Source of the DNA: Ruditapes philippinarum
Taxonomy: Eukaryota
DNA length: 54,421 nt
Assembly (NCBI RefSeq): GCF_026571515.1
Contig: NW_026851951.1
Location: forward strand, 62,001 to 116,421
Direction of reading: 5' to 3'
Shown here: piece by piece, positions 1-54,421 of the stretch
Position numbering within the stretch: the stretch's first letter is position 1
How the letters are laid out: the number at the start of each line of letters is the position of its first letter
The notes under the pieces: model-generated
Told to the model about the DNA's origin: nothing
Database searches by the model: none
Seen by the model: the letters and a program-made list of their open reading frames with translations, nothing else
Position numbers and translations under genes: made by a program

Positions 1-414
1 AAGGTCATAATCAAATAAAATTATGAAAACATTCGTTATGTAGTGCGGAAATATACCGTTTAACTCGAACTGCTACTTCAAGCAGTGTTTGTTGATTTTC
101 TGTTGATGCTCGGATAACCCAAAGGCTGACTGTACTGTACTCTGGATTTCACCACATCGAAGTTGCTGACTTTTATGCCTATAAAGCTCATTTTGGTTAT
201 TCTGGAAACCAAAATAAGAACGGGAGCCGCTACGTAGCCCATGTAATAAAACAAATGTTGCCATTTCTGTTTTAATGAAATTTATTTAATACAGTTTGAA
301 GCTGCATGCATCCAGATGTCAATGATGTGCTATAAATAGCATTCGGGGCGATGCACGTTTCCAAGATATACTTAGTTTGAAAAAACAAAGAAATGTTTTT
401 TCCAACAAAAAATA

Positions 415-628
415 GACCATCTCCGTGGTCGACGGGTTAGAGTCGATGACTTCTAATCCAATAACATCTCTGGCGTGGGTTCGATCCCCGGGCTTTGGTA
501 GTTTAGCGCGTAGGAAGGTAGTCTAGTACTGATGTAACTCTCCAGGAACGATGGTTAGGAAACTACCTGCCTATATGACTGAAATATTGTTGGGAAAAGG
601 TGTAAAATGAAACAAACAAACAAACTAA
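415..628 (+). mobile_element. tRNA-derived SINE with 13-bp target-site duplication
   Basis: A-box-like gtggtcgacgggttag, B-box ggttcgatccc, tail atatgactgaaatattgttg...(aaac)n. CCAACAAAAAATA flanks both sides (402-414, 629-641). Absent from duplication unit 2. Confidence 0.85.
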
Positions 629-851
629 CCAACAAAAAATAAAAGTTGAAGACCGCTTTTAAGTATATTTCTAACGTATATAATACAACACATATTTTAA
701 ATAAAATATCATAAATAATACCAATTTCATTTTTCAGACCTTTTTGTAACTGAAAGAGGTATTTCACTAAACAGAATGTGGATATCTCATAATTTTATAA
801 TAAAGGTAACATGAATAAGGAAATTTTGACAAGAGCTGTAAAGACTTACAG

Positions 852-1815
852 AACATATTATAAAATATCCATTTGAGTGTTTATAACTTTACATATTATA
901 TAATATCCATTTCTGTCAATTTATTACTGTACAGATTATAAAATATCCATTACTGTCTGTTTATTACTGTACATATGATAAAATATCCATGTGTGTTTTT
1001 TAATAACAGTAAAGATTACAAAATATCCATTTGTGTTTGTTTATAACAGTACAGATCACAAAATATCCATTTGTGTTTGTCTATAACAGTACATATAACA
1101 AAATATCCATGTGTGTTTGTTTCTAACACTACAGGTTACAAAATATCCATTTGTGTTTGTTTATAACAGTACAGATTACAAAATACCCATTTGTGTTTGG
1201 TTATAACAGTACAGATTACAAAATATCCATTTATGTTTGTTTATAACAGTACAGATTACAAAATATCCATTTGTGTTTGTTTATAACAGTACAGATTACA
1301 AAATATCCATTTGTGTTTGTTTATAACAGTACATATTACAAAATATCCATGTGTGTTTGTCTATAACAGTACAGATTACAAAATATCCATTTGTGTTTGT
1401 TTATAACAGTACAAATTACAAAATATCCATATGTGTTTGTCTATAACAGTACATATTACAAAATATCCATTTGTGTTTGTTTATAACAGTACATATTACA
1501 AAATATCCATGTGTGTTTGTCTATAACAGTACAGGTTACAAAATATCCATGTATGTTTGTTTATAACAGTACAGATTACAAAATATCCATGTGTGTTTGT
1601 TCATAACGGTACAGATTACAAAATATCCATTTATGTTTGTTTATAACAGTACAGATCACAAAATATCCATGTGTGTTTGTTTATAACAGTACAGGTTACA
1701 AAATATCCATGTGTGTTTGTCTATAACAGTACAGGTTACAAAATATCCATTTATGTTTGTTTATAACAATACAGATTACAAAATATTCATTTGTGTTTGT
1801 TAATTTCAGAAGAGA
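852..1815. repeat. 40-bp minisatellite, ~24 units (AAATATCCATTTGTGTTTGTTTATAACAGTACAGATTACA)
   Basis: Directly visible head-to-tail tandem units with point variants. Confidence 0.97.
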
Positions 1816-2274
1816 TTTAAAATCCATTTGTTTATGTTTCTTACAGTAGAGCAGTACAAATTATAAAATATAAAATATATTGTAATAAGCATCAAACATA
1901 CTCTAAAACAATTATTTAATTGTGATTATGAAACTTATGGCTGCTTCTTCTAGAGAAGAACACATTTATTCATTCCTGAGGCACAGTGTGTGTTTAATGT
2001 AGGAAGATAAATTGTTTATTACAATGACATATGTTACAACATACTTTGAATGAACATATTTTGTACAAAATAAAATAACTTAAAACATGGCCCTATGGGT
2101 CTACAAGTCACCTTAAATAATAGACTAAACACAATTTAATCATGCAGGTCTTGAGTAAAAATATGATAATAACATTGTAAAAAAAGTGAAAATGGTGTTA
2201 AAATATATCAGTTAAGTAAACGATATTAAAATCAATATAAAATGATATCAAATTGAAATGCAAATGACATTTAA

Positions 2275-2611
2275 AGCAGCACGCCTCCAGATGCCTCCAT
2301 GCAAATTTTCATAAAAATTTGAAAATGTATAAAACAGTATAATATTATGAAGTTACCAAAAAACTGCAATTTAGACATTATCAATGGCACTAACAACCCA
2401 TGTAATAAAGAGGTCAAATATGCAGAAATAGCCCTCACTGCGTTAGTAACGCAGTAGAAATATAATTACAAATACTGAAAGATCGCTCACTAATCGCGCT
2501 CGACATGTAAATTATTACTAGAATTTTGAATCTTTATACTTTGCCTAAAGTCTACGTACATTTTTCTCAGGTTTGAATTTAATATTTTTGCTCATCTGGA
2601 GGCGTGTAGCT
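2275..2611. mobile_element. MITE with terminal inverted repeats at a TTAA-like site (Kolobok-like)
   Basis: ttaa-AGCAGCACGCCTCCAGATG ... CATCTGGAGGCGTGTAGCT-taaa. Missing from unit 2 (empty site ~25085). Related termini at ~300 and ~22812. Confidence 0.7.
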
Positions 2612-4039
2612 TAAAACGTAATACTAATCATATCAAAATTATAGTTAAAGTGTATCAAAATAAAAGTCAAATAATTACAAAATACATATCAAAACTTCAA
2701 ATATCATACATCGGTTATACTCGTGCGCTATTTTGACGCCACTTTTTATAGCTCAAATTATATATGAATCACAAAGATACAATCTCATTAAAACCTACCT
2801 AAAGCAGTGTTGTTGACTTTGGTTACTATAGCGACAGAAAACTGGACACAGATTTGAGTTTAATTCACTCTAATAACGCAGAGCCGTTAGAAGGTTTAAT
2901 AATATAATGTATTTATATGTAATTTCATGATTTTCTGTAATGAAAGTAAAATTAAGTATTGATTTGAAACAAACCTCGTACATAATTATACGTATTCTGT
3001 TGCATGTGCGATACAAATGTTTGTCTGATTATTTAGATGAATAACTATCATTTATCACAGATAAAATGGAAAAAGAATCTCACGTTTACATAATCACATA
3101 AATGTCAATATACGGAGTTGCAATAGAATGTGTGCACTTAGCTACAACTGATGTAATTAGATATCGAACTTTGTTTCGTATAAACTACAGGATGATTTGA
3201 TTTAAATCTCATATTATCATGTTGTGTTATGAAAAATTGCAGATTTGTAAGTTTGTAACTATGTTTTTTCCTTGGACATCTATTTAACAAATGTCAGAAA
3301 TATAATTTAAAAAAAGGTTGTACACAATTTTAGGAAAATACTTTGAGTTCCATATGATCAGTATGTATCAAGAGTAGAAGAGATTAAGGTGTCGGTATTT
3401 AATCACAGTGACAAAATGTCTTATTAGATATAAGCCTAGAATCTGAATGATAGATAAATAAGTAAAAGTTTATGTCAACAAACCCATGCAAACTTATGAT
3501 TTTAATTAGCTATCGGTCCACGTTTATAATATTTTTATTCATTTTAAACGTTGAAGTTTAATTATACAGCACATCAATAACATACTTACTTTAACGCAAA
3601 CCTCAGATAATTAAGAAATCTTCAATGTACTATTTAATTTCTGTTTGTACAAATAAAATTAATCAAATTTAAACGTGTTTTGGTAGACCAAACTTTACTT
3701 TGATATATAGCAAACATTTCTTTCAAAACAAAAACCTTCACAAAATTATAAACTGTTTTAATTGTCTTATCCAAGTATGAAAACTAAACACTTGAGTTAA
3801 ATTTCAAGTTGTAATAATAATAACAGCGGTTGCATTTGATCTAACGTAAGATTCTTCTCTATGAAGCAAATTTATGACTCTATATAACGTAATGCATTCA
3901 ATGTGCGGCCAAATTTTAAGCAGTTGTTTGCACGTTCCTTCGTTCATGCACATACATAATGAGGCCCCTACTTTAATATATTTGGTTCGATAATCCTTTA
4001 TAAATGCACTCGTTTTCTAACAATTTTAACAAATGATAT

Positions 4040-7000
4040 TTACAATGAGTAAATTCTTCTGAGGTTTTCCAAAGCCTCTGCTTGTGTGATTTCATCCCAG
4101 GAGTCAGGTATGTCAGATATATCATATTTATAGTAAATTGCTAACTGGTATTTATATTTTGCAACAAACCATAGCCAAAATTTTGAGCATTCTTGTATAT
4201 TTGCATTTGGCTCGATATCCCAGTCTGGTATATGCTCCCTATAATTTCTAAATAAATGCCATTGTTTTCCACATCGTTTCTTTGCTTCTTTGTTGCATCG
4301 GAAGCCAAACAAATCACAATGGTGCTCTAGATCTGATTGGACATTAAAATTGCAAGATGACAGTACAGCTTTATGTATAAAGTCCTCTCTTGCACCTAAA
4401 CAAGACGATATTCTGTGTTGCAAACTAAAATGGTTCGTTCCTCCATGTATGAAAGCTTTCGCACATGGCTCCCCGCAAAATGGACATTGCTCTGGGCAGC
4501 CCCACACTTGTTGAAATAAGGCTTTTACCATGCTCTCTGGACCTTTGAATTTAATAATTCTCTCGACTTGTTCTTTCGTTATCAATTGTTTTACAATTTC
4601 TTCAGAGGAAGCTTTGATGCTATCAGTAAGCAAACTGCTAAAGTTTTTTATATTTTCTATCTGACTAAACCATTTTGTTACATTTTTGAACTCTGATGTT
4701 CCAATTGGACACATAGAAAAATTCTGCACGAATGATTTGGTCCATTCTTCTGAAGTTGGGCTCTCGTGACGAAATGTCTCATAGCATTTATCAATACTTA
4801 CTTGGATGTCATTATAGAATTCATTGACGACTTTGTTAACTATTTTAGAGAAATTCGTCATGTTGGAATTAAATAGGAAAGTTTTCGCTTTTTTCTTCAC
4901 CCAATCTTTCACAAGATTTCTAGGAGTTTTTATGTATTTTATAAAAGAGTCAAAATCATCAGCAACTGTCAAATCTTCAAGAACTTCAATAATCAAATGA
5001 TATTTCAATTGGGGCAAAGTTTGTTTTAATATAACTTTAACAGTATATTGAATCCTGTCTTGTATTTTGTCCAACAAAATATTTTCTACAATAACCGTGA
5101 TTTGTTTAGCAGCAGTTTCCTCAGCTTTACGGTCTTTAACATATGCAATAAACTGTTCTCTTACTTGAACTTTGTAGTTTGAAATTCTGGCATGTATACC
5201 CCTACTTTTGTGATACTCAGCGTTATGTGCATCAAAACGTGTGGAACAAAAAGCAGTCACGTGAATACATAATTTGATAACTCCTGTTATTTTCAATGAA
5301 ATGTCATTTTCTTGGTTTTGTAACAGCTGAATTTTCTTGTATATCTTGTACAATATATGTTTCACTTCTCGATATGTTAGTTCATTCATGTCTCCTAAAA
5401 ATGTACCCACTAATGTTTCTATCTCACATAATGTTTTATTTATTTCATCTTTCACACGTGACATTTTTATCTCGTTGTCTTGTCTGAAAGATTCTGATGA
5501 AAAGCTGATATCATCCAACACTATGCCGCTGAGGTCGAACGATCCCGTCAAGGTATTGATGATATAAAAGCTATTGTTCCTCCGCTTTTCAAACTCCGTC
5601 TTCAATATAAGTTGCTCTGTACTAAGAATATCGAAAAGGCATCGTTCAAAATTGTCTGCAAGTGACTTTGAAACATCTTCTAGCTCACCAAAATCTAGAA
5701 TCTCCCTGCTAATTGAGTGCCAAGTTTGTTCAAATTTATTCTCTATTTCCTCCATATTTAGACATTCGCCTTTGATGTATTTTGCTACCTGTAGAGATCG
5801 TTCATACATTTTAGCTTCGTGTCCTAAACTGTCTTCTTTGATTTTTAATTCAATACGCGTTCTATCTCGCAATCTAAGCGTTTCAGTCCTTATTCTATCC
5901 TCTAATTCTAAATATAAAGCCTCAGTACGCTTTTTTGCAAAATCCTGCCACTGTACTAGTATATCTTTATATTCACTGTTATCAAAGTATTCATTTACTT
6001 CTTCTACTGCAAGAGAAAGATTTTCAGCCAGAATCGTACGCATCTGTTTAACAAGCCTGTCGGAGGTATCCGGCAAGTGTTGTTGATTTGAGCATTCAGA
6101 AAAATATTTTTGAGACAATATAACGTGTTTGTTTTCAATTTTATCTTCAAATTTGATCAAAATATCTTTTAATGTTTCTTCCATATGAATATAGACTTTT
6201 ATTTCAAGACTATTTCTAAAGCTAAATACAAAATCCTCCGTTAAAACACCTTTCCATAAATCTCTGATATGAATAGCAGCATCACCGAGAGATTTGTAGG
6301 ACTTATCCTTGCATTCTAAAGCTTTCTGTAAAAGAGTGCCTTTTTTGTCGAAAACGCGATCACTGTAAGTAGCATTGACTCTCGCCATAGGAGGGTTGCC
6401 TTGCCAATAACTCGGTAGATACCACACATTTGCATTCGTGTCAAAATCTATGACTTGATGAAATGCTTTTATTTCGCGTATACCTTCTATTTCTCCTGCA
6501 TTCTTTGCTGCACAGTCCAGAGTCTCTATCAATGCATTTAAACCTGTCCTCAAATTTTCTCGAGCAGTTGTATCAATTACGTTTTGGTGTACCAAGAAAA
6601 ATATTTTCCCGATATCAAGTTGCTTATTTGCAAGTTTCAATTTAAGAAATGCGTGTACAACTACTTGTACAATGTCCCGAATTTCATTGGTATTTTCACC
6701 CATGACATTAAGCAGTGTTATATCACCTAACCCCGCTATCACCGTTGATAACTCGTTGTCGTGGTTATGTGTCGTAGAAGTACGTTCCGTAGATCGTAAA
6801 CCTTCTGAATCTATAACTGTCACATAACTGAAAGGAAGACTGTTGTTTGGTGTAATAGGCATGATTTGCATATGTATACCTCTAGTGCATCGCCCAGATT
6901 TCACCGGAAACAAAGATCCAAACAGGGAATTCAGTAATGTTGACTTACCAGAACTTTGAACCCCAAGAACAGACAGTGTTAAACACTTTTTTGAGTGAAT

Positions 7001-8871
7001 ATTTTTCGACACTTGCTCTAAAACCGCTTGAACCCATTCACTCGGAAGAAAAAAATTGTCACCGTCAATGATCTCGAAGATTTGTCCTGACACTATTAAT
7101 GATGTCATAATATGTATTACATTTTGGACTGATGGAAGCTGGTACATTGTGGGATCTGCTTTCATGACAATCACAGACTCATATATGTGTCCTAACTCTC
7201 TAAACATATGTTCTATTCCTAAGTTTGCGTCTTCTATTGATTCTTGTGATTTGGCGATCTCTTCTTTAAGTGTGTTTATATCTTGGTCTTTAGAAGATGT
7301 GTTGCTTTGCAATGCAACCAATTCTTGTCTATGTAATTGATTCTGACGCACTAAAGAAGGTATCTGTTTCCTTTTCTGTCGATCTAACAATATAGAAAGC
7401 CATTTTACTAAATATTGCACCATCATTGGTTTATCTTTGACATTGTCAAGTGACTGAAGAAATAACTTCATTGATCTCGAAATACTTTGAAGCTGAATTT
7501 TCCTTATTTGCTTGATTTTTGCTGTTATAGTGTGAGTTTCTTGTACGTTTTTCATTCTATGTAAACTTCTTATACTGGTACCAATTTGTTTTGAGTAAAT
7601 GAAGTGTACCGGTGTTATGAATCTTTTCATCTGACCTTTGCTTCCAATATCAGTCATAGATTGAAATACTTGGGTGGCTATTACCTTGGCTTTTGCACAA
7701 TCGGTTCTGGTCTCGTCACTTAAATGAGATGAACATTCATTTACACGATCATCTAGAGATTTCACTGCGGAGATCTTGAGTCGAGTAGCTATAAGTTGTC
7801 GAAGTTGTTCTGAAAAATCTTTAGAATTCTTTTGAGTACGTGCTTTATATGTACTGATAATTCTTACAGTAGGTCTTGTTGTAGGTGTCAGCTTTTCAAT
7901 AAACTGTTCGACAGTAGATTTTTTTGTCTTGCTAGCTATGACAATGATTACGGTTGTGAAATTGGTTATCATTTTACAAAGTTCTTCATCGCGTTTAATA
8001 ATGGACGACTCATCCAGTAAAAGAACCAGAATATCAGATATTTTTGAAACAAATGTAATGACCTCTGTCGTAAAATTTTCTTCAATCCTCCCTCTCAAAT
8101 TAAAAAATGCAATTGCATCTTCAAACTTTTTTTCTTTTAAACCACAAATAGGTAGAGTAAACATTTCTACTGTTCCTTTACTGCAAGATTTTGGTGACAT
8201 ACCAAGGGGGCAATTGATATTGAAAAATGTATCTTGAATATCGTCCGAAAGTAAATCATTCATTAATTTAGACTTTGAATAATCTGGTCTACCAAAATTT
8301 GCAAAAGTTACTGTTTTTACAGGGAGCTCTAGAATCTCAAATTCCCTTGTTTCTGTTTCAGGTGTCTGTGATATATTGTAACTTTCTACAACTAAAGAAC
8401 GTAAGGGCCATATTATAAATTCCCAATCATTTAACGATTTGTCATATTGTATAAAAGGAAAAGCTATTTTACACAAATACAACTTTTGAAACAATAATTG
8501 CTTCAGCATGGGGTCGCAGCATTGTAGTGTTATTAGAAATATATCTAAAGGAGAAGTTCCATCACCTTCGTCGTTTGTGTCGTCCACGGTGAAATGATCA
8601 AAGAATTGAACAATAGTTTCAACATCTCGTGCATGCGTCTGTTCTGCTCTTTCTGTATGATCATTGATTATGCCAGAACGATCTCTTGCTTTACTCTGAA
8701 CTCCTAAAATACGACGCAGTAGAATCCATGGCAATTCTTCGTTTGCATAATTATGTTTAACATCAGCTTTAAGATCTATGGACATAATTTCCGCAATTGT
8801 AATTTTTTCTGGGAATTTGTCTGTCAGACCAGTAAGATGTAAAATCTTATCACTGTTGGCTTTCGCTTTGT
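4040..8871 (-). CDS. GVIN1: GVIN copy 1, large terminal exon (VLIG GTPase body)
   Basis: The 1581-aa ORF extends in frame upstream to acceptor ttttatag|AC at 8871 (DKAKANSDKILHLTGLTDKFPEKITIAEIMSID). P-loop LSVLGVQSSGKSTLLN at ~6941-6964, plus DNELST, WxGNPPMA and EDFVFSFRN family motifs. Confidence 0.93.
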
Positions 8872-11800
8872 CTATAAAATAAAGAAAATAATGATAAAAG
8901 ACCTCTATCTATTTAGTAGAATACGGCTTAACTATAGCAGTCACCATGCAAAAAATGAATGTTTAGGAAAATTAAAATAATGCAATACAATAATAAATGA
9001 TTAACAATTAATAATGTGGCTGTTACGTTCTTAAGTTCATAGATGTTTATATATACCTAAAACATAATTATCGTCTTTCGCTTGCTGATTAAAGCATGAA
9101 GCTTATTTGCAAAAATCTCTCTGAAATTATCATGACTGGTGTATCAGGAAAAATCATTGTCTATTCTAACACAGTCGAGTAGGTGTACGCGCTTAAGGTA
9201 GCCGCTATAACCATTTACTCGATGTTTTACTTATGAAATAACGATAACGTTAAATAAATATACCTTTTATTTCATTGTCAGTAGGAAACCGTTTTTCAAC
9301 AATGTTCGACAGTTTGCACCGCTCCGGCACCTCAACTGAATAGCATAAAGCACAAAAATCGAATTTTCCAAACTGATACTGTTGATAACCGATTTAACAG
9401 CAAAAGGTTAGTTTATACAAATTATACAAATTTATTTAAGTTCGATTGTGTTGAAAGCGATAAGCTTATTGAAACGGTTATACAAGTAACAAGCAAAGAT
9501 TGGCGAAAAATAACCAACACATCGTTGATTATGCACTAGAGGATTTGTATAAGCAAACGTTAGCCATATGTGGGTAAATCAGTACGATATCTGACTTAAT
9601 TGCATTCATAAAATAATAAAGAGCTTAAGAAAAGAAAGGAAATCAGGTCTACAAACTCAAATCAAATATGCTAGTACACTCTCCTGCAATGATAATATCA
9701 TAATAAAACAAGAAACTGCAGATTCAGGTTTAGTTTTTTTTCAGGTCCTTGAGTTAAACATAGCACGGGATTCATACTAAAATGATTATTTGCTGCAGCT
9801 TATCAACTTTAAAAAATCAGAACTTAAAGTGATTATCGTGTTAAGTATTTTTGGTATCAGAGTAACTTACCAAGTATATCATCCATGTCTACCTTCCTTT
9901 CCGTTCGTTTGTGGATAGTTTCGGGGATTGATGCTTGGGCTATTATTAAAAGGTTAACTACATCATCTTAATTTATACAGTAATAGACATAATGTACCTT
10001 TATATCATATATCTATATCATTGTTAAATCCTATCTTATAAAATAAAGAAAATGGTACAGTTATGGCACTTGTATGTCAATTTACAGAGAAGGTAAAACA
10101 GCTGAATTCATTAATTTTGTTTAATGATTCAATAACATGGTTTCACTGATACATGTGCATGCAATATATCCTTATCGTGTATGTCCTTTTATTATGAAAC
10201 GTTGTAATACATGACATTTGCACAACCCAAACATATTCATCACATTTCATTAAAAGCGATATGGATTATAGAATGTATTTTTATTATGACTATCAATTAT
10301 GTTGAGAACATGTGCTCTTGGAAAAATCGTTTGTATTGTTAGGGTCTTTTATGTGGTTTTAGTTAAGTGATCTATATAACGTGATAATCTTAGTCATGAT
10401 ATAAAAAAAAAGATGCTTGTAGTAAAATGTTCCAGAATTCGTTTAAAAAGTAAATCTTTTCTTAAAGCAATGCATGACCAAGTTTTGCATCAACATATAT
10501 ATATAGAACTATGCTGCATAATCTGCACAATTGTAGAAGGAACTATACCTGATGTAATTTCCATTGAAGGAGTGGAGGAATATGTATCAATGTCATGTTC
10601 TGGTGGGATGTCTTGTCTATGTGGAACCACTTTCAACGTGTTTTGCTTTAATGTGTGTGTGCTTTTATTAACCACCCGTTGAGCAACTGAAACACATATT
10701 TTAAAAAAATAAGAAAGAAAAATCGTTTGTAACAATTCCATTAAGCAGATGTGTTTACAGGACATATTATGTGTCACCTTCAAACAGTCCATAAAAATTA
10801 GTTATGACGTCCTTGTTTGGCTTAGCTATGTAAGATAAGAAAAAAAACCAATCTAGTTCATGTACGCCAGCAATATTGCACGATTAATACGTTAAAAAGG
10901 AAGTCGTTTAGTGCATGTAATATCGAGTGTATTGCGGCTACTTAGAACACAGTTTAGTCAGTGCTTACCTTCGATCGATTCAAATGTAACTAGGGCTTTT
11001 CCATCGTCATCTACTGTTATATTAGCTATAGTGTCACCGCCTGAACTTTCCTCATCTTCAAAGTATAATTCGAGAAATTCTGTCATTTGCGAATCACCCG
11101 TCTGGAAGCCAGTAACCTCTATTGTCGGGGAAGAGCATATCGAAAAGTTGAAACTCGGTTCTGATCCAAAGCTATCTATATCTAGCACCGCTCCTGCTAT
11201 TTTAATAGGCCTTCTTTGTAACACTGACTGAACAGCTGGAAGATCGATATCAGCATTATTTGTAAATTGTAAAAGAATTTTGTTACGAAGGGATTTTTTA
11301 AAAACGATATTAAAAATGAACTCATTGAATGGAACATACTTAAATGTTACTGTAAATAATACTACCGTCGCATCTGAGCAGTTCACGCGTTCTCTTGATT
11401 GTTTAAATGTAGTCTAAATAAACATAACCGTTCTACTTTCGCTAAATGGTTGAAATATTTTTGAAATGTTACCTAACAATTTGATGTCAAAAGTATACAG
11501 ACAACCCGGTCAATAATTTTTATGCCCATGGTTGATTTATTGATACTCATTTGTATGTAGCAAGATACTACCTGATCGTAAAAATCTCAACTTATAAACA
11601 TGATATACTTTGTAACCGTTCTTGTTTTTAATTTTTATCTAAATTGTTACCAATAAAATCTTTACGTTGTTAAATTTTAAGATTCATGTAACTTTCTTTT
11701 TTACCGTGTAAGTTTAGAATGACAACTCTAAAGACAAAACTTTTTAGGTGCGTTTTACCTGCAAATTTATTTACTGCTCAAATGGTCAAATACAAAGTTC

Positions 11801-13057
11801 TTGCTCAATGGAACAAGTAACAAACTTAAGCCGGCTATCTATTCAAAATACATGGACATAGGTACTTCAAACTTTATTTGCACGAGTACTTCCAGCAACA
11901 ACCGCTTTCCGATCAAAAGGTCAAGGTCACTTAGATGTGTACGTATTAACGATATACAACTGACCATGGCACATTTCAAGAGAACTTTCACACGCACCTT
12001 GATGAGTACTATCCGCCATACCGATTTCATGTTATGAATGTATAACATTTTATTCAATTTATAAGTTTTCCATCCAGGACTGAGGGCTCTGCTCCTCGGA
12101 CAGCTAATTAATTTTATTTTGGTTCGTCATTGCTTAATCCTAAATACGGTTGCATTTCTAAGTGCGTATCTACGTAATATTCGTGGTCTTTTGCGTTTCT
12201 TTTGTTTGTTGTGAGAAAGGGGTTATGCTGTTAAGATGAAATGTAAATGCGACATGCTCAAAACATGCACCGTTCAGACTTTCTGCTATTTTGTTTATAT
12301 GTAATCAGATTGTGCGCATATCTTTGGAGGGGAGCGAGGCCCTTTAGCTGGTCAATATTCATCGCTGTTAGCACATGGAATTTCGAAAATTCATTTCAGT
12401 TCATCAAAAGTATATCTTAATGTATTTCCTCAATCAAGATTAATGGCTTATAATTTCATTTAAAAATACATTGTATACATACTATCAACATTTTCAAACT
12501 GTATAACAGCCGAATGATTTTCTTCGTCAAACTGAATGTTGCTGATTTTTCCTCCACCACATTTTCTTGAACTTTTGAAAAAGAGAGTAAGGTATTGTTT
12601 ATCTATTCCAGCAGGAATTCCTGCAACCTTTATCGTCCTCCTTGCTTGTTCATCGTCTGAAATACAAATTAAATGATCTAATCAGACAAAAAAGGCAAAT
12701 GAATAACATATCATGCCTCAGAAATTATTAAATCTAAGCATATCATGCCTCAGAAATTAATAAATCTAAGCATATCATGCCTCAGAAATTAGTAAATCTA
12801 AGCAAATCATGCCTCAGAAATTAATAAATCTAAGCACATCATGCCTTAGAAATTTCAAACTCCTTACCGTTCTCCTTCGGCCCAGGGTTAGGTTCTATGC
12901 CGGAAAGCAACAAAAGTAGTCCTATGAAAAGTACAGTACCGATAACTTTAATCCCGCCACTTAAGTTCACAGGACAAACAATCGTCACAACATCGACTCC
13001 CGATGAAAATCTGAAAGTTCCTATTCTACCACGGTACGTTTCGATATCGATACCCAT
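4040..13057 (-). CDS. GVIN1: Very large inducible GTPase (GVIN1/VLIG/URGCP-like), copy 1. Spliced CDS join(13057-12868, 12656-12483, 11235-10969, 10686-10549, 9939-9871, 8871-4040), 5670 nt, 1889 aa: 2A-like leader + 2 RRM-like domains + VLIG GTPase
   Basis: All five introns are GT-AG with phase-1 junctions and the joined frame is open. The same six exons occur in copy 2, with exons 1-5 of identical length. The terminal exon has G1 GVQSSGKS, GRCTRG, G3 DSEG and the family C-terminal CPFCxEPC...H motif. Confidence 0.88.
9871..9939 (-). CDS. GVIN copy 1 coding exon 5 (linker, AQASIPETIHKRTERKVDMDDIL)
   Basis: aatag| acceptor, |gtaagt donor, 69 nt, open in phase 1. Equivalent exon at 32330-32398. 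Confidence 0.75.
10549..10686 (-). CDS. GVIN copy 1 coding exon 4 (end of RRM2 + linker)
   Basis: tttcag|TT acceptor, G|gtatag donor, 138 nt. VAQRVVNKSTHTLKQNTLKV completes the RRM-like fold. Confidence 0.8.
10969..11235 (-). CDS. GVIN copy 1 coding exon 3 (end of RRM1 + most of RRM2, PARP14/PARP10/NMI-type)
   Basis: cttccag|CT acceptor, G|gtaagc donor, 267 nt. TIEVTGF...LELYFEDEESSGGDTI...ALVTFES matches the LxLYFE...SGG...A.VTF pattern of this RRM subfamily. Confidence 0.87.
12483..12656 (-). CDS. GVIN copy 1 coding exon 2 (RRM1; absent from the ORF track)
   Basis: tttcag|AC acceptor, A|gtatgt donor, 174 nt. Translates DDEQARRTIKVAGIPAGIDKQYLTLFFKSSRKCGGGKISNIQFDEENHSAVIQFENVD. The 3 differences from copy 2 are all synonymous. 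Confidence 0.87.
12708..12856. repeat. 32-bp tandem repeat, ~5 units, in the intron after the 2A exon
   Basis: tcatgcct recurs at 12711, 12743, 12775, 12807 and 12839. Confidence 0.95.
12868..13057 (-). CDS. GVIN copy 1 coding exon 1: hydrophobic leader ending in 2A-like motif SGIEPNPG|P
   Basis: ATG at 13057 sits just after a pyrimidine-rich acceptor. Donor AACG|gtaagg at 12868 is in phase with exon 2. 5 synonymous and 1 non-synonymous differences from copy 2. Confidence 0.82.
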
Positions 13058-13261
13058 ACTGAAAGGGGAAACGAGATGTTAAAATGTATAGCATGTAAAT
13101 TCACATATTCAGGATATTGCGATATCGTTTTTCGCAGCTATTGCATTATAAAACATAAATATGCTAGGTTTTTAAATGAAAATATGAGTTCCGTTATGAG
13201 CAAAACGATTCTGTTATGAGTACTGAGTATAAAGGTAAATTATTGATTATCATTACTGTAT

Positions 13262-13476
13262 GTCGTACGGTTAGCTCAATAGGTAGAACGTTGACCTGTG
13301 AATCTGGCGACCCCGGTTCGATTCCAGGACGGTGCAGGTCACTTCCGTTATGATTGATCATGAAATCCTGTCTACGGTCATTCGCATTTTACCTCTGATC
13401 TGACATGTACAGAAGTTTCAGTTCCTTGCGAAAGTTGAGGCAACTAGTAGTGGTAAACAATGCGGTCTGGTAAATT
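13262..13476 (+). mobile_element. tRNA-derived SINE with a Meta-type central domain (MetaSINE-like)
   Basis: tRNA-like head (ttagctcaataggtagaacg...ggttcgattcc) followed by gattgatcatgaaatc...tctacggtcattc...tcagtt...gcgaaag, which resembles the Meta domain as recalled. Confidence 0.72.
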
Positions 13477-16400
13477 CTTTTTGTATAAATATATTGCGCT
13501 ACATTTAAAATGGTTTTACTATCTACCAGCAAGGAATGAGGCCCGACGACATTGACAAATGGGCCCAAGGTTTCCAGACCTATTTTCATTTAGTAAATGT
13601 TTTTTACCTGGGCGAGTCGGTTCGTCATTCAATCTTTGTGTGTTTTGGTTGCAAGATTCACGAGATTGTACAGAAGTTTCGATAAATGATTTAATATTCT
13701 ACATATATATGTTTTAGAACGTTAAATATTTTTCGCAGCCGAGGTATATGGTATTTCCATTGCAATATCAAACCAAGTAGATGTACATGTATAAAGCTGA
13801 CATTTCATCAGTTGTATTTGTATTAAATTTAGAAATGTATTCATATTGTGACTTTTAAATCTCGAAACATGTTATCCTGAATAAAATACTTATCTTGTAT
13901 AGCATAATTGAGTTTAAAATTTGGAACGTTTTAGTTAAAAGGGACTATTATTTCGGTTCCGATATAAGTGATCAATTCTTTAAAGATACACTAGTTTTTT
14001 ATACATATATTTTATTCCTTTATAAATTTCTCGTTTTCGGTATACTTAAATTGATTTTTTCTAAATATATTGATTATATTATGAAAATATTGATCCTACT
14101 TTTTTATAACCTTGTGTTTTTTTCAATTTGATATTTAATAGGTTTGTATTCACTGTATGTGTTTTGAAGTATGAAACTTTACAATACGAAAAGCGTGGAT
14201 CAATTGGAACACGAGGACAATTTTCACGTATTAACCATGTGACTTTAGATGTAATAAAAAAGGATGCAATCTTATCTTTTTTATGTATTTGTATGACAGA
14301 AAATGAAGTCGAATTTGATAAAATAATGATCAAATAATATGTGTGACAAAATATATTAAAGACTGTCTCTTATTAACCAATTATAACCAAACTCGAAATA
14401 TCGTCAACTGTTGTACTTTCGTTTTCTAAAAACAAACAAACTTTAAGGTAGACGAAAAATGAAACAAAATTAGTATATGAAAACTACAAAAAAGGTCTGT
14501 TCAATTTTCATAATAATTGCAAATACGTCGTCACAATTCCGTCGTACTTACTTCTTGGCCACTGGGTAATTTTTTTTTATATAGATATCGAGATCTTTAC
14601 TATATATTTTGAAATCCTAAGCGTAAATCAGAGCAAATTACGAACCTCTGAAAGTTAACTAGTCTCGAACAAAATTTTGATCATTGATATTACACTAAAA
14701 GAGTACCGTCAATTACACCACACTACATTTGATTTACGGCGATACTCGTATTGCCCATTTTACTCAAGGTCGAGTAATCATCAAACTTACCTTACTATAG
14801 GTGATGATTATTCGATATGAATAAGATATGACGTTTCAGTTTAAGTCAATAATAATCCATTAAAGATATTTATAATTTAGCCGATAGTTTAAGTTTAATA
14901 ATGAATTTGATATTGAACCAGTTCGATTTTAAGTTAAAGCTGTTACTTTTATTAAGATTTGATCACCTAGATCTTTTACCTACCCTTTTATAAAGAATAA
15001 AAGAAATTCTAAAAAAGAAAAAATCTATTATTAAAAAAAAAAATATTAAAAAAAAATATATTTTGAAATTATCTTAAAATTATTTAAAAAAAAAAAAGGT
15101 TTTTATATGAAGAATAAAGTAATTTTGGTGTGGCACACAAGAAACAACAAATCCAAAATCGAAAACCGCTAAAGCCCATGGCGACTAGAAGCAATTATCG
15201 ATAATAACATAGATAAACAAGTCCATGGCAACCTTAAACGTGCGTAAAAACTAAAACCCAGTTAGCATTTAGTGCAAGAAAACCAACCGTTGAATCGTAA
15301 TAATTAAATATATCTTTAATGTAGTACAATTCAGAAATGAATAATGCAAAACGTTTCAACGACATTAGGTTACAAATAGTTGTCCAAATATCCTAAAGTT
15401 TCTGGTCTATTTCCCAAAATAACTTTCGACAAAATTACGGGCATGCATTTTTAAAAAGACATGTAATAATAACTTTACGAGGTCGATCATCGATCGCGCT
15501 AAATGTTTATATACTAACATGAAACTGAACAAGTGAAAAACATCAAATTTAAGAGAATTAAAACGTACCTGTTTGTTACTATCTCAAAACGCCAACTGAT
15601 TTTTACCCCGTCTTGAACGTCGATTGAGGTGATATCGATTTTAACAGAACAAGGAAGTTCTTCATTACTACAGGTTATATATCAATTTTAATAGTTTCAA
15701 AAGATAAATTATTAACTATTTTTGCGTTAAAATGATCAATAAGACAACCACGCGCCGTTGTTGTAAGTTTTCTTTTCTTTTTCTTTTTCTTTGTTTTCAT
15801 GGGTTATACATGGCACAATGTACAAAAAATCTAACCATAATACTGCAATTACGGCCCACGGTAGTTTTATCATCAATACTTGCGAATGACAGTGCACTCG
15901 TGCACTATAACGTCACAATCAATGGCCTTTAAAAACGAAATACAGATATCGAAAATTTAAACGTATACTTTTATGCCAGAAAAGCACTTATGTACCCTTT
16001 TTTCGTGCATTAATATCTACGTAAGTCCTCGGACTTATCAAATCCCTCACCGTATTTGTGCAAATATGGACTGTATACTCGGCGCAGGCACCGCCATAAC
16101 AGCCACAGAACATGCATAATGACGAGAACTATTCTGAATACGAGCACTATATAATATGTATAAGCAATATTGCAATTTGTGTTTATCACACCTTTGTTTT
16201 GAACTCAGTCGTTGCTCTTTAAATGACATTTAAATGATCTAAGAATAAATATTTTGACAATTTTGCTGCTAAAAACGTTTCATGAGACATTTCGTAAGCA
16301 GTCGAATTTATTTTCTTTATAGATAACAATGGACAATTCTTCTGAAAATATATCAATATAATAAATAACTATATACGGCTCGAATATAACTTCTTGCGAA

Positions 16401-16517
16401 CGTCACGTACTCAAACACTGTCTTCAATTTATAACATTTCAAGAATTTTTGAGGTAGGCTGATAACTTAAAAAATGTTTCTTTTCCGTGGGTTACGCCCA
16501 GTGATTAAAATACAAAA

Positions 16518-17387
16518 TATAGATAAATACAGAATCCCTAAAGAAAGCCCAACACGACAAAATTGAAAATGTTGCAGGCTCGGTTTGATTGAGCCTGTTC
16601 ATGGACGGTACTGGAAAGTGCAAGTTACCGTCCACGCCCCCTAGCACCGGCTTAAGCAGAATTCAACATTTAACATGAACTGGTAAAATTTAGAATTTTG
16701 AAACATCCGCAGATGTGTTCATATGGCGGTTATCATGGAACCTTCAATGTGACACGGTAGTGCCATTCCATGAAAAGCGGCATATGGTCCCCAAGTAAAA
16801 AAATGCGTGTGCCCTAAACGAGAAAACAATGGGCGGAACTAAATAAAATGGAATTTTGAAAGGGGATCTGAGGTTATGAAGCCTGCGTATCACAGATAGG
16901 ACGTCAAAAGACAAATTTAAAAAGCAGGCAACATATCCTAAGGGTGATTCAACATTATTCAAGTAGGAATATTGGAACCACCCAACTAGAAAGTGCCAAA
17001 AAGTTGAAACTAAAAATACCACAAGCACAACAATAATGTCGTGCTGAACGATCTTCAAGGATCGAAAATATAACACATATTCCACACATGGATAACAATT
17101 GTTTCTGCTTATTTCATTGAGAATCAGCCATTTTGGTGATTCATGTTATTTAAGCCGGTGTGGTGTGAATTTTGTTAAACCCGTAAGAACGTAACACTAT
17201 ATTTGCTGCGCATGCGCAGACAGATGGCGAGCCTGGCAGTGTGATATGTAAGCCGGTGCTAGTGGGTGTGGACGGTAGTTTGCACTTTACAGTACCGTTC
17301 ATTATTAGGCTCAATTAAACCGAACCTGCACCATTTTCCATTTTGCCGTTTTGGACTTTCTTTATGGATTCTTATTTTCTCTATTTT
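16518..17387. mobile_element. ~870-bp non-autonomous element bounded by ~135-bp inverted repeats
   Basis: atagataaatacagaatccctaaagaaagccc...gcaccggctta (16519-16654) recurs reverse-complemented at ~17248-17387. Further family copies at ~17695-17725, ~17822-17890, ~19408-19610 and ~33437-33586. Confidence 0.75.
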
Positions 17388-18131
17388 ACAGACAGATCAT
17401 ATCTTAATATGTGCGACCACGTTTATAAAATAAGGTCAACACCGTATTATTTTTCCTTTTTTGCCAAGAGCACGAAGCAATGTTCTTCGATATCTAAATG
17501 TATTCAGTAGTAAAAACATACAAACATGGTCTTTTCGGAGCATTTTTTAAGTGCAGAAAAATATATATATTGCTGATAATATGTGACACATGTTTTTCAG
17601 CATATTTTCAGTACATTGATTTTAATTATCACAAAGTGTTCCTATTTAATATGAAAAGGAAATGATACTTATTTCCTCGAAGAGGTTTTTCAGCTTTCTT
17701 TAGGGAATCTTATTTTCTCTATTTCTTCACATTTCAGCACTTAAAAAACTTCTACGAAAAGACCATATCTTTGTTTTACATTGTATTAGAATTAATTGTG
17801 TTGTAAAACAGTTAAATCAGTCAGGAGCCTGCAACATTTTCAATTTTGCCGTGTTGGGCTTTCTTTAGGGATTCTGTATTCATCTATTTGATGCAATGTC
17901 GTATGCTGTTACTTATGTGTTTAAAGATTACATGTACTAAATTTAACATTTCTAAAATACAAAGATAGTTAAATACGGTTTCGGTCTGGAATAGACTAGT
18001 CAATTTTTACAGCGGCAGTGTTATCAAATTATTGTTTATCAAGACTATTCTATGTAATGGTAACTGGTGTTTTAAAATAAAGTCTATAATGGCATCACTT
18101 CGTCTTTTTAATGCCTAGAACTTCTGTCTAT

Positions 18132-19234
18132 CAGGCCTCGACATTAGCGGTGGTCCATTGGTCCGAGACCACCTGATTTTGGCAAGAACCACTTAATTTT
18201 ACAGTCAACTGGTCCGTTAGATCACATGAATTTTCCAAATGGTGCAGGGCTCATCTGGGAGAATGATTATTTGATCGAAAAACGTGTTCTATAATTGTTG
18301 TTTAAAACCATTTCTCCGATGTACAGGTATATGTTCATTCATCTCATTAGTTCAAAAAGATCTTAAGACATCCAAAGCTTTTTATTAACTCGCTAACAGT
18401 GTAGTTAAAAAGTAGAAAATTATTTTAATAATTAAAGTATTAAATTCATTCAAATGTCTCTAGTACTGCATTGAATTTATAACATTGTATCACTATGGAA
18501 TATCGGATAAACACATGAAGAATGGTGCAAACAAAGGCAAAGGAAAAATTAAATATCTAGTAATCTTTGGCTACTTTTTTAAACGATCAGAGATCCATTT
18601 TTTTCTTATTTAAATTACTTTAAAAGGTTATAAATACTTTGTCAAAAATAAATAAATTTCAACAGACAAGCATGTATAATAAATCTGTGAGGAAGATAAT
18701 CTCAATTATAATGTAGGAATTTTTGTGTTTATCATCAATATTTCATTGTTTCAAAGACAAGAATATAATAACTTAATAGTTTAATTAAAAATGTTAATCT
18801 ATTAAAAGCAATTATTATTCTTCTAAGATGTACCAGGAAACAGCAATGAGTATTTGAATAACAGAAAGGAAATAAGTCATTCACAAATGGTTTCCTTATT
18901 CCCTAACTTGAGTCGCGGAAGAAGTAACTTAACCGAGGTATGAGTACTGTCATGTATTTTTCAATGAGATAATAAATACTAAATAGTATTACAATGACTT
19001 ACTATCTGATCTAAGATTGAAATAGAAAAATACATGTTTTCTTCAGTTGTTATAAATCTAATAATAAATATGTCTCTGTCACCAATTTTAAGTGTAGTTC
19101 TTCTAAATCTAAAGTTTTCTTAACAACAAATGAGTAAAAAAAAGATGGACCACCTGTGTTCAGAAAGGACCACCTGAATTTTGGATCCAGTGGTCCGGCA
19201 TACCACCTGTTGAAAAAGTTAGTGCCGAGACTTG
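18132..19234. mobile_element. Non-autonomous hAT-like DNA transposon
   Basis: Imperfect TIRs caggcctcgacattagc / gttagtgccgagacttg. Subterminal GGACCAC/GTGGTCC motifs at both ends. Flanks tctgtctat / tctgttat resemble a decayed 8-bp TSD. Confidence 0.55.
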
Positions 19235-19407
19235 TCTGTTATAATAATAAATGTTTTGAACACACCAGAACCCACGACGAAAAGGATATCTCGATGAAGA
19301 CTGCATAGAAATCCAAAACCAAAATGGGTATTATATATAAAGGAGAGTCAGGAGTCTATTTTCTTAAGAAAACAGGGTTGAATTTTATATAACTGTTTAC
19401 AAAACTG

Positions 19408-19610
19408 AAATAGAGAAAAACAGAATCCCTAAAGAAAGCCCAACACGGCAAAATTGTAAAATGTTGCAGGCTCGGTTTGATTAAGTTTGTTCATGGACGG
19501 TACTGGAAAGTGCAAGTTACCGTCCAAGCCCTCTAGCACCGGCTTAAGCAGAATTCAACATTAAAACACAAAAATGGTGAAATTTTGAATTTAGAAACAT
19601 TCACAGATGA
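19408..19610 (+). repeat. Truncated copy of the double-hairpin repeat family
   Basis: Aligns to 16519-16716. Confidence 0.85.
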
Positions 19611-20061
19611 AAACTTACCCTACGATTGACCTAATTTCACAATCAAATCTGGTGTTATGCTTCACATCTGGAGCAGCGGAAATTCACATATACTTTCTAC
19701 CCATGCTCATATGGGGTTCCACCCCCGTGTAAAAGGACTACGTCTATAAAAGAAAGAAAGATAAATGAAATTATAAATCTGTACCTTTACCCATTCAAAA
19801 AAATTTTTCTCCCTGACTGCTACACTTTACTTGTCGTTAGTTTTCAATTCAGGGACAAATCCAGGATTTCAGGGGGGGGGTGTTCGGCTCAATTTGTGTC
19901 CGGTTAACTACCTTATTTCAATGGTTATTTCAATTCCTAATCAGTTACAAATTATTTATCATTTAATGATTAACCTGTCCGTGCTCTGTCTTTGCCCTGT
20001 CCTGTTTTTGTTTGGGGTCCGCCTGGGCTCCTTGCCACTGGTTCTTGTTGCTGGGTCATAT

Positions 20062-20951
20062 GGGGGTTGCGGTCATTGAACGCCACCTTTCCTTGTTGAT
20101 CTTGTTGACATATTCAAAATATACAATTACACCTATGGTTCGGGAATTTAAGGGGGCACGCACCGGGTGCGCCCCCTCGTGATCCGCTTGTGCAATTAAT
20201 ATATTATTATTATAGTGCTGCTGAGGTGGGTGACAGTGCCTACTGTGAACAGGTACATTGCTAAAATTTTCATTCTTGTCAGTTTTTACGCTTTTATTTG
20301 TTTGGTACATGTATGATTTGAATGGTTGAATGCTTTTTAGCACTTTTCTTTCTCAATCATCCAACAACTAAACTCATTCTAAATTTTATACACCAAAGGC
20401 TGTATTTAGTACAATGTACTTAAATATTCTATGTTTTTGATTGTAAAACAAGTGATACTCTAAGATTATCAAGTGAGAAAAAAGCTTGATAAGTTCTTGT
20501 TCCTAAAATCTTAACAAGGAATTGTACTGACCTATATGGGTCTTAGTAAAGGATCTAAAACTAAGACTGAAAACATTTTTGAAATCTCAATATTTTCAGT
20601 AGAAAGAGTTGCATATCAGCCACACAAAATATGGCTGTGAAACTGACCCTCTTTAATAGAAGATCCACAGTCTGTATCAATAAATTCAATGTCCCATGTT
20701 CTTCCATCAGGCAGGGTTATTCCTGCTTTGCAGACACAACTGATGGCATAGTGTGTTTAAACGCCGCCTTTCCTTGTCGATCCTGTTTATCATATTATAT
20801 GCTCACAACCGTGTTTACACGTTTGTGCGGCATTCAATGTTCTTATATTTTCATCCTCAAGGGATCGTTCGGCGTTCAGTGTTGGTGTCCTCCTTGGCTA
20901 GTGTGGGGGTTGCGTTCATTGAACGCTGCCTTTCCTTGTTGATCTTGTTTA
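20062..20951. repeat. Three dispersed copies of a short motif ((ggggttgcg.tcattg)aacgc..cctttccttgt.gatc.tgtt)
   Basis: Copies at ~20062-20106, ~20758-20789 and ~20906-20951; probably the terminus of a repeat family. Confidence 0.6.
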
Positions 20952-21129
20952 TCATAAATAAAATGTTTTTTTTCCTTAAATTGAGGATATACACCTCATA
21001 TTTCAATGCGGGACACATTCCTTAAAACGAATTCCTTTAAAAGTTTCATCTTCAGTGAAATCTAACCTGCAAGTACATTCACCTCTTACAGTATTTTTCT
21101 CTGACACATACACAGACAGAATAAAAAGG

Positions 21130-21780
21130 CTGAGGAAAAAGGAGACCCAAAAATGTTAACTGCTTTCAACTTCATGTCTGTGTCACATTTAAACTGGATT
21201 CTATCTCCATTTAAATCATCACACTTCCATGAACATGAAGTTGAAAGCTCATATGACCTATAAGCCACACTATCTGTAATCCCATTGATATTTCTTGTAG
21301 GAAAGAAGCTGCCCTGTATTTCATTAACCGGGTATGAAGCAGATGACAAGTACATTAAAACCTTGTTTTGCCTTTCATTAGGCATTACTTTATGTCTCAT
21401 ACACTCGGAAATAAAAAATCTAAACTCATTGAAGTAAATGAGATAAATTCAGCACATGCAGTTGAAAATTCTATATCATCTATATCTTCACAGTATGAAA
21501 TCAAACAACAAAAAAGAAACTCTTCATGTAAGCTGAGAGGCTGACGCTTAATAATAGATAAAACTAAATCTTAATCTAATTCACAAAAACTGTCTCTGGC
21601 AGAAAGAGACTCTTCAAAATGTTCATCTAAAAATTCATAACATAATTGTGAAACACAGTCCTGTCAATACTGTGAGGAAATTTGGCACCTTTAAGTAGTT
21701 TGCACAAAGCTGGATAAAGTTTAACACCCCTAAATAAATTGCACAACCAGGATAATCCTGAATGGTATTTCGTCGATGTT
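21130..21780 (-). pseudogene. Degraded BTB-BACK-PHR (BTBD1/2/3/6-like) gene fragment
   Basis: Manual translation: ...LCYEFLDEHFEESLSARDSFCELD*DLVLSIIKRQPLSLHEEFLFCCLISYC...FISFTSMSLDF/(frameshift)FISECMRHKVMP...FPTR...WKCDDLNGDRIQFKCDTDMKLKAVNIFGS. This gives BACK then PHR-start patterns, with an in-frame TAA and frameshifts. Confidence 0.7.
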
Positions 21781-23129
21781 AATTTACATCGACTAAGATA
21801 TTTTCTTATTTATCTTAATAGGGGAAATAATAACCCCGGCAGGGTGTACTCTGGCTTTCCATAATTTATATAGGGAAAATAATATCCCGGCAAGGGTGTA
21901 ATCTGGCTTTCCATAGGAAGCTGAAGCCTAAAACCGAGTGTGTAATAAACATTGTCTAAAGGAAAAGGCATATAAAAATTTAAAAAATAACATATAAACC
22001 CACTTACCTGTAGAAAATATGTACACCGATTATTGTGTTGTAGGGGATACTTTTAGTTCAAGCCTGGTAAATATAACAGCTTTACTATGTAAGTATTTTT
22101 CTTTGGTAACAGAGGGTATCTAAGAGTGGATGCCTGTTGTTTAAATATGTTTTGTTTAGATTAAATATGTTATTGATAGATAAATCCTTTCAAATAGTTG
22201 TCAAATCAAAATACAAATGTAATTAAAGCTGCATTTTATTAATATGTAGAACTATTTTCCCGTCGGCCTTAAAACCAAGCAGTCTACACTTTTATAAACC
22301 TTTTGAACCTAAGCGATGTTAATGTTATCAAATACTATTCAGAAATTATGATTTTAAAGGGAAAACCCTAAACGGTAACACTAAAGTGTGTTTGTAGTTT
22401 TAACATGCAAAGGAAGACTGTAATAAGCTCGTGTATGCTCTACGTCACAGTGTCAGTAAAAATCTATAGTTGTTAACGGCAAATGTAGAATTTTCCAATC
22501 GTATCACATTTTACTGTTCATTACGCCTGTCGTTTAAACAAGGTCATAATGAAAACATTCGTTATTCAGTGCGGAAATATACCGTTTAATTCAGACTTCT
22601 ACTTCAAGCCGTGTTGGATGCTCGGATAACCCAAAGGCGGAATTTTACTGTACTCTTGATTTCGCCACATCGAGGTTGCTGACTTTTAAGCTTATAAAGC
22701 TCATTTTGGTTGTACTTGAAAACAAAATAAGAACGGGAGCCGCAACGAAACCCATGTAATTAAACAAATGTTGCTATTTCTGTTTTCATGAAATTTATGA
22801 AATGCAGTTTAAAGCTGCATGCCTCCAGATGTCATATAAATAGCATTCTTGGCGATGCACGTTTCCATGATATACTTATTTTGGAACAACGCAGAATTGT
22901 TTTGTTTGTTTGTTTTTTCAAAAGAAAACGCTTTAAAGTATGTTTCAAAAGTATAAAATACAAAAAAAAATTAAGTAAAATATCATAAATAATACCAATT
23001 TCATTTTTCAGACCTTTTTGTAACTGAAAGAGGTATGTCACTAAACAGAATAGGGATATCCCACTATTTTATAAAACAGGTAACATGAAAAAGGAAAATT
23101 TGACAAGAGCTGTAAAGACTTACAGAACA

Positions 23130-24230
23130 GATTATATATAACATATCCATTTGTGTGTTTATAACTGTACATATTATAGAAATATTCATTTCTGTCTGTT
23201 TATAACTGTATATATTATAAAATATCCATTTCTGCCTGTTTATTACTGTACATATTATAAAATATCCATTTGTGTTTGTTTAAAACAGTACATAATACTA
23301 GATATCCATTTGTGTTTGTTTATAACAGTACAGATTACCAAATATCTATTTGTGTTTGTTTATATCAATACAGAATACAAAATGTTCGTTTGTGTTTGTT
23401 TATAACAGTATAGATTACAAAACATCCATTTGTGCTTGTTTATAAAAGTACGGATAACAAAAATATCCATTTGTTCTGGTTAATAACAGTACAGATTACA
23501 AAATATACATTTGTGTTTGTTGATAACAGTACAGATTACAAAAATCCACTTGTGTCTGTTTATTACTGTACATTTTATAAAATATCCATTTCTGTCTGTT
23601 TACTTCTGTACATATTATAAAATATCCATTTGTGTTTGTTTAAAGCAGTACAAATTACAAAATATCCATTTGTGTTTTTATTATAACAAAACAGATTACA
23701 AAATATCCATTTGTGTTTGTTGATAACAGTACAGATTACAAAATATCCAGTTGTGTCTGTTTATTATTGTACATATTATAAAATATCAATTTCAGTGTTT
23801 ATATTACTGTACATATTATAAAATATCTATTTGTGTTTGTTTAAAACAGTACAGATTACAAAATATCCATTTGTGTTTTTTTATAAAAGTACAGATAACA
23901 AAACATCATTTGTGTTTGTTTATAACAATACAGATTACAACAAAATCTATTTGTGTTTGTTTATAAAAGTACAGATAACAAAATATCCATTTGTGTTTGT
24001 TTATAAAAGTACAGATAACAAAATATCCATTTGTGTTTGTTTTTAACAGTACAGATTACAAAATATCCATTTCTGTCTGTTTATAACAGTACATATTACA
24101 ATATATCCATTTATGTTTGTTTATAACAGTACATATTACAAAATAAGTACATATTACAAAATATCCATTTATGTTTGTTCATAACAGTACAGATTACAAA
24201 ATATCTATTTGTGTATGTTTATTTCCAGAT
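23130..24230. repeat. 40-bp minisatellite, paralogous and more degenerate array
   Basis: Same unit as 852-1815 at the equivalent position in unit 2. Confidence 0.96.
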
Positions 24231-26620
24231 GTATTGTATTATTTGATTTGGGAACAATTCAGACGTGACTTGTAGTTCAAGTCAAGTTAGTTTCATAACA
24301 ATTTTATTACCCCACAGATAATATGAAAATATATGTGTAAAATGTGCAATTTGTTTGCTTGTATTTTGCTTGTTTGTTTGTCTTGCAAGATGAAAATACA
24401 TAAAAAGAAAAGTCTACTTCAGAAATTAAAGTTTAATCCAGAAATTAAAGTTTAATACATAGACATAATCAGACATATTCAACAAATATTTCTGAAAATA
24501 CATATATCATAATCATGTACATGTATGCATTATGAAATTATGAAAACCTTAAAGGCCCGTTATGACCAAGAAATGTTGGTGTTTTTTTATTTCTATTATT
24601 ATTACTTCTAAAACGCTTTCTATTTTTGGTGTGCTATTATGGTTTCCAAAAAAGTGACTCATTGTCAATTACCTGAATCATATTTCACTTCTGTTATTTT
24701 CTGACAATTAGTACAATTATAGTGATATAGAAAATGGTATGGAAGTCAAATTACTACTTTCTTTACATTGTCTACTATCATGGCTAACAAATCATATTGA
24801 GTGCCGCAGTCTTCAAGTAATCAGCATCTAATATGCTCTAAAACATTATTTAATTGATATTATAAAACTTATGGCTGCTTCTTCTGAGAAAGTCATCACC
24901 CGATCCCATGGGTCTATAAGTCACCTTAAATAATAGACTAAACATAATTTAATTCTGCAGTTCTTGAGTAAAAATATGATAGTAACATTGTAAACAAAAT
25001 GAAAATGAAAGTCAGAAGATATCAAAAAAGTTATTAATAGGAAAATCAATATAAAATTATATCAACTTGAAAGGAAAATGATATCTAAACGTAATGATAT
25101 CAAAATTATAGTTAAAGGGTATCAAAACAAAAGTCAAATGATGACAAAATACATATTGAAAATTCAAATGTTAATGTCCTCAGACATGCATGTACGACTC
25201 TCATGTAAACCACACATACCTTGTATGACATTTTGACGCGATATTTTATAGCTCAATTTTTACATTAATCACAATATTACAATGTCATTAAAACCTACCT
25301 AAAGCAATGTTGTTTGCATTAGTTGCTTTACAGACGAAAAACCAGGGTGACTGATATATAAAAAAATATATTAAGTATTGATTTCAAACAAACCTCGAAC
25401 ATGTACGTATTCTGTTGCATGTGCTATACAAATTTCTGTCTGATTATTTAGATAATCATTATCATTTATCAAAGATAAAAGGGAAAAAAGCTTAAAAATC
25501 TTCAACTTGTAAATTTTAACCGTTCCGCTTTTTACACAAAACCACCGAAAATCCTAATAATTGTCAAATGTCAATACAAATAAAACTATTGCATGGTCTA
25601 TATATTTCTACAAATTTTGATACGAAATTTTGCTCATTTTTGTGTACAGAATTTCCAATTAACTAAAATATAAAAACAAATATAGAATAATTGTTTGGCT
25701 AAATTAACTATTTACAATGCTAATTAAGATAAAGGTATGTGAATCCGATTAAATGCAAGAAAACAGTATAGAAATAATACTTTCTAATATAATTAAACAT
25801 TTCATACTTTTAGATAAAACAAAAAAGAATATCACAAAAATTGGGATAACAAAAATCAGAAATATAATTTTAAAAAATGTTGTACACACTTAAAAAAAAA
25901 TACTTTCATATGATCAATATATATATCAAAAAGTAAAGTTTTAAGGGGTTATTTATGAATCAATTATTGAAAAGTTAATTAATTTTTAAATAATTAAACA
26001 TTTTTAAAAAAACAAACCAAAAAAATTTTAAAGTTGGGAATTTAAAAAATTTTTTTCATTTTTTTAAAAAAGTTTAAAATTTTAAAAACCCCTCAATAAC
26101 ATATTTAATGAAAACCCTTTTAGTAATTAAAATTTCCAGTCCCTTTTAAATTCTGTTTAAAATAAATAATTTTCAAAAACGTTTTGGTAGCCAAAACTTT
26201 ATTTTGTAAAATTTTTAAAAAGAAACTTTTTTCAAAAAAAAAATTAAAAAATTTTTTTAATTTGTTTTATCTTAATTTAAAATTTGGTAAAATAGATGTG
26301 AAGATATACAAGAAAAAGGGAATGGAAATAAATGCACTGTATAAAGAATGCAATGTCACACTCTAAGTATGAAAGCTACACACTTTAGTTAAATTTCAAG
26401 TTGCAATAATAATGACCACAGTTGCAATCGATCTATCGGGAAAGTCTTCAAAGTGTCAGAATCTATAAAACAAATTTATGTCTCTATATAGCGTGATGCA
26501 TTCATTTCAAGCAGTTATTAGCACTTTTTTGAATGGTACTCAGTGAGACATACTTTAATGTATTTGGTTCGTTAATTTTTAATAAATGCGCGCGTTTCTA
26601 ACAATTTTAACAAATGGTAC

Positions 26621-29600
26621 TTATAATGAGTAAATTCTTCTTAGGTTTTCCAAAGCTTCCTTTTGTGTAATTTCATCCCAGGAGTCCGGTATGTCAGATA
26701 TATCATATTTATAGTGAATTGCTAACAGGTATTTATATTTGGCCACAAACCATAGCCAAAATTTTGAGCATTCTTGTATATTAGCATTTGGCTCAATATC
26801 CCAGTCTGGAATATGCTCCCTATAATTTCTATACAAGTGCCATTGTTTGCCACAACGTTTCTTTTCTTCTTTATTGCATCTGAAGCCAAACAAATCACAA
26901 TGGTGCTCTAGATCTGATTGGACATTGAAATTGCAAGATGACAGTGCAGCTTTATTTATATAGTCCTCTCTTGCACCTAAACAGGACGATACTCTGTGTT
27001 GCAAACTAAAATGATTTGTTCCTTCATGTATGAAAGCTTTCGCACATGGCTCCCCGCAAAATGGACATTGCTCTGGGCAACCCCACACTTGTTGAAATAA
27101 GGCTTTTACCATGCTCTCCGGACCATTGAACTTAATAATTCTCTCGACTTCTTCTATCATCAACAGTTTTTCTACAATTTCTTCAGAGGAAGCATTGATG
27201 TTACCAGAAAGCAATCCGCTAAAGTTGTTCATATCTTCTATCTGACCAAACCATTTTGTTACATTTGAGAACTCTGATGTTCCAATTGGACACATAGAAC
27301 AATTTTGCACGAATGATTTTGTCCATTCTTCTGATGATGGGCTCTCATGACGAAATTTCTCATAACATTTATCAATACTTGCGTGGATGTCATTATAGAA
27401 TTCATTGACGACTTGGTTAACTATTTTAGATAAATTCGTCATGTTGGAATTAAATAGAAAGGTTTTCGCTTTTTTCTTCACCCAATCTTTCACAAGCTTT
27501 CTAGGACTTTTTATGTATTCTGTAAAAGAGTCAAAATCATCAGCAACTGTCAACTCTTCAAGAACTTCAATAATCAAATGATATTTCAATTGTGGCAAAG
27601 TTTGTTTTAACGTAACTTTAACAGCATATTGAATCCTGTCTTGTATTTTGCTCAACAAAATATTTTCTACAATAACCGTGATTTGTTTAGCAGCAGTTTC
27701 CTCAGCTTTACGGTCTCTTACAAATGCTATGAACTGTTCTTTTACTTGAACTTTGTAGTTAGAAATTCTTGCAAGTATACCCCTACTTTTGTGACATTCA
27801 GTGTTATGCGCATCAAAACGTGTGACACAAAAATCAGTCACGTGAATAAACAATTTGACAAGTCCTGTTATTTTCAACGAAATGTCATTCTCTTTGTTCT
27901 GTAACAGCTGAATTTTTTTGTATATCTTGTACAATATATGTTTCACTTCTCGATATGTTAGTTCATTCATGTCTCTTAAAAATGTATCCAATAATATTTC
28001 TATCTGACGTAATGTTATATTTACTTCATCTTGCACACGTGACATTTTCATATCGTTGTCTTGTCTGAAAGAATCTGATGAAAAGCTGATATCTTCCAAC
28101 ATTATGCGGCTAAGGTCGAACGATCCCGTCAAGGTATTGATGATATAAAAGTTGTTGTTACTCTGCTGTTCAGTCTTTTCTAGTGGATTCAAACTTTTCC
28201 GTTTTACTAACTCCGCCTTCAAAATAAGTTGCTCTGTACTGAGAATATCGAAAAGGCATCGTTCAAAATTGTCTGCAAGTGACTTTGAAACATCGACTAT
28301 TTCACCAAAATCTAGAATCTCCCTGCTTATTGAGTGCCAAGTTTGTTCAAATTTATTCTCGATTTCCTCCATATTGAGACATTCGCCTTTAATACTTTTT
28401 GCTACCTGTAGAGATCGTTCGTACATTGTAGCTTCGTGTCCTGAACTGTTTTCTATGATTTTCAGTTCGACACGCGTTCTATCTTGCAATCTTATCGTTT
28501 CAGTCCTAATTCTACCCTCTAATTCTATATGTAAAGACTCAATACGTTTTTTTGCAAAATCCTCCCACTGTAGTATTATATCTTTATATTCACTGTTATC
28601 AAAGTATTCATTTACTTCGTCTACTGCAAGAGACATACTATCAGCCATATTTTTACGCATCTGTTTAACAAGTCTATCAGCAGTATCCGACAATTGTCGT
28701 TGATAAAAACATTTAGAAAAAAATTTTGAGACAAAATATTGTTCTTTTCAAATTTTTTTTCAAATTTTTATCAAAAAATTTTTTTAATGTTTTTCCATTA
28801 AATAGCTTTTTTTCAAGCTATTTTTTAAAAATAAATACAAAATCCTCGTTAAAAAAACCTTTCCATAAATTTATATGAATGCAGCATCACCGAGAGATTT
28901 GGGGAAACCCTTATTTAAAACTTTCTGTAAAAGTGCCTTTTTGTCGAAAAAGCGTCATGTAGTTCATTTACTCTCGCCCAAAGGGGGGTTGCCTTGCCAA
29001 TAATCGGTAGTTTCCACACATTTCTTCGTGTCAAATCTATGACTTGATGAAAAACTTTATTTTTGCGATACCCCTTTTTTTTCCTGCATTTTTGCGGGAC
29101 AGTCCCGAGTCTCTTCAAAGCATTTAAACCTGTCCTCAAAATTTCTCGAGCAGCTGTATCAATTACGTTTTGGTGTACCAAGAAAAATATTTTTCCGATA
29201 TCCAGTTGCTTATTTGCAAGTTTCAATTTAAGAAACGCGTGTACAACTACTTGTACAATGTCCCGAATTTCATTGGTATTTTCACCATTACATTTAGCAA
29301 TGTTATATCACCTAATCCTGCTATCACCGTTGATAACTCGTTGTCGTGGTTATGTGTCGTAGAAGTACGTTCCGTAGATCGTAGACCTTCTGAATCTATA
29401 ACTGTCACATAACTGAAAGGAAGACTGTTGTTTGGTGTAATAGGCATGATTTGCATATGTATACCTCTAGTGCATCGCCCAGATTTCACCGGAAACAAAG
29501 ATCCAAACAGGGAATTCAGTAATGTTGACTTACCAGAACTTTGAACCCCAAGAACAGACAGTGTTAAACACTTTTTTGAGTGAATATTTTCCGACACTTG

Positions 29601-31447
29601 CTCTAAAACCGCTTGAACCCATTCCACCAAAAAATGGGAAAAAAAAAATTGTCCCGTCAATTATCTCGAAGATTTGCCCTGACTCTATTAAGGATGCCAT
29701 AAATGTATAATTTTTAACTGCATGGAATTTGGTACATTGTGGATCTGCTTTCGTTACAATCACAGACTCATATATGTGTCCTAACTCTCTAAACATATGT
29801 TCTATTCCTAAGTTTGCGTTTCTATTGATTCTTGTGATTTTGGCGATCTCTTCTTTAAGTGTTTTATGTCTGTCTTTAGTAAGATTGCAGTTTGCTTTCA
29901 ATGCAACCCAAGTTTTTGTCTATGTAATTATTTTGAGTACTAAATAAAGGAATTTGTTTTTTTTCCTTTCTGTGTCGATCAACAATATGACATCCATTTT
30001 ACTAAATATTGTACCATCATTGGTTTGTCTTTGATATTGTCCAATGACTGAAGAAATAACTTCATGGGACTCGAAATACTCTTAAGCTGTTTTTCCCTTA
30101 TTTGTTTGATTTTTGCTGTGGTAGTGTGAGTTTCTTGTACGGTTTTCAATCTATGTAAACTTCTTATACTGGAACCAAGTTGTTTTGAGTAAATGAAGTG
30201 TACCGGTGTTATGTAACTTTTCAACTGAACTTTGCTTCCAATATCAGACATAGATTGAAATACTTGGGTGGCTATTACCTTGGCTTTTGCACAATCGGTT
30301 CTGGTCTCGTCACTTGCATGAGATTGACATTCATTTACACGATCATCTAGAGATTTCACTGCGGCGATTTTGAGTCGAGTAGATATCAGTTGTCGAAGCT
30401 GTTTTGAAAAATCTTTAGAATTTATTTGAGTATGTGCTTTATATGTACTTACAATTGTAAGAGTTTTTGTAGGTGTTAGCTTCTCAGTAAACTGTTTAAC
30501 AGTTGATGGTTCCGTCTGGTTAGCTATGACAATGATAACGGTTGTGAAATTGGTAATCAGTTTACAGAGTTCTTGATCTTGTTTTATAATGGACGACTCA
30601 TCCAGTAAAAGAACAAGAATATCAGATATATTGGAAACCAATGAAATGACCCCTGTAGTGAAATCTTCTTCAATCCTCCCCCTCAAATTAAAAAATGCAA
30701 TTGCATCTTCAAATTTTTTTTCTTTTAAACCACCAAAAGGTAGAATGAACATTTCTACGGTTCCGTTACTGCAACGCTTTGGTAACATACCAAGAGGGCA
30801 ATTCATATTGAAAAATGTATCTTGAATATCGTCCGAAAGTAAATCATTCATTAATTTAGACTTTGAATAATTTGGTCTACCAAAATTTGCAAAAGTTACT
30901 GTTTTTAAAGGGAGCTCTAGAATCTCAAATTCCCTTGTTTCTGTTTCAGATGTCTGTGATATATTGTAACTTTCTACAACTAAAGAACGTAAGGGCCATA
31001 TTATAAATTCCCAATCATTTAACGATTTGTCATACTCTATAAAAGGAAAAGCTATTTTACACAAATACAATTTTTGGAACAATACTTGTTTAAGCATGGG
31101 GTCGCAGCATTGTAGTGTTATTAGAAATATATCTAAAGGAGAAATTCCATCACTTTCGTCGCTTGTGTCGTCCATAGAGAAATTTTCAAAGAATTGGACA
31201 ATAATTTCATGCACCTGTTCTGCTCTTTCTGTATGATCATTGACTACGCCAGAATGATCTCTTGCTTCACTCTGAACTCCTAAAATACGACGCAGTAGAA
31301 TCCACGGCAATTCTTCCTTTGTATAATTATGTTTAACATCAGCTTCAACATCTATCGTCATAACTTCCGTAATTGTAATTTTTTCTGGGAATTTGTCGGT
31401 CAAACCAGTAAGTTGTAAAATCTTAGCACTGTTGACTTTTGCTATGC
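26621..31447 (-). CDS. GVIN1: GVIN copy 2 terminal exon (VLIG GTPase body), with many small indels in the middle
   Basis: Acceptor ttttatag|GC at 31447. The N-terminal 474 aa and C-terminal 690 aa are open and closely similar to copy 1. P-loop GVQSSGKS is retained. Confidence 0.82.
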
Positions 31448-34400
31448 CTATAAAATAAAAAATATTGTATGAAAGATCTCCATCTATTTAGTAGAATACT
31501 GTTTAACTAGTTTTTCGAAATATCATCAGTAACCATGCAAAAAAGGAATGTTAATGAAAAAGAGACAATGCAATACAATACTAAATGATTGGAAATTGAT
31601 AATGTGGTTGTTACGTTCTTAAGTGGTAGAGAATTATATAAACCTTAAACATAATTATCGTCTTTCGCTTGCTGATTTAAGCATGAATCGTATTTGCAAA
31701 AAAAATCTCCCTGAAATTATCATGACTGGTGTATCAGGAAAAAATCATTGTATGTACTGACACATTCGAATTGGGGTACGCGCTTTATGTAGCCACTACA
31801 CCCATTTACTCGTTGTTTAACTTATGAAATAACGTTTCATAACTATACCTTTTATTTCATTGTCAGTAGGAAACCTTTTTTCAACAATTTCCGACTGTTC
31901 GCACGGCTCCGGCACCTCAACTGAATAACATAAACCACAAAAATCGAATTTTTCGAAGTAACATATTTAAGAGAGCAAATGATTATACAAGTAATAGCCA
32001 ATGATTGACGAAAATAACCAGCACATCGTCGATTATGCTCTAGACGATTTGTATAAACAAACCTAAGCAATATGGCTAAATCAGTACGATATCCGACTTA
32101 ATTGCATTCATAATATGGTAAAGTGCTTAAGAAAAGAAAAGAAAATCAGGTCTGCAAATTCATACCAAATAATCTACACTCTCCTGCAATGGTAATGTCA
32201 TAATAAAACAAGGTTAAAAACTGCATCTTCAGGTTGAGATTTTTTCTCAGGTCCTTGAGTAAACACGCGATTCATACTAATCTACTTTAATTAAAAAATA
32301 AAAAGTATTTTGGTCTCAGTGTAACTCACCAAGTATATCATCCATGTCTACCTTCCTTCCCGTTCGTGTGTAGATAGTTTCGGTGATTGATTCTTTGGCT
32401 ATCATTAAAAAGGTTAACTATATCATCTTTATTTATACAGAAGTAGACACACCAACCTTTATTCATATCATTGTTAAATCATATTGCATAAAATAAAGAA
32501 GATTTATGGCACTTGTATATTAATATATAGAGAAGGTTAAACAGGTGAATAACTTCCTTTTGTTAAATGTTTTAATAAAATGGTTTCAATGATACAGGTG
32601 TAGTGCTTTTTTATCTTGTATGTCCTTATATTGTGAAACGTCATGATACATGACATTTGCACAACCCAAAACATAATCATCCACATTAGATTAAAAGCGA
32701 TATAGATTATATTATGTCTTTTTATGAATATTAATTATGTTAAGAACATGTTTACGTGCAAAAAGATCACTGATTTGAGAAAAGTGTTCTTGGAAAAATC
32801 GTTTGTACGAGAGGTGTTCCAAAAATAATACCATTTGCCTTGTTTTCCTACACTTAAAGTAATTTCATCATTTTAAATGTCTCTGGCCCTCAAAATACTA
32901 CCCATCTACCTGAACACACCATTTGAGTACCTTAATCTAAATTTGAAAGCAGATTTCATACTCTTTAATTGGGACACTCATTAGGTACTGATAAACAGCA
33001 AACCCAATGGCATTTCTCGACTTGTATCTCTTTCCAGACAATTGGAATTTGAGTTTTGGAAACAAGAAATTGTGACAAGGGGCCAAGTCTGGTGAATATA
33101 GCTGATGCGGAAAGACAGTAATTTTTTTTTGATGCCAGCCACAAGCCTAGCCTTATGAGCGGGGGCATTATCGTGCTAAAGCCGGAGGTGCTCGATTCCT
33201 GTGCTTGGGCGGCGAAGTTTTTAGCAGGTCTTCAGTTTTCAGAACAATATTTTTGTAGAGCTTTGCTGTTACCGTTTTGCCTTTTGGTACCCGATTTCGC
33301 ATTACCGGTCCCTTATTATCAAAGAAATCACATACAAAACTTTCTTAACAGTGCTTTGGTGCTTGGCAATACTTGGACGTTTTGCATTTTAGTGGCCAAA
33401 TTCTATCTGAACATTTCCAATTTGGTTCAAAATAGTAAAATAGATAAAAACAGAATCCCTAAAGAAAGCCCAACACGGCAAAATTGAAAATGTTGCAGGC
33501 TCGGTTTGATTGAGCCTGTTCATGGACGGTACTGGAAAGTGCAAGTTACCGTCCACACCCCCTAGCACCGGCTTAAGCAGAATTTAAACCCATGCCTAAT
33601 CACCAGTAACGAAGTTGTGGAAAGCCTTTTTGTTATATTTGGGATAAATTTTGAGAAGCGTTTTTGCATTTGCAACACGGGTTCCCTTTTGTTCGTCTGT
33701 TAGCAAATGGGGTCTACATCTTGCATTTATTTTCCGAAGTTGAAGATTTTTTTTAAATACCATGGACTCGTGCTTAAGACAAGTTCGTCAACCGTGCTAA
33801 ATTTCTCACAGTGTATCGGGCATCTTTGTTTAGCATATTCCTGATTTTTTCTATGTTGATTTTCGTCGTTATTGTTGCAGGACGACCTAGGCGAGTAGCA
33901 TCTTTGACTTGCTACTGATCGGTTTTAAATTAAGCAACCCACCTACAAATAGATCTGTGAGACATTTCACCTACCTTATAAATGTCGCACACCTCAGGGT
34001 GAATATCTACAGGCTTTATGCCAAGTAAAGTCCGACCTTTTATATAAGCCCTAATTTCAAGCACATCTTTAGCTCTTCTACCAGCCATTTCATGTACAGT
34101 ATAGTGAAATGAATACGCTATAAAGCAATTTATCAAGGTCAGTGAAATTGTGAACGAGATTTTCACCTGTGTAATGCTTCTGTGATTATTCTATCGGTCC
34201 AAAGTGGTTTATAATACATAGCACACGATATTGACGAGATAATGCACAAATAACATTATTTTTGGAACACCCCTCTACTGTTGGGGACTTTATGTGTTTT
34301 AGTTAAGTGATAACTATAACGTAATAATTTAAGTTTATTTTAAATGTTATTTTAAAACATTACGCTTGCTAGTAAAATTTTCCAGAGTTCGTTTAAAAAG

Positions 34401-37002
34401 TATATCTTTTTTGACAGCAATTCATGGCCAAGTTTTGCATATACATATATATAGATCTATGCTGCACAATTTTAGAAGGAAGTATACCTGATGTAATTTC
34501 CATTGAAAGAGTAGACGAATCGGTATTATTGTCATGTTCCGGTGGGTTGTCTCTCCTATTTGGTACCACTATCAACGTGTTTTGCTTTAATGTATGTGTG
34601 CTTTTATTTACCACTCGTTGAGCAACTGAAAAACATAAAAAGAATTTTTAAAAAGAATTAAAAAAAAATATCATTTGTAACAATATAATTTTGCAGGTGT
34701 GTTAATTTGAAATAGTATGTGTAACCTTTAAACAGTCCATAAAAATTGGTAATGTTACTAACAGTTATAACGCCTTGCTTGGCTTAGCTATGTAAGATAA
34801 AAAAAACAATCTAGTTCATGTACGCCAGCAACATTGCAAGATTAATACGCGGAAAGAAAGTCGTTTTAATATTATCGAGTATATTGCAGCAACTTAGAAC
34901 ATTACTGTCTAGTCAGTGTTTACCTTTGATCGATTCAAATGTAACAAGGGCTTTTCCATCGTCATCTATTGTTATATTAGCTATAGTGTCACCGCCTGAA
35001 CTTTCCTCATCTTCAAAGTATAATTCGAGAAGTTCTGCCATTTGCGAATCACCCGTCTGGAAGCCAGTAACCTCAATTGTCGGAGAAGAGCATAAAGAAA
35101 AGCTGAAACTCGGTTCTGATTCAGAGCTATCTATTTCTAGGACAGTTCCTGCTATTTCAATGGGCCTTCTTTGTAACACTGATTGAACAGCTGGAAGATC
35201 GAATTCAGCATTATTTGTACAAGATTTTTTTACGAAGGGATTTTTAAAAACGATATTAAAAAATGAATTCATTGAAAAGAACATACTTGAATGTTACTGT
35301 AAATAATTCTACCGTCGCATCTGAGCAGTTCAAGACAAGTTCTCTTGATTGTTTAAATGTAGTGCAAATAAACATAACCGTTCTACTTTCGCTATATGGT
35401 TGAAATATTTTGAAATGTTATCTAACAATTTGAGGTTAGAAATATACAGACAACCCGGTCAATAAAAATGTTATCCCCATGGATGATTTATTGATACTCA
35501 TGTATATAACAAGATCAAAGTAGCTGATCGTAAAAATTTCAACTGATAAAGATAACATGCATTGTAGCCGTTTTTGTCCTACTTTCTATTTATATTGCTC
35601 CAATAAAAAATCTCAACTGATAAACATATTATGCTTTGTAACCGTTTTTGTCTATAATTTATATCTTTATTGTAACCAATAAAATCTTTACGTATACGTT
35701 GTTAAATTTTAAAATTCATGTAACCTTCTTTTTTACCGTGTTCTACCTGCCAAATTTATTTACTGGTACAATGATCAAAGTCAAAGTTCTAGCTCAATGG
35801 GTAAGCTAGTTATCTATTCAAAATGCATGGACATAGGAACTTCAAACTTTATTTGCACGAGTACTTTAATGACTACTTCCAACAATAACCCTTTTCCGGT
35901 CAAAAGGTCAAGTTCACTAAGATGTGTACGTATTAATGACATATAACTGACCATGGCGCATTACAAGAGAACTTTCACAAGCACCTTGATGAGTCCTACC
36001 CGCCATACCGATTTCATTTAATGAATGTATAACATTTTATTCAATTTATAAGTTTTCCATCCAGGACTGAGGGCTCTGCTCCTCGGACAGCTCATTAATT
36101 TTAATTTAGTTCCCAATTGGTTAATCCTAAATATGGTTGCATTACTAAGTGCGTATCTACGTTATATTCGTGGTTGTTTGCGTTTCTTTTGTTTGTTGTA
36201 CAATGTGAAAGGTGTTATGCTGTTAAGATGAAATGTAAATGCGACATGCTCAAAACATGCACCGTTCAGACTTTCTGCTATTTTGTTTCTATGTAATCAG
36301 ATTGTGCGCATATCTTGGGAGGGCAACGAGGCCGTTTAGCTGGTTAATATTCACCGCTGTTAGCACATGGGATTTCAAAAAGTTATTTCAGTTCATCAAA
36401 AATATATCTTAATGTATTTCCTCAATCAAGATTTATGGCTTATAATTTCATTTAAACATACATTGTATGCATACATACTATCAACATTTTCAAACTGTAT
36501 AACAGCCGAATGATTTTCTTCGTCAAACTGAATGTTGCTGATTTTTCCTCCACCACATTTCCTTGAACTTTTGAAAAACAGAGTAAGGTATTGTTTATCT
36601 ATTCCAGCAGGAATTCCTGCAACCTTTATCGTTCTCCTTGCTTGTTCATCGTCTGAAATACAAATTTATTATTAAATTTAAGCATATCATGCCTCAGAAA
36701 TTAATAAATCTAAGCATATCATGCCTCAGAAATTATTAAATCTAAGCTTATCATGCCTCAGAAATTAATAAATCTAAGCTTATCATGCCTCAGAAATTTC
36801 AAAATTCCTTACCGTTCTCCTTCGGCCCAGGGTTAGGTTCTATGCCGGAAAGCAACAAAAGTAGTCCTATGAAAAGTACAGTACCGATAACTTTAATTCC
36901 GCCACTTAAATTCACAAGACAAACGATTGTTACAACATCGACTCCCGATGAAAATCTGAAAGTTCCTATTCTACCACGGTACGTTTCGATATCGATACCC
37001 AT
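26621..37002 (-). CDS. GVIN1: GVIN/VLIG copy 2. join(37002-36813, 36652-36479, 35190-34924, 34625-34488, 32398-32330, 31447-26621); frameshifted at ~28700-29990 (probable assembly error, alternatively a pseudogene)
   Basis: Exon-for-exon paralog of copy 1 with intact splice sites. ORFs 29979-31403, 29530-29901, 29247-29660, 28915-29226 and 26621-28693 are collinear pieces of the terminal exon. Confidence 0.8.
32808..34275 (-). mobile_element. Decayed mariner (Tc1/mariner) transposon in intron 4 of GVIN copy 2
   Basis: TA|CGAGAGGTGTTCCAAAAATAAT ... ATTATTTTTGGAACACCCCTC|TA. Transposase remnants include the HTH start IRAYIKGR...ICRWV, VTGD*AWV/YYFEP, HDNAPAH and YSPDLAP. The empty site is present in copy 1 at ~10335. 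Confidence 0.92.
33437..33586 (+). mobile_element. ~150-bp double-hairpin element nested in the mariner transposase
   Basis: Nearly identical to 16519-16663; it splits the transposase WV|YYFEP codons. Confidence 0.85.
34924..35190 (-). CDS. GVIN copy 2 coding exon 3 (RRM-like)
   Basis: 267 nt with the same splice positions as 10969-11235. Confidence 0.85.
36479..36652 (-). CDS. GVIN copy 2 coding exon 2 (RRM1)
   Basis: 174 nt; protein identical to copy 1 exon 2. Confidence 0.85.
36671..36800. repeat. 32-bp tandem repeat, ~4 units, in the equivalent intron of copy 2
   Basis: tcatgcct recurs at 36687, 36719, 36751 and 36783. Confidence 0.95.
36813..37002 (-). CDS. GVIN copy 2 coding exon 1 (2A-like leader)
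   Basis: 190 nt, MGIDIETYRGRIGTF...LLLLLSGIEPNPGPKEN, donor G|gtaagg. Confidence 0.82.
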
Positions 37003-37177
37003 TGTGCTGAAAGAGGAAACGAGATGTTAAAATGTATAGCATGTAAATTCACATATTCAGGATATTGCCATATCATTCCGCAGCTATTGCATAATAAATA
37101 AATATACTGTATTAGGTTTTTAATGAAAATATGAGTTCCGTTATGGACAAAACGATTCAGTATGAAGGTGAATTATT

Positions 37178-37357
37178 GTGAATCTGACGACCCCGTTCGA
37201 TTCGAGGACGGTGCAGGTCACTTCCGTTTTGATTGATCATGAAATCCTTTCTACGGTCATTCGCACTGTATCTCTGATCTGGCATGTACAGAAGTTTCAG
37301 TTCCTTGTGAAAGTGGAGGCAACAAGTACTGGCAAACGATGCGGTCTGGCAAATTCA
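37178..37357 (+). mobile_element. 5'-truncated paralogous copy of the MetaSINE-like element
   Basis: Aligns to 13297-13476 and lacks the A-box part. Confidence 0.7.
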
Positions 37358-39245
37358 TTGTGGCTTACTGCCGTGATCCGGAGTGTAAACTACTAACCTA
37401 TCACTCCACCACCTCTCTGTTGTGAGTATTAATTTCATGTGTTTCGTAGTATAGCATGAGATAATTGTCTTCTCGAAACGTGCAAAGCATTTTGATTTGT
37501 GGTGTTTTATTGAAGGGGATTTTTCTGAACTTTCGATACTTTATTTCTTATCACACATATAATTTGAGTAGGCCTTTTCTTTAAATACATAAGTTTTAAA
37601 GGCTTTTTATCAGGTAAGAGATTTATAAAAGGTTGATGCAAGATGTAATTTTTACTTCATAAAATGCGTTTCCTTTCTTTAAAATATAATAATACATGTA
37701 TAAGTAACGCACATTTTTTGTATAAATATGTTGCGCTACATTTAAAATGGTTTTACCATCTACCAGCAAAGAATGAGGCCCGACGACATTTAATATCTAC
37801 CCATATATGTTTTGGAACGTTAAATATTTTTCCGACCGAGGTATATGGTATCTTCATTGCAATATCAGAGCAAGTAGATGTATAAAGCTGACATGTCATC
37901 AGTTGTATTTGTATTAAATCTAGAAATGTATTCATATTGTGACTTTTAAAACTCAAAACATGTTCATATCCTGAATAAACTTCTTGTTTGGTATTGCATA
38001 AATGAATTAAGCATTTTATTTGGAACGTTTAAGTTAAGAAAAAACTATTATTTCGGTTCCGATATAAGTGATCAATTCTTTAAAGATACACCGGTTTCTT
38101 TATGCATTATATTTGTTCCTTTATAAATTTCTCGTTTTCGGTATAACTAAATTGATTTCTTTCTAAATAAACTGTTTTTATTATGAAAATATTGATCATA
38201 CTTTCTTATAACATTGTGTTTATTCAAATTGATATTTAATAGGTTGGTATTCACAGTATGAAACTTTACAAAACGAAAAGCATGGATACAATTGGAACAC
38301 TAGGGAATTTTTTACGTATTGACTACGTCACTTCAGATGTAAACACAAACAACAATGAACAAGGATACAATCTTTTGTATGTATCTGTATGACATCTAAC
38401 AGAAAACGAAGTCAAATTCGATAAAATAGTGATCGAAAAATATGTTTGACAGAATATATTAAAGAATGTCTCTTGTCAATCAATTATAACCAAATTCGAA
38501 ATATCGTCAACTGTTCGTACTTTAGTTTTCTAAAAACACATAATGTTCTTGATGCTTGTATATATCTATAAACTTTAAGGTAGACGATAACATAAATGAA
38601 ACAAAATCAGTTAAAAAAGGTCTGTTCAAGGTTCAAAATTGCAAATTAGTCCTAATTATTATAAATCCTAAGCGTAAATCAGGGCAAATAACGGACCTCC
38701 GAAAATTAATTAGTCTCAAGCAAAACTGTTATTTTGAACATTGATTTTGTACCAAAATAGTACCGTCAATTACACTACACTACCTTAAATTTATTCAAAT
38801 CAGTTTGCATTTTATTCAAGGTCCAATAATAAACTGACATCTGATCGGTTAATACTTTACAGCAGGTGATGATTATTCGATATGAATAAGATATAACGTT
38901 TCAGTTTAAGTCAAAGATAATCCATTTAAAGATATTTATAATTTAGCCGATAGTTAAAGTTTAATACTGAATTTAATATTGAACCAGTTCGGTTTTAAGT
39001 TTATGCTATTACTTTTATTAAGATTTTATCACTTAGCTCTTTTACCTACCCTTTTATAAAGAATAAAATAAATTTTCAAAAGTAAAAAATACTAATTTAA
39101 AAGATAAAAATTTAAAATTATTTAAAAAGATATTTAAAAATTATCTTAAAATTATTTTTAAATTGATTAAAAATATATTTTTTTGTATGAAGGATTAAAT
39201 AATTTTGGTGTGGCACACAAGAAAAAACAAACCCAAAATCGAAAA

Positions 39246-40165
39246 TAATATATAAATAACACATGCGTAGCCTCGGGTAACAGTATTTTCCTCAGGATGA
39301 TATTTTTACTGTTACCCACAAACCTATGTGTTATTTATTTTATTACCCCGAACAAATACTGTGATGATCTGAATTTGTAAACTAAATCTAACTGTAACAA
39401 AAATAAACCAAGAGTAGCAATAACTAAACTGTCCTTACCTTGCAAGTTTTAAGTTTACTGTAGGCCTACTTGAGAAGCTGTTTTTTTTTTTGTTTTGTTT
39501 TTTAATTCTTTACGCAAGTGATGATATCTACCAGTCATAAACATACAATCAGCTGTGTTTTATTTAGAAAACAAAACATTTAACCCATTTATAAGGTTAT
39601 AATCTGTGAAATCTGATCCTTCTGTATCCAGAATATTCTTCGCATGGTTTTTGACAAAGGACATTTATAAAATAACGATGAAATCCTACAGATGTCTGTC
39701 CACCAACTCTATCGGTAACGTTTCACTGGTTAAAATTGTTAATACTTGCTTTAATCGTCTGCATGTTCCAGTTTGACACAAAATTATTCACATTACAATT
39801 ACTTCCGTTGAAAACGGATGTTTACTTTTTGACTATTCAACAAAAAGATAATATTATACGCGAAAAGAACTCTAGGGTGCAAAGAACTAAATTTTATGAG
39901 AGTCATAGTTACTTTGGTGATGCCCTAGGCCCTATCGTCGAAAATAAGAATGAGTCGAGAGAAAAATGGCGGCCATTTTATTTCATTTTATTTAGAAAAT
40001 AGACCACGTGACCAGATTTGATACTGTTAAAAAAATACTTTTACCTATGTAACAGTACAAAATTCTTAGTCACGTGGTACACTTGCATTAACAGTAAGAA
40101 TAACTCCCAGAGGCCTATGGGAAATTAACATTACGAAAAAAGTGAGGGGTAATAATACATACTGT
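39246..40165. mobile_element. Non-autonomous DNA element specific to unit 2 (possibly CryptonV-like)
   Basis: Interrupts aaaatcgaaaa|ccgctaaagccc, which is contiguous in unit 1 (~15165). Contains gcctcgggtaacagtat...ttattacccc and ends gaggggtaataa. Related copy at ~53000-53265. Confidence 0.62.
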
Positions 40166-42304
40166 ACCGCTAAAGCCCGTGGTGACTAGAAGCATTATTC
40201 TATAATATCAATAAGTGAATGTCAAGATAAACAAGTCCATAGCAACTTAAACGTGCGTAATACTAGTAACTAAAACCCAGTTAGCATTTAGTGCCAGAAA
40301 ACCAACCGTTGAATCGTAATTATTAAATATATCTTTGATGTGTATATGAAATGTAGTACAATTCAGAAATGAATAATGCAAAAAGTTTCAACGACATTAG
40401 GTTACAAATAATTGTCCAAATATCTGGTGTCTGGTCTGTTTCCGAAAATAACTTTCGACAAAATTACGGGCATGCATTTTCAAAAGATACACATATATGT
40501 TATTTTAACTTTACGAGGCCGATCATCGGCTATCGCGCTAAATGTTTATTTACTTACATAAAACTGAAAAATTGAAAAAATATCAAATTTAAGAGAATTA
40601 AAACGTACCTGTTTGTTACGATCTCAAAACGCCGATTGATTTTTACACCGTCTTGAACGTCGATTGAGGTGATATCGATTTTAACAGAACAAGGAAGTCC
40701 TTCATTATTGCAGGTTACCTTTAAACAATAAATTATTAACAATGATCAATATGACAACCACGTGCCGTTGTTGCATTTTTTTTTCTTTTTCTTGGTTTTT
40801 ATGCATGACACAGGGTACAGTGTAAAAAAACATCTTACCATAATACTGCCATTACGGCCCACGGTAGTTTTGTTATCAATACTTGCGAATGACATTGCAC
40901 TCGTGCACTATTACGTCACAATCAATGGCCTCTTAATACGAAATACAGATATCGAAACGCGGAATTGCGGATTTAAACAAATTCTTTAATGCCAGAATAA
41001 CACTTATGTACCTTTCTTTCGTGCATTAATATCTACATATGTCCCCGGAGTTATTACATCCCTCGCCCTATTTGCTTCGTTTATAAATGCACCCTCATGC
41101 TTCTGTAGATGCTCATGTACAACAAAAAGTTGCAATAACCCTCTATAATTGCAGAAATGGAAGATTTGCTGAAGCATTGCATTGTCGATGGGATTTTTTA
41201 TTGTTTTATATTAATTTGCTGAGGACAATTATTCGTATACGTGGGCGGTTAAGTTGTCATGAGCCTTTGCGCATGCACAATTTGTGGTTTGTTTTTATCA
41301 CGTTGCTTTAAATGTAATCCTGGGCCATTTCAACAAACGTAAAGTAAAATGAGATGAAATTATTTAATGAAATCATTTGCTGAAGATGAATGCTCCCCTG
41401 TGTTTATAGGAATAAACCAAACAATTTCTGATATAGGATCATCATCATTATCAACACCACCACAACCATCAACAATATTATCAGCAGCAGCAGAGTAATC
41501 GTCGTCATTATCAACATCATCATCATCATTCACAAGATCTGAATCAATGATTTCTGATTTTAACTCTTTCGCATTGATACATTGTGTATCATTTACGACT
41601 GTATTAATCTTCTAACTTGCACCTTTGCGCCTTTGAAACATGATAAGCATTTGAGACATTGTCATTATTAATCTTAGCACGCACTTGCCTAAGCAGATGT
41701 TTGCTTTCAACTCTTGTAACATGGATTTATGATGCGGAATGTGACGAATAGACCATTAAACAATTTAAAGTGATGGTGCATTTATTATCAGAATCATTGT
41801 ATCAGAGTTCTTATTTAGAGTATAAATATCACACTTATTGAGGTTCCCTTTACTTTACTTTTGGCATATTGTTTTGTGTATTGTATAGAAATGCAAATGT
41901 ATATATGATATTATAACGCGGTATTATGCATGTCACACAATATCTTTACATTAAATATTTCTTTGTACCTCATGGCTTATTTGCATATGATTAATAACAT
42001 ATCTTTACAAAATGCACATAGAGGGCAAGTTATGTCGTGCATTTTAATTAAGGCGTAAGTCACGTTTCGGAAGAATATAAAGGACATATAATTGAAAATT
42101 TTGTATGCGAAACATGAACAACCATCTGACACATATTCCATATGTATTACTTAGTTCACGTGTTATGCTATATTTATATGTGTACAATATATCATAACTT
42201 TCCTACTTTATTTTGACGCTCATGCCTACTAAATTATGATGATCGAAAAGAAAAGGGAAAGCTGACTGTGGAGATAATATAACACGGTTGCATTTTTTAA
42301 AGCT

Positions 42305-42900
42305 GGAAAATTAGGACCATACTACATATGACTGGCCATTTAGGACCCAGTACGTATAACTGGTAATTTAAAACTCAAGTATGGATAACTTGGAACGTGG
42401 ATCTCAGTATGCATAACTAGTAATTAGGACCTCACTATGAATAAAAGGTAATTTCGGACCCCAGTATGAATGATTCATAATTTTAGGACCCCAGTATTTG
42501 TTACTGTAAATTTAGGACCCAAGTTTGTATAACTAGTACCTTAGGACCTCAGTATGCATAACTAGTAATAGGAAACACTGTGTATATAATTTGTAATGAT
42601 AGACCGCTGTATGTATTACTGGTAATTCAGGACCCAAGAATGTTTAACTGATAATTTAGGTCCTCAGTATGTATAAGTAATTCAGAACCCCAGTACGTAT
42701 GTTTTACAGATTATTTAATATTCAACAAGTGAAAATTAAGGAAAACAGTATGCATTACTTGAAATTATGACTTGTAATTTAGGACTAAACTATGTTTTAC
42801 TGATAATTAAGAACCCTATTATGTATAACTGATAATTTAGGAACAAAATTTGAATAATTGGCGATTTAGGACCGGAATATGTTTAACTGGTGTTTAGAAC
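42305..42900. repeat. Degenerate ~30-bp tandem repeat (aatttaggacccagtatgtataactggt-like)
   Basis: ttaggacc..agtatg.ataact recurs about every 30 bp. Confidence 0.85.
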
Positions 42901-45486
42901 CTCAACTTTTCTTTTCATCCTTCCGCGTTAACAAGCTTCGGTACATAAGCAACTTTAAAAAGTAAAATTATCGTGTAGTCAATACATGTTTGCAAACTTT
43001 GAAATAAAAATTCCAATATTTCACCAAAGTAAGTACACAGAATTTCCAAATAACCAAATGCACACTTTCTTTTGCCATGGAGTATGCAACTCTTTTATAA
43101 AGTCAAAAAATATGTATATAATGTATTATCCTCCTGCATTATTGGATAAAAAATACTAATACATTTTTGGACACTTACTGCATTCCTCACGTTATTAAAT
43201 CTACAACTTTATGATTACAATCTTTGTTTTATAGCAATCATGTTAATGAGTACAAGTAATAATGTTTCCAGATGAAGTATATCGAGATTTTGCTCCTTCT
43301 ATTATGTTTTATAGTGATAATTAAATTTTGATTTGCTTCTAGATTAAGAGCGTTTGCCCTTTGTTTAGAATTGTTTTGCTTTTATATACGCTAATTAGCG
43401 TGTTTTCGTTCCGTGCCCCCACCATTTTATCTTGTTAATTCTGGAATTTTCGTTTGGCGGGGTCGCGGGGCGAAAAAATATAAATTATTAAAAAATATAA
43501 AAAAATATATAAAAAATACTGATGCCATTTCTATTTATTGTACTTTGCAATCAGTCATTCACAAACTTGCTTATACGGCCTTGCAAATCATTTCATGTCA
43601 TTATTTGATCAATAGAGTTCAAAAAGAAGTTAAGATATAGGACACAATTTAACAAATGATATATAGATTTTCCGAAACAATACTCATAAAATACAGGGAA
43701 TAGATAATGAAAAAAACCGCTAGTCTCATTATTAGAGCGATGCATGAGTATTTAATTTATTGGGTAAATATATTAAGAATTGTTGGTTTCAATTAGATTT
43801 ACAATCAATTATGGCAATTATTTACAAACGTCTTTATATTAAGCTTTAATAGGGTTTATTGGACAATTTAAAGTCTTCAAAGGAACTCTTCCGAGTAAAT
43901 AAAAAAGAAGAGGAAAAAAAGTTAACTTTGATAATACGAGTAACTGTCAAATCACGTCACAATACAATGACGACAATATAGAAAATAAAAGAAAATGAAT
44001 AGTATTTCCTTATTCAATTCTATAACAATTAATCTGATAATATATTAATTGAGTGATGATTCCTTGTACGTGACATGTTTTAGTGCCTTATATCGTTTAA
44101 ATATCAAAAAGCAATATCACAACACACGCGACAAGGTCATCATAAGGCACGAAGCTAATAAAATAATACCACAATTGTCACTTAGAATACGTTCCAAGAC
44201 TCGCTGTCCATCTTTCTTTGCCTAACATATTAAAAGCGTTACCTACCCTATACCATTTGAACCATACATCGTTTTTGGACACGGGAAATTTATTAACAAT
44301 AAGATTTGATTGAATTCTATTAAATGCAATTAAATGAACGCTTCAACAATGAAAAATACAATTTTACCTTATGAATAAAAACTTATATTCTTTGAATAGA
44401 TGAGAAGGAACATAGAATATCTATCAAAATAATGTTTTCTGTATTCTTTGCTATTTTATACGTATGCATGGTTAATTATTAAACATCTCGGGGCATTTGA
44501 ATGCTTAGTGAATTCAATTCATGCAAGAGTACTTACCAACAAAACATTCGAGCTAAATTGTGATCAGTTAATGATATGGGTAGCAAAATTAATCAACTTT
44601 ACAACTTTACTGCATATTTCAAATACAAGTTACATGTCTAGCTATTTAATGGAGGACACATCATGTCTCAGAAATGAATAAATTTGATTTTTCTTTAAAA
44701 AAATAATGAGTTTTACAACATTTAAATAATTGTTTTGAGAGTATATTTGATGCTTGTTAATGCAGCACAGGTAATGACTATTTTAACATAATAAAAATGT
44801 AAACAAAATAGGAAAAAAGAGTAATATATTTATTTTCTCAAAAAAAGTCATTTGATATATATCATATAGGGGTGGTCGCTATACGTTTCCGTAGTGATGA
44901 TATCTTGATTTGTTTGTTATAATGTCTGTTATAATGCACACCTAGGCAACATTTACAAATTTTAGTTTCTTAAGATTTATGTGTTTTGTGGCAGTTTTTA
45001 CAATGGTTTTGTATCTTTTACTACATACAATTGCTAAATTAAATATGATATGAAACTCTTCCTTTCTGAGACAATTTTGAGCTAACTGACTGACCTTGTT
45101 GGTATTAATTTATACAAGTGTTGTTTAACGCTGGATTTTGTTATGCCATTGAAAAGTTAAGTGATCAAAACTTTGTATCAAATATTTAAAAATGTAGTAT
45201 TGTCAATAGGTCTCTGTGTTAGTTAAACAGGACAGAACTTTGTTAGTTAAAAAAGTGAAAAGTTATGCTTAACTTGTTATCCAAAAGGAAGTCTTAGAGT
45301 GAAATATTTCTTTTCTTATTAACTATATGTTAGTATTTTATTATATTTTAAGTATTGAAAAGTATCTCAATAAATCCGTTTAGATTGGTTTCTGCAAGTA
45401 AATGGTATGTAATTTATCAAATATGTAAATTTTAATGTGATATGTAAAAATGAACATCTTTTTATGGCGACTTTTTACCTTTACTG

Positions 45487-46587
45487 GTGAACGAAGAACT
45501 CATGTACCCTTCATCATATTTTAGGCATTCGCGGACTACAATGGAATATAGAAGTGTGTTGTCTTTGAAGATGCAGCATAGACGTTCATATTTAGAATTT
45601 AGAACTCCAGATTTCAACAAAAAACGTAATATTATTGAAACAATTAGTCCATCTGATGGACCTCAAGGTGACCATGCCAATTCACCGTACCCCACCCGCA
45701 GAAAAGAATATACATCTCCTGAGGTACCATCCCATGTTAACTCTGAACATCAAGACAAAGATATTAATCTTGCAGAACTAGTTAAATCTGCTATTTGTAG
45801 CACAGATGTTATGGAAGCAATTTCAGATGCATTGGTACCAACACTTACTGTTGTTTTTGAGTCGATGCTTCGACCCATAAATGAAAAAGTTGATGCCCAA
45901 AACAAACATATTTCAGAGATGACAACTCAATTAAATGATCAAAATCAGCTTGTTTCAAAAGTCCAAAACGAAAATCAAAAGCTTGCAATAGATCTACAAA
46001 ATGCAGAAGAGCGAATCGAATCTCTTGAACGAAGCCTTGACGACATAGAACAGTACGGGAGAAGAACATCACTTCGTTTCCATCGTGTCAATATTAACTC
46101 ACCCGAAATGTATGAGACGACAGAGGCTAATATTGATAAAACAAATGGTGTAAATAACAAAAAGCAACCAGAGAATCTTAAAATTAATACTGATGAGATA
46201 GTTGTGAATATTTGCAACAACATAATGAAAGTTGACCCGCCTTTAAGTGTAAACGATATTGAACGCTCCCACACAATTGGTCCTGTGAAAGATGGTTATT
46301 CACAAATTCTTTGCAAATTCAAAGCATGGAAAACTAAACATCATGTGTACATGAACAAATCAAACATTAAAAAACATAATGGAACCAAAGTCAATGTTTT
46401 CATTACAGAGGATCTAACAAGAAAGAGGCAGTTCCTCGTTCAGCAGCTTGAATTTGCCAGAAAATCCAGCAAAATCGATAGTTTTTGGACCAGCGACGGT
46501 CGTATTCTTTATAAATCTACTCCTACAAGCAAGGTTAAATCCATAAGAGACGTGAATGACATCGATCACTTATTACCTGACAATTAA
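45487..46587 (+). CDS. LINE ORF1p (coiled coil + L1/CR1-type RRM-CTD); the true start is probably a downstream ATG
   Basis: Heptad-rich region followed by IEQYGRRTSLRF, DIERSHTIG, ILCKF, FITEDLT and FWTSDGRI motifs typical of invertebrate ORF1p. Confidence 0.85.
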   Translation: MNEELMYPSSYFRHSRTTMEYRSVLSLKMQHRRSYLEFRTPDFNKKRNIIETISPSDGPQGDHANSPYPTRRKEYTSPEVPSHVNSEHQDKDINLAELVKSAICSTDVMEAISDALVPTLTVVFESMLRPINEKVDAQNKHISEMTTQLNDQNQLVSKVQNENQKLAIDLQNAEERIESLERSLDDIEQYGRRTSLRFHRVNINSPEMYETTEANIDKTNGVNNKKQPENLKINTDEIVVNICNNIMKVDPPLSVNDIERSHTIGPVKDGYSQILCKFKAWKTKHHVYMNKSNIKKHNGTKVNVFITEDLTRKRQFLVQQLEFARKSSKIDSFWTSDGRILYKSTPTSKVKSIRDVNDIDHLLPDN

Positions 46588-47802
46588 TGATCTCTGACAA
46601 TAGGATGATCAGTGATTATGAACTATATTTCGCTTTTCAACAAATACATCTAGAAATTATGTATATATTTATGTATGTATATTGTGTCTAATTTTTCAAA
46701 ATGCACACATATTGAAATCAATATATCATTCAGTGATTATATACACTTTGACCTTGACCTTTATGTTTACATATTATATATATTTATATATATACATGTA
46801 TAATTTTTTGAAAGTCTTACCTGTTGAATTACATTCCTCTGTAAATCCAGTATTCTATTTAAAGAATTCTTCGTTCTTATTAAATCACTATAGTTTTTTG
46901 ACAACAGTAAAATCCCTTTTGTAAATTCCTATGTAATATTTTTTCACAAGCATCTTTATAACACATGTAACCTCATAACAATTAATTTTAATCCATACAC
47001 GAAATGCTGGAGTGTAAATGTTTTCTTTCTTTAAAGGAAGATACTCATTGTAATCTCGAATCGAAGCATAACTTGTTGCATTTTCCAAAAAAAAATATAT
47101 AAATCTGATCAATATTTTTGAAAGATCAATTTTGTTAATTATATTTAAACAAAGTTAATCGTTCTAATGTCGCGGATAAGTTTGAAAATGGCGCTAATCC
47201 AGTATATTGTCACATTTTTTACACATTTCGGTTGATGCAATGCATTTTCCTATTGTATTCAATCTTTATTTGTTTTTTTTTTTTTGTTTTTTTTTTTTTT
47301 TTTGCAACAACAATTAAATGTATTTTTTCATCCATAACTTCATGTACAAAAATAATAAATGTATACATTTTGTAGTTATACTTTGTAAATATGTCAAGTT
47401 TACTTTTTTGTACCATAGGTTATTGAATAAATTTAGGTCGCGTACCTTTAGAAATGTTTAGGGCACGTTTTTTCCGTTTTCCCCCGTTTTTATGTATCTC
47501 TTCTGCAAATTTAATCAATTGTCATATAACAGTAAGTTTGTGTTTTTACATGATAGTAAAGCATGATTTATCTCAGTTAATACGAGTCGCTTTTCTTACC
47601 CGTTATGTTACAGATATCGCTATGATAATTTTCATAACCACACTTTTTACTTGTTACTTTTTAAAATCTATTCTTATTATGCGATTCATATTTCTACAGG
47701 TTGCCATATTTTCCGATCCATGTATGTTAACTGTCGTTAATGTTTATATAATATTTCAGTCGCCACTCGTCAAATTTATTGTTGTATGTATGTGTTACCC
47801 AA

Positions 47803-50800
47803 ATAGGTAATAGTTTAAATGAATGGCGGGTGGCGATAGGATTGTTTTATAACGGTTTGCAGGGCTATATGAAAATGTGTAAATTATATATGTATTCACC
47901 AAGAAAACTAGTTTTAGGCAATTTTAAGCAAATAGCTTTACTATACGTTTATATGATTGTATTTACCTGTTTGTACAGATCAGTATGTGATGAGAAATCA
48001 TTCAGTTTTGGAAACTTTCAGGGTTGTGATTCCAATTTTGACTTAAACTGTCTAATTTTTATAATGGGCACTATCATGTTACAATTACTGATAATTAGTG
48101 GAGACGTTGAAAGTAATCCCGGTCCTAACAGTGAATCGCAACTTAATTGTTTATCAATATACAGTCAAAATATTAGAGGCTTGCGTAACAAAATTTCACA
48201 CATACTTTGTTTTACGGAAACTCATCTTGATAGTTCAGTATCCGATAATAGTTTAAAAATAGACAATTATTCTTTTTATAGAAAAGATGTCTCGTGTCAT
48301 TCTGGGGGAATTCTGATATATGTGTCCGATGAAGTAATCTCTAAGCATAAATATGAACTTGAATTTTATCTAAATGATTGTCTTTGGGTCGAACTTAGAC
48401 ACAAAAATGAAAATATCTTACTTTGTACTGTTTATAGGCAGCCGAGTGGTCCTACTTCTTTTTGGTTAGAACTAAGTAATAGCGTTGAAAAAGCTTTTGA
48501 AATCAGTGAAAGAATAATTATTGTAGGTGACATTAATGAAGACCAGCTTAATAGAAATAATCACAAATTTAGAGACATTCTTCTGATTAATGACCTGAAA
48601 AATGAAATTAATGAACCAACTCGTGTTACAGTAAACTCTTCAACTCTTCTAGATCCGATCGCAGTTTCCTCTTCTATAAGCATATATAATTCGGGTATTT
48701 CATGTACACCAAACAACATAAGTGACCACTACGGGACTTACATTTTTATCAAATTCGAAAAAGAGACTTTTAAATCATACAAACGTCGAGTTTGGAATTA
48801 CAAAAGAGCGGATTTCGACAAACTTAATAACCTAATTCTTAATCATGATTTGGTTTTTCTTTTGTCACGTTCTGTAGATGATGCTTGCGAAAATTTTACA
48901 TCAGGACTTACTGAATTAGTAAAACAATGCATACCAACTAATTATGTAACTATTCGTCAATATGATCGACCTTGGTACGACTCGCTATTAGAACTAAATC
49001 TGTTAATGACTGGAGCCGATTCAAGCATTTACGCAATAAAGTTAATAATTTAAAAAAACACGCTAAAGAATTATTTTATAGTAACCTTGAATTTTCATTA
49101 GAGGAAGCCAAATCAGATAACCCGAAATTTTATTGGAAAACCGTTAAAATGTTAATTAAAAATAATAACGATCAATGTCATTGTAATAACATTCCAGTTT
49201 TATTTTCTGAAGTTAATGACGCTGAAATATGCTATTGCTCTAATAAGGAAAAAGCTGACTGTTTAAATGAATATTTTTATCTCAGTTCCTACCGTTGATG
49301 CATCAAATACCCAATTACCGCCTTTCTTTCCTAGAACGGAGAGCATATTACCCACTTTCACTATCCAATCACAAGAGGTAAAAGATATTCTTGCAAATTT
49401 AATTTTAAATAAAGCAACAGGGCCGGACAAAATTAGCCATCGAATTTTAAAAGAAACGCAAAACAGTATTTGTTATCCTCTTAGTGTACTTTTTAATAGA
49501 ACACTCAATGAAGGCTCATATCCCAGTTCCTGGAAACTTGCAAATGTTATGCCCCTTTTTAAAAAGGGTGACCCCCATATTCCCTCCAATTATAGACCTA
49601 TATCACTAATAAGCTGCAGTGGGAAAGTCATGGAAAGAATTGTATTTAGGAAATATATATAACCATTTGCATTGTAATAAATTGATATATCCGTTACAAT
49701 CAGGGTTTCTTCCGGGCCATTCGACAGTTTATCAACTAATCGACATGTATCATCAAATTTGCGAATCATTTGACAAAAAGCAATCTACTTGCATTGTATT
49801 TTGTGATATATCAAAAGCGTTCGATAGGGTGTGGCATTCGGGTTTACTTTTCAAACTGAAACAATATGGTATAAATAATGAACTTCTTACATGGATTGAA
49901 AATTATTTATCTAATCGTAAACAATCTGTTTTTGTTGGTCCTGAATGTTCGGAAGTGCTAAATATACCAGCGGGTGTCCCACAGGGCTCGGCCCTTGGTC
50001 CCCTTTTATTTCTTATATATGTGAACGATATTGCTGAAAATCTACTAAGCGTAACAAGACTTTTTGCTGACGATAGCTCTTTATCCGTTTCCTCTAACGA
50101 TCTAAATTACATTGAAAGTACTCTTAACTCCGACCTTGAAAAAATAAATAAATGGTCTAAACAATGGTTGATTAATTTTAACCCAAATAAAACAGAAGTT
50201 ATGTTCTTCTCTCAAAATCATAGAATCAAACTCTCTCTAGATTTCGTGGATAATCACAAACATTTAGGATTAACTCTTTTTTGCGACTTGAAATGGCACG
50301 ATCATATTAATAATATTTCAGCTTCTGCGTCAAAAGTATTAGGCTCTATGCGTGCTTTAAAATTCCAACTTAAAAGATCTACTTTAAACCAGATTTATAT
50401 ATCTTATATGCGTCCGATACTTGAGTATGCCTCAATTGTTTGGGATGGATGTGCTGCATATGAAAAACAATCACTTGAGCAATTACAATACGAAGCCGCT
50501 AGAATTATTACGGGTGCAACTCGGTCAGTATCGATAGATTTTTTGGTCAAAGAAGTTGGCTGGGTCTCACTCTCTGATAGGCGAAAAATTCAAAAACTTG
50601 TAATTGTTTACAAAGCTAAAAACGGTTTACTACCGGACTATTTATCCTCTTTGTTTCCGCCTACTGTGTCAGAAATTTCTTCTTATACTTTGCGAAATAA
50701 TAACGACTATGTTACTATTGCTAGACGCACTCAGTTATATAATGCATCGTTTTTACCATCCTCGTTAGAATTATGGAATAACCTCGACCCAAATATACGA

Positions 50801-51205
50801 AACTCTCAGACACTCAACATATTTAAATCTAGACTAAAAAATCTTTTTAAAGCACCAACGGTTCCGAAGCACTATTTTTATGGCCAGAGATACTTATCAA
50901 TATTGCATACACGTCTAAGAAATAATTGTAGTAATTTAAATAACGATTTATATAATAACCATTTGCGCGAAGACCCTTTTTATCAATGTGATATTGTGAT
51001 TGAAAATGCCGAGCATTTCTTTTTCAAATGTAATCGTTACGTCGAACAACGAATAATACTCTTTCGAGAAACTCGATCTTACCATCCATTAAACATTGAT
51101 ACACTATTGTTCGGTCGTGAAAATTTAGAATACGAAGATAACATTGTCATTTTCGAATCAGTTCAAAAATTTATCAAGACAACTCATCGTTTTGATAATA
51201 TTTGA
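47803..51205 (+). pseudogene. LINE ORF2 (2A leader, APE endonuclease, reverse transcriptase, C-terminal Cys/His motif) with three frameshifts
   Basis: GDVESNPGP, NIRGL, TETHL, GDIN, SDH, NYRPISL, DISKAFD, GVPQGSALGP, LFADD and E..EHFFFKC spread over ORFs 47779-49053, 48972-49298, 49267-49662 and 49619-51205. Confidence 0.92.
48040..48126 (+). other. Canonical 2A/StopGo motif at the N-terminus of LINE ORF2 (IMLQLLIISGDVESNPG|P)
   Basis: Exact D(V/I)ExNPGP consensus after a hydrophobic helix, directly before the APE domain. Confidence 0.88.
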
Positions 51206-51998
51206 CTTTTCATTTTGTGTTCATTCTAAAATTCGTCAATTACATTGGCTTTTTTGTTCTAATCTAACGTTCTTAAATAACGTTATTCATAACCAATCTT
51301 TCCCCAAAAACCAAACTTCAACAATTTTAACAACTACAGTGAGATCGGGATGGCAACCTGTGGATGGATCGCACTTCAAAATCAAAACTGTACATTAAAT
51401 CTTAATGAATAAATGAACGGTTCAAAAATGAAATACATATTTTTAAGTTTATATGCATGTTTAAATAATCATTGTTGCCTTAAAGTATTTTCTTTTGTAA
51501 AATTAATTTCTGGGAAGGGCTTAATCTAATGTTGTGAGAACTTGTTGCCCAACCCATTTGCATTTTGATATATATACTTTATTTGTATGCTTTATTTGTA
51601 AACATGTATTAAATGCAATAAAATATGTTTAAACAAAAAAAAAAGACGTTCATATGTATGTAATGAAGAGTTTAATATGTAATGTATGTACAGGTCTATT
51701 AAGAAGTAATAACTAAATATAAGGGAAATGACGCACTATAGTTTTTACACTAAAAGTAGATGGCGAAATAACGTAACTAAAGGAGAATATAACTTAGGAA
51801 AAATATTGTTTACCAGCTGATTTATTTGTTCAATTCCATTTGCAGCCTAATAAATTAATTAATTTTTAAATATTCTGAATAGTTACGCATTTCCTTTGCA
51901 AAAAATATGAACACAAATAACGCCTCTTAGCTTTTTAATCTTATTAATATTACGGTTACTCTACATTTCGTGTTCCTTTCTTAAATATAAATCAAAAC

Positions 51999-52245
51999 AT
52001 ATATGAGCCAGATCACGACAAAACCAGAATAGTGCGTTTGCGACCAGCGTGGATCCAGACCAGCCTGCGTATCCGCGCAGTCTGATCAGGATCCATGCTG
52101 TTCGCTTACCAACTCTATTACAAGTAGAGAAACTGATAGCGAACAGCATGGATCCTGATCAGACTGCGCGGATGCGCAGTCTTGTCTGGATCCATGCTGG
52201 TCGCAAACGCACTGTGTTGGTTTTGTCATGACGCGGCTCATATAT
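51999..52245. mobile_element. Palindromic foldback MITE (~245 bp)
   Basis: Arms atatatgagcc...ggatccatgctgttcgct and agcgaacagcatggatcc...ggctcatatat are reverse complements around a ~30-bp loop. Confidence 0.9.
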
Positions 52246-52999
52246 TATCAAAATTATCATATAATTATGTTGTGTGGAGATATTTGCGACCATTTAAGAT
52301 GTTTCAGATCACTGAATGATTTGAAGACGCATACTATTCACCTAAATCTGTTCTTTAAAATAATGAGTGCTGAATTCCTAAAGTACTAAGAAACATTATC
52401 AGAATTCTCTACAAACATAAAAATCTGATGATGATGTCATGTATGTCTTAGTCTGAATAAAATAGACTATACAATTACACTCTTTATTACGCCCTATAGA
52501 TCATTAGTCCATTTTTCTTTCTTTTATTATTATTAGTATAATTATTAATATTATTTTTTGTCTGACTAATAAAACATTTTTGCAAATATTATGTATAATC
52601 ATAATAACACTTTTAACTTGTAGTGATTAACTATGCTTTTTGATACTTCACTTTGAGTGCCACTTGATGACATTCAATTTATTGGGTACTTTGTAATTTA
52701 CTGGAAAAGCATATGATATTGAGCAATTTACAAGTTATATATTGTCTGCACGAGGTTTGCTTGTGAAAATATGCCTTGAAACAACGTTAGGGGATTACCA
52801 GAAATTGCAGGTAGAGAGAATTTATATATTTTTTTTTATGTCTTGGACGCGACCTTAAGGGAGCTACTACACTTAATACATGCACTGTCTTTTTTCTGAA
52901 TGTTTATATTGAGCTGGACCCGCGGGTAATATACATTTGATTCTACATAGCCATATAATCTACAAGTAGGCAGGATATTCTACGAGATTTGATTTTGTA

Positions 53000-53265
53000 A
53001 AAAATATCATCCCGAGGGAAATACTGTTACCCAAGGCGCTGGCTGAGGATACAGTATTTTAACGAGGGAGTATATTTTCGCTGTTACTCACAAACCTATG
53101 TGTTATTCATTTTATTACCCTGAACAAAAACTTCATTGGGACACTGTTTCTCTAAGTTCTGATTTTTTTTTAATTGATCGTACAATTTAATTAACAGTAA
53201 AAATAATTCACATTTACTTATAGGAAATAATAGGTATGAAATAGTGAGGGGAAATAGAAATAAAT
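53000..53265. mobile_element. Short relative of the 39246-40165 element
   Basis: Shares ctgttac.cacaaacctatgtgttatt.attttattaccc.gaacaaa and agtgagggg.aata. Starts with an imperfect hairpin, atactgttaccc...acagtat. Confidence 0.6.
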
Positions 53266-54421
53266 ATCTCATATGTTTGCGGGTAACTTTAAAGAAAAAT
53301 AACCCCGAATAACACAAGGTGATACCCGTAAACCTCTTTCATATATGTTGTTTATACCGATTTATTTTCTACGTTAGTTCTTTATCCGACTTGGAACACC
53401 TCATATTTACCTGTATAAATACAAACCTTACATTGTTCATTGTATGAATAATAACACTTAACTGTCATGATGTTTATTGTCTACTTACAAATTGCATCTT
53501 ATAGTAACTAATGGTAATGTTTTTTTCTATCAGCAAAGCTTTTTATAAATTGTGCAATATAAACAGCAAACAGACATATTTCAAAAGTCATTTTGGGTTT
53601 TTATTTCTTTTGTTGAGTATTATTAAGCCTCAAAAGAAAAACACTTGCGTGTCTGTTTCTTGCTCCAAGCAGAATAAAATATTATTGTTACTTGATTGTT
53701 CTGATTTTTTTACATTACAAGAACACAAAGTGCCATTGTTAGACTCTTAATGTAATTGTTTCATAAAATATATTTTTTATATTCGCTCGATTATGATGGA
53801 AACTATAAACTGATTTGAACCCAACTTGAGTCTATTTTCTGGAACAAATCTACACTGGTGTCTTAAGAGCTCCTTGAACTTTTGTAGCAAACACCAAAGC
53901 AACCATGCAACCGCACCTGTTAATGCCATTGGTAAATTTAAGTGCATTGTAATTATATTCGTTGACATTTCTTATTTTATCATGAATATTCACCTTGATA
54001 TTGAATACAATTTATTCTGAATCTGAATCTGTCCGTTAGAGTTGTAACGGTAAAATTTCTATATTTCTATATGTTTTATATGTTTTTGAATATAATAACA
54101 CAAAGGAAACATAACATTAATATATTTATTAATTCACACTTATACATTTATTTATTAAAGTTTTTCCATGACAACAATAATTGATTGATAATGGGATTCA
54201 CTTTTTCAAGTTCCTACACTAAATAAACATATATACAAATGTACAAATATGATACAATAACAACAATGTATATACAAACAAAACTTAAAAGTAACGAAAG
54301 ATTAGTAGTATATTATATATGCATCAACATTTACATTGCTTGATAATTGATAATTACTGGTAAGTTATCCTGGAAAACCGATTTAGTTGATCAAAATAAA
54401 AGATGCGTTAAACCCGACCAT

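Follow-up and report, generated by a model that had tools for sequence, protein, structure and literature searches.

In the window, the whole 54,421-nt stretch of Ruditapes philippinarum DNA analysed here, a short exon encoding a 2A/StopGo-type leader is, as read from the sequence, the first coding exon of an intact gene for a giant GTPase of the RRM-GVIN/URGCP type (copy A). We consider it probable that this exon is a domesticated transposon-type StopGo leader, from which a hydrophobic peptide is released and by which the RRM-GTPase is throttled or freed of its anchor. It belongs to a set of about 32 paralogous leader exons in this genome. The features of copy A and of a second gene copy (copy B) are given below, with arrows marking exon borders and the predicted break in the protein.

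Copy A:
15571..15678, minus strand: 5' exon, probably non-coding, ending ..AAC AG↓GTACGT and joining the leader exon (tblastn of XP_060588512.1)
12868..13058, minus strand: leader exon, acceptor cag↓T, ATG at 13057, 63 codons plus 1 nt, donor G↓GTAAGG (phase 1)
13019..13057, minus strand: N-terminal motif MG(I/V)DIxTYRxRIG, codons 1-13
12896..12946, minus strand: hydrophobic helix VIGTVLFIGLLLLLSGI, 17 residues, codons 38-54, ending 5 residues before Gly59
12878..12901, minus strand: StopGo core octapeptide G-I-E-P-N-P-G↓P, codons 53-60
12657..12867, minus strand: intron 1, containing a 32-nt tandem repeat (12707-12854, 4.6 copies)
12483..12656, minus strand: exon 2, 174 nt, phase 1-1, first PARP14-type RRM (PF23085, E 4e-11), junction as in P0166
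10970..11317 (limits approximate), minus strand: exon 3, second RRM/NID-like domain (tblastn; PF23085, E 8.6e-5)
10547..10693 (limits approximate), minus strand: exon 4, linker (tblastn)
9872..9940, minus strand: exon 5, 100% identity to P0166 residues 257-279
9265..9336, minus strand: exon 6, 100% identity to P0166 residues 280-303
4040..8872, minus strand: giant last exon, with URGCP domain, URGCP/GVIN GTPase, C-terminal region and stop codon
Copy B:
40611-40718: 5' exon
36813..37006, minus strand: leader exon, ATG at 37002, donor after 36813, present in XP_060588512.1
36479..36652, minus strand: exon 2 (RRM), acceptor at 36652
26621..31448, minus strand: giant exon, broken into at least five frames; the RefSeq model ends at 877 aa

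Full-length comparisons used the RefSeq proteins P0166 (copy A) and P0016 (XP_060588512.1, copy B), and exons were searched singly. The copy A leader exon was identical to residues 1-63 of P0166, and its minus-strand translation reads MGIDIETYRGRIGTFRFSSGVDVVTIVCPVNLSGGIKVIGTVLFIGLLLLLSGIEPNPG↓PKEN, also written MGIDIETYRGRIG...LLLLLSGIEPNPG↓PKEN. The frame continues at the exon 2 acceptor tttcag↓AC (12656) with D-DEQARRTIKVAGIP, and exon 2 ends at 12483 with the donor A↓GTATGT. Against Pfam PF23085, exon 2 scored 43.3 bits, above the curated cutoff of 24 bits, and exon 3 scored 23.0 bits, just under it. The giant exon matched PF25683 (E 1.5e-94) and PF25496 (E 6.5e-48; window 4040-8785) and was 100% identical to P0166 residues 304-1913; the URGCP domain and the URGCP-like GTPase domain that mark GVIN/VLIG genes lie together within this single large exon.

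An earlier note had read the leader exon, its phase and both splice junctions from the DNA, and all of these matched the RefSeq models P0166 in copy A and XP_060588512.1 in copy B. Support for the junctions of the two copies consists of these models and of paralogue conservation. The product of copy A, given previously as 1889 aa, is 1913 aa long in P0166. Nor is the leader exon the first exon of the gene, as had been thought: the ATG is preceded, at 1-4 nt, by an acceptor, and both copies have a 5' exon farther upstream (15571-15678 in A, 40611-40718 in B). In copy A the reading frame that leads from the 5' exon to the leader is closed by stop codons a short way upstream and offers no in-frame ATG, and an out-of-frame 20-codon uORF in the 5' exon is common to copies A and B. 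The proposal that both copies carry the leader-RRM-GTPase arrangement held for the splicing of leader to RRM, but copy B has four or more changes of frame in its giant exon, and its model ends after 877 aa. This leaves copy A as the sole intact leader-RRM-GTPase gene of the pair.

The leader was first taken for a feature of this gene pair. It proved instead to belong to a genome-wide and bivalve-wide exon family akin to transposon leaders. A profile search of the R. philippinarum genome gave about 32 exon-type leader matches (86-113 bits). In all 29 aligned own-genome leader exons an acceptor lies 1-10 nt before the ATG, and NPGP is followed by two to three codons and by G↓GT in phase 1. Nineteen residues were invariant across these 29 paralogues, each written by two to five synonymous codons. 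They include M1, G2, D4, Y8, R9, R11, I12 and G13 of the N-terminal motif, L7 and L8 upstream of the core, and G12, E14, N16, P17, G18 and P19 of the StopGo part, where p13 is I or V. The position of the hydrophobic helix is fixed in 27 of the 29. Pairwise dN/dS values of leader exons ranged from 0.06 to 0.58, and flanking introns of the more diverged pairs fell to 45-50% identity. Copies A and B differ by five synonymous changes and one non-synonymous change (dN/dS 0.06). The leader family is clearly under purifying selection at the amino-acid level.

Searched against 1.84 billion proteins, the leader profile gave 327 matches at E<=1e-3. The N-terminal motif stood at residue 1 in 113 of the best 150 of these, and P19 was retained in 142 of 145 database relatives. 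The same leader heads GVIN, PARP14-type RRM, nSTAND3, NACHT, LRR and CARD proteins in Mercenaria, Mya, Mactra and Mizuhopecten, and the leader exons would have spread onto such immune-type genes by duplication and exon shuffling. Ribosome skipping, supposedly rare in cellular genes, looks routine in bivalve immune-type genes. Pfam gave no domain match for the shared downstream exons of unknown type (clusters 1, 2, 4, 5, 6 and 17), and an ESM Atlas search with the 60-aa leader gave no usable match.

It is extremely improbable that the architecture is an annotation artefact, in which gene predictors wrongly joined an upstream transposon fragment to the gene. A LINE with a 2A leader does lie in the same window, but splice sites and phase are kept in both copies and in the 29 paralogues, the copy A/B dN/dS is low, and independent RefSeq models of three species share the leader architecture. 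Open frames around the leader exon are only 72-79 aa long among the window ORFs, unlike transposon ORFs, and a paralogous leader is joined to its downstream exon on assembled contigs of 1.4-1.6 kb, too short for introns.

The octapeptide GIEPNPGP at codons 53-60 fits the 2A/StopGo core (D/G/C/N)(V/I)ExNPG↓P (PMC12846837), and in copy A the predicted break falls between GGG (12883-12881) and CCG (12880-12878). The degenerate pattern E-P-N-P-G-P had two matches in the window, one in each copy, with 0 expected in 100 shuffles. Treating G(V/I)ExNPGP as a bona fide StopGo core was sound, since p12=G is as common as D in viruses (PMC12846837). The upstream FIGLLLLLS-G fits, as a sequence match only, the L-rich class with (A/G/S)G at p12 and P at p15, which is one described upstream motif of viral StopGo (PMC12846837). 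Viral G-type StopGo, as in infectious flacherie virus (TRAEIEDELIRAGIESNPGP; Li et al. 2026, PMC12846837), shares with the clam the string (A/S)G(I/V)ExNPGP with p12=G, and often p15=P, after a Leu-rich stretch. The clam core differs in lying in a cellular gene and at the N-terminus, not between polyprotein domains, and its upstream product is a predicted 59-aa hydrophobic peptide rather than a folded protein.

Relatives of this peptide are contained in the library of 'leucine stall-helix' 2A-like peptides of Snell and Matreyek (10.64898/2026.06.17.732966), where, in the part of the supplement covered, they were scored as skipping, falloff and/or reduced. The 20-mer of the Mercenaria GVIN orthologue XP_045168672.2 was scored there as 'falloff_reduced' in human cells, meaning release without efficient restart and a lower protein level. 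Skipping and/or falloff in the human-cell reporter was recorded, among the same table entries, for at least seven sister peptides (xxFIGxLLxxxG(I/V)ExNPGP), and every native sister peptide had release activity. Their skipping was partial, not complete; some skipped normally without reduction, and many were marked 'reduced protein levels'. According to the preprint, reduction is linked to poly-Leu helices that precede the core, and a function in regulating expression is suggested (10.64898/2026.06.17.732966). Its reporter, run in human cells, carried 20-mers taken by themselves, whereas clam ribosomes would translate the whole 60-residue leader; the 20-mer encoded in the window was not among the peptides in the part of the supplement covered. 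The earlier statement that such a leader had not been described for GVIN was nearly right: the part of the supplementary table covered holds one GVIN entry, but it is not discussed in the main text, where the word 'GTPase' has 0 occurrences (10.64898/2026.06.17.732966). That work does not describe the leader exon or its N-terminal motif, nor the spread over gene families or the conservation among bivalves.

In our analysis the Mercenaria falloff score speaks for attenuation no less than for dual targeting, and with an orthologue in this class the 'Go' step may be inefficient. The leader could then be a pure translational brake, in which the Leu-rich 'stall-helix' and NPGP mainly hold down the amount of potentially harmful immune effectors, either by release that is not followed by restart or by quality control, and separation of the leader is incidental. 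We regard this as possible, if doubtful. It agrees with the 'falloff_reduced' score of the Mercenaria 20-mer and the reduced levels of many sister peptides in the entries covered, with the regulator role suggested in the preprint and with the conserved uORF in the 5' exon. The underlying assay, however, is a heterologous one of 20-mers in human cells, and in it some of the sister peptides covered skipped without any reduction. StopGo needs only about 20-30 residues, which leaves the strongly conserved N-terminal motif unexplained by StopGo, and for a brake this motif would be superfluous too.

In the mechanism that we favour, the domesticated StopGo leader is laid out as MGxDIxTYRxRIG, a variable linker, a 17-residue Leu-rich helix and the G-type core (S/A)G(I/V)ExNPG↓P. 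Once Gly59 occupies the P site and Pro60 the A site, peptide-bond formation would be blocked by the helix and core lying in the exit tunnel, and the 59-residue leader would be hydrolysed off its tRNA. Some ribosomes would restart at Pro60 and yield a leaderless cytosolic RRM-GTPase beginning PKEND, other ribosomes would fall off, so that the leader would also throttle output of the giant protein, and a small read-through fraction would keep the hydrophobic helix at its N-terminus. Activity in the clam, the ratios of these three outcomes and the fate of the peptide are what we infer from the comparisons. The mature N-terminus would probably be Pro60 and not Met1, in which case signal-peptide and transmembrane predictions made on the annotated proteins would be misleading.

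A single domesticated transposon leader is the most likely ancestor of the leader family. A second, more distant tier of profile matches comprised about 30 full-length (1-60) matches opening intronless ORFs of 200-430 aa in the same genome, and at least 10 of these places were also matched by an ORF1p-like protein with Transposase_22, the two being linked by coincident coordinates. Helitron proteins with the leader at their start were found in public metagenome assemblies of unknown source. In APE-type non-LTR retrotransposons the 2A lies 40-80 aa from the ORF N-terminus, and mollusc CR1 and Ingi examples are active in vitro (PMC3708506); the clam NPGP, at residues 57-60, falls within this range. 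The non-LTR leaders of Odon et al. (2013, PMC3708506) and the clam leader share this position near the N-terminus, and the clam profile matches LINE ORF1-like ORFs. The clam leader, by contrast, is an exon spliced into host genes of single-copy type and evolves under purifying selection, and across the splice it is followed by RRM and GTPase domains instead of ORF1, PHD, APE or RT domains.

The LINE in the window carries ..EWRVAIGLF..LLIISGDVESNPGP upstream of its APE and RT domains, so that its ORF2 leader shows a WRxxIGxF motif, a hydrophobic stretch and GDVESNPGP. We do not claim this LINE as the donor of the leader; the profile alignment to it spans the 2A part only, at 8.9 bits.

Given a transposon origin, the leader might be a mere inherited membrane anchor or signal sequence, with NPGP a relic that no longer recodes in the clam. 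Odon et al. (2013, PMC3708506) did find several of the non-LTR 2A-like sequences that they tested to be inactive, although these had a canonical motif. This reading is very unlikely, since E14, N16, P17, G18 and P19 are invariant in 29 paralogues with saturated synonymous sites, P19 is kept in nearly all database relatives, and the native sister peptides among the table entries covered all had release activity.

The helix at codons 38-54 had a Kyte-Doolittle mean of 2.64 and, summed over its 17 residues, an insertion energy of -2.46 kcal/mol. The precedent cited earlier for N-terminal 2A-like signal sequences, the NLR proteins of the sea urchin Strongylocentrotus purpuratus, is real (Roulston et al. 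2016, PMC4981915). There, the products of expanded innate-immune NTPase genes carry StopGo at their very N-terminus, behind a hydrophobic stretch, and assays revealed partial recoding with two fates for the downstream protein (PMC4981915). The clam leader likewise stands at residue 1 of an innate-immune-type protein (P0166, with GVIN/URGCP downstream). It differs in phylum (Mollusca, Bivalvia) and in its length of about 60 aa against 26 aa, adds the MGxDIxTYRxRIG motif and has a G-type rather than a GD-type core. The sea-urchin leader is a short cleavable signal peptide, whereas the hydrophobic stretch of the clam leader, at 38-54, comes after a charged conserved region. The clam leader also occupies its own phase-1 exon, occurs on GVIN, PARP14-RRM, nSTAND3, NACHT, LRR and CARD genes and not on NLRs alone, and, unlike the assayed sea-urchin signals, is known in its native context from sequence alone.

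Dual targeting as in the sea urchin, the reading favoured in the earlier note, would make the skipped product cytosolic and the unskipped product membrane-tethered or translocated, the helix serving as signal-anchor and the ratio being regulated. In addition to the assayed precedent (PMC4981915), the 17-residue helix is hydrophobic enough for insertion, the leader stands at residue 1 of most family members, and the sister peptides covered skip partially rather than completely. We nevertheless judge it rather improbable. The helix begins only at residue 38, behind the conserved charged region, unlike a 26-aa signal peptide, the RRM and GTPase domains are typical of cytosolic proteins, about 1850 residues would have to be translocated, and the orthologue in the supplement entries covered was classed as falloff/reduced, not as a mixture of skipped and unskipped product.

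A further reading, in our view quite unlikely, is that the leader exon is the product itself: a freed 59-residue peptide of tail-anchored type, displaying MGxDIxTYRxRIG on membranes and co-made by about 32 immune-type genes. If true, the shared micropeptide could be a common membrane docking or signalling tag for GVIN, STAND NTPase, LRR and CARD effectors, or could alternatively sense the state of the translation machinery and couple effector output to that state, and host-gene StopGo would be a true bicistronic device of transposon inheritance.

In reviews and primary papers up to 2026, StopGo is described as rare among cellular genes, the only worked example being that of the sea-urchin NLRs (PMC12846837; 10.64898/2026.09.24.754024). 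The clam leader would be a second, independent and much broader cellular case of StopGo type. New here is a dedicated leader exon that is kept across bivalve orders, is common to several expanded innate-immune gene families and is akin to LINE and Helitron leaders. Testable questions are why immune NTPase/GTPase families of marine invertebrates have repeatedly recruited transposon 2A leaders, whether the leader serves dosage control, localisation or a co-produced peptide, and what role the conserved N-terminal motif plays.

N-myristoylation sites follow the consensus G-{EDRKHPFYW}-x-x-[STAGCN]-{P}. G2 of the leader is invariant, but the fifth position, inspected by eye, is Q or E and disagrees with this consensus, and we rejected N-myristoylation of the leader. 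Leader length is 57-72 aa in R. philippinarum and about 125-130 aa in Mya. In the predicted 59-residue peptide of copy A the only hydrophobic helix ends 5 residues from the C-terminus, a topology like that of tail-anchored membrane proteins.

The leader exon is a real feature of both gene copies. The earlier note had described a 2A/StopGo leader exon spliced in phase onto the giant GTPase gene, and this structural reading was right: exon and junction were read in both copies and in the RefSeq models.

ATG at 13057, minus strand: copy A leader ORF, 63 codons, peptide MGIDIETYRGRIGTFRFSSGVDVVTIVCPVNLSGGIKVIGTVLFIGLLLLLSGIEPNPG followed across the predicted break by PKEN.
ATG at 37002, donor after 36813, acceptor 36652, minus strand: copy B leader exon, laid out as in copy A.

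In copy A, the exon comprises 63 codons plus one base (G, 12868) and is followed on the minus strand by a GTAAGG donor. The intron 1 acceptor tttcag occupies 12657-12662, AC at 12656 completes the codon GAC, and exon 2 continues the leader frame as DDEQARRTIKVAGIP up to 12483, where GTATGT follows. A degenerate E-P-N-P-G-P pattern matched twice in the window, in the copy A and copy B leaders only, with an expectation of 0. The joined leader-exon 2 sequence was compared with database proteins only. P0166, the RefSeq model of copy A, has the leader Met as its first residue, contains ...NPGPKENDDEQARR... and matches the window at 100% identity across exons 5-7. Copy B is modelled by the 877-aa protein P0016 (XP_060588512.1, "up-regulator of cell proliferation-like"), whose leader junction is the same. 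By Pfam, exon 2 of copy A encodes a PARP14-type RRM, exon 3 scores slightly under the family cutoff, and the giant exon carries URGCP and URGCP-GTPase domains. A 32-nt tandem repeat takes up most of intron 1 directly 3' of the leader exon in both copies, and the copy A version of the region is longer by 52 nt.

12707-12854 (copy A, 4.6 copies) and 36670-36800 (copy B, about 4 copies): 32-nt tandem repeat, plus-strand consensus CATATCATGCCTCAGAAATTAATAAATCTAAG.

The leader exon is preceded by another exon, and an acceptor lies 1-4 nt 5' of the ATG. In copy A the leader Met is the start codon, because the frame that runs into it contains stops and lacks any ATG. In each copy the 5' exon has retained a 20-codon uORF, out of frame with the leader and lying before its ATG, and this uORF may add a further level of control over translation.

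15571-15678 (copy A) and 40611-40718 (copy B), minus strand: 5' exon.
15600-15665 (copy A) and 40640-40705 (copy B), minus strand: uORF, MK(N/D)FLVLLKSISPQSTFKT(G/V) and stop.

In the copy B RefSeq model, 86 further aa (40611-41497, minus strand) precede the leader Met, and part of them form a low-complexity stretch rich in Asp. The exons behind this extension are missing from copy A or unspliceable there (acceptor AG to AT), and the model has probably overextended the CDS of a decaying copy. In copy B the giant exon (26621-31448, minus strand) has at least four frame changes (at least five frames) and lacks one stretch, and its RefSeq model is truncated. Compared with copy A, one patch of 113 residues is 99% identical beside neighbouring parts at 62-82%, which suggests a gene-conversion tract.

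Selection on the leader was evident at the peptide level. The copy A and copy B leaders differ by five synonymous changes and one non-synonymous change (dN/dS 0.06); other close leader pairs gave 0.2-0.58. The adjoining introns fall to 45-50% identity in more diverged pairs and are effectively unalignable. Across paralogues, G2 is encoded by four codons, R9 by five, and L7 and L8 by four to five; in the core, N16 is AAC/AAT, P17 CCT/CCA/CCG, G18 GGG/GGA/GGT and P19 CCG/CCT/CCA. So many synonymous codons at invariant residues indicate that constraint acts on the peptide, StopGo core and N-terminal motif alike.

A six-frame search of the 1.4-Gb genome yielded 53 matches to the leader. All 29 loci read have an acceptor 1-10 nt 5' of the ATG, 57-72 codons up to NPGP, two to three further codons and then G/GT, in phase 1. 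Their alignment has 19 invariant residues: M1, G2, D4, Y8, R9, R11, I12 and G13, and the C-terminal set G40, F44, G46, L48, L49, G53, E55, N57, P58, G59 and P60. Among the 22 loci with 10 kb of sequence, a PARP14-type RRM exon comes next after the leader at 16, and a GVIN giant exon lies within 10 kb at four (copies A and B and the leader loci L031 and L032). One paralogous leader is joined to its downstream exon on assembled contigs of 1.4-1.6 kb (P0008); these are too short for introns, which suggests spliced transcripts.

A profile built from the 29 leaders gave 327 matches at E<=1e-3 among 1.84 billion proteins. In the best 150 of these, the N-terminal motif stands at residue 1 in 113 and position 12 of the 2A 20-mer (p12; Gly53 here) is G in 127, while p19 is P in 142 of 145. 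Named matches are bivalve genes, including a Mizuhopecten nSTAND3 protein and a Mactra protein with HEPN_DZIP3 and NACHT domains. By Pfam, leader-bearing proteins carry URGCP/GVIN, PARP14-RRM, NID, nSTAND3, NACHT, LRR and CARD; a weaker tier has Helitron Rep/PIF1, OTU and zinc fingers, and also contains a thrips zinc-finger protein. In the Mercenaria mercenaria GVIN protein P0165, a CARD (PF00619, precomputed annotation) follows the leader in place of the RRMs and precedes the GTPase; the leader thus pairs with different adaptor modules. Residues 1-265 of P0164 (Mya arenaria GVIN isoform X2) form a tandem pair of leaders of about 130 aa, each with an NPGP (at 129 and 262) and an additional hydrophobic segment, and this mRNA could free two leader peptides ahead of the GTPase.

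The window sequence LLLLLSG-IEPNPGP agrees with known StopGo types. In RNA viruses p12 is G as often as D; hexapeptides resembling LLLLSG make up one of the main upstream classes, and an upstream motif whose last residues are (A/G/S)G, up to p12, is associated with P at p15 (Li et al. 2026, PMC12846837). A human-cell assay of 20-mers comes from Snell & Matreyek (bioRxiv 10.64898/2026.06.17.732966). Entries in their supplement class SLAFIGLLLVMAGIESNPGP, from the Mercenaria GVIN protein XP_045168672.2 (P0018), as falloff_reduced; the sister peptides ALLFIGLLLLRAGIEPNPGP, AVLFIGVLLLKAGIESNPGP and AVLFIGLLLLKGGIEPNPGP as skipping; AVLFIGVLLLIAGIESNPGP as skipping, reduced; and ALIFIGLLLLRAGIEPNPGP as falloff, reduced. 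Through these orthologous and sister 20-mers, the "Stop" step has experimental support for the peptide class, and the "Go" step varies. The main text of the preprint does not mention GTPases. Already known are the gene model, in RefSeq, and one orthologous peptide, in that supplement. In the papers searched, this leader is nowhere described on immune genes of bivalves, and we found no account of the leader-exon family or its N-terminal motif, of how the family is distributed over bivalve immune gene families, or of its link with transposon leaders.

In 27 of 29 paralogues a hydrophobic 17-mer (residues 38-54) ends five residues before Gly59, and it therefore lies within the exit tunnel when the ribosome meets NPG/P. 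We infer that the 59-aa leader would be released there; the ribosome would then either restart at Pro60, giving a leaderless cytosolic RRM-GTPase, or fall off, lowering GTPase yield, and a minor read-through product would keep an N-terminal hydrophobic helix. Dual targeting in the style of sea-urchin NLR proteins (PMC4981915), as the earlier note proposed, is possible but fits less well, the 37-residue N-terminal part of the leader being conserved and charged. StopGo activity leaves the conserved N-terminal motif unexplained. On one reading, the released leader would be a tail-anchored micropeptide in itself.

In the genome, profile matches fall in two tiers: about 32 exon-type leaders with short open frames (86-113 bits), and about 30 full-length matches (27-41 bits), each opening an intronless frame of 200-430 aa. 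Ten or more of the tier-2 matches share their position with matches of P0145, an ORF1p-like protein that carries the Transposase_22 domain of L1, and by these shared coordinates are LINE ORF1-type leaders. In non-LTR elements, 2A sequences sit 40-80 aa from the ORF start (Odon et al. 2013). The window itself contains a LINE.

45487-51205, plus strand: LINE, with a coiled-coil ORF1-like ORF at 45487-46587.

Its ORF2 begins ..EWRVAIGLF.. (NEWRVAIGLFYN), followed by a hydrophobic stretch and LLIISGDVESNPGP, with NPGP at about 48115-48126; an APE endonuclease (47779-49053) follows, and RT (49619-51205) lies in another open frame. Two Helitron Rep/PIF1 helicases from metagenome assemblies, P0149 and P0138, start with the leader profile (MGIDIQLYRRRIA...AGLETNPGP), and in P0149 an APE domain is present at the C-terminus as well. 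Different transposon classes thus have this leader in common, and one architecture is shared by the leaders of the tier-2 ORF1-type frames, the Helitron proteins and the window LINE ORF2. The tightness of the tier-1 clade argues for a single domestication, after which the leaders would have spread by phase-1 exon shuffling.

What the first reader, a model, noticed from the sequence alone, without database searches (positions are those of the whole stretch)
12868..48126. The host 2A leader looks like a domesticated LINE ORF2 leader, and a LINE with the same architecture is in the window
Seen: the GVIN leader is MGIDIETYRGRIGTF + hydrophobic stretch + LLLSGIEPNPGP. The LINE ORF2 leader is (I)GNSLNEWRVAIGLF + hydrophobic stretch + LIISGDVESNPGP. 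Both begin with G-x4-(W/Y)R-x2-IG-x-F and end in a 2A motif. The host exon's splice donor falls only 3 codons after NPGP, roughly where the LINE endonuclease would begin. Inference: the exon arose by exonisation of a CR1/L2-type ORF2 5' module. The neighbouring LINE is too diverged (longer leader, no evident nucleotide identity) to be the direct donor. The shared N-terminal motif may be an unrecognised functional partner of 2A.
Basis: partly seen in the sequence, partly recalled or inferred. Interest (0 to 1): 0.85.

Follow-up and report, generated by a model that had tools for sequence, protein, structure and literature searches.

The report
LINE-type StopGo leader on clam GTPases
A 60-residue leader ending in a ribosome-skipping "2A" signal heads dozens of clam immune GTPase genes, and it is recognisably the same module that starts the proteins of jumping genes (LINEs), which links a host immune-gene exon to mobile DNA.

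Summary
Two tandem GVIN/URGCP GTPase genes on the minus strand each carry a 190-nt exon. It encodes Met-Gly, a conserved N-motif, a hydrophobic helix and G-I-E-P-N-P-G-P, with the splice donor 3 codons plus 1 nt later. Spliced transcript contigs join this exon in frame to the RRM exons and the giant GTPase exon.

The similarity to LINE leaders extends well beyond NPGP. A 17-residue profile made only from LINE ORF1 leaders, without helix or 2A columns, scores the host exons 26.7-26.8 bits against a background of 10 bits or less. In this genome, 41 of 47 G(V/I)ExNPGP cores have the N-motif 130-190 nt upstream. A leader profile finds 1302 protein clusters worldwide.

- The nearest LINE relatives carry the module on ORF1, not ORF2.
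- The window's own LINE is only a marginal match (7 bits).
- The CR1/L2 label is untested.
- The host exon is old. It is shared by Ruditapes, Mercenaria, Mactra and Mya, and it also heads NACHT, nSTAND3 and death-domain genes.
- Host and LINE leaders split on one branch (SH-aLRT 96), so the direction of transfer is not shown.

StopGo activity and the role of the N-motif are inferred, not tested. Other first readers of this scan noted LINE 2A leaders elsewhere in this genome.

The parts
12868..13058 (-). Leader exon of GVIN gene copy 1. Acceptor AG at 13060-13059, ATG at 13057-13055, 60-codon leader ending NPGP at 12878, then K-E-N plus 1 nt, donor GT at 12867-12866 (phase 1).
   Evidence: Sequence. 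Spliced contigs join 12868 to 12656. Best genome-wide match of the leader search.
13013..13057 (-). N-motif M-G-I-D-I-E-T-Y-R-G-R-I-G-T-F (consensus M-G-[VI]-D-I-x-x-[YW]-R-x-R-I-G-x-F).
   Evidence: A LINE-only N-part profile scores it 26.7 bits. dN/dS 0.13 among paralogues. Position frequencies.
12878..12966 (-). Hydrophobic helix (about residues 32-51) followed by the StopGo core G-I-E-P-N-P-G-P (12878-12901).
   Evidence: AlphaFold2 helix 32-51, pLDDT 75-90. The core fits (D/G/C/N)(V/I)ExNPGP, for which the p12=G variant is reported as functional (PMC12846837). dN/dS 0.19.
12483..12656 (-). Next exon, 174 nt, phase 1-1, PARP14-type RRM.
   Evidence: Joints 12868>12656 and 12483/4>11235 in contigs X1 and X2. 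Homologous proteins hit PF23085.
9264..11235 (-). Further small exons 10969-11235, 10549-10686, 9871-9939 and 9264-9335.
   Evidence: GT..AG joints on the minus strand in spliced contigs.
4040..8871 (-). Giant last exon: URGCP domain plus URGCP-like GTPase domain (GVIN / very large inducible GTPase).
   Evidence: Pfam PF25683 at 1.5e-94 and PF25496 at 6.5e-48. Joint 9264>8871.
15571..15678 (-). Upstream exon of copy 1, the counterpart of the acidic exon in the RefSeq model of copy 2.
   Evidence: tblastn of P0011. Duplicated block 15300-16058 matches 40350-41074.
36813..37006 (-). Leader exon of GVIN gene copy 2 (ATG at 37002, NPGP ends at 36823).
   Evidence: Sequence. The RefSeq-derived protein P0011 maps here.
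26621..31448 (-). Large exon of copy 2. The GTPase domain is broken into pieces.
   Evidence: Pfam PF25496 on 29979-31403 only. PF25683 matches in three fragments with a stop. The P0011 model ends at 877 aa.
45487..46587 (+). ORF1 of the neighbouring LINE (coiled coil, no 2A leader).
   Evidence: ORF list and Pfam coiled-coil hits. Clusters with LINE ORF1 references.
47803..48126 (+). ORF2 leader of the neighbouring LINE: variant N-motif (47803-47847), 108 codons long, ending G-D-V-E-S-N-P-G-P.
   Evidence: The family has many 92-98% identical copies. All copies read ATA at the first codon of the motif. Profile score only 7 bits.
48127..51205 (+). LINE ORF2 body: endonuclease and reverse transcriptase, frame broken in this copy.
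   Evidence: PF03372 and PF00078. PDB matches to R2 and L1 ORF2p at 1e-9 and 1e-7.

Best explanation
The 190-nt exon is a genuine, expressed, spliced coding exon. It gives the clam very-large-GTPase (GVIN/URGCP) genes a leader of about 60 residues with three parts: (1) Met-Gly plus the motif [VI]-D-I-x-x-[YW]-R-x-R-I-G-x-F, (2) a variable and often basic linker followed by a hydrophobic helix of about 20 residues, and (3) the StopGo core G(V/I)ExNPGP.

The whole module is homologous to the N-terminal leader of non-LTR retrotransposon proteins. These are mostly ORF1p of elements whose ORF2 is nearest to L1, and in a variant form also ORF2p, as in the LINE in the window.

Most likely the module was taken once from the 5' end of a LINE in an ancestor of venerid, mactrid and myid clams. 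It became a phase-1 start exon and then spread by gene duplication and exon shuffling to GVIN paralogues (about 33 exons in this genome) and to NACHT, nSTAND3 and death-domain genes.

Inferred mechanism: at Gly-Pro the ribosome releases the 59-residue leader as a separate small peptide with a tail-anchor-like shape, and carries on to make a leaderless cytosolic GTPase that begins with Pro. Chains that fail to skip keep a signal-anchor and are tethered to a membrane or degraded. This would set the dose or location of the protein.

Shown: the sequence, splicing, homology, selection and distribution. Inferred: the skipping activity, the membrane behaviour, the direction of transfer and any role of the N-motif.
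For: Exon and expression:
- Acceptor and donor are conserved in about 30 paralogous exons.
- Spliced contigs join leader, RRM exons and GTPase exon with GT..AG introns.
- GVIN GTPase domains lie downstream on the same strand for most leader exons.

Homology outside NPGP:
- The single host leader finds LINE ORF1 starts over residues 1-61, 39-44% identity, genome-wide E 0.009-0.2.
- A host N-part profile hits only LINE ORF1 starts (14-20 bits).
- A LINE-only 17-residue profile scores the host exons 26.7-26.8 bits against a background of 10 bits or less.
- Profile-profile comparison of the N-parts gives P=1.3e-19, against scores of 16 or less for shuffled columns.

Coupling of the N-motif and 2A:
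- 41 of 47 G-type cores and 24 of 100 listed D-type cores have an N-motif hit 130-335 nt upstream.
- Among ORF1 homologues, 24 have both features, 55 have neither and none has the N-motif alone.

Breadth:
- 1302 protein clusters at E<=0.001.
- Host carriers are GVIN, NACHT-HEPN, nSTAND3 and death-domain proteins in Mercenaria, Mya, Mactra and Ruditapes.

Single host group: SH-aLRT 96.

Selection: dN/dS is 0.13 for the N-motif, 0.51 for the linker and 0.19 for the helix plus 2A.

Plausible activity: the p12=G core is reported as functional (PMC12846837). Leu-rich N-terminal 2A-like leaders on sea-urchin NLRs both skip and target proteins (PMC4981915).
Against: - The tree is unrooted and has only 60 columns. 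Host leaders do not nest inside LINE leaders, so LINE-to-host is preferred only because LINE leaders are more diverse and sit on several kinds of TE protein.
- No recoding assay, proteomics or localisation exists for this leader.
- The RefSeq model of copy 2 starts 85 residues upstream, and one RNA contig end agrees with that exon junction. In some isoforms the leader may therefore be internal.
- Many D-type LINE 2A families in this genome show no canonical N-motif (cross-reference), so the motif is not needed for 2A as such.
- The taxonomy of most LINE-type hits is unknown because the sources are unnamed.
Confidence: 0.6

Rival explanations
1. One reading: the exon arose by exonisation of the 5' module of ORF2 of a CR1/L2-type LINE, with the splice donor replacing the start of the endonuclease.
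For: ORF2 leaders with a related motif followed directly by an endonuclease exist: the window LINE, P0058 and P0149. The host donor lies 3 codons after NPGP, and the LINE endonuclease match starts 14 residues after NPGP.
Against: - ORF2-type leaders form a variant subgroup with A, S or C instead of R at motif position 11. They are often longer (108 residues) and score only about 7-10 bits with the N-part profile, whereas ORF1 leaders and host exons score 26-31 bits.
- ORF1 leaders share the host's 59-61 residue length and its Met-Gly start.
- The LINE clade was not determined. The window RT is about equally distant from R2 and L1.
Confidence: 0.1
2. Reverse direction: a host leader exon, first evolved on an immune gene, was captured by a LINE and then spread among LINE families.
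For: The host/LINE split is a single branch of an unrooted tree, so the root could lie on the host side. Host leaders are ancient, being shared by four clam genera.
Against: - LINE-type leaders are far more diverse (longer branches).
- They occur on ORF1, on ORF2 and on PHD-, THAP-like and zinc-finger TE-type proteins.
- They occur in gastropod ORF1 in a variant form.
- 2A leaders on non-LTR elements are known from cnidarians to vertebrates (PMC3708506).
- Capture of a 5' host exon by a LINE is mechanistically rarer than exonisation of a TE.
Confidence: 0.15
3. Independent acquisition from a third source (for example an RNA virus polyprotein), or convergence driven by shared co-translational constraints on N-terminal 2A leaders.
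For: 2A is typical of RNA viruses. Published opinion holds that a polyphyletic origin of short 2A sequences is likely (PMC4981915).
Against: - Fifteen ordered motif positions plus conserved spacing and a conserved Met-Gly start are shared. That is too much for convergence without a known constraint.
- An exact pattern for the N-motif plus NPGP found nothing in 2.9 million viral contigs (this is a weak negative, since that collection is mostly phages).
Confidence: 0.08
4. Chance resemblance outside the 2A motif, with no homology.
For: The window LINE alone matches only marginally (7 bits, E about 2). The motif was defined after seeing the data.
Against: The LINE-only profile scores the host exons 26.7-26.8 bits against a background of 10 bits or less. 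Genome-wide co-location of N-motif hits and 2A cores is 41/47 and 24/100, against about 2e-5 expected per core. There are 1302 clusters with the full module.
Confidence: 0.02

Closest known systems
N-terminal '2A-like signal sequences' of sea-urchin NLR (NACHT) proteins (Roulston et al. 2016, PMC4981915)
   Same: A Leu-rich hydrophobic leader ending in a 2A core at the very N-terminus of expanded innate-immune genes. The proposed dual outcome is the same: skipped chains become cytosolic protein, unskipped chains carry a signal or anchor.
   Different: The sea-urchin leader is 26 residues long and has no N-motif. Here the leader is about 60 residues with a conserved Met-Gly...[YW]-R-x-R-I-G-x-F block. 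It sits on GVIN GTPases (also on NACHT, nSTAND3 and death-domain genes) in clams, is encoded by its own phase-1 exon, and is demonstrably homologous to LINE leaders.
2A-like sequences in the N-terminal region of non-LTR retrotransposon ORF2p and ORF1p (Odon et al. 2013, PMC3708506; 2026 preprint 10.64898/2026.06.17.732966)
   Same: The position is the same, 40-80 residues from the N-terminus of ORF2p or before the coiled coil of ORF1p. The core motif is the same, and mollusc elements are included.
   Different: Those studies analysed roughly the 20-30 residues before the skipped bond. The conserved block at the extreme N-terminus and its coupling to 2A are not described in any paper I could search. 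No link to a host exon was made.
Viral 2A/StopGo peptides (FMDV F2A, T2A; core (D/G/C/N)(V/I)ExNPGP, PMC12846837)
   Same: The core octapeptide, including the common p12=G variant, and a helical upstream context.
   Different: Viral 2As are internal separators of polyproteins. Here the element is a start-of-protein leader that would release a small hydrophobic peptide.
GVIN / URGCP very large inducible GTPases
   Same: The downstream protein has the URGCP and URGCP-GTPase Pfam domains at full length.
   Different: Vertebrate GVINs are not known to have 2A leaders or PARP14-type RRM N-terminal exons. No searchable paper links GVIN with 2A.

Membership tests
2A / StopGo recoding peptide | C-terminal core (D/G/C/N)(V/I)ExNPGP | tested here: met
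   G-I-E-P-N-P-G-P at 12878-12901 and 36823-36846. Motif definition from PMC12846837.
2A / StopGo recoding peptide | Suitable helical or hydrophobic context of about 20 residues upstream | tested here: met
   Leu-rich helix, residues 32-51, pLDDT 75-90. Conserved L-L at positions -13 and -12 in 53/53 host leaders.
2A / StopGo recoding peptide | Separated upstream and downstream products during translation | not testable with these tools
   Needs a reporter assay or proteomics.
Non-LTR retrotransposon N-terminal 2A leader (homology class) | Significant sequence similarity to LINE leaders outside the 2A core | tested here: met
   The LINE-only 17-residue profile gives 26.7-26.8 bits against a background of 10 bits or less.
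Non-LTR retrotransposon N-terminal 2A leader (homology class) | Host leaders nest inside LINE leader diversity (which would show derivation from LINEs) | tested here: not met
   Host and LINE rows are two sides of one branch (SH-aLRT 96). The tree is unrooted.
CR1/L2 clade (for the LINE in the window) | RT phylogeny with clade reference sequences | not tested
   No clade reference set was available. The PDB comparison only shows the RT is about equally distant from R2 and L1.
Sea-urchin-type NLR 2A-like signal sequence | Short (about 26 aa) N-terminal hydrophobic leader ending in 2A on an immune gene | tested here: inconclusive
   The N-terminal position, the hydrophobic helix and the immune-gene context are met. 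The length and the extra N-motif differ. No sequence comparison with the sea-urchin leaders was run.
GVIN / URGCP GTPase (host gene) | URGCP domain plus URGCP-like GTPase domain above the Pfam cut-offs | tested here: met
   PF25683 at 317 bits and PF25496 at 164 bits.
N-myristoylation signal | Gly2 plus a small or Ser/Thr residue at position 6 | tested here: not met
   Gly2 is nearly invariant, but position 6 is mostly Q, E or D. The criterion is from general knowledge (PROSITE PS00008).

The most novel reading that the evidence does not exclude
The Met-Gly...[YW]-R-x-R-I-G-x-F block is a functional partner of N-terminal 2A elements, not a passenger. It sits about 45-50 residues ahead of the skipped bond, so it would have just left the ribosomal tunnel when the ribosome reaches Gly-Pro. 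There it could act at the tunnel exit, for example by tuning skipping or by keeping SRP off the helix. Alternatively it could be the business end of the released 59-residue tail-anchored micropeptide. Either way, LINEs and clam immune genes would share a previously unrecognised co-translational device that was moved between them as one exon.
Probability: 0.3. Interest if true: 0.8.

Novelty: new variant of a known kind. Interest (0 to 1): 0.62.

Why it matters
N-terminal 2A leaders on immune genes and on LINEs are both known. Their relationship had been called unknowable because 2A is so short. The extra conserved block makes the leader long enough to test homology, and the test is positive. 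It shows that a retrotransposon-type translational recoding module and a start exon of expanded innate-immune genes (GVIN, NACHT, nSTAND3 and death-domain genes in clams) are the same thing. It also points to a strongly constrained 15-residue motif of unknown function that travels with 2A in more than a thousand protein clusters. This gives a concrete, cheap experiment for the 2A field and a new feature to annotate in mollusc immune genes.

Tried and rejected
- **More genomic DNA.** Later pattern searches gave coordinates only. I used coordinate co-location instead.
The genomic context and taxonomy of unnamed LINE-type hits could not be obtained.
- **The search for homologous proteins, leader region of L036 ORF1.** Only 2 hits.
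- **The search for homologous proteins, 2A region of the window LINE alone.** No candidates. The planned test of choosing by 2A only and then looking for the N-motif was therefore done with DNA patterns instead.
- **Exact N-motif plus NPGP pattern in viral contigs.** 0 hits. This is a weak negative.
- **The protein-atlas search.** No usable hit.
- **Host-only and LINE-only profiles against the window LINE leader.** Scores of -3.8 and 1.0 bits.
- **Myristoylation reading of Met-Gly.** Position 6 does not fit.
- **'MSSSFTSK' antisense to the LINE 5' end at about 45.5 kb.** I suspected it might be the first exon of copy 2. The real exon is at 41420-41563 and has no similarity to the LINE.
- **RNA run X23** laid no reads, which is no test.
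- **Joined spliced protein.** Exons were handled one by one, and the RefSeq-derived protein P0011 returned by the tools was used for mapping.


Full report
**What is in the window**

Six-frame translation finds NPGP in three meaningful places: 12878-12889 and 36823-36834 on the minus strand, and 48115-48126 on the plus strand.

The two minus-strand sites belong to near-identical small exons. Each has these features, in order:
- a polypyrimidine tract and AG acceptor, then ATG;
- M-G-I-D-I-E-T-Y-R-G-R-I-G-T-F;
- a variable stretch;
- a Leu-rich hydrophobic segment;
- S-G-I-E-P-N-P-G-P, then K-E-N plus one base;
- G|GTAAGG.

Downstream of copy 1 lies a 1581-codon open frame with the URGCP and URGCP-like GTPase domains (PF25496 at 6.5e-48, PF25683 at 1.5e-94). 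This is a GVIN-type very large GTPase. Copy 2 has the URGCP domain, but its GTPase domain is in pieces.

On the plus strand there is a non-LTR retrotransposon. It has a coiled-coil ORF1 (45487-46587) and an ORF2 frame that reads I-G-N-S-L-N-E-W-R-V-A-I-G-L-F, about 90 residues, then S-G-D-V-E-S-N-P-G-P. This is followed by an endonuclease (PF03372) and a reverse transcriptase (PF00078).

The only slip is that the spacing is G-x5-[WY]R, not G-x4.

**The exon is real, expressed and spliced**

Contigs of two public runs that behave as RNA assemblies join 12868 to 12656. The joints continue through 12483/4>11235, 10969>10686, 10549>9939, 9871>9335 and 9264>8871. All introns are GT..AG on the minus strand. 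The leader exon (phase 1) is therefore spliced in frame to a 174-nt phase 1-1 exon, to further small exons and to the giant GTPase exon.

A protein returned by the database search (P0011, named by its source as an up-regulator of cell proliferation-like protein of Ruditapes philippinarum, on a contig of 116421 bases) maps exon by exon onto copy 2. This identifies the genome as the Manila clam.

That model starts 85 residues upstream, in two acidic exons. One contig's loose end at 13057 agrees with that junction. Which ATG is used therefore remains open. However, the Met at the leader start is kept in all 29 paralogous exons that were captured whole; a thirtieth is cut off by the end of its contig.

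Exons were treated one by one.

**The exon is a family-wide feature**

The 63-residue exon product has at least 53 matches in the 1.4-Gb genome. About 30 are short open frames with the same architecture: an acceptor 1-12 nt before the ATG, a 57-72 residue leader, and a donor G|GT 2-3 codons plus 1 nt after NPGP. For most of them a GVIN GTPase domain lies 5-40 kb downstream on the same strand of the same contig.

Among paralogues, dN/dS is 0.13 for the first 16 codons, 0.51 for the middle and 0.19 for the helix plus 2A. Synonymous sites are near saturation in distant pairs. The N-motif is thus at least as constrained as the 2A part.

**Relation to LINEs**

The same search also gave weaker full-length matches (residues 1-61, 39-44% identity, genome-wide E 0.009-0.2) inside long open frames. 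Fetched, these are multi-copy elements in which a 59-61 residue leader starts ORF1, a coiled-coil protein. The leader reads M-G-V-T-I-D-I-W-R-G-R-I-G-C-F, or M-G-I-D-V-V-A-Y-R-I-R-I-G-L-F, or M-G-I-D-I-G-L-Y-R-I-R-I-G-L-F, followed by a basic stretch, a hydrophobic helix and G-G-(D)-[VI]-E-x-N-P-G-P. ORF1 is followed by an endonuclease/RT ORF2. That ORF2 is nearer to human L1 ORF2p (1e-35) than to R2.

Tests that exclude the helix and the 2A:
- A profile of the first ~30 residues of host exons hits, apart from the window's own two host exons, only these LINE ORF1 starts, aligned Met to Met at 14-20 bits. One further LINE-locus frame scores 12.6 bits, and everything else scores 8 bits or less.
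- A 17-residue profile was built only from LINE ORF1 homologues that were themselves collected with a LINE ORF1 query. It contains no host sequence at either step. It scores the window's host exons 26.7-26.8 bits (E about 1e-6 in a 242,000-residue set that includes the whole window in six frames) and the other host exons 18-31 bits. Background is 10 bits or less.
- Profile-profile comparison of the N-parts gives P=1.3e-19, while 30 column shuffles gave scores of 16 or less. This last test is partly circular, because both sets came from a search with a mixed profile.

**The window's own LINE is a weak witness**

Its leader scores 1.0 bits with the first LINE N-part profile, -3.8 bits with the host profile, and 7 bits (E about 2) with the second LINE profile.

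It belongs to a variant subgroup of ORF2 leaders with A, S or C instead of R at motif position 11. Examples are P0058 (M-G-N-S-L-N-Q-Y-R-A-S-I-G-L-F, then an endonuclease) and P0149. The link to the host leader is transitive, through these and the ORF1 leaders.

All copies of this LINE family read ATA where relatives have ATG. Its RT is about equally distant from R2 and L1 in the PDB comparison. The CR1/L2 label could not be tested.

**Coupling of the N-motif and 2A, tested without circularity**

In the own genome, a DNA pattern for G-D-V-E-x-N-P-G-P has 129 matches, and a pattern for G-[VI]-E-x-N-P-G-P has 47. The reversed control patterns have none. An N-motif-only profile (17 positions) has at least 150 matches.

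I cross-referenced the coordinates by hand:
- 41 of the 47 G-type cores have an N-motif hit 130-190 nt upstream on the same strand.
- 24 of the 100 listed D-type cores have one 130-335 nt upstream.
- About 2e-5 per core is expected by chance.

Among ORF1 homologues chosen mainly by their bodies, 24 have both features and 18 have only the 2A. Many of those 18 are truncated gene models or variant motifs, and a few have short 17-25 residue leaders. A further 55 have neither feature, and none has the N-motif alone.

So the motif occurs only with 2A, but 2A occurs without it. Several multi-copy D-type families here show no canonical motif.

**Breadth**

A profile of 15 leaders (alignment A1) finds 1302 protein clusters at E<=0.001 among 1.84 billion representatives. 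Nearly all of the best 150 match positions 1-60 at the protein's own N-terminus.

Proteins with the leader include:
- GVIN/URGCP GTPases with PARP14-type RRMs (Mercenaria, Mya, Ruditapes);
- a NACHT plus HEPN protein (Mactra);
- an nSTAND3 NTPase (Mercenaria);
- death-domain and tri-helical proteins (Mya);
- LINE ORF1 and ORF2 proteins;
- PHD-, THAP-like and zinc-finger proteins from unnamed assemblies.

Leader length is narrowly distributed at 56-62 residues in most cases.

**Direction and age**

In a tree of labelled leaders, the 53 host rows and the 44 LINE rows are the two sides of a single branch (SH-aLRT 96; 83-84 when unlabelled rows are included).

This fits one transfer followed by spread among host gene families. 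But the tree is unrooted and has only 60 columns, so host leaders are not shown to nest within LINE leaders.

I prefer LINE-to-host because LINE-type leaders are much more diverse, sit on several kinds of TE protein, and belong to a class of elements in which N-terminal 2As are known from cnidarians to vertebrates (PMC3708506). That preference is an inference.

The host exon is old, shared by Venerida (including Mactridae) and Myida. No donor copy should be expected to survive, and the neighbouring LINE certainly is not the donor.

**Likely mechanism**

The core fits (D/G/C/N)(V/I)ExNPGP. The p12=G form is as common as D in RNA viruses and is reported as functional (PMC12846837).

AlphaFold2 on the small alignment gives a weak helix at residues 5-12, a disordered linker and a confident helix at 32-51 (mean pLDDT 66).

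I infer the following. Skipping at Gly59-Pro60 releases a 59-residue peptide whose hydrophobic helix lies 8 residues from its C-terminus, which is a tail-anchor-like shape. The GTPase continues from Pro as a leaderless cytosolic protein. Unskipped chains carry a signal-anchor.

This parallels the dual targeting shown for the shorter leaders of sea-urchin NLRs (PMC4981915). It also parallels the abundance-lowering effect reported for Leu-rich eukaryotic 2A-like peptides (preprint 10.64898/2026.06.17.732966).

The role of the N-motif is unknown. Gly2 is nearly invariant, but position 6 does not fit a myristoylation signal. Its distance from the skipped bond would place it just outside the exit tunnel at the moment of skipping, which is the basis of the more novel reading.

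**Novelty**

The papers I could search describe 2A-like leaders on LINE ORF2p and ORF1p, on NLRs, and on death-domain, ankyrin and RapGEF proteins. None mentions GVIN GTPases with 2A. None prints the N-motif. One states that speculation about the relationship of cellular, LINE and viral 2As is fruitless because they are so short.

The longer conserved leader removes that obstacle. I rate this as a new variant of a known kind.

Other first readers of this scan noted the exon, its constraint and the RRM exons on this window, and LINE 2A leaders elsewhere in this genome.

**Limits**

- No experiment on recoding exists for these sequences.

Noticed in passing
window 26621-31448 (-), especially 28963-29982: GVIN copy 2 is degraded. 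The GTPase domain matches in three fragments with a stop, and the RefSeq-derived model ends at 877 residues. Even so, its leader and RRM exons are 95-100% identical to the model and intact.
   Followed up: partly
window 41420-41563, 40611-40718; 15571-15678 (-): The RefSeq-derived model of copy 2 begins 85 residues upstream of the leader Met, in two acidic (Asp-rich) exons. Copy 1 has a counterpart exon. One RNA contig end at 13057 agrees with this junction. It is not known whether translation starts there or at the leader ATG.
   Followed up: partly
window 13227-13425: Very high depth in transcript contigs (over 200), with many loose ends on both sides. This is probably a transcribed interspersed repeat just upstream of the leader exon.
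   Followed up: no
window 47803-47805 and loci L044-L072: Every copy of the window's LINE family reads ATA (Ile) at the position where related ORF2 leaders have the initiator Met. How ORF2 translation starts in this family is therefore unclear.
   Followed up: partly
P0116, P0074, P0127, P0143 (database proteins, unnamed assemblies): The same leader precedes PHD-finger, THAP-like and other zinc-finger sequences. The module is therefore combined with many different downstream domains.
   Followed up: no
P0209, P0237 (Batillaria and relatives); P0252, P0256 (Dermacentor ticks): Gastropod ORF1 homologues carry a variant N-motif (F-R-A-x-C-G-x-F) before the 2A. Tick ORF1 homologues have the 2A after a long, different N-terminal region with no clear motif.
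   Followed up: no
own genome: There are 129 exact G-D-V-E-x-N-P-G-P and 47 G-[VI]-E-x-N-P-G-P coding cores, against 0 for the reversed control patterns. The clam genome is unusually rich in StopGo motifs. About 33 of them lie in host-type exons.
   Followed up: partly
window 10920-10954: RNA reads of run X21 skip 33 bases here, with 2 other letters in between and TA..GT ends. This is probably an indel difference between alleles or paralogues rather than an intron.
   Followed up: no
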